Source of the DNA: Bacillota bacterium
GTDB lineage: Bacteria; Bacillota_I; Bacilli_A; RFN20; CAG-826
Assembly: GCA_039799785.1 (NCBI GenBank)
Contig: JBDLRZ010000045.1
Coordinates: 1-58,200, forward strand
DNA: 58,200 nucleotides
Reading direction: 5' to 3'
Shown here in pieces: positions 1 through 58,200 of the stretch. The notes beneath the pieces were generated by a model. The model searched no databases, was not told where the DNA came from, and saw only the letters and a program-made list of their open reading frames with translations. Numbering within the stretch: position 1 is the stretch's first letter; each line of letters opens with the position of its first letter. Position numbers and translations under genes: made by a program.

Positions 1-287
1 GCCGTTAACTTATTAAAGTGCACTGGCATTTCGAATCCAACGCCAATATTTTCATAAAACGATTGGTTTAACGTTTTTAACGGTTTCCCTTTAAACGTTA
101 CATTGCCTTCATAACCAGGTAATAATTTGATGAGGACTTTTTGGGTTGTTGATTTTCCAGCACCAGAAGGGCCGAGTAAGCCAAAGATTTGACCCTCTTG
201 GATATCTAAGTTTAAATCCTTGATAACGTAATCATTTTTTACGCTGTAACGATAATTGAGACCACGAATTTCGTATAAATTTGCCAT
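1..287 (-). CDS. ABC transporter ATP-binding protein (N-terminal part; gene continues beyond left edge)
   Basis: Reverse translation from ATG (287-285) reads MANLYEIRGLNYRYSV...EGQIFGLLGPSGAGKSTTQKV (Walker A). It is absent from the ORF track because the window edge truncates it. It starts 3 nt after the TetR stop, so it is probably co-transcribed. Confidence 0.8.
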   Translation of the reverse strand, partial: MANLYEIRGLNYRYSVKNDYVIKDLNLDIQEGQIFGLLGPSGAGKSTTQKVLIKLLPGYEGNVTFKGKPLKTLNQSFYENIGVGFEMPVHFNKLT

Positions 288-290
288 TGG

Positions 291-827
291 TTAATCCTCC
301 TTGGCGAACATTAAAGTTTCTAACATCGTAAATGACTGTTGGTAGTCCTTTATTAACGCATCTGCCTCCTTATGACCATGTAGAGCAGATTGATATCCTA
401 ATGATAAGTAATACAACATTCTCCAAAATTGATCAGGGTTTACAGATGCATGCATCCTTTTTAAATCGGCTTTCATGAATGGCGTTGGTGGAATAGATGG
501 TAGTTGCGTTTGTTCTAGTAAGGCAAACTTAAAAATACCGGGATATGTTTTTTCTAAATTGAATTTTGCAACTTGGATATCTTTTAATAATTGAATAAAA
601 GAATGACTTTGCTGTGCTGGTTTCTTAAGACTGGCTAATTGTTGATTTGCAAATTGAAGACAAGCTTTATAGAGCTTTTCTTTGGAGCCGAAATGATGAA
701 ACAAGAGCGGTTTTGATACGTTAGCAAGCTTAGCGATATTAGACATTGAAGCTTTTGACTTACCAAATTCACTAAAGACCACAAATCCAGCCTTGATAAT
801 CGTTAATTGACTCGCAGATACGTTCAT
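291..827 (-). CDS. TetR/AcrR family transcriptional regulator
   Basis: N-terminal HTH signature IIKAGFVVFSEFGKSKASMSNIAKLANVSKPLLFHHFGSKEKLY. The ORF-track start at 863 is the TTG inside a TTGACA -35 box, so the ATG at 827 (MNVSASQ...) is preferred. Confidence 0.85.
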   Translation of the reverse strand: MNVSASQLTIIKAGFVVFSEFGKSKASMSNIAKLANVSKPLLFHHFGSKEKLYKACLQFANQQLASLKKPAQQSHSFIQLLKDIQVAKFNLEKTYPGIFKFALLEQTQLPSIPPTPFMKADLKRMHASVNPDQFWRMLYYLSLGYQSALHGHKEADALIKDYQQSFTMLETLMFAKED

Positions 828-834
828 ATGCTTG

Positions 835-863
835 ATTATACTGACCGAAAAGGTCAGTGTCAA
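835..863 (-). promoter_or_regulatory. Consensus sigma-70 promoter with a palindromic operator as its spacer (tetR-ABC operon)
   Basis: On the minus strand: TTGACA (863-858), then the 17-nt spacer CTGACCTTTTCGGTCAG (857-841; perfect 6-bp arms), then TATAAT (840-835), then 7 nt, then ATG (827). Confidence 0.6.
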
Positions 864-893
864 GGTTTGCTTAGGTTTTTAATGTTACAAAGG

Positions 894-899
894 TATAAT
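894..899 (+). promoter_or_regulatory. -10 box (TATAAT) 7 nt upstream of the VTC-domain gene ATG; possible leaderless transcript
   Basis: The sequence reads aggTATAATtatattaATGATG. No Shine-Dalgarno sequence lies between the box and the ATG at 907. Confidence 0.4.
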
Positions 900-906
900 T
901 ATATTA

Positions 907-1647
907 ATGATGATTGATAGTAAAAGTGTATTTCAACGTTATGAGAAGAAGTTCATTCTCACGCGTGAACAATATGAAAAAATCTTAATTTCAATCAAAC
1001 GAAATATGACGTTTGATCCATTTTGTAAAGGTGGCAAAACCTACCACTTAAGAAATGTTTATTTTGATACACCAGATCACCAATTAATTTCATTGTCTTT
1101 GTTAAAGCCAGATTTTAAAGAAAAATTACGCATTCGAAAATATGGTAATCAAGGTGATCAGACCAATATCGTCTTTCTTGAAGTTAAAAGAAAAATTAAA
1201 GGTGTTGTGACCAAGCGCAGAGCATCCTTATCTCTTGAAGAAATTGAACAATTTATGAATCAAGGATTGGTCCCACAACGAGAAGCTTTTTATGATCAAC
1301 AAATTCTTAAAGAACTTAAATACATGACCCAAATATATCAATTAAGGAAAGCGGTTTTTATTGAATATGACCGCTTAGCATTCTTCGATAAACAAGATCC
1401 TGAATTTCGGGTAACGTTTGACCATCAGATTCATACGCGTTATGATAATTTTGATTTTGAAAGCAAAGTAAAGGGAACTCTTTTACTCGCTCAAGATATG
1501 GTATTGATGGAAGTGAAGGTTGGAGAGGCTATGCCTTTATGGTTTGCCAAAACACTTGCACGTCTAAAGATCTATCTGAACACATTTTCAAAATATGGCA
1601 AGGCATACGAAAGTAGACTTGCAAAGGAGATTGACAACGATGTTTGA
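907..1647 (+). CDS. VTC-domain (polyphosphate polymerase-like, triphosphate-tunnel) protein
   Basis: FQRYEKKFILTREQYEKI...NVYFDTPDHQLI...FKEKLRIRKYG...FLEVKRK...LMEVKV matches my memory of bacterial VTC-domain proteins (alternating charged beta-strands of a TTM/CYTH tunnel). Confidence 0.75.
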   Translation: MMIDSKSVFQRYEKKFILTREQYEKILISIKRNMTFDPFCKGGKTYHLRNVYFDTPDHQLISLSLLKPDFKEKLRIRKYGNQGDQTNIVFLEVKRKIKGVVTKRRASLSLEEIEQFMNQGLVPQREAFYDQQILKELKYMTQIYQLRKAVFIEYDRLAFFDKQDPEFRVTFDHQIHTRYDNFDFESKVKGTLLLAQDMVLMEVKVGEAMPLWFAKTLARLKIYLNTFSKYGKAYESRLAKEIDNDV

Positions 1648-2314
1648 CAATTTAAATACGCAGTTAGATAGTTTAGTGGTAATCGCATTGGTGGTGATGA
1701 TTTCATCTGTTATCCTTGGGATTGCTTTAGCTTACTTTTATATGTTTATCAAAAGAGAAGATGGTTATGTCTCAGACTTTCCATGGACCATGGCCATTAT
1801 GCCACCGGTTGTAGCGGTCTTAATAATCATGCTCGCAAATAATCTTGCGGCCGGTATTGCCGTGGGTGGTTTATTTGCCTTGACTCGCTTCCGTTCCAAT
1901 CAACGCAATACAGAAGATATTGCCTATGTCCTCTTAACCGTTGTTATCGGTGTGATTGCAGGGACGGGATATGTTGCCTTTGCCTTGATCTTTACTTTAT
2001 TTATGATGGGTGTGATTCTTGTTTTATACTTTTTAAGATTTGGCAAAACCTCTGAAAAGAATTTAGCATTGAGAATTGTGGTACCGGAAAGTCTTAACTA
2101 TGAAAATCTATTTGATGACTTATTAAAAAAATATTGTTTATCTTATGCGATCAATCGCGTTAGAACGATCGACTTTGGAACACTCTTTGAATTAACCTAT
2201 CATATCGTGATTAAAAAATCGACGAAGCAAAAAGAAATGCTCGATGAGTTAAGACAACGCAATGGTAACCTTACGATTACGTTAACGGTTCAACGATTTA
2301 ATCAGGTGGATTAA
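1640..2314 (+). CDS. DUF4956-family membrane protein
   Basis: Has 3-4 TM helices, the GGLFALTRFRS motif and a soluble C-terminal domain. The ATG at 1640 follows AAGGAG (1624-1629) and overlaps the VTC stop, so the ORF-track start at 1595 is probably too early. Confidence 0.65.
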   Translation: MFDNLNTQLDSLVVIALVVMISSVILGIALAYFYMFIKREDGYVSDFPWTMAIMPPVVAVLIIMLANNLAAGIAVGGLFALTRFRSNQRNTEDIAYVLLTVVIGVIAGTGYVAFALIFTLFMMGVILVLYFLRFGKTSEKNLALRIVVPESLNYENLFDDLLKKYCLSYAINRVRTIDFGTLFELTYHIVIKKSTKQKEMLDELRQRNGNLTITLTVQRFNQVD

Positions 2315-2315
2315 G

Positions 2316-3209
2316 ATGACGTTATTGGCTTTGTCGACAGCGTTCTTGATTGGATTGGCTTCCCCTCTTCCGATTCAAGATCCAGTCAGCTTATCTTTTA
2401 TTATCCTCAATGACGATCAACAAAAAGTGGTCACGTTAGATCGTGGTGATTTTTATTTCAATCCTCCAACTGATTTTATGATGCGTGATAATGTCCGACT
2501 CAAAGGTTGGTATCAAGATGAATCGCTTACGAGTTTTCATGACTTTGACTCACCGATCGTAGAGGACACTCGTCTCTATGCAACGTGGGATTACCTTAAT
2601 CCTGCGATTGCACTTGCCCAATTATCACAATCTGAGGTGGGTGATCGATTTGAGTCAACGACCATGACTTTAACGTTACCTTTATATGAACCTCTTAAAA
2701 AGGACGTAAAATTTCAATGGCAAGCTGCCCCACAAAATAGTTCTGATTTTGATAACATTGGTGGCGCTAATACGGATCAATTTTCTCCATTTCGAAATGG
2801 GACATTCCAATATCGCGTTCGATATCGATTACCTATTTACAGTACCGGTGGAACCGTCATTGACTACGTGAGTTATTATTCTAGTGTCGTAACCATTAGT
2901 ATTTATGGACAACAATCCATCGTAGGATTTATTATTGCACTCAGTTTTATCACCTTAATCAGTGTAATTTGGTTTTTAAGAAAAAAACGATCCATCTATT
3001 ATGATGTAGATGGAGGAGAACCCTTACATCCGGGTCGCTTTTACATGGGTGAAGATATTACGGTTCAGCCTAAAGCAAAGAAAAAGGGATATCGATTTAT
3101 GGGTTGGTATGATGATGTTACACTTAAGCAACCATACTCGGGATTAAGAATGCCAATGAAAGCAATGAAAATATATGCAAAATTTAAGAAAACAAAAACA
3201 AATCGCTAG
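2316..3209 (+). CDS. Membrane protein with Listeria-Bacteroides (InlB B / Flg_new) repeats
   Basis: Signal-like N-terminus. B-repeat signatures are VRLKGWYQDESLTSFHDFDSPIVEDTRLYATW and KKGYRFMGWYDDVTLKQPYSG...KIYAKF. A TM helix IVGFIIALSFITLISVIWFL is followed by RKKR. Confidence 0.55.
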   Translation: MTLLALSTAFLIGLASPLPIQDPVSLSFIILNDDQQKVVTLDRGDFYFNPPTDFMMRDNVRLKGWYQDESLTSFHDFDSPIVEDTRLYATWDYLNPAIALAQLSQSEVGDRFESTTMTLTLPLYEPLKKDVKFQWQAAPQNSSDFDNIGGANTDQFSPFRNGTFQYRVRYRLPIYSTGGTVIDYVSYYSSVVTISIYGQQSIVGFIIALSFITLISVIWFLRKKRSIYYDVDGGEPLHPGRFYMGEDITVQPKAKKKGYRFMGWYDDVTLKQPYSGLRMPMKAMKIYAKFKKTKTNR

Positions 3210-4119
3210 AGCCATCCAAAGTTATCCTGTCAAAACATCGATGATTTTAATTGATTTTTTGCGCGCTGAATTAAAAAACATGAGTCGTAATAATATCAAA
3301 TCGCTACTCACTAGAAAACAAGTGATGGTGGATGGTGCACCGATTAGTCAATACAACTTTGTGTTAACACCCGGTGACATCGTCATGATTGGTAAATATA
3401 ACCCTCAAGATAAACCCTTGCCTACACCCAAAATACTTTATGAGGATGCTGAATTTCTCGTGATTGAAAAACCAACAGGTTTACTTACCGTTGCCTCTGA
3501 TAACGAAAAGAGTCAAACTGCCTTTCGTGTGATGATGGACTATGTTCGGGAAAAGGATACCCATGCAAGGTTATATGTTGTCCATCGTATCGATCGAGAT
3601 ACATCGGGTATTTTGATGTTTTGTAAAAATGAAGAGTTAAGAGACGAAATGCAAAAACAATGGAATAGTATTGTTTCCAAACGAGGCTATTATGCAATTG
3701 TCGATGGCATACCTCTTGAAAAGAAAAAAACAATTCATACTTGGCTTCATAAGACGTCTACCCAAATCATGTATTCCCGACAATATGAAGATGATGAAGG
3801 TCAAGAAGCGATCACGCATTATGTTGTTAAAAAAGAAATGAAAAACCATGCCTTTTTAGATGTCAAAATTGATACAGGACGAAAGAACCAAATTCGTGTG
3901 CATTTAAAAGAGTTGGGTCATACCGTTATTGGAGACGATAAATATCATGCAGTTACTGATCCCATCAAACGTTTAGGTCTTCACGCCTATGCTTTAGAAT
4001 TTATCCATCCAGTGACAGAGAAGAAGTATAATTTCTTTTCGCCTTTACCAGGTTTAATGAAAGCGTTTATTGAAGGTCGACACGGAGTGAAATCAACCAA
4101 AGAAGAAAAGGTATCATAA
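3175..4119 (+). CDS. RluA-family 23S rRNA pseudouridine synthase with N-terminal S4 domain
   Basis: Carries the catalytic motif LYVVHRIDRDTSGILMF, an S4-like segment LIDFLRAEL...SRNNIKSLL...VMVDG, and the C-terminal KNQIRVHL...LGLHAY. An alternative start is the ATG at 3241. Confidence 0.85.
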   Translation: MQNLRKQKQIARAIQSYPVKTSMILIDFLRAELKNMSRNNIKSLLTRKQVMVDGAPISQYNFVLTPGDIVMIGKYNPQDKPLPTPKILYEDAEFLVIEKPTGLLTVASDNEKSQTAFRVMMDYVREKDTHARLYVVHRIDRDTSGILMFCKNEELRDEMQKQWNSIVSKRGYYAIVDGIPLEKKKTIHTWLHKTSTQIMYSRQYEDDEGQEAITHYVVKKEMKNHAFLDVKIDTGRKNQIRVHLKELGHTVIGDDKYHAVTDPIKRLGLHAYALEFIHPVTEKKYNFFSPLPGLMKAFIEGRHGVKSTKEEKVS

Positions 4120-4123
4120 CCTT

Positions 4124-7100
4124 ATGAATTGGTTGACACTACAACGCTCTCTTCATCGCCAATGGCTCATCTTTACGAAACCCATTCGTGATGCTTGGGC
4201 AGACCCTCATTCCTTATTAAGATATATTGGTTACCTCACCTTTATGGGTGTAATGTTTTATGCCTATGCTTTGGTAACCAATTTGTTAACGATTCCACTG
4301 AGTGGGGATTATGTCCTTCAACAAATTCCATTTTATTTAAATGGTTATGATGATTGGACGCATTTCTTTCGCACTGGTGAATTTGTCTTATGGGATGATT
4401 CAACGTACTTAGGTGCCAATCATATTGGTTCTAATTCTTTTTATTATTATCTGAATCCATTCTTCATGCCGATTTTGTTATTTCCTCGTGGGTTAGTTCC
4501 ACAAGGCTTGGCATTGTTGATGATTGGCAAAATGGTGGGCGCATCTTTAACCTTCCGATTATTGTTGAAATATTTTAACGTCAAAGAAAATCATACTCGC
4601 ATTTTTGCGATGGCGTATGGATTCTCTGGATGGATGGCCTACTATCTTTGGTTCAATCACTTTATGGAAGTGGCAGTTGTTTTCCCACTCGTTTTACTTG
4701 GTGTTGAAAAACTTTTAAAGGAAAAAAACTTTCGCTTTTTAGCTTTGAGTTTATTCCTGATGGGCATCACCAATTATTTCTTTTTGGTTTCAACAAGTTT
4801 TACCGCGGTGTTCTATGCGGTGTTCCGTTACTTACAAACAGCCTCTAAGCGTACATGGTTGGATAATGCGAACGTTGCTGGACTTGGTTTCCTTGCTTTT
4901 GCCATTGGCATCATCATGTCTGCATTTGTCTTTTTACCTTCTGTCATGGTTGCAATTACCTCTAACCGCGTTGGTGAAGCCTGGTATTTAGACCAATTAG
5001 TGGCTGCGTTCCAATCAGAGAATTGGCAAGAGCTTTGGTCTTTATTAACCATTTGGCGAAATCAAGGTGGAACAGAAGAACCTTACAATAAGTTTTATCC
5101 ACTGATTTCCTTTTTATTCCCAACGGTTAGTAATCGAAGTTCAACCTTATTTAATACGGGTAGTTATGACAATACGATTTCCAGTTTGTTTGTTTATACA
5201 CCTTTAACGATGCTATTAATCCCTTCTTTGATTCACAACTACATGAAGAAAAAGTGGTCGCATTTCTTAGCTTTAGGATTGATTCTCTTTATGTTATTCA
5301 CACCGATCACGTATCAACTCGTCCATGGATTTACGATTGACTATGGTCGTTGGCAAATCTTTGTGGTGACAATTCTCATTACTTATATTGCGGTTAATTT
5401 TGAAGAACGAATGAAATTTAAACGCTGGTATTATGATGTGTCTTTTGTCGGTGTTTTCTCTTTAGCCATTTATGCAGTCTTAGTAGCATTAGGGAACGAA
5501 AATAGATTCTTCTTTTCTGAGATGAGTGAACGTCAATATGTCGCCATCTTTGCCCTTGTATACATGATTGTTGTTTATGTGTACCTACGACAATCCTTTC
5601 GAAAGAAATCCTTACCCGATACTTTACAAACGGCGATTTTCTTCGAAGCAATTGTGATGGGAACCTTAATCATGAATATGCACGGTTTGATTAGTTATCC
5701 TAATCGGATTGACAATGGTCTTGATTTAATTCGTGATCAACGGGAGATTGTTAAACAGATTCAAGACGAGGACGATCAATTCTTCCGCATTTACAATTTG
5801 AACGCTGGTGAATCCACCAATCTTGGTATGCGCTTAGGTTATAACGGGATGACCGCCTTCCACTCACTTTATAATTTTTATGTTTCAGATTTTAATAACT
5901 ATTCTCATATGAACTACAATTATCGCGGTTGGTCGATGGGGTACCATGAAAAACGTTATAACCTCGACACCTTTTTAGGTGTGAAGTATTACATCATGCA
6001 AAATGTCTATGACTCTTACACAAGGGCCAGTGAAGCTGATCCGGAAACTGGTGTGTATGACTATTTGTATCAAAATGTGCCACATGGTTTTATCAAAAGT
6101 ACAACATTATCAACGAATAAAAACTCCGTTTATGTGAATCAGAATTTCATCGAAGGTGGTTTTAGTTACGATACGTTATATCCAAACAACCAAGTTGAAG
6201 GTCAATTTGCAAATAGTTTTTTCACCAATTCCACCACAGAAGTGTTAACGAATGAGGAGGCTTATTTACAAGGGGTCATCCTTGCTAATGATGATGTGGA
6301 CGCCATTCTAGAAGAAGCATCACATTTAAACGTAAGTACTTCACCCACTCGTTCCATTGCTCGTATCAATACGAATGTTAGTTTGATTCGTTGCGATGAT
6401 AATCTTGGTAATCCACTGATCTTTAATCCAAGTCACATTGATCGTTTAGAAACGTGTGAAGCGACACCGGTTGCCAATAACAACAGCATTGGTCAATTTA
6501 ATGGTGAGTATTTACCGATACACATTACACCGACTTCTGGATCCAATTTTGGTGAAGAACCGGATGATTATTTCTTTGCCTTACAACTTCGCTTATCGCA
6601 TTATGCTACAGTCTATTTCTTTGATGAACAAGGTGAAATCATCATTCGCGATGCACACTCCTTTGTGAATACATCGTTTAAATTTATGCGTGGTTATTAT
6701 CCTACGCGACCCGTTTCTCGCATTGTAATTGTCCCTAAATTCAGTGAAGGTAATATGTATTATCCTGTGCTATTTAGAGAACCGTATACCGCCCAATTAC
6801 AACGACTTGCTTCATTACAAGCCTACCCATTAGAAGATTTTAAACATACCGCTAATTCAAGAACTTTCTCGACTGATTTCGCTTCGACAAGAATGATTGT
6901 CCTCAACACCCCATTTGATCCGGGATGGAAAGTCACGCGCATCCAAGCGGGTGGCATCAAAGACACCACACCGGTGTATCTATCCCAAGGTGGATTTGTC
7001 GGATTTTTATCAGGGGTTGGTCCAACAGAATATCAAGTGACCTACTGGACACCATATTTAACAGAAGGTCTACTCATTGCCTTAACAGGGTTTGCAATGT

Positions 7101-7168
7101 TTGGTGGAATTGTCGGTGCAGCTTATCTCGTTGAAAAGAAACGATTAGAAAAAGAACAACGTTCTTAG
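4124..7168 (+). CDS. YfhO-family polytopic membrane protein (putative glycosyltransferase), 1014 aa
   Basis: The N-terminal segment LSGDYVLQQIPFYLNGYDDW...GANHIGSNSFYYYLNPFF resembles the YfhO signature. It has many TM helices, a large extracytoplasmic C-terminal domain and a terminal TM helix. Confidence 0.7.
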   Translation: MNWLTLQRSLHRQWLIFTKPIRDAWADPHSLLRYIGYLTFMGVMFYAYALVTNLLTIPLSGDYVLQQIPFYLNGYDDWTHFFRTGEFVLWDDSTYLGANHIGSNSFYYYLNPFFMPILLFPRGLVPQGLALLMIGKMVGASLTFRLLLKYFNVKENHTRIFAMAYGFSGWMAYYLWFNHFMEVAVVFPLVLLGVEKLLKEKNFRFLALSLFLMGITNYFFLVSTSFTAVFYAVFRYLQTASKRTWLDNANVAGLGFLAFAIGIIMSAFVFLPSVMVAITSNRVGEAWYLDQLVAAFQSENWQELWSLLTIWRNQGGTEEPYNKFYPLISFLFPTVSNRSSTLFNTGSYDNTISSLFVYTPLTMLLIPSLIHNYMKKKWSHFLALGLILFMLFTPITYQLVHGFTIDYGRWQIFVVTILITYIAVNFEERMKFKRWYYDVSFVGVFSLAIYAVLVALGNENRFFFSEMSERQYVAIFALVYMIVVYVYLRQSFRKKSLPDTLQTAIFFEAIVMGTLIMNMHGLISYPNRIDNGLDLIRDQREIVKQIQDEDDQFFRIYNLNAGESTNLGMRLGYNGMTAFHSLYNFYVSDFNNYSHMNYNYRGWSMGYHEKRYNLDTFLGVKYYIMQNVYDSYTRASEADPETGVYDYLYQNVPHGFIKSTTLSTNKNSVYVNQNFIEGGFSYDTLYPNNQVEGQFANSFFTNSTTEVLTNEEAYLQGVILANDDVDAILEEASHLNVSTSPTRSIARINTNVSLIRCDDNLGNPLIFNPSHIDRLETCEATPVANNNSIGQFNGEYLPIHITPTSGSNFGEEPDDYFFALQLRLSHYATVYFFDEQGEIIIRDAHSFVNTSFKFMRGYYPTRPVSRIVIVPKFSEGNMYYPVLFREPYTAQLQRLASLQAYPLEDFKHTANSRTFSTDFASTRMIVLNTPFDPGWKVTRIQAGGIKDTTPVYLSQGGFVGFLSGVGPTEYQVTYWTPYLTEGLLIALTGFAMFGGIVGAAYLVEKKRLEKEQRS

Positions 7169-8025
7169 TTGTGATGGACGACTTTATAAATATAATTTTT
7201 CGCCATTTTTGTCATTTCTGAAACTTGGCGAATCGCATCTTTCATTGAAATGCCAGTTGCCGTTAAGGAGTCCACTGCTTTTCTAATTTCGTCATCCGAT
7301 AATTTAATACCAAACTCATCTTTATTGCCTTCGACAAGGACAACCATTTCACCTTTCAGTGTGGTTGGATCAATTTCCGATAATTCTTGTAAGGTCCCAT
7401 CGATATATTCTTCATGCAATTTTGTTAATTCTCTAGCAATACACGCTTTGCGATTACCTAAAACTTCGAATAAGTTTCGTAAGGTAACGTCGATTCGGTG
7501 GGGCGCTTCATAGAATATCAAGGTTTCAGGTCGACGATATAAATCTTTGATCTCATCCAATCTTGCTGCTTCTTTTTGTCTTAAGAATCCATGGAAATAA
7601 AACTTGGAACTATCAAGACCACTGGCCACGAGTGCATTAAAAACTGCAGATGGACCTGAAATCACAATCACTTGAATATCTTCGGTTAACGCAGCCTGAA
7701 CTAGTCGTTGACCAGGATCTGATATACCAGGATATCCAGCATCCGAAAGATAGGCGATGGATTGACCTTCTAGCATCATATCCACCAGTTGTTTACTGAC
7801 AGTTAATTCATTATGTTCATGACAAGCGATTAATGTTTTCTTGATGCCGAGGTGGAACAAAAGTTTTCCACTGACACGCGTATCTTCACAAGCAATCGCA
7901 TCGATAGAAGTTAAAGTTGTAACTGCACGTGGGGTGATTTCATCTAGATTACCGATGGGCGTTGCAACTAAATAGAGTTTGCCTTTGGTTTGCTTGGCTT
8001 CACTAAATGACTTACGGCGTTTCAT
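7165..8025 (-). CDS. rsmI: 16S rRNA (cytidine1402-2'-O)-methyltransferase
   Basis: LYLVATPIGNLDEITPRAVTTLTSIDAIACEDTRVSGKLL plus YLSDAGYPGISDPG, which is the tetrapyrrole-methylase-like RsmI signature. Confidence 0.9.
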   Translation of the reverse strand: MKRRKSFSEAKQTKGKLYLVATPIGNLDEITPRAVTTLTSIDAIACEDTRVSGKLLFHLGIKKTLIACHEHNELTVSKQLVDMMLEGQSIAYLSDAGYPGISDPGQRLVQAALTEDIQVIVISGPSAVFNALVASGLDSSKFYFHGFLRQKEAARLDEIKDLYRRPETLIFYEAPHRIDVTLRNLFEVLGNRKACIARELTKLHEEYIDGTLQELSEIDPTTLKGEMVVLVEGNKDEFGIKLSDDEIRKAVDSLTATGISMKDAIRQVSEMTKMAKNYIYKVVHHN

Positions 8026-8858
8026 GCCACAGGAGTTCCTTTAGGATGTTTATTTAATTCATCGACATGAAGGAATTGAATATCTCGGTTTTGATTCTCG
8101 ATTTTGATAACGCGCGTTAAGACGTTCATGGACGTGACTTTAAAACTAATGCCATCAATCATGTAACGATCGCCAACCCGAGGTAAGGTTGCCTTAATTT
8201 CGGTGTATGCATCATCTTCATACTTTAGGCAGCATAGTAATTTTCCACAGTGACCTGTTAACTTTGGAATGTTTAACGTTAACATTTGATTCTTTGCCCG
8301 ATTGATTGAGATGTTATCAAACTCATTTAAGAAAGTGGTGCAGCAAAGTGGTAAACCACAGATTCCAATCGCTCCATAAAGTTTGGCACGGTCTCTAGCA
8401 CCCACTTGTCTTAAGTCGATACGGGTGTGAAATTGTGTCGCTAAGGCTCTTAATAAATCTCGAAAATCCACCCGGTCTTCTGAAAGAAATAAAAAATAGA
8501 GTTTCGAACGATCGAGGTTATATTCCGCTGCAAAAATTTCCATATCAAGATTCATCTTTTTGACAAGATCTTTTGCAAAAAGCATGGCATCTTTTGCATC
8601 TTTTTCATTACGTTGTTGAGCTGCTAAATCACGTGTCTCTGCTTTACGAACAATTGGCATTAATTGAAAAGGATAGCGATATTCACTCATCGCTTTTAAT
8701 TTGGTTTTGATAATACCTAATTCGTAACCCTTACCGGTTTCTACAATCACCATATCATTCGGTTGATAGACGTTTGCAGTGGTAGAAAAGTATTGTAATC
8801 GAGGCAAATGATTAACTTGAATGCCAACAAAATAAGGGATTTGCTGATGTGTTTCCAT
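8022..8858 (-). CDS. ricT: PSP1-domain regulatory protein RicT/YaaT
   Basis: PSP1 domain with the Cys cluster GICGLPLCCTTFL...GHCGKLLCCLKYE. It sits in the conserved position between holB and rsmI. Confidence 0.85.
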   Translation of the reverse strand: METHQQIPYFVGIQVNHLPRLQYFSTTANVYQPNDMVIVETGKGYELGIIKTKLKAMSEYRYPFQLMPIVRKAETRDLAAQQRNEKDAKDAMLFAKDLVKKMNLDMEIFAAEYNLDRSKLYFLFLSEDRVDFRDLLRALATQFHTRIDLRQVGARDRAKLYGAIGICGLPLCCTTFLNEFDNISINRAKNQMLTLNIPKLTGHCGKLLCCLKYEDDAYTEIKATLPRVGDRYMIDGISFKVTSMNVLTRVIKIENQNRDIQFLHVDELNKHPKGTPVA

Positions 8859-8862
8859 ACCT

Positions 8863-9840
8863 TTATACTCCTAATAATTCTATCATCATTCCTTCAAGAA
8901 AAAGCGTTAAATTGGTACTTTTATCCAAGCGTGACAACCTATTTTGTAAGCCATTCATCGCTTGATAAGGGTTTTGTATCACCGTACTTAATCCCATTAA
9001 TATTTTAACATACGATTTTAAAAGAATATTTTGTTTCGCGATCATTTTGCTAAGTTCGGTTAGGATGGTCAACCAGCGTTGAATGAATACCTCAACTTGT
9101 TCGGTTTCAGTAAGCAACGGCATCCAATTCATTCTAAATTCATGCATGGCAGCGACCGGGCTTTGTATCCACATTTGCGCAAAATTTTCTAATTGTTTCA
9201 TCGATTGTAAAACACTCTCATCCAAACTTTTTTCTTTGATATCATCAGCCGATCCACATTCAAAACTTAATAACTCGGCAATGGTAGATTCGACCCCGAG
9301 CGCAATGGCTTCTTCAATCAATTTTTGTGGTTGATTAGGTTTAAATTGGATGACCTGACTTCGTGATTGTATCGTTGGCAAGACATCATCGATGCTTGTG
9401 GTGGTAAGAATGGCATAAATATCTAAGGTCGGTTCTTCAAGAAACTTTAATAAAGCATTAATCGCTTCTGGTGTCATCGCCTCGATTTTATGTAATAAGT
9501 AAATTTGTTTACTCGCTTTTTCTAATCCCGTAATTGCAAATCGAGATTCTAAACTTAAGACATCTTGTTTTTTGATCGAAGCTTCACTTCCATCGATAAT
9601 GATTAAATCCGTATAATCTTGTTTTTGAAATCGCTGACATGTTAAACATGATCCACACGCTAAGGGTTGAGGATTTTCACAAAGTAAGGATTGAGCTAAA
9701 TATAATGCAATCTCTTGAAGGGGTTGTCCGTTATAACCGTTTAATAAATATGCATGACTCCATTTATCTTTTTTTAAAGCGTGTGCAAATAAATCAAAGA
9801 CTGGTTTTTGTTGATTTTTAAGGTATGCCTCAATCTTCAT
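8863..9840 (-). CDS. holB: DNA polymerase III delta' subunit
   Basis: Has SHAYLL...G, a zinc module CGSCLTCQRF, IEAMTPEAINALLKFLEEP and PTIQSRSQ. It shows tmk-holB synteny. Confidence 0.85.
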   Translation of the reverse strand: MKIEAYLKNQQKPVFDLFAHALKKDKWSHAYLLNGYNGQPLQEIALYLAQSLLCENPQPLACGSCLTCQRFQKQDYTDLIIIDGSEASIKKQDVLSLESRFAITGLEKASKQIYLLHKIEAMTPEAINALLKFLEEPTLDIYAILTTTSIDDVLPTIQSRSQVIQFKPNQPQKLIEEAIALGVESTIAELLSFECGSADDIKEKSLDESVLQSMKQLENFAQMWIQSPVAAMHEFRMNWMPLLTETEQVEVFIQRWLTILTELSKMIAKQNILLKSYVKILMGLSTVIQNPYQAMNGLQNRLSRLDKSTNLTLFLEGMMIELLGV

Positions 9841-10454
9841 AACAAACGTTGATGGATTGCCTGATAAGTATTTTCAATCACTGTTTGTAGAGGCAATGAT
9901 GCATCAATAATCACATAGCGGTCTTTAAAACGTTTTGCGAGTTGTAAATAGGTGTCTCGAACTTTTTGATGGAATGATAATTGTTCAAGATCTAAGCGAT
10001 TGATTTCTCGATTGGCATTGGCGGCAATTCGTTTTAATCCTAATTCCGGAGGAATATCGAATAAGAGAGTCAATTGGGGATAAGAGGATTCGGTTGCAAA
10101 TAGGTTGATATTGAGAACTGCTTCAATGCCTAACCCCCTGGCGCCCCCTTGATAAGCCAAACTAGAATCAATGAATCGATCACAAATGACAATTTTTCCA
10201 GCTTTTAATGCAGGCCAAATTTTTTCTACTAAATTTTGTCGACGACTTGCTGCCAACAACAATGCTTCTGCTCTTGGATCAAGTTTGGTATTTTCTTTTT
10301 GAAGAATTACTTGGCGAATTTGTTCTGCAATGGGCGTGCCACCCGGTTCGCGAGTTTCTTCAATCACAAAACCTTCTTTTCTCAGTCTTGCAATCACTTC
10401 TTTCATCACGGAAGTTTTTCCGCTTCCTTCTGGTCCTTCTAAGGTAATAAACAT
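9837..10454 (-). CDS. tmk: Thymidylate kinase
   Basis: MFITLEGPEGSGKTS P-loop, TREPGGT, CDRFIDSSLAYQG. Confidence 0.95.
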   Translation of the reverse strand: MFITLEGPEGSGKTSVMKEVIARLRKEGFVIEETREPGGTPIAEQIRQVILQKENTKLDPRAEALLLAASRRQNLVEKIWPALKAGKIVICDRFIDSSLAYQGGARGLGIEAVLNINLFATESSYPQLTLLFDIPPELGLKRIAANANREINRLDLEQLSFHQKVRDTYLQLAKRFKDRYVIIDASLPLQTVIENTYQAIHQRLL

Positions 10455-10455
10455 G

Positions 10456-11058
10456 TTATTCTCCTTTGATTTTCGTTCGTCCGGTCAATGCTTTAGATAG
10501 GGTTAAGGCGTCTGCATAATCCACATGACCACCCATCGGTAAACCATATCCGATACGGGTAATATTTAAACCTTCTTTTTTCAACATGTTAGCGAGAAAT
10601 TGGGCAGTTGTTTCACCTTCTAAGGTTGGATTGGTTGCAATAATCACTTCTTGATAGGGATGTTTCTTCAGTTCTTTTTGTAAAGCATCGATGCGAAGGT
10701 CTTGAACGCCCATGCCTTTACTCGCAGATAAAACGCCACCAAGAACTTGATAACGAAAAATAGGAGATTCAAGTTTTTCAAATGCTGCGACATCTTTTGA
10801 GTAACTGACAACCACCAACGTTTGATAAGGTCTCGTTGAGGTACAGATTTCACAATTAGGATCTTCTGTAAGAACACCACAAGTTTGGCAAGGATGAACT
10901 AAATGTTTGACTGCACCTAAGCTTTCTTGAAATTGTAGGACATCTTCTTCGCTAAATTCTAAAATAGCTTGGGCCATGCGTTCAGCAGACTTACTACCAA
11001 CGCCTGGTAACTTTTCAAAAGATTCAATTAAGGCTTGTAAACTTTTTAAAGGTTTCAT
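10456..11058 (-). CDS. recR: Recombination protein RecR
   Basis: Has LPGVGSKSAERMA (HhH), a C4 zinc finger CQTCGVLTEDPNCEIC and a Toprim domain. The ATG at 11058 overlaps the dnaX stop (ATGA), so the ORF-track start at 11070 is unlikely. Confidence 0.95.
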   Translation of the reverse strand: MKPLKSLQALIESFEKLPGVGSKSAERMAQAILEFSEEDVLQFQESLGAVKHLVHPCQTCGVLTEDPNCEICTSTRPYQTLVVVSYSKDVAAFEKLESPIFRYQVLGGVLSASKGMGVQDLRIDALQKELKKHPYQEVIIATNPTLEGETTAQFLANMLKKEGLNITRIGYGLPMGGHVDYADALTLSKALTGRTKIKGE

Positions 11059-12662
11059 TTGAAGGTCCAATTTTTAACAGTGGGTGGTGTGTCTTGTTTG
11101 GAAGGTAATTTATTTAATTGCGCTAAATCCATAAATAACTTTTTAAGTTTGACTGCTTCTTGGCGATTAATTGCATACACTACACCTTCATAACCAGCAA
11201 TGTTTTGCATCACTTTTTGTATCAAGGGTTGATTGGCTACTAAGTTTAATTGAGATGCAATTGTAGCCTGATCAACTTCCAAAGCTAAAATGTGTTTGCT
11301 TAAGACATAAGGTCTTGCATCTTTTAATAGCGCAGCAATCGAAGCGAATTGTGGTTGAAAAAGCATACTATCTAATTGTTTCCAGGATTGTAAAATATCC
11401 TGTCTAGCATCTTTATCACCCATTACCATCACTTTAATCATATTCACATCATCGATATAAAGGCCTTCACCCGTTTCTGCAATCGCGACTGGAGGTGTAT
11501 TTGCGATTGGTTTTGGCGTTGGATTTGCAGTGCTTTCAACTTTGCCTTTCATCACATCAAAAATATTCGGTGGCGTTTTAGTTTTGTTTTCAGGTGTTTG
11601 TAATTGTAAAAGTTTGAGTTGTAATAAACCTGGAATTGCAGATGGGTTTCGAACATCTGTTTGAATGGTCATGATCGCTTCCGTTACAATTGGAATCCAG
11701 GTCAAGGATAAATCTTCTAAAATACGATTTGCTTCAGCTTCCCTTAACATCGACATTAATGAAGGTTCTTGTGTTTTAACAAGGATTAACAAATCCTTCA
11801 ACATTACCAGAAGATCCATTAATAAGCGCTTTAAATCAGCTCCTTTTTGAACAAAGGAATCAATTTTGCCAATCATCGTGGATTGGTCTTGTCGCCCAAT
11901 TGCAGTGAGTAATTCAATTTTATCTTCAAGACTCACTAACCCAAATAGATTTAAAATATCTTTTTCTTCAAAACGACCACCGGTATAAGCGATGACTTGA
12001 TCAAGTAACGATAAAGCATCTCGTACCCCGCCATCTGCTAATTGGATGACAGCTTGGACTGCTTTTTCATCATAAGGAATCTTTTCTGTTTTCAGAATAA
12101 ATTGAATCCGTTCTTTAATATCAGTTGCGTTCACCTTACCAAAATCAAATCGTTGGCAACGACTTAAGATGGTAGGAATAATTTTATGTGGTTCTGTAGT
12201 AGCAAGAATAAACAAAACATGGGAAGGTGGTTCTTCTAAGGTTTTAAGCAATGCATTAAATGCACCTGCTGTCATCATATGAACTTCGTCAATAATATAA
12301 ATTTTATATTTTCCCTTAATGGGGGCATATTTAACTTTATCAATCAGATCGCGAACTTCATCAACACCGTTGTTACTTGCAGCGTCAATTTCAATGACAT
12401 CTGGATGGCGATTTTCTTGAAGTGCCTTACAATTTTCACATTGACCACATGGTTCACTTTGAGACACTTCACAATTTAATGCCTTGGCAAAGATTTTGGC
12501 TAAGGACGTCTTCCCAGTGCCTCGAGGTCCGGAGAATAAATAAGCATGAGAAAGCTTTTGATTGATTAAAGCGTTTTGTAAGGTTCTTACAATGGCTTGT
12601 TGACCTGCAACTTGTGCAAATTGTTGTGGTCGATAGGTTCGATAAAGTGCCTTGTATGCCAT
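11055..12662 (-). CDS. dnaX: DNA polymerase III subunit gamma/tau
   Basis: YRPQQFAQVAGQ, SHAYLFSGPRGTGKTS, zinc module CGQCENC, IIDEVHM, LKTLEEPP, ILSRCQRF. Confidence 0.95.
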   Translation of the reverse strand: MAYKALYRTYRPQQFAQVAGQQAIVRTLQNALINQKLSHAYLFSGPRGTGKTSLAKIFAKALNCEVSQSEPCGQCENCKALQENRHPDVIEIDAASNNGVDEVRDLIDKVKYAPIKGKYKIYIIDEVHMMTAGAFNALLKTLEEPPSHVLFILATTEPHKIIPTILSRCQRFDFGKVNATDIKERIQFILKTEKIPYDEKAVQAVIQLADGGVRDALSLLDQVIAYTGGRFEEKDILNLFGLVSLEDKIELLTAIGRQDQSTMIGKIDSFVQKGADLKRLLMDLLVMLKDLLILVKTQEPSLMSMLREAEANRILEDLSLTWIPIVTEAIMTIQTDVRNPSAIPGLLQLKLLQLQTPENKTKTPPNIFDVMKGKVESTANPTPKPIANTPPVAIAETGEGLYIDDVNMIKVMVMGDKDARQDILQSWKQLDSMLFQPQFASIAALLKDARPYVLSKHILALEVDQATIASQLNLVANQPLIQKVMQNIAGYEGVVYAINRQEAVKLKKLFMDLAQLNKLPSKQDTPPTVKNWTFK

Positions 12663-12730
12663 AAAGTTTTGTTGGGTTAATTATACTCAATTTATCACCC
12701 TTATTAAATAGGAAAATGAATAAAAACCTT

Positions 12731-12758
12731 TTAAGAAATGCGATGCCTATGATAAAAT
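12731..12758 (+). promoter_or_regulatory. Putative prfA promoter (TTAAGA, 16 nt, TGaTAAAAT)
   Basis: An extended -10 box, TG-a-TAAAAT, ends at 12758. GAAAGG is the RBS and the ATG is at 12775. Confidence 0.4.
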
Positions 12759-12774
12759 ACGAAAGGTCTTATAA

Positions 12775-13839
12775 ATGGAAGAAAATTTAAGAAATCGCCT
12801 CAAAGTGATGCGTGATCGTTTAACGACGATTGATGATTTACTCGTTCAAGAATCTGTCCTTGGTGATTCTCGTCAATTTAAGTCACTTTCCAAGGAAAGA
12901 GCGACCCTTGATAAAGTGGTAACCCTTTTTAACACATTTGAAACCAATGAAAAGAATTTAGCTGATGCATTAATCATGCGAAATGATGCTGACTCCGAGA
13001 TTGCCCAATTAGGAAAAGCTGAAGTTGAACAATTGACAGAGGCACAAAGTAAATTAATGGAAACGATTAAATTTCATCTTATTCCAAAAGATCCTAATGA
13101 TGATAAAAATATTGTTGTGGAAATTCGTGGTGCGGCTGGTGGAGATGAAGCGTTCATTTTTGCAAGTGACTTATTTAGAATGTATACCAAATATTGTGAA
13201 AAAAATGGTTGGAAAATCCAAATGCTTTCCGACGCGGGTGGTCAATCGACCATTACCTTCATGGTCAAGGGCGATGCGGTTTACTCCAAACTTAAATTTG
13301 AATCTGGTGCGCACCGTGTTCAACGCGTTCCGGCAACGGAGGCTTCTGGAAGAATTCACACCTCAACGGCTACCGTACTCGTCATGCCTGAAGTGGAAGA
13401 AGTTGATATCGTCATTAATACAAACGACCTTCAAGTAGATACATATCGTTCGCAAGGCGCAGGTGGTCAAAACGTCAATAAGACTGAATCCGCTGTTCGT
13501 ATTACCCATTTACCGACAGGAATTGTCGTTTCATGCCAAATTGAAAAATCACAAATTCAAAACCGTGAACTTGCGATGAAGATGCTTTATGCAAAGTTAG
13601 AAGCGCACAAGCAAGCTGAAATTGATGAAAAAGTCGGTAATGAAAGAAAATTAAAAGTCGGAACCGGTGAACGTAGTGAAAAAATTCGCACCTACAACTA
13701 TCCTCAAAATCGAGTCACGGATCATCGGATTGGTTTCACGATTAACCAGCTTGATCGAGTGATGGAAGGTCAAATTGAAGACATATTAGAAGCTTTAAAC
13801 CATTTTGACCAACAACAAAAACTTTTGGGTGGAGAATGA
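12775..13839 (+). CDS. prfA: Peptide chain release factor 1
   Basis: PAT tripeptide (RVPATE), GGQ motif (SQGAGGQNVNKTESAVRITH). Confidence 0.95.
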   Translation: MEENLRNRLKVMRDRLTTIDDLLVQESVLGDSRQFKSLSKERATLDKVVTLFNTFETNEKNLADALIMRNDADSEIAQLGKAEVEQLTEAQSKLMETIKFHLIPKDPNDDKNIVVEIRGAAGGDEAFIFASDLFRMYTKYCEKNGWKIQMLSDAGGQSTITFMVKGDAVYSKLKFESGAHRVQRVPATEASGRIHTSTATVLVMPEVEEVDIVINTNDLQVDTYRSQGAGGQNVNKTESAVRITHLPTGIVVSCQIEKSQIQNRELAMKMLYAKLEAHKQAEIDEKVGNERKLKVGTGERSEKIRTYNYPQNRVTDHRIGFTINQLDRVMEGQIEDILEALNHFDQQQKLLGGE

Positions 13840-14666
13840 CGATTCAATCCGTTTATCAACAAGCGCTACAATCGATTGGCATTGGCGCGGTTGATACATT
13901 TTCGATTCATCAATTATTGCAATTTCATAATCGTATGCCAAATGTTGATATGCTGTTAACTAATCTTGATCGTGAGATGATGAATTATTCAATATTTCAA
14001 CAACACTTTGAACGATTAAAAAAAGCAGAACCATTAGCCTATATTCTTGGATTCACAACTTTTCTTGGTCTTAAACTTGTGGTCGATCAAAACGTCTTAA
14101 TTCCACGACAAGAAACTGAAGAGCTTGTATTGCATGTCAGTCAACTTTTCCCTTCTTCATCCAACATTAAGGTGATTGATGTGGGGACAGGAAGTGGTGC
14201 GATTGCTTTATCACTCAAAGCAAAAAGACCGCATTGGCATGTCATTGCAACCGACATAAGTGATGCTGCCTTGAAGGTAGCGAAAGAGAATGCGAATGAT
14301 CTTCAACTTGATATTCCATTCTTTCAAGGAGATGGGCTTAAAATGATGGACGCCTCTTATAACCAACAGATTAATATTATTGTGAGTAATCCCCCTTATG
14401 TAGAAGATGAAGATCAACTTGATACATCCGTTAAACAATTTGAACCCCACTTAGCGTTAATTGCAAAACCCAATACACAATTTTATGAACAGTATTTAGC
14501 CGAAGGAAAAAGATTATTATCTGACAAAGGCATCTTCGCTTTTGAAATTGACCCTTCATTAGAAAAACCTCTTAAACAAATGACTTTATCGATGTATCCA
14601 ACTGGAAAGTGGACCGTTATAAAAGATATCAATGGTAAAACTCGTTTTGCTTTGCTTTATACTTGA
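13836..14666 (+). CDS. prmC: Release factor glutamine N5-methyltransferase
   Basis: SAM motif VIDVGTGSGAIAL and catalytic NPPY (IVSNPPYV). Its start overlaps the prfA stop as ATGA. Confidence 0.9.
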   Translation: MTIQSVYQQALQSIGIGAVDTFSIHQLLQFHNRMPNVDMLLTNLDREMMNYSIFQQHFERLKKAEPLAYILGFTTFLGLKLVVDQNVLIPRQETEELVLHVSQLFPSSSNIKVIDVGTGSGAIALSLKAKRPHWHVIATDISDAALKVAKENANDLQLDIPFFQGDGLKMMDASYNQQINIIVSNPPYVEDEDQLDTSVKQFEPHLALIAKPNTQFYEQYLAEGKRLLSDKGIFAFEIDPSLEKPLKQMTLSMYPTGKWTVIKDINGKTRFALLYT

Positions 14667-14682
14667 ATAAGGAGTTATCAAA

Positions 14683-15132
14683 ATGAAAATTATCATTGCA
14701 AGTGATCATGCAGGGTTTGCTAATAAAAAAACATTATTTGATGCGTTAACCAAGTTGGGTTTTTCAATGATTGATGGTGGGACCTTTAATGAAGGAAGTT
14801 GTCATTACCCAGAATATGCTTTAAGTGCAGCGGAACGCGTTGTTGCCAAGGAAGCTGATTTTGGTGTGTTGATTTGCGGTTCAGGTATCGGTGTGTCTAT
14901 TGCTGCGAATAAAGTTAAAGGTGCACGTTGTGCAGTTGGTTACCACGATGAAGCTGTCAAACGAGCAAGAATTGACAATGATGCAAATTTAATCGCCTTC
15001 GGTGCCCGTTATATGACAATTGAAGAAATGTTAAAACGTATTCAAATGTTTATTCACACCCCTTATGAAGGTGGCCGTCATCAAACTAGACTCGATATTA
15101 TTGCCGACTACGAAACAAAACACTTCCGTTAA
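14683..15132 (+). CDS. rpiB: Ribose-5-phosphate isomerase B
   Basis: MKIIIASDHAGF..., LICGSGIGVSIAANKVKGARCA, which is the RpiB/LacAB family signature. Confidence 0.9.
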   Translation: MKIIIASDHAGFANKKTLFDALTKLGFSMIDGGTFNEGSCHYPEYALSAAERVVAKEADFGVLICGSGIGVSIAANKVKGARCAVGYHDEAVKRARIDNDANLIAFGARYMTIEEMLKRIQMFIHTPYEGGRHQTRLDIIADYETKHFR

Positions 15133-16300
15133 ATCACGCTTCATCCTATTAAAGGATGTGGATACTTTTATTTGCCCGCGTTGTTTAAACCAAGATCCAT
15201 TAAAACTAGGTCTAAGGAATGGATTTATTTATTGTCGTGCTTGTATTCAGTTTCAACAAGAATCATGGATTCCAAAACCAAGAGAACCCATGGCAGTCAG
15301 TATTAACCTTGGATATGCGTTAACCGAAGCTCAACAAACGATTTCCAATGCTTTAATCAATTGTTATCGAAAGAAACAATCTGCGATGGTGGATGCTGTC
15401 ACAGGAAGTGGTAAAACTGAAATTGTATTTGGTCTGATTCAAGTTGGTTTAGCCGAGGGAAAACGAATTGGATTTGTCATCCCTAGAAAAGATGTCGTAT
15501 TGGAGTTAATACCTAGGTTTAAAGAGGTTTTTCCATCCATCCAAGTGGTTGGGGTTTTTGGTGGACATTCATCCACGTTAGAAGGTGATCTTATCATTTT
15601 AACAACGCATCAAATGTATCGATATGAGCATTATTTTGATGTGTTAATTTTTGATGAAGTCGATGCTTTTCCTTATGCTGGGGATCCTGTTCTTAAAGCG
15701 ATGGTTGAACGCGCTAGTAATGGTATCATCGTGTACTTATCTGCAACCTTTTCACAAGAAGAACTCATGAAGTTTAGAGAAGATGGTGGAAAAGTTTTTC
15801 AATTATTTAAGCGATTTCATGGAAATCCCTTACCAGTGCTTCAATATAAAATTCATCCATTCTTCATCAAATGGTTCACGATTATTGATTTACTCGAGCA
15901 AATGAATAAACAAGGCAAACCTATTTTTGTATTTGTGCCGACCATAGGTATTGGTCAAAAGTTATGGAAATGGTTACGTTTGTTTTTTAAGGATGTAACG
16001 CTGGCCTATGCGTCTATTGAACAACGAGAAGAATTGATTGAAACATTTAAGAAAAAAGGCTCCGGAATTTTGATTACAACTTCTATTTTGGAAAGAGGGA
16101 TTACGATGCTTGGTTTACAAGTCATTATTTTTAAGGCAGATCATCCTTTATTTTTAACGTCTACCATCATTCAAATGGCAGGAAGAGTCGGTCGAAAAAT
16201 ACAAGATCCTAAAGGAAACATCTATTTATTGGTAAATCGAATCACCCCATTTATAAAGGCTGCACAGGAGAAAATAACCATTGCCAATGCTCACGTGTAA
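15065..16300 (+). CDS. comFA: ComFA-like DEAD/DEAH helicase (competence/DNA-uptake ATPase)
   Basis: Zinc finger CPRCLNQD...YCRAC, Walker A VTGSGKTE, Walker B IFDEVD and helicase C motif QMAGRVGR. The ATG at 15065 overlaps rpiB by 68 nt, so the true start may be the in-frame GTG at 15158. Confidence 0.8.
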   Translation: MKVAVIKLDSILLPTTKQNTSVKSRFILLKDVDTFICPRCLNQDPLKLGLRNGFIYCRACIQFQQESWIPKPREPMAVSINLGYALTEAQQTISNALINCYRKKQSAMVDAVTGSGKTEIVFGLIQVGLAEGKRIGFVIPRKDVVLELIPRFKEVFPSIQVVGVFGGHSSTLEGDLIILTTHQMYRYEHYFDVLIFDEVDAFPYAGDPVLKAMVERASNGIIVYLSATFSQEELMKFREDGGKVFQLFKRFHGNPLPVLQYKIHPFFIKWFTIIDLLEQMNKQGKPIFVFVPTIGIGQKLWKWLRLFFKDVTLAYASIEQREELIETFKKKGSGILITTSILERGITMLGLQVIIFKADHPLFLTSTIIQMAGRVGRKIQDPKGNIYLLVNRITPFIKAAQEKITIANAHV

Positions 16301-16958
16301 GTATTGTTTTCGTACGTTTGAAACCGTTCACCTTTGGCATATCATGCATCCACCATTATTATGTCGAACCTGTTATCTACAACTTGAGTGGCATCATCGC
16401 ATTGAATCTTGGCAAGGTTTTCAAATTGAATCCTTCTTTGAATATGGTCCTACGTTTCAAAAAATGATTCATCAATTTAAGTCAAATTTAGATATTGAAC
16501 TAGGATCGGTCTTATTAAACCAACACACGACATATTTAAAATGTAAATATTGGCAATCCACATTTGTATTAGCACCTACTCATGAGCAAGATGTATGGTT
16601 ACGTGGTTTTCATCCACTGATTGAAATCTTTAAAAAGGTTTCATTACCCATGATCTCATTGATTGAAAAGAGTCGCCCATACAAACAATCAGATCAACAC
16701 GGTCATGAGCGACAGCAAATTCATGCTATTTTAAGATTGAAAAAGGAAATCATGATACCAAAACAGATTTGTTTAGTGGATGATGTGATGACAACGGGTG
16801 AAACGTTGAAGGCAATGATTAGTCTATTAAAACCGATTTCACCGAGGAGCCTTAAAATCCTTGTCTTAGCAAGAAAAAAACAGGAAAAAATTGAGATTAC
16901 AAGCCCATCTAAAAATGATAAAATAAGTAATTGGAAACAACAAAGATGGCATGGTTAG
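16281..16958 (+). CDS. comFC: ComFC-like phosphoribosyltransferase-fold protein
   Basis: N-terminal Cys pairs CKYCF...CRTCY and PRTase motif CLVDDVMTTGETL. It lies immediately downstream of comFA. The start is TTG 16281 or ATG 16287. Confidence 0.8.
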   Translation: MPMLTCKYCFRTFETVHLWHIMHPPLLCRTCYLQLEWHHRIESWQGFQIESFFEYGPTFQKMIHQFKSNLDIELGSVLLNQHTTYLKCKYWQSTFVLAPTHEQDVWLRGFHPLIEIFKKVSLPMISLIEKSRPYKQSDQHGHERQQIHAILRLKKEIMIPKQICLVDDVMTTGETLKAMISLLKPISPRSLKILVLARKKQEKIEITSPSKNDKISNWKQQRWHG

Positions 16959-19339
16959 AAAAAATCTTCAGACTTGAAGAAAGACAACTTAAAAAGCTCT
17001 CAAAAGAAGCAGATCTAGTTTTAGCATATGCAGATGACTTCAAACGCTTAAGCGATGAAGCATTAAAAGCAAAAACCATTTATTTTCGTGACTTATTAAA
17101 ACAAGGTAAAACCTTGGATGATATTAAATACGAAGCATTCGCAGTCGCTAGAGAAGCGGCAACTAGAACGTTAAAAATGACGCCATTTAAAGTTCAAATT
17201 ATTGGTGCTCTCGTTTTACATGGTGGCAACGTCGCCGAAATGAGAACCGGTGAAGGTAAAACTTTAACTGCAACGATGGCCGTTTATTTGAATGCATTAT
17301 CAGGTCAAGGTGTACACGTGATTACCGTTAACGAATATCTAGCAAAACGCGACGCCGAATGGATGGGCGTTATTTATCAATTCCTTGGTTTAACTGTTGG
17401 GGTCAACTTAAGAGATAAATCACCAGAAGAAAAACAATTAGCCTATCAATGTGACATTACGTATTCAACCAACTCTGAATTAGGTTTTGATTATCTTCGT
17501 GATAATATGACTGGCAATCTAAAACAAAGAGTTATCCGCGGATTACCCTTTGCCATTATTGATGAAGCAGACTCGATTCTCATTGATGAATCCCGTACCC
17601 CATTGATTATTTCTGGTGGTGCAAAAACTTCGCAATCTGAATTTATAAAATATGATCGATTTGTTAAATCATTAAAAAAAGAAAAACACTTCACGATTGA
17701 TGTTAAATCAAAAACGGCGAGTTTAACCGATTCAGGGGCCAACCTTGCCGAAATGGCCTTTAATATTCGTAATCTATACTCACCAGAACATTCAGACAAA
17801 GTTCACCGCATTCATCAATCCTTAAAGGCTAATTTCATTATGGTTCGAGATGTTGATTATTTAGTTGATCCTGAAAAGAACATTCAAATTATTGATCAAT
17901 TTACAGGCCGTATTTTAAAAGGTAGAGAATTCTCAGATGGTCTTCACCAAGCGATTCAAGCAAAAGAAGATGCAAATTTCCGCGCTGAAACTATTACCAT
18001 GGCGACCATTACTTATCAAAACTTTTTCCGTCTATATAAAAAACTTGGTGGTATGACCGGTACTGCAAAAACTGAAGAAGAAGAATTTATTAAAATTTAC
18101 AACATGAAAGTTGTTGGTATTCCCACCAACGTTCCCATTCGTCGTCATGATGATGTGGATTTAATTTATGCTTCCAAGTCTGCAAAATTGAAAGCAATCT
18201 TGCAAGAAATTAAACAACGACATGATAAGAAACAACCTTTATTAATTGGTACACCTTCAGTAGAAGCATCTGAAGAATTATCTAAATTATTAAAAGATGA
18301 AGGTCTTCAGCATTTTGTGTTGAACGCTAAAAATCACGCTTCAGAAGCTGAAATTGTAAGACGAGCAGGTGAAAAGGGCAGCATTACGATTGCCACCAAC
18401 ATGGCGGGTCGTGGTACCGATATTAAAATTGATGATGAAGTCAGAGCCCTTGGTGGTTTGTGTGTGTTGGGAACCGAACGACATGAAGCTCGACGAATCG
18501 ATAACCAATTACGTGGCCGTTCTGGACGACAAGGGGATCCAGGTTACTCTCGATTCTTTGTTTCACTTGATGATGACCTCATGGTTCGATTTGGTTCGGA
18601 TGCGCTTCGAAATATGTTTAAATCCCTGGGTGATGAAGCGATTGAAAATCGTTTATTGATGAATGCAATTACTGGAGCTCAAAAACGTATTGAAGGTCAA
18701 AACTTTGATATTCGAAAAAATGTTTTGGATTACGATAATGTTTTAGCAAAACAAAGAAGTGTCATGTATCGAAAACGCGATGCCATTTTAATGGCAGCAG
18801 ACGTTACCGATATCATTAATGAAGTATTTACCAATGCAGGAAACTCATTTGCGACTCGCGCGATTAATCCTGATGATCGAACTAAAGCCGTTGATGGTGA
18901 AAAATTAAAGAAAATGCTAGAACCAATTTTCTTATCTGAAGGCACCATTAACGCGAAAGCATTTAGTGAATCTCCTGTTGAAGAAGTGGCAGAAGATGTG
19001 ACAGTCTTGCTGATTAATCGCTACAAACTAGCCACGAAAGAATGGCCTGCAGAAGTGTTGAAAGGTTTACCAAGACAAGTCTTACTGAAGATTATTGATA
19101 TGAATTGGCCCCGTCATATTGATGCCATGGATCACTTACGTCAAAGCATCCACTTAAGAAGCTATGCTCAAAGTAATCCTTTACAAGATTATGTCAACGA
19201 AGGATTTAAAATGTTTAAAGAACTAAATGAAAAAATTGCGGTAGAATTTGTTGGTTCAATGTTAACAGCAAAATTAGAAGTCAAACCCAAGACTGCACCT
19301 TCTGCGATACAACTAGATCCAAAGAAAATTGGAGCGTAA
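16946..19339 (+). CDS. secA: Preprotein translocase ATPase SecA
   Basis: MRTGEGKTLTATM, IIDEADSILIDESRTPLIISG, TNMAGRGTDIKI, LRGRSGRQGDPG. Start is the ATG at 16946 (MAWLEKIF); the ORF-track start at 16931 is a TTG. Confidence 0.95.
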   Translation: MAWLEKIFRLEERQLKKLSKEADLVLAYADDFKRLSDEALKAKTIYFRDLLKQGKTLDDIKYEAFAVAREAATRTLKMTPFKVQIIGALVLHGGNVAEMRTGEGKTLTATMAVYLNALSGQGVHVITVNEYLAKRDAEWMGVIYQFLGLTVGVNLRDKSPEEKQLAYQCDITYSTNSELGFDYLRDNMTGNLKQRVIRGLPFAIIDEADSILIDESRTPLIISGGAKTSQSEFIKYDRFVKSLKKEKHFTIDVKSKTASLTDSGANLAEMAFNIRNLYSPEHSDKVHRIHQSLKANFIMVRDVDYLVDPEKNIQIIDQFTGRILKGREFSDGLHQAIQAKEDANFRAETITMATITYQNFFRLYKKLGGMTGTAKTEEEEFIKIYNMKVVGIPTNVPIRRHDDVDLIYASKSAKLKAILQEIKQRHDKKQPLLIGTPSVEASEELSKLLKDEGLQHFVLNAKNHASEAEIVRRAGEKGSITIATNMAGRGTDIKIDDEVRALGGLCVLGTERHEARRIDNQLRGRSGRQGDPGYSRFFVSLDDDLMVRFGSDALRNMFKSLGDEAIENRLLMNAITGAQKRIEGQNFDIRKNVLDYDNVLAKQRSVMYRKRDAILMAADVTDIINEVFTNAGNSFATRAINPDDRTKAVDGEKLKKMLEPIFLSEGTINAKAFSESPVEEVAEDVTVLLINRYKLATKEWPAEVLKGLPRQVLLKIIDMNWPRHIDAMDHLRQSIHLRSYAQSNPLQDYVNEGFKMFKELNEKIAVEFVGSMLTAKLEVKPKTAPSAIQLDPKKIGA

Positions 19340-19342
19340 ACC

Positions 19343-20456
19343 ATGATTGATTTAAGTGTCTTAAAGTCGGAGTTAAATGACTTAGCTGTTCTTATCCAGC
19401 AAGTCAGTGAATCTCTTTGACCTGGTTCAATTAAAAACACAAATTCAGGCTGATGAAACTTTAATGGATGGTCCTCATTTTTGGGATCACCAACGCCAAG
19501 CTAAAGCAGTCATTCAACGGATGAATGAAAAGAAATTTTTTGTTGAATCATTAGAAAAGCTACTCCAAAGTTATCAAGCATTACTCGATTTACTTCCTTT
19601 CTTGGAATCCGATCAATCCTTAATGTCGAGCTTTCAAACTGAGCTCCGAGGGCTCCAAAAATTAGGTAAGCAAGTTCAAGAATTGGTTCTATTCTCTGGT
19701 GAATTTGACGGGCTCAATGCCATTGTCGAAATTCATCCTGGTGCAGGTGGTACTGAAAGCCATGATTGGGCGAATATGTTGTATCGGATGTATGTGCGAT
19801 ATGCTGAAGCGAACAAATTTCAAGTCCAAATGTTAGATTATTTGGCTGGAGAGGAAGCTGGCATTAAGAGTGTGACGATGATGATTAAAGGTACACGAGC
19901 CTATGGTTTATTAAAATCAGAAAAAGGTGTTCATCGGTTGGTAAGAATTTCACCATTCGATGCGAATGACCGCCGCCATACATCCTTTGCATCCGTGAAC
20001 GTCATTCCGGATATCGTGGATGAAGTGGATGTAGAAATTCTAGATAAAGACCTTCGTATTGATACCTATCGATCAGGTGGTGCTGGTGGTCAAAACGTTA
20101 ACAAAGTTGAAAGTGCAGTCCGGATTACCCACATTCCAACGGGTCTCGTCGCTTCTTGCCAAATTGAACGCAGTCAATTACAGAACAAAGAAAAAGCGAT
20201 GCAAATGTTGAAAGCTCAAGTCTATCAATTAAAGAAACAGCAACAAGAGGCGCATCTTGATTCGATTGTTGGCGAACAAAAAGATATTGAATGGGGCAGT
20301 CAAATCCGTTCATATGTCTTCCAACCATACATGTTGATTAAAGATCATCGAACCGATTATCAAGAAGGCGATGTCACCAAAGTGATGGATGGCGCAATTG
20401 ATGGATTCATCCGATCCTATCTTGAAATGGAGGCCAAGAAGCATGCAAAAAAATAA
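19343..20456 (+). CDS. prfB: Peptide chain release factor 2 (requires programmed +1 frameshift)
   Basis: Frame 0 reads MIDLSVLKSELNDLAVLIQQVSESL and hits TGA at 19418-19420. After the +1 shift it continues DLVQLKTQIQ... with the SPF motif (RISPFD) and GGQ (SGGAGGQNVNKVESAVRITH). Confidence 0.9.
19415..19421 (+). promoter_or_regulatory. prfB +1 programmed ribosomal frameshift site CTT TGA C
   Basis: The exact canonical heptamer CTTTGAC sits at the junction of the 25-codon frame-0 ORF and the main RF2 frame. Confidence 0.85.
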
Positions 20457-21342
20457 CACGTTGAGCAATACCTTGATGATTATGGTGGCCAATGCATTAT
20501 TAGCCTTCGCATCGGCGTTATTCTTTGTACCAATGAATATTATCAATGGCGGGATGAATGGCCTTTCACTTGTGTTCTTATCTTGGTTTGAGATACCAGT
20601 TGATATCACCACCGCAATTCTAGCGTGGTCACTTTTTTTGATTGGTTTACTATTTTTAGGAAAAACGTTTACTGCTCAAACTTTTTTATCAACCTTACTG
20701 TATCCAATCTTTTTCTTTATCTTCGTTCGATATGTCGATCCTGAATGGATTGGTTTTTCTTCCGAAGAAGAAACCCATCGACTGCTGGCGAGTGTTTTTG
20801 GTGGTGGACTTGTCGGATTAGGCATGGGGTTATCATTTTTAGCCGGAGGAAGTACTGGTGGTTTTGATATTGTTATCATGCTAGGTCAAAAATTTTATGA
20901 ATGGAAAGCATCGATAACATCATTGGTGATTGATGTGGTCATCATTGGTTTAGGTATGTTCACATTTGGTATTGTCGTTGGATTGTATGGTGTCATTGCC
21001 ACCGTGGTAACCTCCATCATGATTGAAGTTGTCTTTGTTGGTTTATCAAGGGTTTACCTGATCACGATTGTGTCGTCTAAACCCAAAGAGATCAATCAAT
21101 TTATTATTGAAAAGCTTGAACGTGGATCCACCATTTACACGGCAAAAGGTGGTTTTAAACAGCAACCCTTGGACGTCATTCAAGTGGCGATTCATCGTCG
21201 CGAATATTTCTCATTAAAACAAAAAATTGCAGAAGTCGATCCTTCAGCCTTTGTCATGATCAATCAGGCTAGAGCAGTGCTTGGACTAGGATTTCATCCA
21301 TTAACCATTCCTGTTCCAACGCTAAAGAAAAAATCATCATGA
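20443..21342 (+). CDS. YitT-family membrane protein (DUF2179 C-terminal domain)
   Basis: Multi-TM N-terminus with NGGMNGLSL and GGSTGGFD motifs, and a soluble C-terminal domain. The ATG at 20443 is preceded by GGAGG. Confidence 0.8.
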
Positions 21343-23321
21343 ACCATACCAATCCATTTAAAATCGTTTCAAAATATCAACCAAAGGGTGATCAACCTAA
21401 TGCGATTGATCGATTAGTTGAAGGTATTCAAAATCAAAAACGTTTCCAAGTTTTACTTGGGGCAACGGGTACGGGAAAAACGTTTAGCATTGCCAATGTG
21501 ATTGAACGAATTCAGAAACCTACCCTCGTCTTAGTTCATAACAAAACGCTTGCCGGTCAATTATATGGTGAATTCAAAGAATTGTTTCCCAATAACAGAG
21601 TCGAATACTTTGTCTCCAACTTTGATTTTTACCAACCTGAAGCATATCTACCAAAATCTGATACATACATCGAAAAGAACGCGATGATGAATGATGAAAT
21701 TGAAATGCTAAGAACATCTGCCATTAACTCAGTTTTAGAAAGAAGAGATACGATTATTGTCGCGTCCGTGGCAGCCATTTATGGTCTTACAGATCCTCAA
21801 GAATACCAACGCTTAGCCTTTTATTTAAAGGTAGGTGAAACCATCAATCGAAAAGATTTCTTTAGGAAATTAATCGATGCTCAATATCAACGTAATAATC
21901 TAGATTTACCTCCAGGTAATTTTAGAGTAAGAGGCGATGTGATTGAAATTGCTTTACCTGGGCTTGCGGATTCAGCGCTTCGGGTTGATACCTTTGGGGA
22001 TGAAATTGAAAAGCTTTCTTTAGTGGACTTATTAACAGGAGAAGTGCGACATACTTATCGTAGTTATCCAATTTATCCTGCCTATGGTCATGCCTCTACG
22101 CATGCGCGTGTGATTGCGGCCTGTGACCGTATTGAAATTGAATTAGCAGAACGGTTAAAGGTTTTAAAAGAAAATAATCAACTGCTTGAGTACCAACGTT
22201 TAGAAATGCGTACCAAGCAAGATCTTGAATCGTTAAGAGAATTTGGCATGTGTCCTGGGATTGAAAATTATTCTCGCCATATCGATGGTCGTCAACCTGG
22301 TCAAAAACCATTTTGCTTAATCGATTACTTTCCTAAAGATTTTTTATTTGTGATTGATGAAAGTCACGTTTCGATTCCACAGGTTCGAGGAATGTATAAC
22401 GGAGATCGTGCAAGAAAAGAAACCCTCGTTCAATATGGATTTCGTTTACCATCTGCACTCGACAACCGCCCATTAAAGTTTGCTGAATTCGAAGCTTCTT
22501 TGACACAGGTTATTTGTACCTCTGCGACACCCGGTGATTATGAATTAACTCAAACCAATAAAGAAGTTGTTGAGCAGATTATTCGTCCAACGGGACTTGT
22601 CGATCCCGAAGTTGTCATTCGACCGACCACAGGTCAAATTGATGATTTGATGCAAGAAATTCAAAAACGAATTGCTAAATCTCAACGTGTCATGATTGTC
22701 ACCCTTACGATTCAAATGGCAGAAGACCTTACAGCTTACCTTAAACAACGTTCTTTCAAAGTGGTCTATATGCATGCTGAAACCAAGACCATGGAACGTA
22801 GTCAAATTATTTATCAACTAAGAAAAGGTAAATATGATGTTTTGATAGGGATCAATTTATTAAGAGAAGGATTAGATATTCCAGAAGTTTCTTTAATTGC
22901 CATCCTTGATGCAGACAAAGAAGGGTTCTTGCGATCCACCCGTTCCTTGATTCAAATCATTGGTCGAGCTGCACGAAATTCCGAAGGTCAAGTCATCATG
23001 TATGCGGATAAGAAGACCGATTCCATGAAAGCCGCAATCGAAGAAACCAATCGAAGACGAGATAAACAATTGGCCCATAACAAACAATTCAACATTACGC
23101 CGATTACGATTAAAAAAGATATTCAATCGCCAATGAAATCCATCGATGATGATATTGCGAAGTTAACCCAAGTGAAAGGTAAGTCGTCAAGAAGTGAAAT
23201 CGAACAGCGCGTTCGTGAATTTGAAAAACTGATGCGAGAAGCTGCAAAAGTCTATGATTTTGAACGAGCAGCAGAACTTCGCGATATTATTTTTGAACTG
23301 AAAGCAGAAATCAATGGATAG
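21339..23321 (+). CDS. uvrB: Excinuclease ABC subunit B
   Basis: [29 protein letters not shown], beta-hairpin region and C-terminal UVR domain (FERAAELRD). Confidence 0.97.
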
Positions 23322-23377
23322 TTCCCCTTTTCATTTTCATCAAAACAAGGTATCATTTTGAATCGTAGGAGACATTT

Positions 23378-23611
23378 ATGGAATTTACATTTTTAGATAT
23401 CGTCTTTATTATCGTTTCGTTCATTATTATCATTTTATCTTTATTACAAGGTGGTAAATCCGAAGGGGCATCAGGGGCAATTACGGGTGCAGGGATGAAT
23501 GTCTTTGTCAAAACCAAAGAACGCGGTTCTGAATTAATCATTTCTTGGTTAACACTTGGTTTTGCTGTGGTCTTTTTCCTTCTAGCCTTGTTAACAAACG
23601 CTTTAGCTTAG
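23378..23611 (+). CDS. secG: Preprotein translocase subunit SecG
   Basis: 77 aa with two TM helices and the Gly-rich loop LLQGGKSEGASGAITGAG. RBS is TAGGAG. Confidence 0.85.
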   Translation: MEFTFLDIVFIIVSFIIIILSLLQGGKSEGASGAITGAGMNVFVKTKERGSELIISWLTLGFAVVFFLLALLTNALA

Positions 23612-23632
23612 TTCGAATAACAAACGTAAATG

Positions 23633-23657
23633 ACGAGGGACCATATCCCTCGTTTTT
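23633..23657 (+). terminator. Rho-independent terminator after secG
   Basis: ACGAGGGA, loop ccata, TCCCTCGT, followed by TTTTT. Confidence 0.7.
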
Positions 23658-23670
23658 CTTTGGTTGAATT

Positions 23671-23679
23671 TGATATAAT
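23671..23679 (+). promoter_or_regulatory. Extended -10 (TGaTATAAT) for folD
   Basis: Lies between the secG terminator and the folD ATGs at 23684 and 23690, leaving a very short or absent leader. Confidence 0.4.
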
Positions 23680-23689
23680 TTTTATGCTT

Positions 23690-24502
23690 ATGACCATTGC
23701 ACAATATATCCAACAAGAAAAAAAACATCTTCAAGGATTAGCCCAAGGGCTTTCCACCAAACCTCATTTGGTGATTATTCAGGCTAATGAAAATGAAGGT
23801 TCGAATATTTATATTCGTGGCAAACTTTCAGATTGCCAAGAAGTTGGTTTTCAAGCAACCCATCTTCGATTACCAACGTCAATTACGCAAGATGATTTAT
23901 TAAGAGAAATTCAAAAACATAATCAAGATCCGATGGTCCATGGGGTCATTGTTCAAGTTCCATTACCTTCCCATATCGACGCATCCGTCATTCGCCGCGC
24001 TGTTGTGCCTCATAAAGATGTGGATGGATTTCATCCTTTATCCCCGATGATGGCCTGCACACCGAAAGGCATCGTCGATTATTTAGCAGCTAGTGGATTT
24101 GATTTTGTAGGCAAACATGCCCTTATTCTTGGCCGTTCTTATATCGTAGGGCGTCCATTGGCAACCGCCTTACTTGATCGTCATGCAACGGTGAGTATCG
24201 TCCATTCAAAGACAAAAGAAGAAGATAGAGCCAATTTACTGACGAATGCGGACCTTATTTGTGTGGCGGTGGGTAAGAAATGGTATCTATCCAATCAAAA
24301 AGTTAAACCAACGGCATGGATCGTTGATATTGGCATCACCCGAGAAGATGGTCAGATTTATGGCGATGTTAAACCAGGTCGCCATGTTGCCTTACAAACA
24401 CCGGTTCCTGGTGGAGTTGGTCTATTGACCCGTTTATCCTTATTGAAAAATCTTTGGGAAGCCTATACCCAACAATTCAAATCAAAAGTTAAAGAAGATT
24501 AA
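23690..24502 (+). CDS. folD: Bifunctional methylenetetrahydrofolate dehydrogenase/cyclohydrolase
   Basis: YIRGKLSDCQEVGF, HGVIVQVPLP, DVDGFHP, LGRSYIVGRPLA, PVPGGVGLLT. The ORF-track start at 23630 lies inside the secG terminator, so ATG 23684 or 23690 is preferred. Confidence 0.9.
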   Translation: MTIAQYIQQEKKHLQGLAQGLSTKPHLVIIQANENEGSNIYIRGKLSDCQEVGFQATHLRLPTSITQDDLLREIQKHNQDPMVHGVIVQVPLPSHIDASVIRRAVVPHKDVDGFHPLSPMMACTPKGIVDYLAASGFDFVGKHALILGRSYIVGRPLATALLDRHATVSIVHSKTKEEDRANLLTNADLICVAVGKKWYLSNQKVKPTAWIVDIGITREDGQIYGDVKPGRHVALQTPVPGGVGLLTRLSLLKNLWEAYTQQFKSKVKED

Positions 24503-24517
24503 TCACTGATTCTAGAT

Positions 24518-24545
24518 TTGCCTTCAATCAAGAAAAGCATATAAT
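24518..24545 (+). promoter_or_regulatory. Sigma-70 promoter of the aminopeptidase gene
   Basis: TTGCCT (24518-24523), 16 nt, TATAAT (24540-24545). RBS is AAAGGAG and the ATG is at 24568. Confidence 0.5.
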
Positions 24546-24567
24546 ACCTTTAATAAAGGAGCTTTTT

Positions 24568-25800
24568 ATGGATGCCAAAAAATTAAGACAATTTGCAAAA
24601 CTGACAGTTCGACGCGGTGTTAATGTTAAGTCAGGACAAGACGTGATTGTTCATGCAGAACTCGATCAACCCGAATTTATCACGATGGTGGTTGAAGAAG
24701 CGTATGCTGCTGGTGCACGCTCCGTTCGCGTGAAATGGACACACCAACCCATCAGTCGTGTTAATGCTTTAGAAATGAAAGAAGAAGTGATGGCAGATAT
24801 TCCGGAATGGCAACATGCTGAAATGGCCCATAATGTTAAAACTTTACCTGCTCAAATTCATATTCGTTCGGTTGACCCAGATGGCATGAAGGGTACCGAT
24901 CAAACCAAATTAACGAATGTTGCAAAAATCACGACCCCACAAATCCTTAAATACCGAGAACAAATGGATAATAAGTTTCAATGGACCATCATCGGCGTCC
25001 CTTCTTTAAAATGGGCGGAAAAAGTCTTCCCTAAATTAAAGGGTGAAAAAGCGGTTGAAGCAATGTGGGAAGCCATCATCAAAGCAACCCGTGTCACAAA
25101 CGATCCTTTAAAGGAATGGGATCACCACAATGCGACCTTACAACAACGAAGTAAACAACTGGATGCCTTGAATTTAGATTATCTGCATTTCCAATCCTCG
25201 AATGGAACCGACTTTAAGATTTGGATGATTCCTGAAGCTCGTTGGTTAGGCGGTGGAGAAAAGTTAATTGACGGTCATTTCTATAACCCCAACATGCCAA
25301 CCGAAGAAGTATTTATTACTCCTAAAGCTGGCAAAGCTGAAGGTAAAGTTGTCGCCTCAAAACCCCTTTCTTATCAAGGCGAACTCATTGAGAATTTTGC
25401 AGTGACCTTTGCCGGTGGCAAAGTTGTCAAAGTTGAAGCAAAGAAAAATCAAAAACTTTTAGAACAAATGGTCAAAATGGATGAAGGTGCATCCCGCATT
25501 GGTGAATTAGCTTTAGTCCCCTTTGATTCACCGATTCAACAATCTGGTCTATTATTCTATAACACCTTATTCGATGAAAATGCAGCTTGCCATATTGCAT
25601 TAGGTCGTGCCTATGTGAATTCCATTAAAGGTTATGCGACGATGACCCCACAACAACTAACAGAGATTGGTTGTAATCGTTCGATGATTCATGTGGACTT
25701 CATGATTGGTAGTCGTGATTTAAAAATCACCGGTTACAATCGCAAAGGTGTTGCCCTTCCTATTTTTGAAAAAGGTAACTGGGCTCCTTCACTTAAATAA
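24568..25800 (+). CDS. Aminopeptidase, peptidase family M29 (AmpS/PepS-like)
   Basis: N-terminus KLRQFAKLTVRRGVNVKSGQDV, C-terminal region NTLFDENAACHIALGRAY...IHVDFMIG. Confidence 0.85.
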   Translation: MDAKKLRQFAKLTVRRGVNVKSGQDVIVHAELDQPEFITMVVEEAYAAGARSVRVKWTHQPISRVNALEMKEEVMADIPEWQHAEMAHNVKTLPAQIHIRSVDPDGMKGTDQTKLTNVAKITTPQILKYREQMDNKFQWTIIGVPSLKWAEKVFPKLKGEKAVEAMWEAIIKATRVTNDPLKEWDHHNATLQQRSKQLDALNLDYLHFQSSNGTDFKIWMIPEARWLGGGEKLIDGHFYNPNMPTEEVFITPKAGKAEGKVVASKPLSYQGELIENFAVTFAGGKVVKVEAKKNQKLLEQMVKMDEGASRIGELALVPFDSPIQQSGLLFYNTLFDENAACHIALGRAYVNSIKGYATMTPQQLTEIGCNRSMIHVDFMIGSRDLKITGYNRKGVALPIFEKGNWAPSLK

Positions 25801-25820
25801 TTTTTTAATTAAACAATAAA

Positions 25821-25848
25821 AAAACCTTCACGGATGTGTGAAGGTTTT
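25821..25848. terminator. Bidirectional rho-independent terminator between the aminopeptidase gene and glnA
   Basis: AAAACCTTCAC, loop ggatgt, GTGAAGGTTTT, flanked by an A-tract and a T-tract. It sits between convergent genes. Confidence 0.75.
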
Positions 25849-25867
25849 TTATTTGTGAGGTTAAAAC

Positions 25868-27205
25868 TTATAAATGCAAGTAACGATCAATTTCCCATTG
25901 GGAAACATAGGTTCGATAGTCGTCCCATTCTTTTTCTTTAGCGAGAATGTATTTATCGTATGTGTGTTTACCAAGGACCGCTAGCATCATCGGATCTTTC
26001 TTCATTTCTTTTAGCGCATCTTTTAAATTTTCAGGAAGGTTTTGAATCCCTTGTGCTTCACGTTGTTCACGTGTTAATTCAAAGATGTTGTCGTAGACAG
26101 GAGGAATGGTTTTAGGATCCTTAGAGGCAATGCCTTCTAGACCTGCTGTCAGAATAAAGGCTAAGGCAAGATAAGGATTGGCGAGTGGATCGACGTTGCG
26201 TAATTCAGTTCGCGTTGAACTGCCACGTGCTGCGGGAATACGAATCATCGCCGAACGATTAGCATCTGACCAGCAAGCATAGCAAGGGGCTTCGTATCCA
26301 GGAATAATACGCTTATAAGAATTGACTGTAGGATTGGTCAAGGCAGCGATTGAGCGTGAGTGGTTTAAAATACCAGTCATCCATTTACGTGAAACATCTG
26401 ATAATTGCATATCGCCCTTTGGATCATAAAAAGCATTATCACCGTTGGCGTAAGCTAATGACATATTCGTGTGCATCCCTGAACCATTAATGCCAGAGAT
26501 TGGTTTTGGCATAAACGTTGCATGTAAACCATGCTTATGCGCGATGACTTTCACAACCGTTTTAAAGAGTTGTAGATTATCACATGCTTTTAATACATCT
26601 TGGAAACGGAAGTTTATTTCGTGTTGACCAACGGCCACTTCGTGATGGGACGCTTGGACCATTAAACCTAATTTATCAAGTTCAATTGCGATATCTCGGC
26701 GTGTATAGTTATCACCGTCCATTGGAGCTAAATCAAAATAACCTGCGTCGTCGTTCGGTTCAATGACGGGTTTACCGTCTTTCACTTTAAATAAGAAAAA
26801 TTCTGGTTCAAAGCCAACATTGAGTGCAGAAAAGCCAGCATCCTGCATCTTCTTAATTGCTTTTTTGAGAATGAAACGAGGATCACCTTCAAAGGGTTCT
26901 CCTTTTGGTGTGTATACGTCACACACTAGACGTGCCACTTTTCCTAACGCAAGACTTTCGAACGTGAGTATTTGCCAGGTGGATAAATCCGGATACAAAT
27001 ACATATCGGCTTCTTTGATGCGCACAAAACCTTCAATCGAGGACCCATCAAACATAATTTTGTTATTGAGGGCGTCCTCTAAACGTGAGATGGGCAAATC
27101 AACAGATTTGACCATGCCGAGCATGTCGGTAAATTGCATCCTAATAAACCGAACATCCTCTTTCTTAGCAATAGCTAAAACGTCTTCTTTCGTCATGATT
27201 GCCAT
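25868..27205 (-). CDS. glnA: Glutamine synthetase, type I
   Basis: FTDMLGMVKSV, FDGSSIEGF, GFEPEFFLF, HHEVAVGQHEI, KPISGINGSGMHTNMSL, NSYKRIIPGYEAP. Confidence 0.95.
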   Translation of the reverse strand: MAIMTKEDVLAIAKKEDVRFIRMQFTDMLGMVKSVDLPISRLEDALNNKIMFDGSSIEGFVRIKEADMYLYPDLSTWQILTFESLALGKVARLVCDVYTPKGEPFEGDPRFILKKAIKKMQDAGFSALNVGFEPEFFLFKVKDGKPVIEPNDDAGYFDLAPMDGDNYTRRDIAIELDKLGLMVQASHHEVAVGQHEINFRFQDVLKACDNLQLFKTVVKVIAHKHGLHATFMPKPISGINGSGMHTNMSLAYANGDNAFYDPKGDMQLSDVSRKWMTGILNHSRSIAALTNPTVNSYKRIIPGYEAPCYACWSDANRSAMIRIPAARGSSTRTELRNVDPLANPYLALAFILTAGLEGIASKDPKTIPPVYDNIFELTREQREAQGIQNLPENLKDALKEMKKDPMMLAVLGKHTYDKYILAKEKEWDDYRTYVSQWEIDRYLHL

Positions 27206-27235
27206 GCCTAACTCCCCCTATGAGATGTTGCCATT

Positions 27236-27263
27236 ATTATAAATTAGTATTTTGAATAGTCAA
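27236..27263 (-). promoter_or_regulatory. Near-consensus sigma-70 promoter of glnA
   Basis: On the minus strand: TTGACT (27263-27258), 16 nt, TATAAT (27241-27236). RBS is GGGGGAG and the ATG is at 27205. Confidence 0.55.
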
Positions 27264-27269
27264 ATATGG

Positions 27270-28487
27270 CTAATCTTCATCATCCTCGTTTTCGTCCTCG
27301 TCTTCATCATCATGACGATCGCCTCGAGGTCCGTGGCGGTCATCTTCCCATTCTCCATCTTCACGTTCACCATCTTCATTAAATTGAACGGCTTGATAAC
27401 GGTAACCGATGATCTCATTTTGATCATTCAGGACAGGAATCACATAAACGGTGATTTTGCCTTTGATTCTGCCACTACTTCCTTGCATGTCAAATTTAAT
27501 TTCTAGAATAGTTTCGCCATCTTCCATCTCATATTCGAATTTAAACTTATCCTTGGTACGATTGGTGTCGTTATCTTCAAAGAAACTTAATTCTACGACG
27601 GTTTCATCATCTTCGATTTCAAGTTTGAATTCAGAAATGGTCATTTCACCATTCACCATTTTTATTACTTTGATTTTCGTTTCATCTTCTTCAAACTTAT
27701 ATTCCGTTTCGATATAGTTGGTTTCATCTAGGTTGGCACGAAATACAATTTTGGTTTCATCTTCCTCTTGAGTTTTACTGCCCGTTACATCGTAACGAAT
27801 GTTGTTATCAATGACCAAGGCACCCGTAAAGGCATAATAGGTTTCTTCTTCAATCACTTCTGAACTTTCAACATTGTAGTAAAGCGCATAAGGGACGGTC
27901 AAACCTTCGATGTCATAAACCACAAAGGTATCAAGAAATTCAAAGTTAACGTCATCTGAAGTTTGTGAAACAATCACCGGTGCTTCATTCGTGCCTAAGA
28001 ATTGTTCAAAGACAGTTAAGTATGGATTCAGTAAGGTCATGGTTTCTTCAAAGTTAATGGTTTCTTTTTCACGTGAAGGTTTTAATTTAATTTGCAAAGA
28101 TGGATTCAAGAGAGGTTGAGGATTATTGATGGATAAATTGGTTAACAAGGTCGCGGAGGTGATGCTTGAAATGGAGATCGCTTCTTTTTCGTTATTGAGC
28201 CTTAAGGGTGGTAACACCACTTGGCTTGATGTTGTTAAAGAGGTTTCAGACGTTTGGGATGATGTAACCGAGGTTAATGTCGAATCACTGGATGGTGAGA
28301 TTGGATTAGCATTCTGAATGATCATCGCGACAATAAAAATACTGGTGATGACCGTTGCGATGGGTAGAAGCCGAAAGAATGAAAACGTTTCTTGTTTAGG
28401 AAAATTGTTTAACATGAAAGGACGTAGGTTAGGCATTTGACCATCTGCTTCTTGTTTAATCTTTTTTAACAAATCTTTTTCGTTCAT
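27270..28487 (-). CDS. Single-pass membrane protein, putative anti-sigma factor, with an extremely acidic C-terminal tail
   Basis: Translationally coupled to the upstream ECF sigma gene through a 4-nt overlap. It has a short cytoplasmic N-terminus, the TM helix LLPIATVITSIFIVAMII, an S/T-rich linker, a beta-rich domain with recurring E[ED]DETK motifs, and the tail DDRHGPRGDRHDDEDEDENEDDED. Confidence 0.45.
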   Translation of the reverse strand: MNEKDLLKKIKQEADGQMPNLRPFMLNNFPKQETFSFFRLLPIATVITSIFIVAMIIQNANPISPSSDSTLTSVTSSQTSETSLTTSSQVVLPPLRLNNEKEAISISSITSATLLTNLSINNPQPLLNPSLQIKLKPSREKETINFEETMTLLNPYLTVFEQFLGTNEAPVIVSQTSDDVNFEFLDTFVVYDIEGLTVPYALYYNVESSEVIEEETYYAFTGALVIDNNIRYDVTGSKTQEEDETKIVFRANLDETNYIETEYKFEEDETKIKVIKMVNGEMTISEFKLEIEDDETVVELSFFEDNDTNRTKDKFKFEYEMEDGETILEIKFDMQGSSGRIKGKITVYVIPVLNDQNEIIGYRYQAVQFNEDGEREDGEWEDDRHGPRGDRHDDEDEDENEDDED

Positions 28488-29002
28488 TTTTTCAAGGCTC
28501 CTTTCATTTTTTTAATCGCTTGGTTATATTTCCACGTTACCGTTCCGATGGGTATGTTCATGATTAAGGCAATTTCGCGGTGTTTATATTCACTAATCGC
28601 ATATAAGAAGAGAATCTTTTGTTCGTCTAGATCAAGGATTTTTTTCGCTAACGTGATCACGGGAGAACCTAAATCATAGATGTCTAGGCTACTCGGCAAG
28701 GTCGCTTCTAGGGTTTCTCTTTCTACTTGGGTTTCTCGATCGCGAACCTTGATAAGGTTTAAGGCAGTATTCCGGGCAATGGTGAGAATCCAATTCATCC
28801 CGTTTGTTGTCAGTTGGTATTGATGAATATTATCCATCACCTTTAGATACGTATCTTGCATCACATCTTCGGTTAATTGCGTATCGTGCAAATACGGAAG
28901 GATGAAAGCAAAGACCCCGCGACGGGTTTGTTCGTAGAGATCTTGCATCGCTTGCTTTTTCCCTTTTTTGATTTGTAAGAGTAATGCATTAATCGGATTC
29001 AT
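28484..29002 (-). CDS. ECF-type RNA polymerase sigma factor (sigma-70 family)
   Basis: Region 2 is DVMQDTYLKVMDNIHQY...NWILTIARNTALNLIK. Region 4 HTH is EYKHREIALIMNIPIGTVTWKYNQAIKKMK. ATG 29002 is preferred over the TTG at 29023. Confidence 0.8.
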   Translation of the reverse strand: MNPINALLLQIKKGKKQAMQDLYEQTRRGVFAFILPYLHDTQLTEDVMQDTYLKVMDNIHQYQLTTNGMNWILTIARNTALNLIKVRDRETQVERETLEATLPSSLDIYDLGSPVITLAKKILDLDEQKILFLYAISEYKHREIALIMNIPIGTVTWKYNQAIKKMKGALKK

Positions 29003-29076
29003 TATGCATAACTTTACACCCAAACGATGTGGACTTCTACCCCTTTACAGGGAGCATCTCAAGGGGACTTAAGATG

Positions 29077-29421
29077 TTACTTATTTAACAAAGAAGTGCT
29101 TGAATTTATTGGTGATTGGATTTGAATATCGAGTAAAGATGAAAAATAAATTGTTTTTTCGTTTATTTTTAACCATTTTTCATCAAAATTGATATGTTTA
29201 ATCAAACCTTTTTCACTTATTTTTTTACCATCTTCAAAATAAATTATGGATGCAAGTTGGTGCTTTGCGTTCAGAAGGTTCGCATTGATGATGGTGGCCT
29301 GATCTTGGCTCACGTGAGGTTTTTCAATTCGTGCTTTCGATTGTTTCATTCTCACAATGGTCCCTTTTTGTTCAATTAAGGAAGCATATGCTGCCCACTT
29401 TTTCATACCACGGTCGCTCAT
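29077..29421 (-). CDS. YolD-like protein
   Basis: A small protein starting MSDRGMKKWAAYASL. It overlaps the stop of a Y-family polymerase gene, which is the usual YolD context. Confidence 0.65.
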   Translation of the reverse strand: MSDRGMKKWAAYASLIEQKGTIVRMKQSKARIEKPHVSQDQATIINANLLNAKHQLASIIYFEDGKKISEKGLIKHINFDEKWLKINEKTIYFSSLLDIQIQSPINSSTSLLNK

Positions 29422-30686
29422 TTACGATGACCTCCAATTAAGGTGTGTCGTTCACGGGTGGTCGATGCTTTTAATAAAGCGGATGTTCTTAGAATAGCAT
29501 TATGTCCATAGCGTTCTTTAATGTGGGCGATGGTCACTTGTAGACGTCTTTTTTTGTCGGTGGTTTCGGCATCGGTAAATAAATCTAGTTGCTCATGATC
29601 TAACGGATTTAATTTACGAAAGGCAAAGGTAATATTACGAATCGGTTTTGGTTCAACATACCGATGATAGATTCTCATTAACGCTTCATAAAGCGTATCT
29701 TCATCATCTGTCGCCCGTATCAAACTCATTTGATGTGAAAAGCCACCTAAACTCGCAGAGTAACCAATGCTTAGATGGACAAGTGAACTCAACTGACCTT
29801 GAAGACGTAAACGCAAAGTTAAATCATCACACATTTCTCGAATGACAACAGGGACCTCATCGACTGAGTAATCGCGATACAGCACTTGACCCATACTAAT
29901 GCCGGGTTCTTTGGGTTGATATTTTTCACGAATATTGGAATGATCAATGCCGTTGGCGTGGTCATGGAGTTGTTTACCCATCACCCCGTAAAGTGCAATT
30001 AATTTGTGTTCAGGATATTCAGCAAGATCTTGAATGGTCATAATGCCTAGTTGATGTAAACGATGTTCCATGCGTGACGCAATGCCCCACATGTCACCCA
30101 CTGGTAACGGCCAAAATTTTTCTTGGATATCATGTTGATGCCAAGTGGCAATACCGTCTTTGGCTTTTTTGGCTTCGATATCTAAGGCACTCTTGGCTAA
30201 AAATGGATTATCACCAATGCCAACCGTTGCCAAAAGTTTAAGTTTACGATAAATCGTATCCTTGATGGTCTTCATCAATTCATGTGGGGTTTGTTGGTAT
30301 AACTTTAAATAAGGACCAAGATTTAAAAAAGCTTCATCCACACTATAAATATGTAAATCATCTTCACCGACAAAATCCAATAGAATCGACATCACTTGCG
30401 CCGACTTTTCTAAATATAAACTCATGCTTGGTGTGGCAAAGATCATGTCATCTCGTTTGGGGAGTTCAAAAACGCGTAATCTTGATGGAATCCCTTGCAA
30501 ACGAAGATAAGGTGAAACCGCTAGGACAATCGTACCTGTACCCCTAGATTTATCGGCCACAATTAAGGGTGTTGTATACGGATCTAAGCCGCGTTCAACG
30601 CATTCTACCACTGCATAAAAAGATTTGAGATCGAGTACTGCGACCACGGAAGGATAATTAAATGTTGGTTGAATATGTTTTAACAT
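29418..30686 (-). CDS. Y-family (translesion) DNA polymerase, UmuC/DinB/YqjW-like
   Basis: VAVLDLKSFYAVVECVERGLDP, IYSVDEAFLNL, little-finger region with C-terminal EQLDLF. Confidence 0.9.
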   Translation of the reverse strand: MLKHIQPTFNYPSVVAVLDLKSFYAVVECVERGLDPYTTPLIVADKSRGTGTIVLAVSPYLRLQGIPSRLRVFELPKRDDMIFATPSMSLYLEKSAQVMSILLDFVGEDDLHIYSVDEAFLNLGPYLKLYQQTPHELMKTIKDTIYRKLKLLATVGIGDNPFLAKSALDIEAKKAKDGIATWHQHDIQEKFWPLPVGDMWGIASRMEHRLHQLGIMTIQDLAEYPEHKLIALYGVMGKQLHDHANGIDHSNIREKYQPKEPGISMGQVLYRDYSVDEVPVVIREMCDDLTLRLRLQGQLSSLVHLSIGYSASLGGFSHQMSLIRATDDEDTLYEALMRIYHRYVEPKPIRNITFAFRKLNPLDHEQLDLFTDAETTDKKRRLQVTIAHIKERYGHNAILRTSALLKASTTRERHTLIGGHRK

Positions 30687-30823
30687 AATAGATGAATGGA
30701 CTTTTATTTTAGCGAATGCTGGTGTCAGAAATCACGTTAATTTTTTTATGAAAACATTTTAAATTTATTTTCAATTAAAACCATCAAAAAACGAGAGAAA
30801 TAGTAAAAATTAAACATCAATTA

Positions 30824-30832
30824 TGCTATATT
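30824..30832 (+). promoter_or_regulatory. Extended -10 (TGcTATATT) 7 nt upstream of the ATG at 30840; possible leaderless transcript
   Basis: The sequence reads ttaTGcTATATTatgagacATGG with no SD sequence. Confidence 0.4.
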
Positions 30833-30839
30833 ATGAGAC

Positions 30840-31466
30840 ATGGATATTAATGCATTACTTGAACCTATTAAATTAGCGATTCTCGATATACTTGCGAACC
30901 CAATTCTTCTTGATATTGGCTTAGGCATCTTCTTATTGATCATGGCAACAACCGGGGTTAAACGCGGATACTGGTTTGCCCTTTGGAATCTATTTTTCTC
31001 CACGATTGCTTTATTTGTCTTATTAACATTCTTCTTGAATGTGGCCACTGGAATCGTTAGCAACCTCACGGGTGCTTATTTGGTATTTTCTGACCTTAAT
31101 ATGTCCAGAACCATGGCGATGTTTGGGATCTTACTTGCCGTTTTACTCTTCGGTTGGATGATCTCTGGATTTATTTATTTAATTTTTACTCCGATCAAAG
31201 GCAAAAATTATTCTTATCGTGATTTAGATCCGATGGTGGTTATCAAAGTGAAGTCTTATGGTTTTACCGTAGGATTGTTAGAAGGCATTGCCTATGTTCT
31301 CTTATTCAATGTTGTATTAGGGAATATCTCAACGTATTTACCAGAAATTTTCCCCAATCGATTCATTTCTACATTCCTTGAAACCTTAAATCCTAGCAAT
31401 TCGATTGTGTTAAGTTTCTTGAATAGTCTACTTGGTGACTACGGTAGCATCTTTCAATTAGGTTAA
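30840..31466 (+). CDS. CvpA-like integral membrane protein (tentative)
   Basis: Has 4-5 TM helices, and the first loop TGVKRGYWFALWNLF resembles the CvpA G-x-RRG-F motif. The family assignment is uncertain. Confidence 0.4.
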   Translation: MDINALLEPIKLAILDILANPILLDIGLGIFLLIMATTGVKRGYWFALWNLFFSTIALFVLLTFFLNVATGIVSNLTGAYLVFSDLNMSRTMAMFGILLAVLLFGWMISGFIYLIFTPIKGKNYSYRDLDPMVVIKVKSYGFTVGLLEGIAYVLLFNVVLGNISTYLPEIFPNRFISTFLETLNPSNSIVLSFLNSLLGDYGSIFQLG

Positions 31467-31485
31467 ATTCAATTCAATCTACCAT

Positions 31486-31516
31486 AAAAAAACGTCTCTT
31501 CTTAGAGACGTTTTTG
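31486..31516. terminator. Bidirectional rho-independent terminator
   Basis: AAAAAACGTCTCT, loop tctt, AGAGACGTTTTT, between convergent genes. Confidence 0.75.
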
Positions 31517-31526
31517 TTTGATGGTC

Positions 31527-33005
31527 TTAGGCTTTAGGAGCTGTTTTTTTTCTTGGCTTCTTCGCAACTGTTGTCACATCCGTTTTTGATTTTGCCGATT
31601 TGACAAGCGGTAAGACCGCGGCAGGTTCATAGGCGACTTTTTCCATGAAGACATCATAGAATCCATTGCCGATTAAAATCACAAACACACCTAACATTGA
31701 AGCTTCAAAGCTATTGATGAAGGTCACCACGAGGAGAATTAACATGCCTAGGATCGCTAATCGAGGAACATAAGGATAACCCCAAACGCGGTAAGGACGT
31801 TCTGCTTCCGGCATGGTTTTTCTGAATTGGAAGACAGATAAGAAAATGAGTGTATTAAAGATTAACGCACCAAATAAAATAATCGATAATAAATAATTAA
31901 CATTGTTGTAACCAAGCAAGACAATGATTAATGAGACGATGGTTTGACCTAGAATGGCCACCCAAGGGGTTTGAAATTTAGCATCAATTTTACCGAAGAC
32001 ACTTGGTAAAGTTTGATCGTCTGCCATCGCAAGGTAGACGCGTGGGAATGAAAGTATCGATCCATTTAATGAACCTAAAATCGAAATTGCAATCGCACCA
32101 AATACCACATAACCTAAAAGGGATAAATCAAAACCTGTAAAGATGGCACCAAAGGCAGTGTAAATGGCACCTAAATCAAATCCTGCTGCAACGGCGCCTG
32201 TGCCAAGTGCGGCTAATGTACCAGCATCAATGATGCGATATAGACCAACCACAAATAAGACATAAACACCCATCACCAAAGCCACGGCAATCGTTAAAGC
32301 TCTTGGTAAATCTCTTCTGGCATCTTTCATTTCTTCGGCAACTGTATTGAGGTTCGTCCAACCTTCATAAGCAAATAAGGTTCTAGCAACTGCAAATAAT
32401 AAACCTGAAATCAATAAACCGGCTTCAACATTTTCTGCTCCATTGCTAGCGATAATATTGGTTTCAGTTCCAAAGAATAGTCCAAATAAAATGATAGTGA
32501 CTAAAGGAATCAATTTTGCGACAAAGAAAATATTTTGCACTAATTTACCATAACGAATGCCAAGATAATTAATCACCGACAATACGATGATGGTGATAGC
32601 GGCAATCATGCCTACCGTTGTGGCATCAAATCCTGCACCTTCATTCACACCTAACATATAACCTAAAACTTGCGCAAAGAGGATGGCAAGCAAGGCAACT
32701 GATCCAGAACTGGATAAGAAGAAGTTAGTAATGCCAGAAAGAAAGGCGACACGTTTACCATATGCTTTTCTTAAATAAACGTAATAACCGCCAGTCTTTG
32801 GAAATAAGGTTCCAAGTTCAGCATAAGTGAGTGCGGAAAATAAAGTGATAATCCCACCAACTAACCATGCCACAAGAGAAAGGCCTAACGAATTGCTTGC
32901 AAGTCCCAGTACAAGCATCGAAAAGAAGTAAATTCCAGAACCGATCATAATACCGGCTAAAACCGATACGCTAGAGAATAAACCTAACTCTTTTTTTAGT
33001 TTCAT
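31527..33005 (-). CDS. APC-family amino acid permease with Lys-rich C-terminal tail
   Basis: About 12 TM helices. The N-terminal GIMIGSGIYF and the FAYEGW motif are typical of APC transporters. The tail is KSAKSKTDVTTVAKKPRKKTAPKA. Confidence 0.85.
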   Translation of the reverse strand: MKLKKELGLFSSVSVLAGIMIGSGIYFFSMLVLGLASNSLGLSLVAWLVGGIITLFSALTYAELGTLFPKTGGYYVYLRKAYGKRVAFLSGITNFFLSSSGSVALLAILFAQVLGYMLGVNEGAGFDATTVGMIAAITIIVLSVINYLGIRYGKLVQNIFFVAKLIPLVTIILFGLFFGTETNIIASNGAENVEAGLLISGLLFAVARTLFAYEGWTNLNTVAEEMKDARRDLPRALTIAVALVMGVYVLFVVGLYRIIDAGTLAALGTGAVAAGFDLGAIYTAFGAIFTGFDLSLLGYVVFGAIAISILGSLNGSILSFPRVYLAMADDQTLPSVFGKIDAKFQTPWVAILGQTIVSLIIVLLGYNNVNYLLSIILFGALIFNTLIFLSVFQFRKTMPEAERPYRVWGYPYVPRLAILGMLILLVVTFINSFEASMLGVFVILIGNGFYDVFMEKVAYEPAAVLPLVKSAKSKTDVTTVAKKPRKKTAPKA

Positions 33006-33032
33006 ATGAAACCTCCAGTGAATGTTAAAAAT

Positions 33033-33057
33033 AATTTATCAATTCATTCGATAAATT
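33033..33057. repeat. Perfect 8-bp inverted repeat AATTTATC-N9-GATAAATT between gcvPB and the permease gene
   Basis: Read directly from the sequence. It is AT-only, so it would be a weak terminator and could be an operator. Confidence 0.35.
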
Positions 33058-33083
33058 GCAAAGAAAATGATTTCGTGAAAACA

Positions 33084-34544
33084 TTAATTTTCTTTAGTTT
33101 TTGATAGTGCGTGGAAGTGAAGGATTGGGGTTCTAGCGGCAGAGACCTCATCTAATCGACCCACTGGGGTGTTGTGAGGTGCTGTTTTCACGATGTCAGG
33201 ATTTGTTGATGCTTCTTGGGCAATTTGTCTGAAGATCTTAATAAATTCATCTAACGTTTCTTTGGATTCAACTTCCGTTGGTTCCACCATAATCGATTGA
33301 TCAAAGAGGAGTGGGAAATAAATCGTAGGTGCGTGAATGCCAAAATCTAAACAACGCTTGGCAATGTCTAATGTTTTCACGCCTGTAGTTTGATCGATGA
33401 GACCATTCATCACAAATTCATGCATGCAAGGTTGATCGGCGACAAGCTTGTAAAGATCTTTTAATGAAGCTTGAATATAATTCGCGTTTAAAACAGCATT
33501 AGGTCCTACGTTCATCAAATCTTGGGCGACCGTTCGAATATAAGAATACGCACGAATCACAACGAGGAAGTTACCATAAAAGCCTCCAACTTGGCCGCAA
33601 GAAGTAGCAGGGTAGTCAAAGCGATATTGGTTATTGTCTTTCACGACAACTGGTTTTGGTAAGTATGGAACTAAATGTTTAGCAACACTGACAGGACCTG
33701 AACCAGGACCACCACCACCATGAGGTGTGGAAAAAGTCTTATGAAGGTTCATATGCATGATATCGAAACCCATATCACCAGGACGCGCTAATCCGAGTAA
33801 AGGATTGAGGTTTGCACCATCGTAATACAAGAGGCCACCGACATCATGAACAAGTTTTGCAATCGTTAAAATATCTTTTTCAAATAAACCGACCGTATTA
33901 GGATTGGTTAACATGATGCCTGCAACTTGATGGTTTAGGACTTGTTTTAAAGCATCAACATCCACCATGCCATTTTTTGATTTAATGGTGATGGTTTCAT
34001 AACCTAACATCATGGCACTAGCAGGATTCGTTCCGTGTGCGGAATCAGGAATGACCACTTTGGTTCGTGCCACATCACCGCGGGCTTCATGATAGGATTT
34101 CATAATCATTAAGCCAACGAGTTCACCATGGGCACCGGCAAAGGTATTCAAAGATGTGCCAGCCATTCCGGTAACTTCATTTAACATGTTGGCCATATCG
34201 TAATAAATCTTCAATAAAGGTTGAACGGTATCCATCGGTTGTGTTGGATGGATCATTTTAAATCCATCTAAACTTGCCATTTCATCGTTTATTTTTGGGT
34301 TATATTTCATCGTGCATGAACCAAGCGGATAGAATCCAGATTCGATGCCAATATTTTTTTGTGAGACTTTCGTGTAATGACGAACGATATCAAGTTCACT
34401 CACTTCTGGTAAGGAGGCTGCTTCTTGACGGAATAAAGAAGCGTCTAATTCTGCTTCTTTGGTTTGACTGATACCCGTTTCTGCTAATTGGTATCCAACA
34501 CGACCATTTGAAGATAATTCAAAAATTAACTTAGTGTAAGTCAT
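33084..34544 (-). CDS. gcvPB: Glycine dehydrogenase (decarboxylating) subunit 2
   Basis: GFYPLGSCTMKYNP, NLHKTFSTPHGGGGPG (PLP lysine region). The ATG at 34544 is preceded by AAGGAGGTG, so the ORF-track start at 34646 is an artefactual extension. Confidence 0.93.
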   Translation of the reverse strand: MTYTKLIFELSSNGRVGYQLAETGISQTKEAELDASLFRQEAASLPEVSELDIVRHYTKVSQKNIGIESGFYPLGSCTMKYNPKINDEMASLDGFKMIHPTQPMDTVQPLLKIYYDMANMLNEVTGMAGTSLNTFAGAHGELVGLMIMKSYHEARGDVARTKVVIPDSAHGTNPASAMMLGYETITIKSKNGMVDVDALKQVLNHQVAGIMLTNPNTVGLFEKDILTIAKLVHDVGGLLYYDGANLNPLLGLARPGDMGFDIMHMNLHKTFSTPHGGGGPGSGPVSVAKHLVPYLPKPVVVKDNNQYRFDYPATSCGQVGGFYGNFLVVIRAYSYIRTVAQDLMNVGPNAVLNANYIQASLKDLYKLVADQPCMHEFVMNGLIDQTTGVKTLDIAKRCLDFGIHAPTIYFPLLFDQSIMVEPTEVESKETLDEFIKIFRQIAQEASTNPDIVKTAPHNTPVGRLDEVSAARTPILHFHALSKTKEN

Positions 34545-35853
34545 GTTGCACCTCCTTGATTGCTTGGACGAGTGCATCGATGTCTTCCTTTGTTTTGGTT
34601 TCACTTCCGTAAACCACAACTTGATTGGTATTGACTGGGAATCCAAATAAAAAACCTTTTTGGACCAATGCTTTTTCTAATTTTTTCACATCAACCTTGG
34701 AGGTTAAGGTGCATTCATAAGCATAAGGAGCCTTAAAAGTTTTCGTAAATAAACCAGTTAGCATCAATTGATCAACGAGATAACGCGTGACCAAACATGC
34801 TTGATCAAATGCTTGAACTAATCCTTTTTTGCCCATCGCACTCATATAGATGGTTGCTTGTAAGGCGAGTAAGGATTGATTAGAACAAATATTAGAATTC
34901 GCTTTTTCGCGACGAATATGTTGTTCTCTGGTTTGCAGGGTTAAAACAAATCCTCGTTGCCCGCGGTTGTCTTTGGTGTATCCACATATGCGACCCGGCA
35001 TTTTTCTTACCCATTCGTTGAGGGTGGTGAGATAACCTAAGTACGGTCCACCAAAATTAGGATTGAGTCCTAATGATTGCGCTTCACCGCAAACGATGTC
35101 AGCTCCCAATTCTCTAGGCGTTTTTAATCTCGCTAATGCAAAGGGATCATTATAAGAGATTACCAATGCTTTTTTGGCTTTGATTAATGGTGATAACTTA
35201 TCAAAATATTCAATTAAACCAAAGCGATTTGGATATGAGAAAATCACGCCTGCAAAGGGTGTTTCCATTTCTTTCATCAGTTGGGCTTGGTCGATTAAAC
35301 CATCTTTGGGTTGTAAGACTGTTAAGGTTACACCACGGTGTTTCGCATAGGTCTTAATCACTTCTTCAGCTTGGGGAAGTAAAGGTGATGCCACAATAAT
35401 ACGTTTAATGGAGGTAACGGAAACAGCCATCATCATTGCTTCGGATAAAGCAGTTGGCCCATCATACATCGAAGCATTCGACACATCCATGCCTGTTAAT
35501 TGGGTAATCATCGATTGCCACTCAAAAATATATTGCAAGGTACCTTGCGCAACTTCAGGTTGATAAGGTGTGTAAGATGTTAAAAATTCTTGTCGAGAAC
35601 TGACTGCATCAATAATCGCAGGGCGTTCATGTTCATAAACACCAAAGCCTCTAAATGATTGCAAGACTTGACCTTGATTGGCCTTTAAGTGCTTTCTTAA
35701 TTGACTTTCTGATAGTCTTGGTAAGATTTGATATGGTTTCTTTAAGCGAATGGATGCTGGAATATCATGGAGTAAATCATCCATTTTTTCAACTCGAATC
35801 ACCTTTAACATGGATTGTTGATCAGCCTCGGTTAAAGGCAAATATTTAAACAT
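34531..35853 (-). CDS. gcvPA: Glycine dehydrogenase (decarboxylating) subunit 1
   Basis: YLPLTEADQQSML, FLTSYTPYQPEVAQGTLQ, NASMYDG. The ATG at 35853 is preceded by GGAGG. Confidence 0.93.
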   Translation of the reverse strand: MFKYLPLTEADQQSMLKVIRVEKMDDLLHDIPASIRLKKPYQILPRLSESQLRKHLKANQGQVLQSFRGFGVYEHERPAIIDAVSSRQEFLTSYTPYQPEVAQGTLQYIFEWQSMITQLTGMDVSNASMYDGPTALSEAMMMAVSVTSIKRIIVASPLLPQAEEVIKTYAKHRGVTLTVLQPKDGLIDQAQLMKEMETPFAGVIFSYPNRFGLIEYFDKLSPLIKAKKALVISYNDPFALARLKTPRELGADIVCGEAQSLGLNPNFGGPYLGYLTTLNEWVRKMPGRICGYTKDNRGQRGFVLTLQTREQHIRREKANSNICSNQSLLALQATIYMSAMGKKGLVQAFDQACLVTRYLVDQLMLTGLFTKTFKAPYAYECTLTSKVDVKKLEKALVQKGFLFGFPVNTNQVVVYGSETKTKEDIDALVQAIKEVQHDLH

Positions 35854-35876
35854 ACTTAACGCCTCCAATGAACTAT

Positions 35877-36242
35877 TTATTTAGGTAAGGCGTCGTAATC
35901 AGCTTTAGATAACAGTTGACTGAGTTCAGCAGGATTGGAAATTTTAACTTTAATGATCCAATGATTTTCTGCGTCTTGGTTAATTAAATCTGGACTCGAG
36001 ACCAATGTGGTATTGGTTTCGACAATTTCACCCGAAACAGGAATATATAAATCTGATGCTGCTTTAACGGATTCAACAACTCCAAATACATCATTTTCTT
36101 TAAAAGTTTTGCCGACAGCGGGAAGATCAACAAAGACAATCGTACCTAAACTTCCTTGGGCATAATCGGTGATGCCGATTGTGGCAATATTATTTTCTAA
36201 AACAACCCATTCGTGCGATGGTGAGTATTTTTTTTCACTCAT
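35877..36242 (-). CDS. gcvH: Glycine cleavage system H protein
   Basis: YSPSHEWV...ATIGITDYAQ, lipoyl-lysine motif VESVKAASD. Confidence 0.95.
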   Translation of the reverse strand: MSEKKYSPSHEWVVLENNIATIGITDYAQGSLGTIVFVDLPAVGKTFKENDVFGVVESVKAASDLYIPVSGEIVETNTTLVSSPDLINQDAENHWIIKVKISNPAELSQLLSKADYDALPK

Positions 36243-36251
36243 ATATTTCTC

Positions 36252-37340
36252 CTAACGTTTATATTGTTTCTGCATGAATATCATATCACGAACCACTGCT
36301 TCAATAGGTGTGGTTCTCATCATCACGGTGACCTTCGTTCCTATAGCTGTAAAGGGCGTTTCTAGGATGGCCATTGCTAAGGCTTTGGTTGAACCTGGAA
36401 GAATATAGCCTGTGGTAATCAGACCAACTTGTTTGCCATTCACCAGAACCGGATATTCGGCTCTAGCAACCCCGCGACCAATCAGTTCTATACCAACGAG
36501 TTTTTGTTTGACGCCTTTTTGAATTTGTGTGACCAGGGCATCTTTACCAATAAACGTTTTTTGAGTTTTGACCGCGAATTGAAGTCCAGCTTCAATTGGA
36601 GAAATGTGCTCAGAAATTTCATGGGAATAAAGTGGTAAGGCTGCTTCAAAACGAAGCGTATCACGTGCTCCTAAACCACAGGGAGAAACTCTTTCATCAT
36701 TTACTAATGCAATCCATAAGGATTGGATCGTGCTTAAATCACCATATATCTCAAATCCATCACTACCGGTATAACCGGATCTAGAGATGATGAGCTCTTT
36801 TCCTTGATAATGTGTGACTTGATAGGTCATGAACTTTAGTTGACTTAATTCAACTTTCTTTGTGATTTTGTCTTGAAGAACCACTTCTGAAAGAGGTCCT
36901 TGTAATGCAAGTTGAAGAAGGGTGTTGGTGACGACTTCAATTTTTACATCAAAGTTTCCTTTATGTTGATTCATCCATTCAACATCAACTTGCGCATTAA
37001 TGGCATTGATGACGAGTAATATTTTCTTGGGATTAAAGACGTAGGCAATTAAGTCATCAATCGGATATCCTTGCTCATTGCACATGAGGGCGTATATAGC
37101 TTTGTTTTCGGGTTGACCTTGAATTTGGTTCGTAACCAAGGATTCAACAAATGGTAAGGCATCTTTGCCCGTGACATAGACTCGACCCATATGAGAGACA
37201 TCAAAAACGCCTGCTGATTGACGAACCGCGCGGTGTTCTGCAACCAACCCTTTATATTCTTGTGGCATGGTAAAACCACCATAAAAGACAATTTTTGCAC
37301 CTAATTTAACATGTTCTTCGTGGAGTGGAAGTTTGGCCAT
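36252..37340 (-). CDS. gcvT: Glycine cleavage system aminomethyltransferase T
   Basis: LHEEHVKLGAKIV.FGGF.MP, AVRQSAGVFDVSHMG, SRSGYTGSDGFEIY, GLGARDTLRFEA. Confidence 0.93.
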   Translation of the reverse strand: MAKLPLHEEHVKLGAKIVFYGGFTMPQEYKGLVAEHRAVRQSAGVFDVSHMGRVYVTGKDALPFVESLVTNQIQGQPENKAIYALMCNEQGYPIDDLIAYVFNPKKILLVINAINAQVDVEWMNQHKGNFDVKIEVVTNTLLQLALQGPLSEVVLQDKITKKVELSQLKFMTYQVTHYQGKELIISRSGYTGSDGFEIYGDLSTIQSLWIALVNDERVSPCGLGARDTLRFEAALPLYSHEISEHISPIEAGLQFAVKTQKTFIGKDALVTQIQKGVKQKLVGIELIGRGVARAEYPVLVNGKQVGLITTGYILPGSTKALAMAILETPFTAIGTKVTVMMRTTPIEAVVRDMIFMQKQYKR

Positions 37341-37404
37341 AATTCACCTCTATTGGAATTCATTTTATCTTATGAAGGCAAAGCAAGGTATAAGAAAATA
37401 ATCG

Positions 37405-37413
37405 TGATAAAAT
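37405..37413 (+). promoter_or_regulatory. Extended -10 (TGaTAAAAT) 6 nt upstream of the ATG at 37420; possible leaderless transcript
   Basis: The sequence reads cgTGaTAAAATtagactATG with no SD sequence. Confidence 0.45.
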
Positions 37414-37419
37414 TAGACT

Positions 37420-37950
37420 ATGAAACAACATAATTATTTAATCGTCGTGGATGTTCAAAAGGATTTTGTCGATGGGGTGTTAGGTACACCAGAAGCGGTC
37501 GCCATGATTCCTTATTTAGTCAATAAAATTAAAGGTTTTAAAGGTGAAATTATCTTTACCCAAGATACGCATGATCAGGGTTATTTATCGACCATAGAAG
37601 GTAAAAAATTACCCGTTATGCATTGTGTTAAAAACACGCCAGGATGGAATTTTGATGCCGCCATCTCACCTTATACAAAAGGTAAAAAAGTCTTCCAAAA
37701 ACCTACATTTGGTTCTGAAAAGTTGGTCAATTACATCAAGAAGCAACACCAAATTTCACCTATTCATTCGCTAGAAGTGGTGGGGATTTGTACGGATATT
37801 TGTGTCATTTCGAACGTAATGATGTTAAAGGCCGCTTTGCCCAATGTAAACATTAAAGTGGATGCAAAAGCTTGTGCTGGTGTCACACCACTTAGTCACA
37901 CGCGGGCTTTAGAATCCATGGCCTCAGTTCATATCGATATACAAAAATAA
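37420..37950 (+). CDS. Isochorismatase-family cysteine hydrolase (nicotinamidase PncA-like)
   Basis: LIVVDVQKDFVDG (catalytic Asp), FQKPTFG (Lys region), VVGICTDICV (catalytic Cys). Confidence 0.75.
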   Translation: MKQHNYLIVVDVQKDFVDGVLGTPEAVAMIPYLVNKIKGFKGEIIFTQDTHDQGYLSTIEGKKLPVMHCVKNTPGWNFDAAISPYTKGKKVFQKPTFGSEKLVNYIKKQHQISPIHSLEVVGICTDICVISNVMMLKAALPNVNIKVDAKACAGVTPLSHTRALESMASVHIDIQK

Positions 37951-37977
37951 AAACCTCCATATTATATGGAGGTTTTT
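37951..37977. terminator. Rho-independent terminator (bidirectional) between the pncA-like gene and tRNA-Ala
   Basis: AAACCTCCATA, loop tta, TATGGAGGTTT, then TT. Confidence 0.75.
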
Positions 37978-37989
37978 GTCTAACAAAGT

Positions 37990-38065
37990 TGGTGGAGCTG
38001 ACGAGGATCGAACTCGCTACCTCGTCGTTGCGAACGACGCGCTCTCCCAAATGAGCTACAGCCCC
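37990..38065 (-). tRNA. tRNA-Ala (anticodon CGC), CCA encoded
   Basis: The reverse complement is GGGGCTGTAGCTCATTTGGGAGAGCGCGTCGTTCGCAACGACGAGGTAGCGAGTTCGATCCTCGTCAGCTCCACCA. It folds as a cloverleaf with the G3:U70 alanine identity pair and an anticodon loop TT-CGC-AA. Confidence 0.9.
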
Positions 38066-38157
38066 AAGATTGCCCTACAAGATTAACAAAAAAAGCATAA
38101 AAGAGCAACCTTTTAACCATAATTTTGAGGAACTTATCCATTCTATAAACTTTTTAT

Positions 38158-38171
38158 TGTAAGCGCATACA
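38158..38171 (+). promoter_or_regulatory. cre-like / LacI-family operator palindrome TGTAAGCGCATACA
   Basis: One mismatch to the cre consensus TGWAANCGNTNWCA. It lies 9 nt downstream of a TATAAA box (38144-38149), upstream of the phosphorylase-like gene. Confidence 0.45.
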
Positions 38172-38231
38172 AGATATCATATGATAAAAGAAACCGATTT
38201 CCTAAATACGGGAAATCAAAGGATATGCGTT

Positions 38232-41200
38232 ATGAAAACCTTTATCAGTGATCGTTATCAAAAACAAAAACCCTTTGCAGGCTTTTTACCTGGTATTGCA
38301 GGCAAAGAAGGACTACCAATGTGGGTCTTTTATGTGAATCGTGGTCAGGCGATTAGTACCTTTGGTGTTCGAGATAAAAACGGTGCAATTTCAGAATTTT
38401 ATCCTGCTAATTTAGCGTATGCATATATCCATCAAAATGGATTTCGCACTTTTATTAAATATAAAGAAGAAGTATACGAATGCTTCCAAGAAAAAAATGA
38501 AGCGCAATCTCTAACCGTTGATGCGCATGAAATCGTCATTGAAGAAACCATTCAAAAATGGAATCTTAAAATTAAAGTCACATACGCTACGCTCCCAAAT
38601 ATGCCGCTATCCGCGTTGATGAGAAAAGTAGACATCACTTCCTTAGATGGTATTGAAAAAAAACTTATTGTGATCGATGGACTAGCACAAATCTTACCTG
38701 CTGGTATTGATTACGGTGGTTACAAAGCTGTCAGTTATTTGTTACAAAGCTGGATGGAAGTTCAAGAAAATGACAATCATGTCTTTTTAAAACTACGCGC
38801 ATCAACGGCAGATTCTAGTGAAGTAAAAGCAGTAGATGATGGAAATTTTTATACTTATGTTGGATTGAATCAAAAGCAATATATATATGATTACAAGGCA
38901 GTTTTTGCTCAAGACTCTTCCTTTTCATCCCCTTATCAATTACAAACTTTAGATTATCAAAACTTAGTGAAACAAAAACAAGCCCCTGTTAATCAAGTTC
39001 CTTCTGCTTTTGTTGCTGCAGAGCTTTCTGTAAAAACCACCACAACGTTCTACGGCGTATTTGGTTACAGTCAAAATCGGGCTCAGTTATCACCTTTAGT
39101 CCAAAAGATGAATGCTGTTTTTTTAGAAAATAAGTTTAAAGAAAATAAATCGACAGTTGATTTGCTAACTTCAGAAATTCAAACCCAAACAGCAAAACCA
39201 ATGTTTGATTCTTATTTACAGCAATGCTATCTCGACAACATTTTACGGGGTGGTTATCCAATTCAATTTGAAACACTTGATGGGCCAATTGGTTACCATA
39301 TTTATTCCCGTAAACATGGCGATTTAGAAAGAGATTATAATTTCTTTTCATTAGAACCAAGTTATTTATCCCAAGGCAATGGGGCTTTCAGAGATGTGTT
39401 ACAAAACCGTCGAAATGATTTGTATTTTCACCCAGAAGTGGGAACGACCACCATCGCTCAATTTGCGTCTTTGATCCAAGCTGATGGTTACAATCCTTTA
39501 AGTATCGAAGGGATTATGTTTACGTTTAAAGGTGATGCAAATGGATATCCATCATCCATACAAGACTTACTCAAGCAAGAATTCACCCCTGGTCAAATTG
39601 CTAACTTAGCCGGTCAGTCACAATTGCCTGTGATGGAAACGGTGACTAAAATTATTCAGCAATCTCATTATCATTTTAAAGCCACATTCGGTGAAGGATA
39701 TTGGGGCGACCATTTCACGTATTTCTTGGATTTAATTGAAACTTATTTAGATATATATCCCGACCAAGTTGAATCCTTGCTTCAACAAAAGCATCGTTAT
39801 TTCTTATCGCCTGCGCATGTTTTAAAACGAGATGAAAAATATATTTTAAAGAACGGTAAAGTTCGTCAATATCATGCGGTTCATCATGACCATGCATTAC
39901 CTCAACGAGGCTGGTTGAAACTTGCAAACGGTGACGATGCAACCACATCCTTATTTGGAAAGTTAATCACCTTAGTCACGAATAAATTTTCACAATTAGA
40001 CCCGGATGGTCTCGGCTTAATGTATGAAGCTGAAAGACCGGGTTGGAATGACGCAATGAATGGGATACCTGGTTTATTTGGATCGGGTGTATCAGAAATG
40101 CTTGAATTAAAAAGAATCGTGCATTTTTTACAAAAGCAAAAGTTGGTGAATGTTGAAGTTCTATTACCACTCAAATCCCTCATCACTGCAATCTTAGGAA
40201 TCAAAGAATCTAATTTATTTGATCAATGGACGAAACGGATGGATGCCCTCGAAACCTATAGGGATCAACTCAAAACTCCATTATCGGTCACTACGTTAAG
40301 TGCCGATGTGATTCAAACGTTATTAACGCATATGGCCACAACCTTACAAAACTCCATAGATCGATTATTAAACATTCATCCAATTCCATACACTTATTTT
40401 ATGTATGAAGTTGACCAATATGATTTATTACCAAAAACGAATCCAAACGCACTCCAGACAGTTCGTGCAAAATCTTTCAAACGCTCACCATTACCTCACT
40501 TTTTGGAAGCACCTGCAAGAATGTTATCCAACGGATTCTTAACCCCTCAACAAGCGACCAAACTTTATACTGCGATCCAACAATCTCCGTTGTATGATGC
40601 CCCATTAAAAATTTATAAGACAAGTGCGCCACTAGATCAACAATCCATGGAAATCGGACGTATTCGTGCGTTCACTCCGGGTTGGTTAGAACGAGAATCT
40701 GCATTCTTACACATGACGTATAAATATATGCTTGGCTTATTAAAAGCAGAAGCTTATCCTTCATTTTTTGAAGCGATACAATATGGTCTCACGTGCTTTA
40801 TGGATCCCAAAGTATATGGTCGATCACCACTAGAAAACTCATCGTTTATTGCAACCACTAACAATCCTGATTCATCCAAACATGGCCAAGGATTTTATGC
40901 TCGATTATCGGGTTCAACAGCAGAAGTCCTATCGATGTGGAAACGATTAATGTTAGGAACAACATTGTTTACATACACGCAAGGTAAACTTCAATTTCAA
41001 ATCCATCCAACCATCTCACTCGATTATTTTAAGGATGGGAAAATCGAAACGACTTTATTTGCCAACACAAAAATACGTTTATTGATCACTGAAACATTAA
41101 AACCAACTGACAAAACTTTAAATGTTGTCGGATATCGTTTAATTTCACCTCATCAAACCCAACCTATTGTCATCCAAGGTTCCTCCATTCAAGGGGACCA

Positions 41201-41279
41201 CGCGTTGGCAATTCGGCAAAAACGATTTAGCGAGATCGAAGTTTTATTAAAAGGAGGACAACCAGCAACGATTAATTGA
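38232..41279 (+). CDS. Large (alpha/alpha)6-barrel glycoside phosphorylase-like protein (GH94-clan; GH94/GH149/GH161-like, possibly a beta-1,3-glucan/oligosaccharide phosphorylase)
   Basis: About 1000 aa with no signal peptide. ERPGWNDAMNG (40032-40064) resembles the catalytic-Asp motif DWND of GH94 phosphorylases, and ESAFLHMTYKY resembles the phosphate-binding His region. The ATG at 38232 has an AAAGGA RBS; the ORF-track start is 38181. The family assignment is from memory only. Confidence 0.5.
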   Translation: MKTFISDRYQKQKPFAGFLPGIAGKEGLPMWVFYVNRGQAISTFGVRDKNGAISEFYPANLAYAYIHQNGFRTFIKYKEEVYECFQEKNEAQSLTVDAHEIVIEETIQKWNLKIKVTYATLPNMPLSALMRKVDITSLDGIEKKLIVIDGLAQILPAGIDYGGYKAVSYLLQSWMEVQENDNHVFLKLRASTADSSEVKAVDDGNFYTYVGLNQKQYIYDYKAVFAQDSSFSSPYQLQTLDYQNLVKQKQAPVNQVPSAFVAAELSVKTTTTFYGVFGYSQNRAQLSPLVQKMNAVFLENKFKENKSTVDLLTSEIQTQTAKPMFDSYLQQCYLDNILRGGYPIQFETLDGPIGYHIYSRKHGDLERDYNFFSLEPSYLSQGNGAFRDVLQNRRNDLYFHPEVGTTTIAQFASLIQADGYNPLSIEGIMFTFKGDANGYPSSIQDLLKQEFTPGQIANLAGQSQLPVMETVTKIIQQSHYHFKATFGEGYWGDHFTYFLDLIETYLDIYPDQVESLLQQKHRYFLSPAHVLKRDEKYILKNGKVRQYHAVHHDHALPQRGWLKLANGDDATTSLFGKLITLVTNKFSQLDPDGLGLMYEAERPGWNDAMNGIPGLFGSGVSEMLELKRIVHFLQKQKLVNVEVLLPLKSLITAILGIKESNLFDQWTKRMDALETYRDQLKTPLSVTTLSADVIQTLLTHMATTLQNSIDRLLNIHPIPYTYFMYEVDQYDLLPKTNPNALQTVRAKSFKRSPLPHFLEAPARMLSNGFLTPQQATKLYTAIQQSPLYDAPLKIYKTSAPLDQQSMEIGRIRAFTPGWLERESAFLHMTYKYMLGLLKAEAYPSFFEAIQYGLTCFMDPKVYGRSPLENSSFIATTNNPDSSKHGQGFYARLSGSTAEVLSMWKRLMLGTTLFTYTQGKLQFQIHPTISLDYFKDGKIETTLFANTKIRLLITETLKPTDKTLNVVGYRLISPHQTQPIVIQGSSIQGDHALAIRQKRFSEIEVLLKGGQPATIN

Positions 41280-41331
41280 TTCGCGTAGGGAAAAATTGTT
41301 CACTCTTAATCATCATGAAAGGAAATTATTG

Positions 41332-43911
41332 ATGAAACATTATTGGAAAGGTCTCACCATTACATTAGCAGCACTTGTGCTTGCAGCGTGTGGTACACCA
41401 AGTTCAAGTAGCCAAACGAGTTCAGCATCTACACTAACGTCGATTACCATCACGGGTGCAAATGATATCTCAATCGAATTTGACGCTGATTTTAATTTCT
41501 TAACCGGCGTTACTGCTACTGGTAATACAGGCGCAGATTATACGTCTAGTATTACGCTTTCCTCGATTTCAACCGCGGTTAATACGACCACAGGTGAATT
41601 AGACACGACTAGAACCGGTGTTCACACGGTGCAATATCGCGTTCAATCTGGAACCATTGTTGCTACAAAATTTAGAAACGTAACGGTACAACAACCAGAA
41701 TCAACTGGTGGCATGTTACTCAATCCAGATTTTGCTTTAGGCACCGCTGGATGGACTGATCCAAGTGTTGTCTATAACGAAAGTGGATCAAGTATTGAAT
41801 TTGATACTGAAGATGGCGCATTAAAAGTTGTGGTCGTCACAAGTCCTGTTGCCTATGCACCTCGATTTGGACAAATGAATGTCCCATTTGAAATCGATAC
41901 AACTTATGAAGTTAGCTTTAGAGCGAAATCAAGTGCTGCTAAACCTATTAATTTAAACGCTGGTGAATTGTTAACCTCCGCTCCTTGGTTCACGGATTTC
42001 AAACCTGGTCAACCAGAAGTAAGAACCATCGGAACTGAATGGGCAACGTATTCGTTTATCTTCACCCATCGTTTAGACAATCAACGTGGTGGTATTTTAT
42101 TTGAATTAGGTACGGTCAGTGGTCAAAGTGTCAATGCAACGATGTATTTTGATGACATCACGATTGAAGAAGCGACCGCCGGTCCAGATGTGACTGCTCC
42201 AAACTTCTCTGGTGTTACTAGTACAATCAGTGTCTTAGTTGGATCAACGTATGATCCATTAAATGGTGTCACCGCATTAGACATTGTTGATGGTGATTTA
42301 ACGGATTCAATTTTAGTAGAAATCCTTGATAGCAATAACGCGACTGTTAATACCGTGGACACGAGCGCTCCTGGTGTTTACACGGTCAATTATTCTGTTG
42401 AAGACGCAGCTGGAAATGAAGCGACTGCTCAAACCACCGTCAACGTGGTCAGTTTAGCTTTCAGAAATGAAAACTTATTAGCGAATGGTTCGTTCGCTGA
42501 TGCTTTAGGCGCTGAATGGGGTTATTGGCAACAAGATTGGGGCACTGCTCCAGTTGTAAATCGTACCCAAGATACCGCTGCTGGAACCTATAGTTTAGAT
42601 ATTACAGGTGGCGGCGATGCTGTCTGGGCAATTCAATTCTTCCAAGATGGGGTTGAACTCGTCGAAGGAACAACGTATCGTTTATCCGTTACTGCCGCTG
42701 CTTCCGTTGCACGTAAAATAAGCGTTGGCATTGGAAATGGCAATCCATGGAATGAATATGCCCGTAAGAACGGTCTTGAAATTGGAACCACATCATCAAC
42801 ACAAGACTTTGTCTTTACTGTTACCAAAGCAACTGCAGATGTAAAGGTTGTTTTAGAATTAGGCAGTCAAGATGGTTTTGCTAATGGTGCGTTAACACTT
42901 TCAGAAGTTCGTTTACAACGTCTTGATGCTGCACCTTTACTCAGTGATTCAAAATTCGCCATGACTGGTTGGAGACATTTCGTTAACGATTGGGATGGCA
43001 CAGTTGCCACTTCCGGTATTGTTGCGGGTGAATATAAAATGTCAATTACGAAAACCGTTGGTTTAAATCCAACTGCAGATAATTGGAAATTACAAATTAT
43101 CCAAGATAACGTTGCATTTGGTGAAACGGTTGATAATGGCCGCATGAATTTAACGGTTGGAAAATCCTATACGTTAAGTTTTGATATGTATGCTTCCCAA
43201 GCCATCAGTGTCACGACCTTTATTGGTGCTCCTGGTGTCTGGGTCAACTATGTTCCAGAAGTGAATCGTACCAATTCAGTTACCACAAGTAAGCAAACCA
43301 TTACGATTCCAGTGAGTACGGTTGGTGCAACCTTAAATGGTAATGAAAAATTATCGTTTGAATTTGGATCTTCCTTTACAAACTTTGAATCTGGTAATGA
43401 ATTTGTGGCGATTGACAATGTTGTTTTAAAAGAAGGTAATACCGTTTTACCTAATGTCATCAACGGTGATATGAATGCAATTTTAGGTGGTCATACATTC
43501 TTCACAGAAAATGGTGGAGCGATGACACGTGGTACCAATGGCGGAGCTTCCATCGAGGTTCCTGCATTAGGTGGTGCTGCTTATCAACCTCACTATTACT
43601 ATGTGTTCCCAACGCTTGCCAAAGGAAACTATGAAGTGAAGATTGCGTTAACAAGTTCAGTTACCCGTGATTTACGCTTCAATATTATTCTCCCAGATGC
43701 AGGTTATGCTTCGATCTTACCTGACAACTTTGTTGATTTTAGAGTAACTGCAGATTCACCTTATGTCTTTACCGTTTCCTTTGAAGTGGTCAATCCATTA
43801 ACCAATGTGAAGCTTGAATTAGACTTAGGTAACCTCGGTGGTGATAAAATCTCTTTACCAGGTACATTCTTAATCTCAGAAGTACTCGTCTACGCCAACT
43901 ACAATAGCTAA
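41332..43911 (+). CDS. Surface lipoprotein with two Ig-like (DUF5011-type) and four CBM4/9-like carbohydrate-binding modules
   Basis: Lipobox LVLAAC-G after MKHYWKGLTITLAA. A DUF5011-like segment is VGSTYDPLNGVTALDIVDGDLTD...GVYTVNYSVEDAAGNEA. There are four repeats of the pattern N[GP]xF...W...(beta-sandwich)...DD/DN[IV]x[IL]. No catalytic motif was seen. Confidence 0.6.
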   Translation: MKHYWKGLTITLAALVLAACGTPSSSSQTSSASTLTSITITGANDISIEFDADFNFLTGVTATGNTGADYTSSITLSSISTAVNTTTGELDTTRTGVHTVQYRVQSGTIVATKFRNVTVQQPESTGGMLLNPDFALGTAGWTDPSVVYNESGSSIEFDTEDGALKVVVVTSPVAYAPRFGQMNVPFEIDTTYEVSFRAKSSAAKPINLNAGELLTSAPWFTDFKPGQPEVRTIGTEWATYSFIFTHRLDNQRGGILFELGTVSGQSVNATMYFDDITIEEATAGPDVTAPNFSGVTSTISVLVGSTYDPLNGVTALDIVDGDLTDSILVEILDSNNATVNTVDTSAPGVYTVNYSVEDAAGNEATAQTTVNVVSLAFRNENLLANGSFADALGAEWGYWQQDWGTAPVVNRTQDTAAGTYSLDITGGGDAVWAIQFFQDGVELVEGTTYRLSVTAAASVARKISVGIGNGNPWNEYARKNGLEIGTTSSTQDFVFTVTKATADVKVVLELGSQDGFANGALTLSEVRLQRLDAAPLLSDSKFAMTGWRHFVNDWDGTVATSGIVAGEYKMSITKTVGLNPTADNWKLQIIQDNVAFGETVDNGRMNLTVGKSYTLSFDMYASQAISVTTFIGAPGVWVNYVPEVNRTNSVTTSKQTITIPVSTVGATLNGNEKLSFEFGSSFTNFESGNEFVAIDNVVLKEGNTVLPNVINGDMNAILGGHTFFTENGGAMTRGTNGGASIEVPALGGAAYQPHYYYVFPTLAKGNYEVKIALTSSVTRDLRFNIILPDAGYASILPDNFVDFRVTADSPYVFTVSFEVVNPLTNVKLELDLGNLGGDKISLPGTFLISEVLVYANYNS

Positions 43912-43926
43912 AGGAGGCCATGGATA

Positions 43927-45384
43927 GTGAAACATAAAGCCAAACTATCCGTTGTAGCCTTGTTTGTCCTTGCTGGATGTGGGGGAACCCCATCCAGTAG
44001 CGGCAACACTACAACGAGTGAAACATTACAACCCGTGACGCTCTCTTATGCGGATTGGGGAAATCAAGAACTCAATCAACGCATGATTGATTTATTTCAA
44101 GCTCGATATCCACATATTACCGTTGAATTACGACAAGATATTGTCGGTGCAGGTTCACAATTTACTGGCAATCTCGTCACAGCAGCTCAAGCTGGATTAC
44201 TACCAGACGTCTTTGCTACGGATAACGTCCCTACCGTTATCAATGCTGGTTTGACGTTGGATGTTGCCCAATATTGGGATGCCGATGAAGATGCAGCACT
44301 AGTCTATGACAATATCGCCCTTGCAGGTGTTTATAACGGTAAGCGATACGCCGTTCCTTCTTTCCAATTCTTAAAAGGTATTTTGATGAATTTAAATATC
44401 TTTGAACGGGCCAATTTACAAACCGTTCCTGGAAGATATCGTATTGATAATGATGGTTATCCAGTTAAAGATTGGACCTTTGAAGAATTCGTGAATATTG
44501 CTACCGACATTAAAAATTTCGATTTAGTGAATACCGAAAATTTAGTGGTTGGGATGGACACATGGTATGGATCTCCGGATTTCCAACAAGTGTGGCCGAT
44601 GATGCAAAATGCTGAAACCCAATACGATACGTGGGATGGTGAACAATTCAATTACACCTCGGCGGATTGGATTAGTGCGATGCAAGCTAAAGTTGCACTC
44701 CATCAATTAACCGATGGAACCACCACGCGCTTTACACCAGAAGATTATGATGCAGAAGATAATGACGAATTAAGAACGTATATGATTCAAACCGGTTATG
44801 CCGCAATGGACATCGAAGGGTCGTGGCAATTCTGGGTGATTAAAGATGCATTAGATAATCGTGATTTTGAACTCGGATTCTGGCCATATCCACAAGGTGA
44901 TGCTGGATTATTCCCACCCACTATTCTAGACTTCCAAGCAGTGTCGTCACAAACCGAACATCCAGAAGAAGCTTATTTATTAGCCAAATGGATGACGTTT
45001 GGACGCGATGGTTGGGATGCTAGACTTTCCTTACTTGAAGAAGATCGAGAAGATGCAATTGCTGAAGGTTTGACACCTGAATTCTTGGATCGATTCCCAA
45101 TTGCCGACTATCCAGAAATTTGGACAAGAGTTGAAGGCTTAGTTGAAGGGATTGAAGGGATTGATGCCATTTTTGATCGCATTGAATATTCAAAACCGGA
45201 CTTAGACAAATGGTTACCAGGATATAAAGATTTCTGGGCTTGGGCATATACGCCTGAGAATCCATTTAACTTCGATAACTTAGTTGCCGAAGGACCGAAT
45301 GCAGTGCCAACCTATGCTGCAGCCTGGGAAGCACAAATCAATACGTTAGTTGCAGAACAACTTGCCGCGTTAGGTGCAGGTTAG
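43927..45384 (+). CDS. ABC transporter solute-binding lipoprotein (carbohydrate, family 1)
   Basis: GTG start after AAAGGAGG, lipobox FVLAGC-G, a typical SBP_bac_1-like sequence and the operon context. Confidence 0.85.
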   Translation: MKHKAKLSVVALFVLAGCGGTPSSSGNTTTSETLQPVTLSYADWGNQELNQRMIDLFQARYPHITVELRQDIVGAGSQFTGNLVTAAQAGLLPDVFATDNVPTVINAGLTLDVAQYWDADEDAALVYDNIALAGVYNGKRYAVPSFQFLKGILMNLNIFERANLQTVPGRYRIDNDGYPVKDWTFEEFVNIATDIKNFDLVNTENLVVGMDTWYGSPDFQQVWPMMQNAETQYDTWDGEQFNYTSADWISAMQAKVALHQLTDGTTTRFTPEDYDAEDNDELRTYMIQTGYAAMDIEGSWQFWVIKDALDNRDFELGFWPYPQGDAGLFPPTILDFQAVSSQTEHPEEAYLLAKWMTFGRDGWDARLSLLEEDREDAIAEGLTPEFLDRFPIADYPEIWTRVEGLVEGIEGIDAIFDRIEYSKPDLDKWLPGYKDFWAWAYTPENPFNFDNLVAEGPNAVPTYAAAWEAQINTLVAEQLAALGAG

Positions 45385-45397
45385 TATCAACATCCTC

Positions 45398-45423
45398 GGG
45401 AGGTTTCTAAAACGAAACCTCCC
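45398..45423 (+). promoter_or_regulatory. Intra-operon GC-rich stem-loop after the SBP gene
   Basis: GGGAGGTTTC, loop taaaac, GAAACCTCCC (10-bp perfect stem) with no following U-tract. Confidence 0.5.
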
Positions 45424-45436
45424 TCAAACTTGATCG

Positions 45437-48400
45437 ATGAAAAAAATAAAATTGAATCTACCCAACTTTAATACAAAACAAACTGGCATTTGGCTAGTTG
45501 TTTTGTTTATGGGCATCACTGGTTTTGTTTTTTTGATTGATCAAACACCCGCTCCATTGAACCAAAGTTTTAACACCTATGATTTTATTCAACCTGATTT
45601 TGATTATGCCTATCAAAATCAAGTGTATGGCATCCCAACTTATACTGCGAAGCAAGATTTTTACCAAGAAGCTGGAGTAGCTAAGACGGGTTATGAGGCT
45701 GTTTATGACGCTACCGATATGGATGGACTTGCCGTTGGTGTTAATGATGAAGACTATGGTGAAATTGTTGAAAATTATGATCTACCCAACGACGTCTTCT
45801 TAATGAATGAATTATCTTCTGTATCGTTTATGTATGATGGCCAGGATAGCGGCATTATTTCACTTGCGCTTGATTATTACTTACTTGATCAAGGAACAGA
45901 AGATACCAAAATTGCTTTAACGATTAATAACGAATATCAATTCTATGAATCCCAAACCTTAGTGCTTCCTGCTTCTTGGATGTTTGCCGAAGAAAATTTC
46001 CCTCTTGATCGATACGAAAACGAATTACAACCACAATCGATGAAAGTGAATCAATGGTCCAATCATGTCTTACGCGATATGAAAGCGATGCATGCTTATC
46101 CATATTCTTTTTATGTTGAATACGGTGATGAAATTACGTTAAGTTTTGTGAATGCAAAAGTTCTGATTGGTTTAATTCAAGTTGTTGCCACAGAACCCTT
46201 GATGGATTATGAATCGTATCGTGAGATGAGTCCCGTTGCGCCGATTGTCGATACGTTATCGATGATATCGAGTCGATCGATGATTTCGAGATCCGATGCA
46301 TCAATTCGTTTAAGAACAGAACAAGATGCCAGTAGCATGTATTACGACACGCAATTTTTAAAATTAAACACCATCTTTGGCGATAGTTGGGAACGCGGTG
46401 GTCAAACCATTAACTATGAAATTGATGTTGAAACCAGCGGATACTATGCGCTGTCTTTCCGATATCGCCAATATTTACAAAACGATATGATCAGTATGCG
46501 GAGTGTCTACATTAACGGTGCCATTCCTTTTCAAGAATTTTTAGCAATGGCGTTTCCTTACACGATGCAATTTAGAAACCGTACATTATCGCAAGAAAAT
46601 GGTGAACCTTATTATGTTTATCTAGAAGAAGGTATCAACACGATTAGTTTAGAAGCGGTCAATTATGCGTATCGATTTGCCTTGGAAACGTTGCAAACCA
46701 TCATGTCGCAAATTCAAGGATTAGCCCTTTCGATTAAGCGTTATACAGCCGGAAGTAATGATCTCTATCGCGACTGGGAAATTGAAACGTATTTCCCTCA
46801 AGCTAAAACTCAATTGATTGGGTGGGCCGATCAACTTGATGTCATGTACGAAAAACTCTTAAACCTATCGACCAATCGAACGCCTTCTCAACTTGCCAAC
46901 GTCAAAGTGAGTAGCGGAAGATTAAGAACGTTAGCAAATCAAATTAATCGCTTACCTGGATTAATGGTGCAGTTCGCCGATGGTGATTCAAGTGTGAATC
47001 AAATGCTTGGTGCGTTGCTACAAGAAATGATGCGAGCCAATCTAGAAATAGAACGAATCATGGTCCATGGTGATGTGGCATTACCTAGATCGACTGCAAC
47101 CTTCTTCCGTAGCGCTTATGAAGGTAGTGCAAGATTAGTACTGTCGTTTATCAACAATCCATATTCGGCAACGCAAATGAATGAAGAACAAATTAACGTT
47201 TGGGTTAACTTTCCAAGACCGTATATTGAAATTATGCAAGCGATGATTGATCAATTTTATCCTGGTGATCGAGAAGTGAAATTGTCACAAATGCCAGATG
47301 AAAATAAATTAATCCTTTCAAATATATCTGGTCAATCTCCTGATGTGGCTGTGGGTGTTAATCACTGGATTCCTTATGATTTTGCAGCTCGTGATGCGGC
47401 GTTAGATTTAAGACAATTCAACGGTTACACTGAAACCGTTTCTCATTTTTCTCGTGGAGCGATGATTCCTTATGTATTCGAAGAAGGTGTGTATGGGTTA
47501 CCCCTAACTCAAAATTTCTGGGTTACGTTTTATCGCCGGGATATCATGGAATCGATTGGTGTGAATAGTATTCCCCAAACGTGGGATGATGTGATTGGTA
47601 TTCTCCCGTTATTACAAAGTTACGGACTTAATTATTTCTTACCGCTATCTCAATTTTCTGGACTCAAACCATTTGTAGCGACCTTACCTTTCATTCATCA
47701 ATTTGGTGGTCAACTTTATGCAGAAGATGGCATGAGCACCACGATCAATGCAGAAGATACTTTAAAAGGTATCACCTTGATGGCAGAACTATTTACCCTT
47801 TATAACATTCCAAAATTTGTTGCTAGTTTTTATAATCAATTCCGTTATGGAACCTTGCCAATTGGTATTGGAGATTTAGGAACTTATTTATTATTGTCCA
47901 GTGCGGCAAGCGAGTTGGATGGTTTATGGGCGATGGATTTACACCCCGGTTATCGCGATCCAGAAACCCAAGAGATTAATCGTTCAAGTGCAACCGGTGC
48001 ACAAGGCTCGATGATTTTAGCAAATACCAATTTACCTGATGACAGCTGGGATTTCTTATCATGGTGGATGTCAACACCGATTCAAACGCTCTTTGGTTCA
48101 ACCTTACAAAGCACGTATGGAAAAACGTACTTCTGGAATTCTGCAAACCTAGAGGCGTTTGCACAATCCAGTATGCCTCAAGAGTACAAATCAGTTGTGT
48201 TAGAACAATGGGAATATGCTTTAGAAGCAAGTCGCATTCCTGGCACGTACATGGTTGAACGTGAATTATCCAATGCGTGGACAAACATCGTTTTCCAAGG
48301 TATCAATCCGCGTCAAGCGATTGATGAAGCGGTAAGAATTTCAAATCGTGAAATTATTTATAAGATGGCAGAATTTGGTTATACATTCCAAGGTGAAATT

Positions 48401-48463
48401 TTAAAACCATATCCGGTTCCCACGATTGACAATATTGATTGGTGGTTAACCCAACATGCTTAA
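45437..48463 (+). CDS. Giant (1008 aa) membrane-anchored solute-binding protein: N-terminal TM anchor, CBM-like beta-sandwich modules and a C-terminal SBP domain
   Basis: TM helix [18 protein letters not shown]. The N-terminal half carries galactose-binding-like signatures ([12 protein letters not shown]...[10 protein letters not shown]). The C-terminal half is SBP-like ([11 protein letters not shown]...[11 protein letters not shown]...[16 protein letters not shown]...TWDDV). Confidence 0.6.
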
Positions 48464-49352
48464 TCGATTATTGGACAGAATGAATCGTCCGGCATGGTTT
48501 GTATTTCCATATTGGTTTTTATTTGCAGTGTTTATCGTTGTCCCAGTGGTCGCTGCCATTGGTTTATCTTTTACGTTCTTTAATTCCATTCAAGCTCCAA
48601 CCTTCGTTGGCATCAACAACTATATTGAATTGATCACCTTAGATACGGTGTTTATGCGTTATGTATTACCGAATACCTTACGATTTGCCTTTATCGTGGG
48701 GCCAGTCGGTTATGCCTTATCATTTATGGTGGCTTGGATGCTTTCACACTTACCTAAAAGACCTCGTACCATCCTTGCAATTATTTTTTATTCACCATCT
48801 TTAACGGCAGGTGTCGCCATGGCAGCCATGTGGCGTATTATTTTCTCTGGTGACGCCCAAGGTTATTTAAATGCCATCATGTTAGATTTAGGTTTAATCG
48901 TTGAACCTATTCAATTTTTACAAAATCCAGACATGCTGATGACCATTATGATTGTAGTGTCACTTTGGAGTTCGATTGGTGTTGGTTTCTTAGCGATGCT
49001 TGCAGGTATTCTGAATGTAGATCGAACCCTGTATGAAGCTGCCTACATCGATGGCATTAAAAATTGGTTTCAAGAAATTATTTATGTCACGATACCTGCG
49101 ATGAAGCCGCAAATGATTTTTGGTGCGGTTATGGCGGTTGTTGGAACGTTCCAAGCTGGAGCGATTGGTGTGGCATTATCCGGTACCAATCCTACGCCTA
49201 ATTATGCCGGTCAATTGATTGTGAATCACATTGAAGACTTTGGGTTCATTCGTTACATGATGGGTTATGCGGCAAGTATTTCAGTCATTTTATTATTAAT
49301 GGTGTATGCCATTTCTAAAGTGACCTGGAAGTTTTTAGGAGAAAAAGACTAA
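48456..49352 (+). CDS. Carbohydrate ABC transporter permease (MalF/CUT1 type)
   Basis: 6 TM helices, EAA loop [26 protein letters not shown]. Confidence 0.9.
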
Positions 49353-50230
49353 TGGCCTCAAAATTTTTAGGAACTCAAATTAACCCAGATCGTTTCCATA
49401 AAGGACAACTTCCTTTTTTCATTATTTTAATTTCATTTTCAGTTTTGATGATTTTACCGATCTTATTCATCGTGAATCACGCGTTTAAACCACAGTCTGA
49501 GTTATTTGCTTATCCACCTGCGTTCTTTGTTAAAAATCCAACGCTTGATAACTTTGTTGAATTAGCAAGATTAGTTTCCACTTCAGGGGTCCCATTTTCT
49601 CGCTATGTTTTAAATAGTGTCTTCATTACCGGTATCGGTGTTGGTTTAGCCATTCTATTTACAGCGTTATCCGCTTATGGCTTAGCGAAGTTACATTTTA
49701 GAGGGAAGAAATTGTTATTTGAAATCAACACGATTTCCTTGATGTTTGTGCCGATTGCAGTTCAAATTCCACGTTATATCGTGGTGGCCCAATCCGGGAT
49801 GATTGATACATACTTTGCTCATATTTTCCCGTTAATTACGATGCCGGTTGCGATGTTTTTAATTAAACAATTTATTGATCAAATCCCGAATGACTTTATT
49901 GAAGCTGCACGGATTGATGGCGCGAGTGAAATGCAAATTTTCTTTAAAGTGATTATGCCGATGATTGCCCCAGCGGTTGCCACCGTTGGCATTCTTGCTT
50001 TCCAATTAATTTGGAATGATACGTCAACTTCAACCTTATTTATCAATGATGAAAGTTTACGAACGCTGGCCTTCTTTTTACAAACCTTAACATCGGGTGT
50101 TGGCAATACCGTTGCCGGTCAAGGGATGGCTGCGGCTGCCTCTTTACTCATGTTTATTCCAAACCTAGTCTTATTCGTAATTTTACAAAGTCAGGTGATG
50201 TCGACCATGGCACACTCGGGGTTAAAGTAA
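49352..50230 (+). CDS. Carbohydrate ABC transporter permease (MalG/CUT1 type)
   Basis: 6 TM helices, EAA loop IEAARIDGASEMQIFFKVIMPMIAP. Confidence 0.9.
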   Translation: MASKFLGTQINPDRFHKGQLPFFIILISFSVLMILPILFIVNHAFKPQSELFAYPPAFFVKNPTLDNFVELARLVSTSGVPFSRYVLNSVFITGIGVGLAILFTALSAYGLAKLHFRGKKLLFEINTISLMFVPIAVQIPRYIVVAQSGMIDTYFAHIFPLITMPVAMFLIKQFIDQIPNDFIEAARIDGASEMQIFFKVIMPMIAPAVATVGILAFQLIWNDTSTSTLFINDESLRTLAFFLQTLTSGVGNTVAGQGMAAAASLLMFIPNLVLFVILQSQVMSTMAHSGLK

Positions 50231-50231
50231 C

Positions 50232-52274
50232 ATGAAACGTTGGCTTTACCTTTTCATCTTTGCAAACTTAGGGTTAATGATGCCTCAACGAACGGTGTTG
50301 CCTACCCTTGCAGATAATGGTTTACCTTATCAGACATACACCTATGCGAGTTCACGACAACAACTGATTCAAACCCAAGACGCTTATTTACCATTATCCT
50401 TAACAACCCAACTTGGTGCATTTACCTTATCGTCACCACAAGATGTTTATGTGGATGCACAAGACACCATTTATGTTGCCGATAAAGGACGAAAATCCAT
50501 CATCAAATATAATTTACAAAATGATGAGGCGATTGAAATTGGATTTGGAATTTTAAATGAGCCTACCGGTGTCCATGTCGATGAATCAGGTTCGATTTAT
50601 GTTGCGGATTTTGCCAATAAAAAAGCGTATCAATTTGTGAATGATGAAGGCGAATATGTCATTCAAGCTGAATATGAAAAACCACTTAACTCACCATTCT
50701 TTGGTGAAGATGATCCCTTTGATCCAACTAAGGTTGTCACCGATCGAGGTGGCAACGTTTATGTGTTATTGGCAGGTAACGTCAATGGTCTAGCTCAATT
50801 TAAAAATAATGGTGAATTCTTTGGTTATTTTGGTGGTAATCGCATTCCTGCAACTTTAGAAAATACCGTTCGTTCTTTATTGTTTGATGAAGAAACGCGA
50901 CGTAATTTTTTCCAAATTATTCCCAAACCAGTCTATAACGTGAGTATTGATCAAAGTGGTTTGATTTTAACATCCACCAAGGATCAAGACGGTTATTTAA
51001 AACTCAATATTGCGAACGTGATCTACAACCAATCCGTATGGGGTTTTGATACGGTTGAAGATATTGCAGTCGGTCCATACAACACCATTTATACGTTAAC
51101 GTCTGAAGGATACATCGTAGAATATGATCCCAATGGTTCGGTTTTATTTTTATTCTCAGGTCCCGATGCAATAGGGCAAAAAGGTTTATTTAAACGCGCA
51201 AAAGGGATTGCCATTGATTCTCGAAATAACTTATATGCAGTGGATGAAGCAACCGGTGCACTTCAAATCTTTATTCCTACTGATTTTGCAGACTTAGTCC
51301 ATGAAGCGATTGATTTATATTTTGATGGAAAATATGCAGAGTCCTTAGTGCCTTGGCAAAATGTTTTAAAAATGAATCGTCTCTTTGATTTGGCTAACCA
51401 AGGTCTTGGTGATGCTTATTATGCGCTTCAAGACTATGAATCAGCATTAACTTATTATCGATTAGCGAGAGATACACGTGGTTATTCCAACGCTTACTGG
51501 GAAGTTAGAAATCAATTCTTATTGGCAAACGGCAATACATTTGTCATTTTCCTCATCATCGTTGCGGTCTTTTATGCGTTAAGAAAATTTGTTCCTGGTT
51601 ATGTTTGGTTACAAACCCAAGTGACAAACTTCAAGCAAAAAACAAACCTACCAGCTTGGTTAAAGGAATTACGGTTTCCGCTTCAAGTCTTTGCCAAACC
51701 GGTTGATGGGTATGATGATATTAAACGTCACAAAACCTTCTCTAATCGAAGTGCATTCTTATATTTAATTGCTTTCTTTGTCACGTATCTCATTTGGATT
51801 TATGAAACGAATTTCTTATTTAATGGTTTGATCTCCTCTGAAATCAACATCATTGAACAAGTCATTGGCGTTTTTGTTCCATTTGGTTTATGGGTCATTA
51901 GTAATTACTTGGTCTGTTCTATTCGCGATGGTGATGGCAAATTAAGTGAAGTCTTCCAAGCTTCTGCACTCACGTTGTTGCCAATGATTATCACCTTCCC
52001 AATCTTAACGGTGATTTCCCATGCGTTAACCGCGAATGAAAGTTTCATCTATGAACTTATTTATGGGATTGGCGTGACTTTTACCGTCATCTATATGTTT
52101 ATCATGGTGAAAGAAATTCATTTCTACGATATTAAACCTACCTTCAAAAACATTCTGATCACGATTTTTACGGCAATTATGTTACTTGCCTTAACCTTGA
52201 TTATTGTCTTCTTACTTGGAGAAGTTTATCAACTGATTGCCGATATCATACAGGAGGTGAATAGCCGTGTTTAA
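50232..52274 (+). CDS. Signal peptide, NHL-repeat beta-propeller, TPR-like segment and C-terminal Yip1-type 5-TM domain protein
   Basis: NHL-like repeats are IYVADKGRKSIIKYN, IYVADFANKKAYQF, NVYVLLAGNVNGLAQF and LYAVDEATGALQIF. The TPR-like segment is GLGDAYYALQDYESALTYYRLA. The C-terminal polytopic region is reminiscent of the bacterial YIP1 family. Confidence 0.55.
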   Translation: MKRWLYLFIFANLGLMMPQRTVLPTLADNGLPYQTYTYASSRQQLIQTQDAYLPLSLTTQLGAFTLSSPQDVYVDAQDTIYVADKGRKSIIKYNLQNDEAIEIGFGILNEPTGVHVDESGSIYVADFANKKAYQFVNDEGEYVIQAEYEKPLNSPFFGEDDPFDPTKVVTDRGGNVYVLLAGNVNGLAQFKNNGEFFGYFGGNRIPATLENTVRSLLFDEETRRNFFQIIPKPVYNVSIDQSGLILTSTKDQDGYLKLNIANVIYNQSVWGFDTVEDIAVGPYNTIYTLTSEGYIVEYDPNGSVLFLFSGPDAIGQKGLFKRAKGIAIDSRNNLYAVDEATGALQIFIPTDFADLVHEAIDLYFDGKYAESLVPWQNVLKMNRLFDLANQGLGDAYYALQDYESALTYYRLARDTRGYSNAYWEVRNQFLLANGNTFVIFLIIVAVFYALRKFVPGYVWLQTQVTNFKQKTNLPAWLKELRFPLQVFAKPVDGYDDIKRHKTFSNRSAFLYLIAFFVTYLIWIYETNFLFNGLISSEINIIEQVIGVFVPFGLWVISNYLVCSIRDGDGKLSEVFQASALTLLPMIITFPILTVISHALTANESFIYELIYGIGVTFTVIYMFIMVKEIHFYDIKPTFKNILITIFTAIMLLALTLIIVFLLGEVYQLIADIIQEVNSRV

Positions 52275-54633
52275 ACTATCACGATTCATCATCCCGATGA
52301 TCTTATTGCCTGTATTGATTGTCACCACACAAGAAGATCCTACTTTGATGGTGGCCCCTCGTGTCGATAATTTTGCCTTTATTGAAAATCAGTTATTGAG
52401 TAGTTCAAGATATACGCAAGTCGATGAACAAAATGAATCCGTGTTAAATCGATTTGAAGAAGATTTTAATTTGCAATATACCAACGAACAACTCGACTTA
52501 CTTGGTTACGAATTGATGCTTGAAAATAATCAATTAAATTTATATTTTGAAAAAGACTCTTTTTCACTCATTCTTGAAGATAAAACAACCGGTTATATGT
52601 TGTCGTCACGACCAGAATTCCAAGGTTATTCAGAAACTAGAGAAGATAATACCGCAAACCGAAACCTAATGAATTCAGGCTTATGGATTGAATCGATACG
52701 CACCAACAACATTAGTAGCAGCGCGATTAAAGTTGAATCTCTCTATACGATCGCCGATGCCAGTTACCAAACGAATGGTTCTCAAGATTTAGCGAACATT
52801 GATTGGACAAAGCCTTATTTGCTAGAAACAAATAGTTATCAAAGAAACCGTGTTCAAGTCACCACTTCCAATGTGAATGCATCGAGTTTTACGACTACCA
52901 TCAATGTCACCAATTATGGTTTTGAATTTGATATCAATATTATTTTGCAATCGAATGGTTTTTCTGTGCAATTTGACCCAACCACCGTGCAAGAAACGAA
53001 TGACCAGTACCGATTATTAGGTTTACAATTTTTCCCATACTTTGGCTCTGCTCGTGAAGATGTTTATCCTGGTTATGTGGTCATCCCTGATGGTGTTGGT
53101 GCCTTGGTGAGAACTAATCAAAGATTCGATAAAACATATCAATCCGATTATTTCGGTTCCGATTTAGGTTATCTTAGAACCTCGATAGCCGATTTATCCT
53201 TACCGATCTATGGCATGATTCATCAAGTCGATCGCATTGGTTTTTACCATGAAATTGTCGAAGGTGCAGAACATGCAACGTTACTCGCCAATTTTTGGGG
53301 AAGAAATACACGCTACCACCGTATTACCAATCGTTATAACGTTCGCAGAATTTTTAGAAACATTATTAACCGCGCTGGAGATGGTCAAGATGTTTTACCT
53401 GAAGAAATGGTGATGCAACCCTATGAAGGAACGTATCAATTATTAAAGAATGATCAAGCAAGTTATGTTGGTATTGCCCAATCTTATCAAGCAAATTTAG
53501 AAGCAAGACAATCTATCCGTTCTCTTGAACCCACACAAACACCGATGCAAGTCGCCATGATTATTCATGAACAAGAACCCACTTTCTTTGGTACTTCAAG
53601 ATTAACCATGACGTCCATGGATGATGTTCAAACCATTCGCGACCGATTAATGGAAGACGGCATCGAAGAACAAGTCCTTGTCCTTAAGGGTTGGTCTGAT
53701 GACGGCTTAGCGTATCGACAACCGTATTACTTTAATTTACCTGATCGCCAAGGTTTAATCGATGTCATGGAAGATGTGAATGCTGATGGTCAACATGTAT
53801 ATCTAGAACAAGATTATTTAGTGAGTAGTGAATTATCCTCACGTGTTCAATTTAATCGTGATGTCGCAAGAAACTATTCTAAACTTAAAATGAGTTACCG
53901 GCTTAATCGTCTCGATAACCAACCGATTAATGAATATTATTTATATCCTTCGATCGCGGAACAAAAATTAGCGAATGATCTTGATGCAATCCAAGATTTA
54001 GGTGCAACTGGTTTTGCCTTCCCATCTTTAGGCAATACGTTATATAGTTATTACGATGATGATCGCTTTAATCGAACGGAAACGCTTAACACCGTGACTT
54101 CGATGGCGGCCTCCTTATCTGCGAATGCTATGCAACGACCTTCCGCATATATGTTTCCACATCTCAATCATTATCTCGATATGCCGATCACCAATAGTCA
54201 GCTTGATTTATTTACGGATTTAGTCCCACTCGTACCCTATGTTTTAAAAGGATATATTCCGACCTTTACGCCTTATTTAAACTTTAATGCTTTAGGAAAA
54301 GAACGATTACTTCAAATGATTGATTTTGCGGTCAATCCAAGTTATTTATTAACCGAAAAACCAAGTAGCGAATTACGTTACACCTATAGTAATAAATATT
54401 TCACAACGGCGTATGAAGATTTCCAAGATGACATTCGCGATGTTTATGCTTACATTGCCAGTGCATTAGATCATATTTTAGGTGCGAAGGTTTTGAATCG
54501 TTCCATCATCCAAACGGGCGTTAGTCGTGTTGAATACGATAATGGTGTGACTTTATACATCAATTACCGTTCTACACCTGTGACGGTTGATGAAATCACG
54601 ATAAGTGCCTTGGATTATGAGGTGGTGTTATGA
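52267..54633 (+). CDS. DUF5696-like extracytoplasmic protein of unknown function (788 aa)
   Basis: GTG start after AGGAGG, with an N-terminal signal/anchor FIIPMILLPVLIV. It has no motifs I recognise, and VLVLKGWSDDGL...HVYLEQDY suggests a TIM-barrel-like glycosidase fold. The family name comes from my memory of similar gene neighbourhoods. Confidence 0.45.
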   Translation: MFKLSRFIIPMILLPVLIVTTQEDPTLMVAPRVDNFAFIENQLLSSSRYTQVDEQNESVLNRFEEDFNLQYTNEQLDLLGYELMLENNQLNLYFEKDSFSLILEDKTTGYMLSSRPEFQGYSETREDNTANRNLMNSGLWIESIRTNNISSSAIKVESLYTIADASYQTNGSQDLANIDWTKPYLLETNSYQRNRVQVTTSNVNASSFTTTINVTNYGFEFDINIILQSNGFSVQFDPTTVQETNDQYRLLGLQFFPYFGSAREDVYPGYVVIPDGVGALVRTNQRFDKTYQSDYFGSDLGYLRTSIADLSLPIYGMIHQVDRIGFYHEIVEGAEHATLLANFWGRNTRYHRITNRYNVRRIFRNIINRAGDGQDVLPEEMVMQPYEGTYQLLKNDQASYVGIAQSYQANLEARQSIRSLEPTQTPMQVAMIIHEQEPTFFGTSRLTMTSMDDVQTIRDRLMEDGIEEQVLVLKGWSDDGLAYRQPYYFNLPDRQGLIDVMEDVNADGQHVYLEQDYLVSSELSSRVQFNRDVARNYSKLKMSYRLNRLDNQPINEYYLYPSIAEQKLANDLDAIQDLGATGFAFPSLGNTLYSYYDDDRFNRTETLNTVTSMAASLSANAMQRPSAYMFPHLNHYLDMPITNSQLDLFTDLVPLVPYVLKGYIPTFTPYLNFNALGKERLLQMIDFAVNPSYLLTEKPSSELRYTYSNKYFTTAYEDFQDDIRDVYAYIASALDHILGAKVLNRSIIQTGVSRVEYDNGVTLYINYRSTPVTVDEITISALDYEVVL

Positions 54634-55697
54634 AGAAAAAACTCACATCACTTTTAAAAAATATCTGGCAATCCATTCGCCATTTTTTTACAAGGTTAAA
54701 TAACGCATATCAACGCCATATCCAACCATTCTTGGATCGCTTCTTTTACCGTTTAAGACACAATGTGATCTATCGAGAAATAGGAAACACGGTAAAGCTT
54801 TTTTCTTTCATCACCATACGGATTACCAGAAAACGTCGACATGCTTTTTACGGTTACCTGTTTATCCTTATATGGCTGATTGGCATCTCTATTTTTACAT
54901 TGTATCCATTAGGTTATTCATTCTATTTAAGTTTCCATGAAGCGTACTATAACCTTCAAGAAGGGGTTGTCACCACGTTTATTGGCTTTACCAATTATTT
55001 AAATATTTTCCGTAGTCAGACGCTTGTTCCTGCATATTCCAATTACCTTGGTCGCATGGTTGTAGCTGTGCCCATCATTATTGTTTTCTCCATCATTATT
55101 GCAGTCCTCGTGAACATGCCAATCAAAACAAAAAGTTTATGGCGAACCATTTTCTTCCTTCCGGTGATCATTTCTACGGGTCCCGTTATCAATGAACTCA
55201 ATGCTCAAAGTGCAATTACCCTACCGAATTTACAAGCCAGTGGCATCTATAGTTATATCGTCAATAACTTACCAGGATTTCTTGCCGATCCTTTAACAAC
55301 GGTCATCAATTCGATGTTGTTGATTCTTTGGTATGCAGGGATTCCGATTTTAATTTATTTAGCCGGATTACAAAAAATCGATCCTAGTTTATATGAGGCT
55401 GCCAGCATGGATGGTGCTTCACCTTGGATGCGATTCTGGAAAATTACCTTACCTTCTTTGATGCCGTTTACTGGCATTTCGATTGTGTATGTGGTGGTCT
55501 CGATGTCTTTATTTGTTGAACCAGGTGGCATTTTAGATTTAACGAGAACCCATATGTTAGTCGGTGCGCCTGATTCTGCCTTTTGGTTTGGATATGGTTA
55601 TGCAGCAGCAATGGCATGGGTTTATTTTTTATGCATGGTCATCTTAATTGTGGTTTTCACCAGTATTACTAGAGAAAAGAGAGGAAAACTAAAATGA
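54630..55697 (+). CDS. Carbohydrate ABC transporter permease (MalF type) with an N-terminal basic extension of about 65 aa
   Basis: EAA loop YEAASMDGASPWMRFWKITLPSLMP. The start overlaps the upstream stop as ATGA. Confidence 0.85.
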   Translation: MKKKLTSLLKNIWQSIRHFFTRLNNAYQRHIQPFLDRFFYRLRHNVIYREIGNTVKLFSFITIRITRKRRHAFYGYLFILIWLIGISIFTLYPLGYSFYLSFHEAYYNLQEGVVTTFIGFTNYLNIFRSQTLVPAYSNYLGRMVVAVPIIIVFSIIIAVLVNMPIKTKSLWRTIFFLPVIISTGPVINELNAQSAITLPNLQASGIYSYIVNNLPGFLADPLTTVINSMLLILWYAGIPILIYLAGLQKIDPSLYEAASMDGASPWMRFWKITLPSLMPFTGISIVYVVVSMSLFVEPGGILDLTRTHMLVGAPDSAFWFGYGYAAAMAWVYFLCMVILIVVFTSITREKRGKLK

Positions 55698-56632
55698 AAA
55701 TTTCCTCAATCTTAAGTGTGACCAATCAACAAAAATTAAAAAAAGTTTGGTTCGGTAAAACGTTAACCGATGGACTTTTATATAAATTTGTCATTTATCT
55801 TTTGTTAATCAGCTTTAGTTATATCTACTTATATCCTTTGTTGTTTATGTTGATCAATAGTTTGAAATCCGTTGATGATCTCATTAATCCAGGTGTGCAA
55901 TGGATTCCCACGGTCCTCATGTGGGAAAACTATGAGCGCGCATTCCAAGTGTTGAGTTTGCCCCAATCCTTCATTGATTCCACTGTCTATGTTTTAAAAG
56001 TGAGTGTCAGTGCAACCTTATCCAGTGCGTTGATTGGATATGGCTTTGCACGTTTTGATTTCCCATTTAAACGTTTATTCTTTGCGATCATGCTTGCGAC
56101 CTTTATTCTGCCTCAACAAGTGACGATGGTCGCAAACATGCTGATCTTCAGAGAACTTGAAATCATCTCAACGGAATGGTCGATGCTGTTACCTGCGATG
56201 ACTGGACAAGGGATTAATGCTGCCATTTATATACTTATTTTTTATACCTTCTACCGAACTATTCCTGGTATCTTAATTGAATCCGCTGAAGTCGATGGCG
56301 CAGGTCAATTGAGAATTTTCCGCACGATCATCCTACCGTTAGCGATTCCTTCTTTTGTAATTGTGTTCTTATTTAGTTTTGTTTGGTATTGGAATGAATC
56401 ATTCATCACTGGTTTATATGTAGGCGATAAGGTGACATTACCTCTATGGTTACAGGCATTCCGTTCTTCCTATGAAACGATTTTCCCACCTGGTACACCT
56501 GGTGCAGAATTAAATGAAGCGATCTTATTATCAGGGAATATGCTGACGATATTACCTTTATTGCTTCTCTATTTCTTTGGTCAAAAGTTATTTACCCAAA
56601 GTATTGATAAAACAGGGATTACGGGAGAATAA
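55694..56632 (+). CDS. Carbohydrate ABC transporter permease (MalG type)
   Basis: EAA loop IESAEVDGAGQLRIFRTIILPLAIP, with an ATGA overlap with the upstream gene. Confidence 0.9.
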   Translation: MKISSILSVTNQQKLKKVWFGKTLTDGLLYKFVIYLLLISFSYIYLYPLLFMLINSLKSVDDLINPGVQWIPTVLMWENYERAFQVLSLPQSFIDSTVYVLKVSVSATLSSALIGYGFARFDFPFKRLFFAIMLATFILPQQVTMVANMLIFRELEIISTEWSMLLPAMTGQGINAAIYILIFYTFYRTIPGILIESAEVDGAGQLRIFRTIILPLAIPSFVIVFLFSFVWYWNESFITGLYVGDKVTLPLWLQAFRSSYETIFPPGTPGAELNEAILLSGNMLTILPLLLLYFFGQKLFTQSIDKTGITGE

Positions 56633-57783
56633 TGATGAAAAAAATTTGGCCAATCACGTTCTTAGCCTTTATCGTCACATCTTGCGTGAATCCAAGCGTG
56701 AGTTCATCTTCCTCAGGTGTTCCGAATGGTTTATTGCCCTTAACGCCAGTAGAAGGATGTGGCGTTCAAACAATTGATAATCAATGGGTTTGTACTTGGA
56801 CGGATGAATTTAACGGAAACACACTCAATAGCGAACACTGGAATGTCGAAGTCAACGGCGATGGCGGTGGCAACCAAGAAGCCCAATATTATCGGAATGA
56901 AAACATTTCGGTGAGTGATTGAACGTTAAAAATTACTGGTAAAAAAGAAAATTACTTAGGCAAACAATATACCAGTGGTCGAATCAATTCTCGTTATAAA
57001 GTGAACCCTCAATTTGGTCGTGTGACCTTTAGGGCTAAAATGCCAGCGGGAAGAGGAACATGGGCTGCGGTGTGGATGCTACCGTTATTTAATCGCTTTG
57101 GTCAATGGCCTAATAGCGGTGAAATTGATATTTTAGAATATGTTGGTTATGATCCTGGTACTGTATTTTCTGCGACGCATACGACTAAATTTAACCACAA
57201 CAATAACAATAACCCCAGTGCATCAAGAGTATTAGTAGACCCAGAAAATCAATTCTATGAATATGAAATGATTTGGTTACCTGGAGAAATTCGAATGTTC
57301 GTAGAAGGTAATCCTTATGGAACGTATCGATATGTCCCGCAATTTAATCAAGATGTGACGTTTGATGATGTCTTTCCATTTCAAGAAGAATTTTATTTCA
57401 TTATCAATTTAGCCATTGGTGGAAGTTGGGGTGGTGTGCAAGGGATTGATCCACTTGCCTTTCCGACAGTCTTAGAAATAGACTATCTTCGTTTATATCA
57501 ATGGGATTATGCACTTCATGATCTTACATCTCCTGAAAAACCTGCAGCTCTCGCAACTTCACAATTGGATAACACCATTCATTGGAATCGTCCAACGGAT
57601 GATACATGGGTAAGTCACTACGCAATTTATTTAGATGGTGTTAAATACCGCGAAGCAAAAATCAATCAATATACCTTTGTAGGCTTAGAACAACGCGATT
57701 ATCAAGTGCAAGTGGAAGCGATTGATTTTGTCGGTCGAACCTCTCCTTTATCGGATGCCATTACCTTTACCTTTGGAGGTTAA
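56632..57783 (+). pseudogene. GH16 beta-1,3(-1,4)-glucanase lipoprotein with C-terminal FN3-like domain, interrupted by one in-frame TGA (56920-56922)
   Basis: Lipobox FIVTSC. GH16 signatures are WNVEVNGDGGGNQEAQYY, YTSGRINS and WAAVWMLP, with the catalytic GEIDILE at 57121-57138. The two ORF-track pieces (56632-56922 and 57001-57783) share a frame, and the stretch between them also reads through (TLKITGKKENYLGKQYTSGRINSRYK). Confidence 0.8.
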
Positions 57784-57787
57784 ATGT

Positions 57788-58200
57788 ATGTTAAAACCAC
57801 ACCGCAAGCTTGTGTTCAAAGAAACTTTTGGGACATTGAATCGTGAGGTTTGGAATTTAGAAGTTGGTGAAAAGTGGTTTAATGATGAACGACAATGTTA
57901 TGTTGATTCACCTAAGAATTTACAACTGACCAAACAAGGCTTGCGCATCATCGCTGATGTTTCACCTGCCTTAAGTAAATGCCGTTATCAATCGATACGG
58001 ATGAATACAAAAGATAAAAAAGAATGGCAATATGGAACTTTTATTGCGCGAGCAAAACTTCCACATGGCAAGGGTTCTTGGCCTGCTATCTGGTTTTTAG
58101 GTCATGATATTGGAGACGTCAAATGGCCTTTATGTGGCGAAATTGATTTATTGGAAATGGTGGGACATGATCCTGAAGTGATGCATTTTAGTTTGCATTC
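57788..58200 (+). CDS. Second GH16 glucanase, no signal peptide (partial; runs off the right edge)
   Basis: Translation from the ATG at 57788 is MLKPHRKLVFKETFGTLNREVWNLEVGEKWFNDERQCYVDSPKNL...YGTFIARAKLPHGKGSWPAIWFLG...CGEIDLLEMVGH (catalytic ExDxxE at 58139-58156). It is not in the ORF track because no stop falls within the window. Confidence 0.8.
   Translation, partial: MLKPHRKLVFKETFGTLNREVWNLEVGEKWFNDERQCYVDSPKNLQLTKQGLRIIADVSPALSKCRYQSIRMNTKDKKEWQYGTFIARAKLPHGKGSWPAIWFLGHDIGDVKWPLCGEIDLLEMVGHDPEVMHFSLH

Follow-up and report, generated by a model that had tools for sequence, protein, structure and literature searches.

The window, i.e. the whole 58,200-nucleotide stretch of DNA that was analysed, ends in a glycan-related locus (38181 to 58200) of thirteen ORFs, all on the + strand and all abutting or overlapping, which were confirmed at or near where the preliminary description had placed them. 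Intergenic gaps are at most 52 nt, there is overlap at six junctions, and stop and start codons of neighbouring genes overlap. The features are as follows.

38157 to 38203, + strand: candidate promoter/operator region (promoter scan, consensus scan, conservation in relatives)
38181 to 41279, + strand: predicted cytoplasmic GH161 beta-1,3-glucan phosphorylase (match to PDB 9qqk/9h8v)
41296 to 43911, + strand: surface lipoprotein (lipobox LAAC) carrying CBM4_9 modules and an Ig-like domain (Pfam, PDB, lipobox)
43927 to 45384, + strand: small lipoprotein solute-binding protein (SBP) of 485 aa, lipobox LAGC (PDB 22hh, Pfam of a homologue)
45437 to 48463, + strand: giant membrane-anchored SBP of 1008 aa (AF2, Foldseek, Pfam of homologues)
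48456 to 49352, + strand: permease 1a, MalF/UgpA-like, with EAA loop (Pfam BPD_transp_1, NCBIfam UgpA/GlcT-like)
49352 to 50230, + strand: permease 1b, MalG/UgpE-like, with EAA loop (Pfam BPD_transp_1, NCBIfam)
50232 to 52274, + strand: NHL beta-propeller, TPR and Yip1 membrane protein (Pfam, hydropathy)
52267 to 54633, + strand: DUF5696 protein with N-terminal transmembrane (TM) anchor and extracellular three-domain body (Pfam PF18952, AF2, Foldseek)
54630 to 55697, + strand: permease 2a, MalF-like, with N-terminal extension and EAA loop (Pfam BPD_transp_1, NCBIfam)
55694 to 56632, + strand: permease 2b, MalG-like, with EAA loop (Pfam BPD_transp_1, NCBIfam)
56632 to 57783, + strand: GH16a, predicted laminarinase lipoprotein, lipobox VTSC, with an extra C-terminal domain (Pfam GH16, PF00722)
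57788 to 58200, + strand, cut by the window end: second predicted GH16 laminarinase, without signal peptide, cytoplasmic (Pfam GH16, PDB)

The arrangement is best read as a single operon, because of the small gaps and the stop/start overlaps, the lack of an excess of terminator-like matches within the locus (18, vs 14.7 +/- 4.1 in shuffled sequence), the opposite-strand tRNA and hairpin that mark its 5' limit, and the conserved operator-like boxes upstream. The promoter scan found a promoter-like TTGTAA-17-TATGAT at 38157-38185. An operator-like palindrome, O1 (TGTAAGCGCATACA, 38158-38171), is the sole match to a cre/LacI-type consensus in the window, and a second operator-like box, O2 (GAAACCGATTTC), lies at 38190-38201. 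Both boxes are retained in three related loci (L063, L064 and L065) though the flanks diverge, and O2 is exact and unique ahead of GH161 in these and in L061. The locus continues beyond the window end: contig L008, which is 99% identical, goes on with a GH30 gene and then a gene for a LacI regulator, some 2.3 kb past the position matching the window end. In Acholeplasmataceae (L061 and L062) the locus is preserved in full, with GH94, GH16, LacI and GH161 among its genes, and the LacI gene lies just upstream of GH161. The earlier view that the locus encodes no transcription factor is thus an artefact of the window edge. With a repressor gene in the loci of relatives and a candidate palindromic operator at the promoter, the locus has the make-up of a LacI-regulated catabolic operon, and is probably one.

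The outer genes had been proposed to form a set for capture and breakdown of beta-1,3-glucan, and the detailed assignments agree. The first gene product probably belongs to GH161, by similarity over its full length (residues 19-966, about 950 residues; E 3e-191 to PDB 9qqk, 'GH161A', and 5e-191 to 9h8v), its match to the GH149 model being weak and sub-threshold, and phosphorolytic activity is predicted. It had been called a GH94-clan-like phosphorylase; the phosphorylase part holds, and GH161 is the more precise label at E values of about 1e-191. No signal peptide was found in it, and alignment to relatives places its likely true start at ATG 38232 (RBS AAAGGA at 38218-38223). Beta-1,3-glucan phosphorylase activity is established for the GH161 family (PMC6484121). 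The next gene, likely starting at ATG 41332, does encode a multi-CBM lipoprotein as suggested (Pfam CBM_4_9, 3e-22; Bact_surface_Ig-like, 1.3e-14), with the CBM4-2 module of Thermotoga maritima laminarinase 16A (1gui) as its top PDB match.

Both of the GH16 domains noted before are present, each with the catalytic ExDxxE motif (EIDILE in GH16a, EIDLLE in the second enzyme, which is 238 aa at full length in L008), and the top PDB matches of the two proteins are the laminarinases 3iln and 5wut; on domain, motif and nearest relatives, which are beta-1,3-glucanases, both are probable laminarinases. GH16a is not intact, its motif persisting despite an in-frame TGA at 56920-56922. The TGA falls at a glycine codon in 12/12 aligned relatives (GGA in the 99% identical relative, GGN in the other 11), and the extracellular enzyme is either a pseudogene in this genome or reflects a sequencing error; its intact orthologue in L008 matches 3iln at E 2e-58. 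The beta-1,3-glucan reading is adopted because of GH161, the laminarinase-like GH16 proteins, the CBM4 modules resembling a laminarinase CBM4-2, and the GH30 and LacI genes downstream in L008.

All four permeases match BPD_transp_1 and carry an EAA..DGA motif, and they make up the two complete pairs recognised earlier (48456-50230 and 54630-56632). Together with extracellular SBPs, such MalF/MalG-type permeases point to type I (CUT1-like) carbohydrate importers. The small SBP, which is indeed a lipoprotein, matches PDB 22hh ('extracellular solute-binding protein family 1') at E 1.5e-22, and its homologue in L062 carries PF01547. The giant SBP has a TM segment (13-34), two beta-sandwiches (about 60-250 and 270-408), a helical bundle (410-532) and a MalE-like SBP fold (537-1008) in its AF2 model (pLDDT 86.8). 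It had been described as a CBM-SBP fusion. The SBP half stands, the best Foldseek matches of the C-terminal half being oligosaccharide SBPs (5ysf, 7x0i and 5ci5) and its homologues carrying PF01547/PF13416; the CBM half does not, since the N-terminal half, with its two beta-sandwiches and helical bundle, has no sequence match in Pfam or PDB.

An ATP-binding subunit was likewise correctly reported as missing, no protein with Walker A or LSGGQ motifs being encoded in the locus or window, as is usual for such transporters. No ABC ATPase gene lies within +/-10 kb of the corresponding genes in the Acholeplasma-type relatives L061 and L062, and a ugpC ATPase gene adjoins them in Paenibacillus. Bacillota usually rely on a shared MsmX-type ATPase whose gene lies elsewhere in the genome.

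Two further proteins are encoded between the permease pairs. The first matches NHL (5.6e-15), Yip1 (3e-7) and TPR_16 (7e-4) in Pfam, and hydropathy indicates a TM segment at 429-447 and a five-TM Yip1 domain at about 485-659. NHL and Yip1 are separate, adjacent genes in Lachnospiraceae and Cohnella, and their occurrence as a fusion or as neighbours is a Rosetta-stone hint that the two may interact. The second matches PF18952 along the model (E 3e-122; 409.5 bits vs a cut-off of 25.6; positions 8-612 of 612). Its body is modelled as a beta-sandwich, a (beta/alpha)8 barrel and a further beta-sandwich (AF2, pLDDT 85.4), for which the best Foldseek match is the GH129 structure 5opq (E 2e-31, TM 0.69 per target), followed by GH101, GH36 and GH31 (E 2e-31 to 5e-12, probability 1.00). 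DUF5696 is hence predicted to fold like these glycosidases and to be glycosidase-like. Assignment to GH129, GH101, GH36 or GH31 at sequence level was rejected, there being no HMM-level match to PDB chains or to GH families in Pfam: identity to GH129-type structures is about 10-12%, the DUF5696 profile gave no relevant match against the PDB, and Pfam searches at E<=1 with 33 members returned DUF5696 and no GH family. Residues conserved across the family include D275, D299, R603, N672, D651[D/E] and D686[D/E]; a D or E occurs at 651 in 88% and at 686 in 100% of 90 aligned sequences, which makes these two positions candidate counterparts of the nucleophile and acid/base carboxylates that the glycosidases have at barrel strands 4 and 6. 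The TM anchors and lipoboxes assign all of the accessory proteins to the outer face of the membrane.

The order small SBP, giant SBP, permease pair 1, NHL-(TPR)-Yip1, DUF5696, permease pair 2 is kept in 51/51 Acholeplasmatales-type genome loci long enough to judge. In a set of 80 metagenome loci, the gene immediately before DUF5696 is NHL-Yip1 wherever this could be evaluated (60/60), and permease pair 2 comes immediately after it (65/65 evaluable). The full canonical order is seen in 37, and in 37 the giant SBP is immediately preceded by an SBP of roughly 460 aa. The cassette also occurs in Roseburia, Butyrivibrio, Cohnella, Paenibacillus and Halanaerobiales. The permeases are orthologous by position (pair 1, 39-63% identical; pair 2, 30-41%; cross-pair, 21-29%), even in loci with permuted gene order, and every cassette has an orthologue of permease 1a, 39-63% identical, after the giant SBP. 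The flanking enzymes vary widely (GH10, GH26, GH5, GH130, GH43, GH53, GH38, GH78, GH16, GH2 and GH67), and Bacillota appear to put the cassette beside whichever endo-glycanases a locus needs.

The test that the preliminary description put forward, whether giant SBP, permease pairs, NHL-Yip1 and DUF5696 occur together in other genomes, is thus strongly positive in Acholeplasmatales, Lachnospiraceae, Paenibacillaceae and Halanaerobiales. Its notion of a core trio dedicated to beta-glucan has to be given up in favour of a substrate-independent cassette of eight to nine genes, to which the small SBP and the two permease pairs also belong. The central eight genes appear, from these comparisons, to be one ancient cassette that is not specific to beta-glucan, probably built of two sub-modules, giant SBP with pair 1, and NHL/Yip1 with DUF5696 and pair 2. 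In the open-access literature searched, we found no study that characterises the trio functionally, in line with the earlier claim, and none that mentions DUF5696 or describes the eight-gene cassette.

Gene content, folds, synteny, orthology and regulatory boxes, all shown by the analysis, lead us to lean, by a modest degree, towards a joint reading: the stretch would represent the greater part of a single LacI-controlled operon that supports growth on beta-1,3-glucan (laminarin), and its cassette would include a surface station. In the host, a freshwater Bacillota bacterium that would be a relative of the Acholeplasmatales, glucan would be held at the cell surface by the CBM4-bearing lipoprotein and cut by the GH16 lipoprotein, the gene for which is broken in this genome. 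Oligosaccharides would enter via two MalFG-type ABC importers, served by the lipoprotein SBP and the membrane-anchored 1008-aa SBP and powered by an MsmX/UgpC-type ATPase encoded elsewhere. Inside the cell, the oligosaccharides would be turned into glucose and glucose-1-phosphate by the second GH16, the GH161 phosphorylase and the GH30 enzyme encoded just past the window end. The NHL-propeller/Yip1 protein and the membrane-anchored, GH129-like DUF5696 protein may sit beside permease pair 2 as a station that holds or trims oligosaccharides and hands them to the importers. We infer their physical association, the assignment of each SBP to a permease pair and any catalysis by DUF5696.

Several observations weigh against parts of this reading. 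The fold relatives of DUF5696, which lacks a sequence link to GH families, are retaining alpha-glycosidases and a 3,6-anhydro-galactosidase, acting on alpha-linked or anhydro sugars; the linkages of laminarin are all beta. There is no ATPase in the window or within +/-10 kb in L061 and L062, two metagenome loci (L134 and L139) have the cassette without detectable pair 1, and GH16a is a pseudogene or carries a sequencing error.

The strongest alternative, though one we regard as unlikely, is that DUF5696 proteins are glycoside hydrolases of a new family, extracellular and membrane-anchored, with locus-tracking specificity, and that NHL-Yip1 is their membrane partner or anchor, neither touching the transporters, such that the fixed order reflects co-expression only. 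The GH129/GH101/GH36/GH31-like three-domain fold (E 2e-31) is what such an enzyme would have, as are the conserved carboxylates D651[D/E] and D686[D/E], 35 residues apart in the barrel region, with D275 and D299 too; the divergence of DUF5696 to about 20% identity between cassettes beside different CAZymes would be expected if specificity shifts. However, the enzymes of similar fold have alpha-linked or anhydro sugars as substrates, yet several cassettes lie inside all-beta glycan loci (laminarin, xylan, mannan and galactan), and if the enzyme worked independently, permease pair 2 should not follow it directly in 65/65 cases, with stop/start overlap. The three-domain architecture of the DUF5696 model is common to GH129 (the alpha-N-acetylgalactosaminidase NagBb and the 3,6-anhydro-D-galactosidase ZgGH129) and to GH101, GH36 and GH31; unlike GH129, DUF5696 is membrane-anchored, its gene always lies between those for NHL-Yip1 and a permease pair, and it has no HMM-level match; its catalytic residues are candidates.

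Less probable again is that NHL-Yip1 and DUF5696 help to assemble or stabilise the ABC importers and have no catalytic role, DUF5696 being a pseudo-enzyme that serves as a glycan-binding or docking platform. The strict genetic linkage to permease pair 2 would fit such a role, as would the location of the strictest motif among distant members, GYxxxPDGxGxL (with D275), in the N-terminal beta-sandwich and not in the barrel, where D479 varies. The Yip1-family membrane protein YknW is encoded with, and works as a component of, the ABC transporter YknWXYZ of Bacillus (PMC4887032). The present cassette similarly places the gene for a Yip1 membrane protein beside ABC transporter genes. However, YknXYZ is an exporter of the MacB type, with a membrane-fusion protein alongside YknYZ, whereas the partners here are type I importer permeases, and Yip1 is joined to an NHL propeller or encoded next to one. 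The conserved D/E at 651 and 686, with R603 and N672, moreover resemble a sugar-handling site, as judged from the alignment. That there are simply two ordinary, independent sugar ABC importers and unrelated hypothetical genes, chance neighbours in this lineage, is very improbable, for although each part alone (SBP, permease, NHL repeat, Yip1, DUF) has an ordinary annotation, the same order and position-specific orthology recur in over 130 loci from three or more taxonomic classes, with protein identities of 20-60% that argue against recent horizontal copies of a single element.

Returning to the reading of a laminarin operon with a surface station, its closest counterparts are Gram-positive CUT1-type polysaccharide utilisation loci (PULs), e.g. 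the mannan/xylan loci of Roseburia intestinalis and oligosaccharide loci of Bifidobacterium, which have a surface endo-glycanase, lipoprotein SBP, MalFG-like pair, intracellular exo-enzymes or phosphorylases and a LacI-type regulator, with the ATPase often shared and encoded elsewhere. The present locus shares the plan of surface endo-glycanase, SBP, MalFG-like pair, intracellular enzymes and LacI. By contrast, four components are extra here and stand in fixed order: another permease pair, the membrane-anchored 1000-aa SBP with its paired beta-sandwiches and helical stalk, NHL-TPR-Yip1 and GH129-like DUF5696; to our knowledge, none of the four is part of described PULs of this type.

The Sus-like laminarin PULs of Bacteroidota combine SusC/SusD with GH16, GH17, GH30 and GH3 enzymes. 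The earlier term 'Sus-like analogue' is reasonable, as an inference, for function: surface binding, endo-cutting, oligosaccharide import, finishing inside and local regulation are common to both, as is a modular scaffold reused with different CAZymes. It fails for the SusC/SusD pair, neither domain being found by Pfam in the 13 locus proteins; there is no outer membrane, TonB-dependent transporter or SusD, ABC importers taking their place, and no homology.

Thermotogae catabolise beta-1,3-glucan with Lam16A, which carries CBM4 modules, and the GH161 enzyme THA_1941 (PMC6484121). The combination of GH16 laminarinase, CBM4 beta-1,3-glucan binder and GH161 phosphorylase recurs in the present locus, but here the CBM4 modules belong to a lipoprotein of their own, and the enzyme genes lie on either side of the cassette.

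The locus can be assigned firmly as a laminarin operon, with at its centre an uptake cassette that is independent of substrate and that combines the membrane modules of two type I ABC importers with two SBPs and accessory proteins, the latter all facing outward. As a system it is a Gram-positive PUL based on ABC importers, and its laminarin kit is in itself ordinary. The stretch from 38181 to the window end has 13 ORFs, all on the + strand, with junctions that are either short gaps (16, 15, 52, 1 and 4 nt) or, at six positions, overlaps of 1-8 nt; terminator-like matches within the locus are not in excess (18 vs 14.7 +/- 4.1 in shuffles). The features are as follows.

37949-37977: strong bidirectional hairpin, perfect 13-bp stem, A- and T-runs either side
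37990-38065, minus strand: tRNA-Ala(CGC)
38158-38171: operator-like box 1, TGTAAGCGCATACA, in front of GH161
38190-38201: operator-like box 2, GAAACCGATTTC, in front of GH161
38181-41279, + strand: GH161 phosphorylase, signal peptide absent by hydropathy (E about 1e-191 to solved GH161 chains)
41296-43911, + strand: lipoprotein with CBM_4_9 and Ig-like domains (top PDB match, the beta-1,3-glucan-binding CBM4-2 of T. maritima Lam16A)
43927-45384, + strand: lipoprotein SBP (PF01547 carried by a homologue)
45437-48463, + strand: giant SBP
48456-50230, + strand: permease pair 1
50232-52274, + strand: 680-aa protein with NHL propeller, TPR region, TM helix and five-TM Yip1 domain
52267-54633, + strand: full-length DUF5696 protein, 788 aa, N-terminal TM anchor (E 3e-122)
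54630-56632, + strand: permease pair 2
56632-57783 and 57788-58200, + strand: two GH16 enzymes with ExDxxE motifs, nearest to laminarinases

GH161 enzymes catalyze the phosphorolysis of beta-1,3-gluco-oligosaccharides (PMC6484121). Both of the GH16 enzymes of the preliminary description are present, GH16a (56632-57783) as a lipoprotein and GH16b (57788-58200) without a signal peptide, but the GH16a gene is broken by an in-frame TGA (56920-56922), which divides it into ORFs of 96 and 260 aa. The matching codon specifies glycine in each of the 12 relatives whose copy could be aligned, i.e. GGA in a contig of 99% identity (L008) and GGN in the 11 others. Close to its start, at 19415-19421, the prfB (RF2) gene (19407-20456) has a canonical CTTTGAC site for +1 frameshifting. 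Reading of the GH16a TGA as a sense codon (code 4 or 25) is rejected, being countered by this prfB site, by the GGA/GGN codons of the relatives and by the intactness of the remaining long ORFs under code 11; in this Acholeplasma-like organism TGA thus acts as a stop, and that in GH16a reflects either a nonsense mutation or an error of sequencing.

The hairpin, a possible terminator of transcription from either side, and the tRNA-Ala gene, which was the sole match in an Rfam search, form the boundary (37949-38065) between an isochorismatase gene and the glycan operon. The isochorismatase and glycine-cleavage genes beyond are, like the tRNA, all on the minus strand, and with this layout the glycan unit begins within the 38066-38232 gap. 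The window otherwise carries chromosomal housekeeping genes (dnaX, recR, tmk, prfA, prfB, secA, uvrB, glnA), and with GC even at 0.36-0.42 across the window a foreign origin of the locus is rejected. Elsewhere in the window, within 27270-29023 on the minus strand, an ECF-type sigma factor gene is overlapped at its end by a 405-aa ORF without a Pfam match, which is probably an anti-sigma factor; at 907-7168 the genes for a VTC-domain and a DUF4956 protein form an overlapping pair, and next to come are those for a Listeria-Bacteroides-repeat protein, a pseudouridine synthase and a YfhO-family membrane protein of 1014 aa.

The two operator-like boxes, with centres 32 bp apart, overlap a predicted promoter-like element (TTGTAA-17-TATGAT), an arrangement that places the probable GH161 start at ATG 38232. 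This is the likely true start, as judged from sequence: its equivalent is the start in relatives, an AAAGGA ribosome-binding site is present there, and the longest-ORF start, ATG 38181, falls within the predicted -10 box. In an alignment of the GH161 upstream region, both boxes are kept while the flanks have diverged in relatives with giant SBP identities of 88%, 76% and 63%; that at 38190-38201 is exact and unique before GH161, including in an Acholeplasmataceae locus, and that at 38158-38171 is the sole cre-type match within the window. Because one box matches the cre consensus, CcpA control and local LacI control are not separable, and a strict cre pattern scan over all loci was uninformative, as most lack the GH161 upstream region. 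The view that the locus has no regulator did not survive comparison with related contigs. The locus extends beyond the window, and L008 has there GH16b at its complete length of 238 aa, together with a GH30 and a regulator of the LacI family; in Acholeplasmataceae a LacI gene is located, with GH94 and a cytoplasmic GH16, just upstream of GH161.

The usual picture of the uptake machinery of Gram-positive and wall-less bacteria is of one SBP and two permeases. In the present locus there are four permeases, all BPD_transp_1 proteins with EAA loops. That no nucleotide-binding subunit is encoded with them was borne out by a search for Walker A/LSGGQ motifs in six frames of the window, which returned only uvrB and a gene cut by the window start. 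The latter (1-863, minus strand, Walker A near position 173) encodes an ABC ATPase and adjoins a TetR-family regulator, a context that is not that of a sugar importer. Bacillota sugar importers of this class commonly depend on a shared MsmX-type ATPase that is encoded elsewhere; in Paenibacillus cellulosilyticus a ugpC gene is directly upstream of the cassette.

The co-occurrence of giant SBP, permease pairs, NHL-Yip1 and DUF5696 elsewhere, proposed as a check on the initial reading, was found in both genome and metagenome collections. A DUF5696 scan of the genome collection gave 51 loci, from Acholeplasmataceae, Mariniplasma, Peloplasma aerotolerans (Mollicutes) and freshwater 'Bacilli' MAGs; the order CBM lipoprotein, SBP, giant SBP, permease pair, NHL-Yip1, DUF5696, permease pair, GH16 is seen in every locus long enough to judge, and persists at DUF5696 identities as low as 41%. 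In the plasmid collection DUF5696 had only two matches (L055, L056). Cassette carriers include Roseburia, Butyrivibrio, Acetatifactor, Paenibacillus, Cohnella, Halanaerobiales and Acholeplasmatales, with varied neighbouring genes.

Neighbours of the cassette in loci outside the Acholeplasmatales-type clade
L052, Logan metagenome contig: GH2, GH38
L055, Paenibacillus cellulosilyticus: ugpC ATPase
L056, Butyrivibrio fibrisolvens: GH43
L057, Roseburia: LacI, two GH53
L058, Halanaerobiales, sub-modules swapped: GH67, GH3, two GH10, GH30
L059, Cohnella: LacI, GH26

A metagenome scan with a diverse alignment as query gave at least 576 confirmed matches, from which 80 loci were kept and typed against seven reference cassettes. 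The giant SBP and pair 1 are present in 48 of the 80, the complete canonical order in 37 and the swapped order in three; this swapped order, NHL/Yip1-DUF5696-pair 2 ahead of giant SBP-pair 1, is seen in four loci in all (L058, L089, L117, L142), and pair 1 was not detected in two metagenome loci with a giant SBP (L134, L139). An SBP of ~460 aa is immediately upstream of the giant SBP in 37 metagenome loci, and the recurrent neighbours are GH10 (11 loci), LacI (7), GH26, GH5, GH130, GH43 and GH78. The pair following the giant SBP is in every case the counterpart of pair 1 of the window (39-63% identity) and that following DUF5696 the counterpart of pair 2 (30-41%), against only 21-29% identity across pairs; from this position-specific permease orthology it follows that the cassette is ancient and built of two sub-modules.

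The description of the giant SBP (1008 aa) as a CBM-SBP fusion stands for its SBP half. The protein itself has no Pfam match; its homologues have SBP_bac_1 and SBP_bac_8 domains, and its AF2 model (pLDDT 86.8) comprises a TM anchor, two beta-sandwich domains, a five-helix bundle (410-532) and a MalE-like SBP, for which the closest structures in Foldseek searches bind sophoro-, cello- and malto-oligosaccharides. The SBP half dominates the matches of the whole-model search. As the N-terminal half has no sequence match (Pfam at E<=5; PDB phmmer), a CBM identity for this half is plausible, but unproven. NHL-TPR and Yip1 are fused as one protein in Acholeplasmatales, Paenibacillus and Halanaerobiales; in Clostridia and Paenibacillaceae they are often adjacent but separate genes, e.g. 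the overlapping NHL-TPR (about 490-500 aa) and Yip1 (206 aa) genes of L056, L057, L059 and L060 (Lachnospiraceae, Cohnella).

DUF5696, a family of 4,535 clusters at 50% identity (E<=1e-3), is predicted from its AF2 model (pLDDT 85.4) to be glycosidase-like, the top structural match being GH129 (5opq, E 2e-31; 5wzn), followed by GH101, GH36 and GH31. No sequence-level link to known families was found by PDB profile search or with Pfam at E<=1 (33 members). Conserved among 90 members, down to 18% identity, are Y270, P274, D275, G276, G278, D299, R603, Y628, N672, N766 and Y767, with D/E retained at positions 435, 651 and 686.

It may be that the giant SBP serves pair 1, since the two are always adjacent, and that the small SBP works with pair 2 or with both; NHL-Yip1 and DUF5696 would act with pair 2, holding or trimming oligosaccharides. 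There are two main rivals to this proposal. In one, NHL-Yip1/DUF5696 is a non-catalytic assembly or docking factor, for which there is precedent in YknW, a Yip1 protein that works with an ABC system (PMC4887032). In the other, DUF5696 is a free-standing new glycosidase, a reading favoured by the GH129-like fold of its model and countered by the position of pair 2, which is immediately downstream of DUF5696 in 65/65 evaluable metagenome loci. NHL-Yip1 is immediately upstream of DUF5696 in 60/60. No description of the cassette or of DUF5696 was found in the open-access literature. We tentatively propose, as a possibility more than an expectation, that the cassette is an undescribed, widespread Bacillota glycan-uptake machine, in which a MalFG-type pair is obligatorily coupled to membrane-anchored DUF5696 and NHL-propeller/Yip1 and a second pair is fed by the stalked CBM-like giant SBP, i.e. 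an enzyme-coupled or 'hand-over' ABC import complex in the role of the Bacteroidota SusC/D and surface glycan-binding proteins.

Among the major degraders of glycans in gut, soil and lake habitats are the Gram-positive and wall-less bacteria. The cassette is a far larger fixed module than one SBP plus two permeases, and recurs beside xylanases, mannanases, galactanases, rhamnosidases and laminarinases. Should uptake depend on the accessory proteins of the cassette, the prediction of Gram-positive PULs would change, there would be a pointer to a possible new glycoside hydrolase family or pseudo-enzyme, and the view of how wall-less Mollicutes feed on algal laminarin would be revised.

Follow-up and report, generated by a model that had tools for sequence, protein, structure and literature searches.

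What might a protein that fuses an NHL-repeat propeller to a Yip1-type membrane domain do in the midst of a sugar transporter operon? We encountered this question in a 58,200-nucleotide stretch of DNA from a Bacillota bacterium (hereafter the window), in which an ORF with an ATG start codes for 680 aa followed by a stop codon (Table 1). The initial annotation had placed this gene within a sugar-ABC operon, and the BPD_transp_1 permeases and SBPs that surround it agree with that setting.

Table 1. Coordinates of the NHL-TPR-Yip1 gene, its predicted segments and its operonic neighbors
Feature	Position	Strand	Basis
GH161 beta-1,3-glucan phosphorylase	38181..41279	+	PDB 9qqk 'gh161 phosphorylase', E 3.4e-191
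Surface lipoprotein, CBM_4_9 + Ig-like domain	41296..43911	+	Pfam; lipobox
Ordinary-sized lipoprotein SBP, 485 aa	43927..45384	+	PDB matches, family-1 extracellular SBPs, E 1.5e-22; lipobox VLAGC
Giant TM-anchored SBP, 1008 aa	45437..48463	+	PDB sugar SBPs, e.g. Lin1841 (5ysb, E 3.7e-11)
First permease pair	48456..50230	+	Pfam BPD_transp_1; NCBIfam UgpA/UgpE/MalG-like
permA, MalF/UgpA-like	48456-49352	+	Pfam BPD_transp_1; NCBIfam
permB, MalG/UgpE-like	49352-50230	+	Pfam BPD_transp_1; NCBIfam
NHL-TPR-TM-Yip1 gene, complete	50232..52274	+	ORF list and translation; Pfam NHL and Yip1 above cutoffs; orthologues
Signal peptide / N-terminal anchor, residues 1-28	50232..50315	+	Sequence; AF2 helix 2-15; charge and hydropathy
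Six-bladed NHL propeller, residues 29-349	50316..51278	+	Pfam; PDB profile hits; AF2; Foldseek
Two putative TPR motifs (four helices), residues 350-414	51279..51473	+	Sub-threshold Pfam; family profile; AF2 helices 351-412
Juxtamembrane motif GYSxAFWExRN, residues 415-428	51474..51515	+	Conservation
Extra TM helix, residues ~429-451, outside to inside	51516..51584	+	Kyte-Doolittle peak 2.33; AF2 helix 422-453
Basic cytoplasmic linker (~55 aa), residues 452-507	51585..51752	+	Charge count; conservation
Five-TM Yip1 bundle, residues 508-662	51753..52217	+	Pfam; five hydropathy peaks; AF2; conservation
TM-anchored DUF5696 protein, 788 aa	52267..54633	+	Pfam PF18952, 409.5 bits
Second permease pair, permC and permD	54630-55697 and 55694-56632	+	Pfam BPD_transp_1; NCBIfam; synteny
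GH16 lipoprotein gene	56632..57783	+	Pfam GH16; translation

The 680-aa protein displays, in order, a signal peptide or anchor, an NHL propeller of six blades, a pair of putative TPR motifs, an extra TM helix, a basic linker and a five-TM Yip1 bundle. Its first 28 residues comprise MKR, a 13-residue hydrophobic core and the stretch PQRTVLPTLA. The propeller, which the initial annotation had named, was recovered by several approaches: the Pfam NHL model (PF01436) matches with 55 bits (gathering cutoff 20; E 5.6e-15), two stretches exceeding that cutoff independently; the AF2 model arranges the strands of residues 35-349 in six blades with a pLDDT of mostly 80-96; and Foldseek retrieves TRIM71, Pizza6, Thin and the PknD ectodomain (1rwl), with TM-scores on the target of 0.72-0.81. 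When the family profile was compared with PDB, the propeller likewise matched Pizza and PknD (1rwi, E 4.8e-27). A helical insert lies within the propeller at about residues 201-233. For the TPR-like linker proposed in the same annotation, all single-sequence Pfam matches fall below cutoff (the best being TPR_16, 20.4 vs 32.7 bits); the family profile aligns residues 360-418 with TPR proteins of consensus or engineered design in PDB (E 4.5e-20 to 1e-4), and TPR_2 is matched in 23 of 47 distant relatives. Evidence at the family level hence fits two TPR motifs.

The Yip1 domain (PF04893) of the window protein is matched across residues 485-656 and nearly the entire model (positions 2-172 of 173), albeit marginally, at 30.9 bits vs a cutoff of 28.6, so that NHL and Yip1 both lie above their gathering cutoffs; the best Yip1 E-value among the 47 distant relatives is 7.8e-24. 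AF2 helices in this region span residues 505-525, 540-566, 571-598, 604-630 and 634-679. The five-TM Yip1 domain named in the initial annotation is retained, but the TM count of the whole protein required correction: an extra TM helix and a linker precede the bundle, and hydropathy and AF2 give six TM helices in total besides the signal peptide. The linker carries 10 K/R vs 4 D/E and includes an HPxDGYYxIKR motif, with P490, D492, G493, K498, R499 and S504 invariant among orthologues. Topology was assessed from the signal peptide, hydropathy and positive-inside charge counts. The signal peptide and the positive-inside charge distribution predict an extracellular position for the propeller and the TPR motifs, in agreement with the extracytoplasmic propeller envisaged earlier.

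Region by region, constraint proved strongest in the TPR motifs, the juxtamembrane motif and two loops of the Yip1 bundle, namely cytoplasmic loop 3 (SIRDGxGK) and outer loop 4 (LTxNE). No segment of the family is more conserved than the juxtamembrane motif, in which Y418, S419 and R426 are invariant even at 23-46% identity. By the same measure, no obvious catalytic constellation emerged in the propeller, whose conserved residues look structural and typical of NHL motifs. Pfam, NCBIfam and the AF2 model revealed no kinase or other signaling domain (HK, GGDEF or similar) in the 680-aa protein.

This fusion is a large family and no one-off of the window. More than 120 full-length orthologues share 53-93% identity with the protein, and its TPR-Yip1 half recovers 1,865 relatives as 50%-identity clusters (E<=1e-3), of which the best 150 are mostly ~640-850 aa long with the match in their C-terminal half. 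Using peptide patterns, one of them the juxtamembrane motif, we retrieved 583 genome loci, and relatives are present in at least 583 species genomes. These span the Acholeplasmatales, Izemoplasmatales, Paenibacillus, Bacillus and the clostridial genus Mahella; named carriers include Haploplasma modicum, Peloplasma aerotolerans, Paenibacillus thermotolerans, Paenibacillus profundus, Bacillus sp. FJAT-28004 and Mahella australiensis. Distant relatives that share 23-46% identity with the window protein all give a Yip1 match (47/47), and 35/47 give one to NHL. In databases the family goes by the names 'YIP1 family protein' or 'NHL repeat containing protein'. Full-length conservation and synteny over phyla-level distances exclude that the gene is an ORF arisen by chance, a mobile element or an artefact of assembly. 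The 'short' TPR-Yip1 hits might be taken to mean that the propeller is dispensable; this was excluded for the one case examined, in which the NHL region is a separate ORF directly upstream (gene fission or frameshift), and the remaining short hits may be fragments. The longer family members bear N-terminal extensions or unassigned ectodomains only, and no Rosetta-stone fusion joining the Yip1 module to DUF5696 or to a permease was found among them.

The neighboring genes point to the business of the operon. The GH161 phosphorylase, which yielded no Pfam match and has no signal peptide in its N-terminal sequence, and the GH16 protein flank the core; for this reason, and given the CBM4_9 domain, the gene content indicates beta-1,3-glucan as the probable substrate in the window. 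In the giant SBP, the SBP fold is restricted to residues ~600-890, and the protein has an N-terminal TM without a lipobox; its orthologues bear SBP_bac_1 and SBP_bac_8. All four partner permeases are BPD_transp_1 importer TMDs of the MalF/MalG/UgpAE-like type, the operon lacks an MFP, and the window ORFs that were scanned include no ABC_tran (ATPase/NBD) gene.

Comparison across genomes uncovered a fixed core consisting of the giant SBP, permA, permB, NHL-TPR-Yip1, DUF5696, permC and permD, together with the small SBP, which is conserved in related loci; the giant SBP is always in the core. DUF5696 lies downstream of NHL-TPR-Yip1 in 68/68 loci, permB lies upstream in 66/66, and the full core is present in all 43 loci with enough flank (43/43). 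The translational coupling noted from the window sequence holds up, similar junctions occurring in most related loci. In the window, the permB TAA (50228-50230) is separated by 1 nt from the NHL-TPR-Yip1 start, DUF5696 begins with a GTG and overlaps the NHL-TPR-Yip1 gene by 8 nt, and all junctions from the giant SBP through GH16 are between -8 and +1 nt. Elsewhere, permB overlaps NHL-TPR-Yip1 by 1 nt in 58/74 loci, the 8-nt overlap with DUF5696 recurs in 46/71, and DUF5696 overlaps permC by 4 nt in 50/66. Such gene order and coupling is evidence of co-expression, not of complex formation. The enzymes beside the core are of quite different kinds: the same core is accompanied by Melibiase/GH31 (GH36-type) in one locus (L083), by GH43 and GH51-type enzymes in another (L084), and by GH30 and GH106 in Mahella (L088). 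The core is thus kept across Bacillota while the CAZymes, and presumably the substrates, change.

Known systems offer partial parallels. YknW, a small Yip1-only protein of B. subtilis, is not known to carry an extracellular propeller/TPR module or the extra TM. It resembles the window protein, as likened by description, in being a Yip1 membrane protein inside an ABC transporter operon (YknWXYZ of B. subtilis and B. amyloliquefaciens). PMC4887032, citing Yamada et al. 2012, describes it as a Yip1-family accessory protein modulating the assembly of the YknXYZ ABC transporter; the initial annotation, in stating that hardly any function has been assigned to bacterial Yip1-family proteins, overlooks it. 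We found no other bacterial Yip1 protein with an assigned role in the literature. The partners of YknW are a MacB-type exporter (FtsX-type permease) and a membrane-fusion protein, whereas those in the window are MalFG-type importer permeases and SBPs, a difference that speaks against transferring a scaffold role from one to the other. Eukaryotic Yip1/YIPF proteins are Golgi/ER proteins that interact with Rabs, and bacteria are not known to have a Rab system. They have in common with the window protein the PF04893 domain, with five TM helices after a cytoplasmic N-terminal segment; unlike them, the window protein carries a large extracytoplasmic module as its N-terminal region, connected via the additional TM, and the similarity, at 30.9 bits, is marginal.

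The setting itself resembles the CUT1-type sugar importers of Gram-positive bacteria in its MalF/MalG-like permeases, family-1 SBPs and an operon without an ATPase gene; operons of this kind frequently rely on a shared ATPase whose gene lies at another locus, a point discussed in PMC6484121. The described CUT1 systems are portrayed as an SBP and two permeases, whereas the window core has two permease pairs, a ~1000-aa TM-anchored SBP, NHL-TPR-Yip1 and DUF5696. The nearest accounts are the gene clusters in PMC6484121 (Kuhaudomlarp et al. 2019) and the Paenibacillus JDR-2 transcriptome in PMC4765114; in the former, the GH161/GH94 beta-1,3-glucan clusters of Acholeplasma laidlawii share with the window a cytoplasmic phosphorylase and a surface GH16. 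Searching these two papers by term returned no mention of the NHL-TPR-Yip1 and DUF5696 accessory genes, and we found no characterization of either NHL-TPR-Yip1 or DUF5696 (PF18952) accessory genes in the literature.

Taking gene context and the analogy with YknW together, we tentatively favor, at somewhat less than an even chance, the proposal that NHL-TPR-Yip1 is a constant, non-catalytic subunit of an ABC glycan importer with two translocons, serving as a scaffold or in assembly irrespective of the substrate. The Yip1 bundle would dock on the side of one MalFG-type permease pair or of both, as reported for YknW and YknXYZ, and the TPR motifs and propeller would keep the ectodomains of DUF5696, of the giant SBP or of both in place above the translocons. 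Capture or processing of oligosaccharides at the surface would thereby be coupled to import, and the conserved cytoplasmic loops may touch the permeases or a shared ATPase encoded elsewhere. A structural role is likelier than a substrate-specific one because the module stays constant while the substrates change. Of the accessory glycan-handling or scaffold function suggested at the outset, the accessory/scaffold part is strengthened by the invariant synteny and by the retention of the core beside unrelated CAZymes; glycan handling by the propeller gained no direct support. The marginal score of the Yip1 match in the window protein counts against the scaffold reading.

Nevertheless, the propeller could itself handle glycans, either as a lectin-like receptor that binds oligo- or polysaccharides at the membrane or as a six-bladed lactonase/lyase enzyme (of the SGL, strictosidine-synthase-like, PAL or virginiamycin B lyase types), with the Yip1 domain a mere anchor. 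Its predicted extracellular location within a glycan-uptake operon is in line with this, as are weak Pfam SGL (PF08450) matches in 11/47 relatives, which also weigh against a scaffold, SSL_N in 3/47, lower-ranked Foldseek matches to PAL (3fvz) and virginiamycin B lyase (2z2o), and the label 'sugar lactone lactonase YvrE' given to some orthologues by JGI. However, the window protein has no SGL match, its top structural matches are non-enzymatic NHL propellers (TRIM71, the PknD sensor, Pizza), and the module is unchanged across cassettes for chemically unrelated glycans; moreover, a plain anchor needs no conserved 5-TM Yip1 bundle, TPR motifs or cytoplasmic loops. We regard a glycan-handling propeller as unlikely. 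That constancy in the face of varying substrates argues against ligand sensing too, and it seems quite improbable that the propeller reads the substrate or the envelope state while the Yip1 domain and loops switch the permeases or ATPase on or off. The idea draws on the likeness in sequence and structure to the extracellular domain of M. tuberculosis PknD, which, like the Pizza proteins, is a six-bladed NHL propeller among the top matches by both measures and, as predicted for the window protein, is held outside the membrane by a TM tether; the strong conservation of cytoplasmic loop 3 and the linker motifs is also compatible with it. The PknD NHL domain has been proposed to be a sensor. Yet the PknD propeller is joined to a cytoplasmic Ser/Thr kinase and that of the window to TPR and Yip1; the latter protein has no cytoplasmic signaling domain, merely ~55 residues and short loops, and a regulator, where present, is separate, as with the histidine kinase and AraC-type response regulator of the Mahella cassette.

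NHL-Yip1 and DUF5696 might also form a membrane module of two proteins in its own right, accompanying the ABC genes without belonging to the transporter, for instance with DUF5696 as a surface glycosidase or transglycosylase and NHL-Yip1 as its membrane partner. Sequence comparison of DUF5696 with PDB gave no match; its AF2 model (pTM 0.75; Foldseek 5opq, E 1.8e-28) predicts a GH129/GH101/GH36-like fold with a beta-sandwich, a (beta/alpha)8 barrel and a further beta-sandwich, which would suit such an enzyme. In addition, positions D275, D651, D686 and E243 retain an acidic residue (D or E) throughout divergent cassettes, and the two genes always adjoin and usually overlap. Across those cassettes, however, there is no strictly invariant D/E in DUF5696. 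An independent module is further at odds with the placement of the pair, which always sits between the two permease pairs, coupled to permease genes on both sides, and never outside the cassette in the loci examined. We hold this to be the case with very low probability.

Depictions of Gram-positive glycan uptake usually show a single SBP and two permeases together with a shared ATPase. The cassette goes beyond this picture with a further permease pair, a ~1000-aa anchored SBP and two additional conserved membrane proteins, and it recurs in hundreds of species, from soil Paenibacillus to freshwater, marine and host-associated Acholeplasma-like bacteria. If the protein is indeed a structural subunit, bacterial Yip1 would have a second role, of a general kind, in the assembly of ABC transporters, DUF5696 would gain a context for functional study, and Yip1 and DUF5696 would become a marker pair for polysaccharide-utilization loci of Bacillota. 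More speculatively, and in our estimate with rather low likelihood, the core might constitute an unrecognized class of ABC glycan-import supercomplex in Bacillota, wherein the Yip1 protein bridges two translocons and a pseudo-glycosidase and the giant SBP are positioned above them; it would serve monoderm and wall-less bacteria in the capture and threading of long oligosaccharides, as a counterpart, with interchangeable specificity, of the SusC/D system of Bacteroidota. Cultured carriers among Paenibacillus, Mahella, Haploplasma and Peloplasma allow direct testing.

The metatranscriptome runs listed contained none of the sampled words, and four of them aligned to the operon gave fragments over GH16 only and none over the NHL-TPR-Yip1 gene. 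The GH16 gene is itself broken in the window by an in-frame TGA (56920-56922), where relatives have Gly codons. Decoding of TGA as Trp was excluded because the window encodes RF1 as well as RF2, the latter from a gene that bears the well-known CTT TGA C frameshift site.

The 680-aa membrane protein uniting NHL, TPR, TM and Yip1 segments (hereinafter the NHL-Yip1 protein) is encoded within an eleven-gene block, all on one strand, in a low-GC (about 38%) chromosome segment rich in housekeeping genes, including those for SecA, UvrB, RF1, RF2, glutamine synthetase and glycine cleavage. This segment is most closely related to MAGs from rivers and lakes that carry the label Bacillota or Bacilli and lie near Acholeplasmatales. 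The ORF list and translation gave an ATG start and 680 codons plus a stop, at exactly the coordinates of the initial annotation, which had also correctly placed the permease stop just upstream (TAA at 50228-50230, with the ATG one base later) and the 8-nt overlap with the DUF5696 gene (GTG start at 52267, eight bases within; Pfam score of that ORF 409.5 bits). Successive junctions from the giant SBP to the GH16 gene measure -8, -1, +1, -8, -4, -4 and -1 nt, which, with the SBPs and four permeases, bears out the proposed translational coupling in an ABC sugar operon. The window ORFs that were scanned include neither an ABC ATPase nor a regulator. The system is classed as a sugar ABC importer of the SBP-dependent type that has additional conserved subunits.

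Features of the window, of the modelled NHL-Yip1 protein and of related loci
Feature	Position	Remarks
Listeria-Bacteroides repeat protein	2316-3209	close to YfhO-family gene
YfhO-family membrane protein	4124-7168	1014 aa
RF1 gene	12775-13839	
prfB (RF2)	19344-20456	ATG 19344; in-frame CTT TGA C at 19416-19422; main ORF in +1 frame
Hairpin	37949-37977	13 bp, perfect (AAAAACCTCCATA...TATGGAGGTTTTT); T-runs flanking on both strands; between isochorismatase-family gene and glucan operon
GH161 beta-1,3-glucan phosphorylase	38181-41279	1032 aa; PDB 9qqk, E 3.4e-191; also 9h8v, E about 1e-191; no Pfam match
CBM4_9/Ig lipoprotein		after GH161
Lipoprotein SBP		485 aa; after CBM4_9/Ig lipoprotein
Giant SBP	45437-48463	1008 aa; N-terminal TM anchor; SBP fold at residues about 600-890 only
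permA, permB (first permease pair)	48456-50230	between giant SBP and NHL-Yip1 gene
NHL-Yip1 gene	50232-52274 (+)	
DUF5696 gene	52267-54633	directly after NHL-Yip1 gene
permC, permD (second permease pair)	54630-56632	after DUF5696
GH16 lipoprotein	56632-57783	last gene of block
N-terminal helix	residues 2-15	AlphaFold2 model
Six beta-blades	residues 35-349	AlphaFold2 model
Four helices	residues 351-412	AlphaFold2 model
Long TM helix	residues 422-453	AlphaFold2 model
Short cytoplasmic helices	residues 456-500	AlphaFold2 model
Five further TM helices	after residues 456-500	AlphaFold2 model
Split orthologue, L055	1265-3309	246+385 aa
Split orthologue, L056 (Haploplasma modicum ATCC 29102)	9917-11974	491+161 aa
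Split orthologue, L082	2722-4758	536+131 aa
Separate propeller and TPR-Yip1 ORFs, L086	6829-8916	286 and 344 aa
Separate propeller and TPR-Yip1 ORFs, L087	3273-5360	286 and 344 aa
CAZymes around core, L083		Melibiase/GH31, GH36-type alpha-galactosidase
CAZymes around core, L084		GH43 and alpha-L-arabinofuranosidase domains, GH51-type
CAZymes around core, L088 (Mahella)		GH30, GH106; two-component regulator

Given the GH161 identity of the first gene, the predicted substrate in the window is a beta-1,3-glucan such as laminarin. The Acholeplasma laidlawii clusters sketched by Kuhaudomlarp et al. (PMC6484121) match this glucan operon; term searches of that paper found neither NHL-Yip1-type nor DUF5696 accessory genes, and our literature search found no paper describing the cassette or its accessory proteins. 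The hairpin probably serves as a bidirectional terminator at the upstream boundary of the operon.

ORFs called in 80 fetched loci, of at least 583 confirmed in the species-representative genome set, were matched to the window proteins, and five others (L083-L088) were inspected. Wherever the flank sufficed, a permease gene lies directly upstream of the NHL-Yip1 gene (66/66), DUF5696 directly downstream (68/68), and the core is complete, with giant SBP, permA, permB, NHL-Yip1 protein, DUF5696, permC and permD (43/43). Overlaps recur at permB/NHL-Yip1 (1 nt in 58/74 loci), NHL-Yip1/DUF5696 (8 nt in 46/71) and DUF5696/permC (4 nt in 50/66). The protein is thus obligatorily co-encoded, through overlapping genes, with the four permeases of the importer, the anchored giant SBP and the GH-like ectodomain, likewise anchored. 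In all related cassettes the giant-SBP position is taken by an SBP of about 1000 aa; that of the window is held by an N-terminal TM helix without a lipobox, and about 600 unassigned residues precede its SBP fold. Members more remote from the window protein (29-33% identity) retain the same core among other CAZymes, in the layout [giant SBP, permAB], [Yip1 protein, DUF5696], [permCD, small SBP], with the small SBP following permD in L083, L084 and L088. The core is independent of the flanking CAZyme set, and what may surprise the specialist is less the fusion than this rigid phylum-wide core in an interchangeable CAZyme context.

Full-length orthologues are abundant (677-680 aa, 53-93% identity). 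An exhaustive search with the TPR-Yip1 half alone recovered 1,865 clusters (50% identity) at E<=1e-3 and 203 at E<=1e-30; among the 150 best matches, 128 are at least 639 aa long and match through their C-terminal half. Of 47 members with 23-46% identity, all 47 have a Yip1 match, 35 an NHL match and 23 a TPR_2 match. Carriers include the Acholeplasmatales Haploplasma modicum ATCC 29102, Peloplasma aerotolerans and Mariniplasma, as well as Izemoplasmatales, Paenibacillus thermotolerans, Paenibacillus profundus, Bacillus sp. FJAT-28004 and the clostridial Mahella australiensis (one member); as some are in culture, direct tests are feasible. The sequence as such is not new, since databases list the family under the names 'YIP1 family protein', 'NHL repeat containing protein', 'TPR repeat protein' or 'YvrE'. 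The split orthologues, one of them from a cultured type strain, could stem from frameshifts, pseudogene formation or errors in sequencing. In L086 and L087, two independent metagenome contigs, the NHL and TPR-Yip1 ORFs are adjacent within the same cassette, about 190 nt apart; a frameshift common to both or a natural fission of the gene may explain this.

The NHL and Yip1 assignments of the initial annotation held, both exceeding their Pfam cutoffs (NHL, 55 versus 20 bits; Yip1, 30.9 versus 28.6 bits over residues 485-656, nearly the whole model). The TPR-like linker stood only at the family level: every TPR model fell under its cutoff in the single-sequence Pfam scan, and a 35-orthologue profile, which separately matches the PknD sensor propeller and Pizza proteins, matches consensus TPR proteins at residues 360-418. 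The AlphaFold2 model (pLDDT 76.6, pTM 0.64) agrees with the proposed propeller, TPR and 5-TM Yip1 bundle (Foldseek TM-score of the propeller against NHL domains 0.72-0.81, on target), but adds elements that the proposal had left out, namely, ahead of the bundle, an extra TM helix, making six plus the signal/anchor sequence, and a cytoplasmic linker of some 55 residues with a basic composition (10 K/R versus 4 D/E). From hydropathy and charge counts the propeller and TPR are predicted to be extracytoplasmic, as had been proposed, given the signal sequence, basic inside loops, K/R-free outside loops and acidic C-tail.

The DUF5696 protein has an N-terminal TM anchor preceded by positive residues, and hence its bulk should be outside. 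Sequence search against PDB found nothing, while its AlphaFold2 model (pTM 0.75, pLDDT 68.8) comprises a beta-sandwich, a (beta/alpha)8 barrel and a C-terminal beta-sandwich, with best Foldseek matches to GH129 (5opq, E 1.8e-28, TM-score on target 0.66; NagBb 5wzn), followed by GH101, GH36 and GH31. It is thus predicted to be a membrane-anchored protein with a clan GH-D-type glycosidase fold. A comparison of cassettes for different substrates shows no fully invariant acidic residue; E243, D275, D651 and D686 are D or E throughout. It could be either a putative enzyme or a pseudo-glycosidase. No paper mentioning DUF5696 or PF18952 was found in the literature search.

TPRs and propellers are classical protein-interaction modules. 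We tentatively favor the NHL-Yip1 protein being a substrate-independent structural subunit of the importer, whose Yip1 bundle would lie against either or both of the permease pairs and whose TPR and propeller would position DUF5696 and/or the giant SBP over the translocons. Across distant members, the best-conserved places are the juxtamembrane GYSxAFWExRN, cytoplasmic loop 3 (I-R-D-G-E-G), outer loop 4 (LTxNE) and the TPR, sites where membrane-proximal and cytoplasmic contacts would form; in the propeller, mainly structural NHL residues are kept. YknW, the only Yip1 protein of bacteria for which we found an assigned role, is reported to be an accessory protein modulating assembly of the YknXYZ ABC transporter (PMC4887032). 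This precedent makes a structural subunit plausible, even though its transporter is a MacB-type exporter; given this difference in transporter class, the NHL-Yip1 protein is not a strict YknW orthologue, though it may work analogously.

A propeller that itself binds glycans or acts enzymatically appears unlikely. Still less probable is a sensor or gate: the profile match to the PknD sensor propeller is in keeping with sensing, but no kinase domain is present, so that this does not qualify as a PknD-type kinase. Least probable of all is an independent DUF5696/Yip1 module merely co-travelling with ABC genes; no NHL-Yip1/DUF5696 pair without permeases occurs among the 80 loci and the five others.

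The GH16 gene bears an in-frame TGA at codon 97 (56920-56922), and the ORF finder consequently yields ORFs of 96 and 260 aa. A Gly codon (GGN) stands here in each of the 12 relatives checked, and a freshwater metatranscriptome contig has G at 56920; the TGA reflects either an assembly error or a nonsense mutation peculiar to this strain, in which case the gene is a pseudogene. Four RNA runs compared with the operon gave fragments over GH16 alone and none over the NHL-Yip1 gene. The YfhO-family and Listeria-Bacteroides repeat genes elsewhere in the window are surface-related, in a lineage near the wall-less Acholeplasmatales by database labels. The prfB gene has the classic programmed +1 frameshift site, which, together with the RF1 gene, shows that this Acholeplasma-like organism uses UGA as a stop codon.
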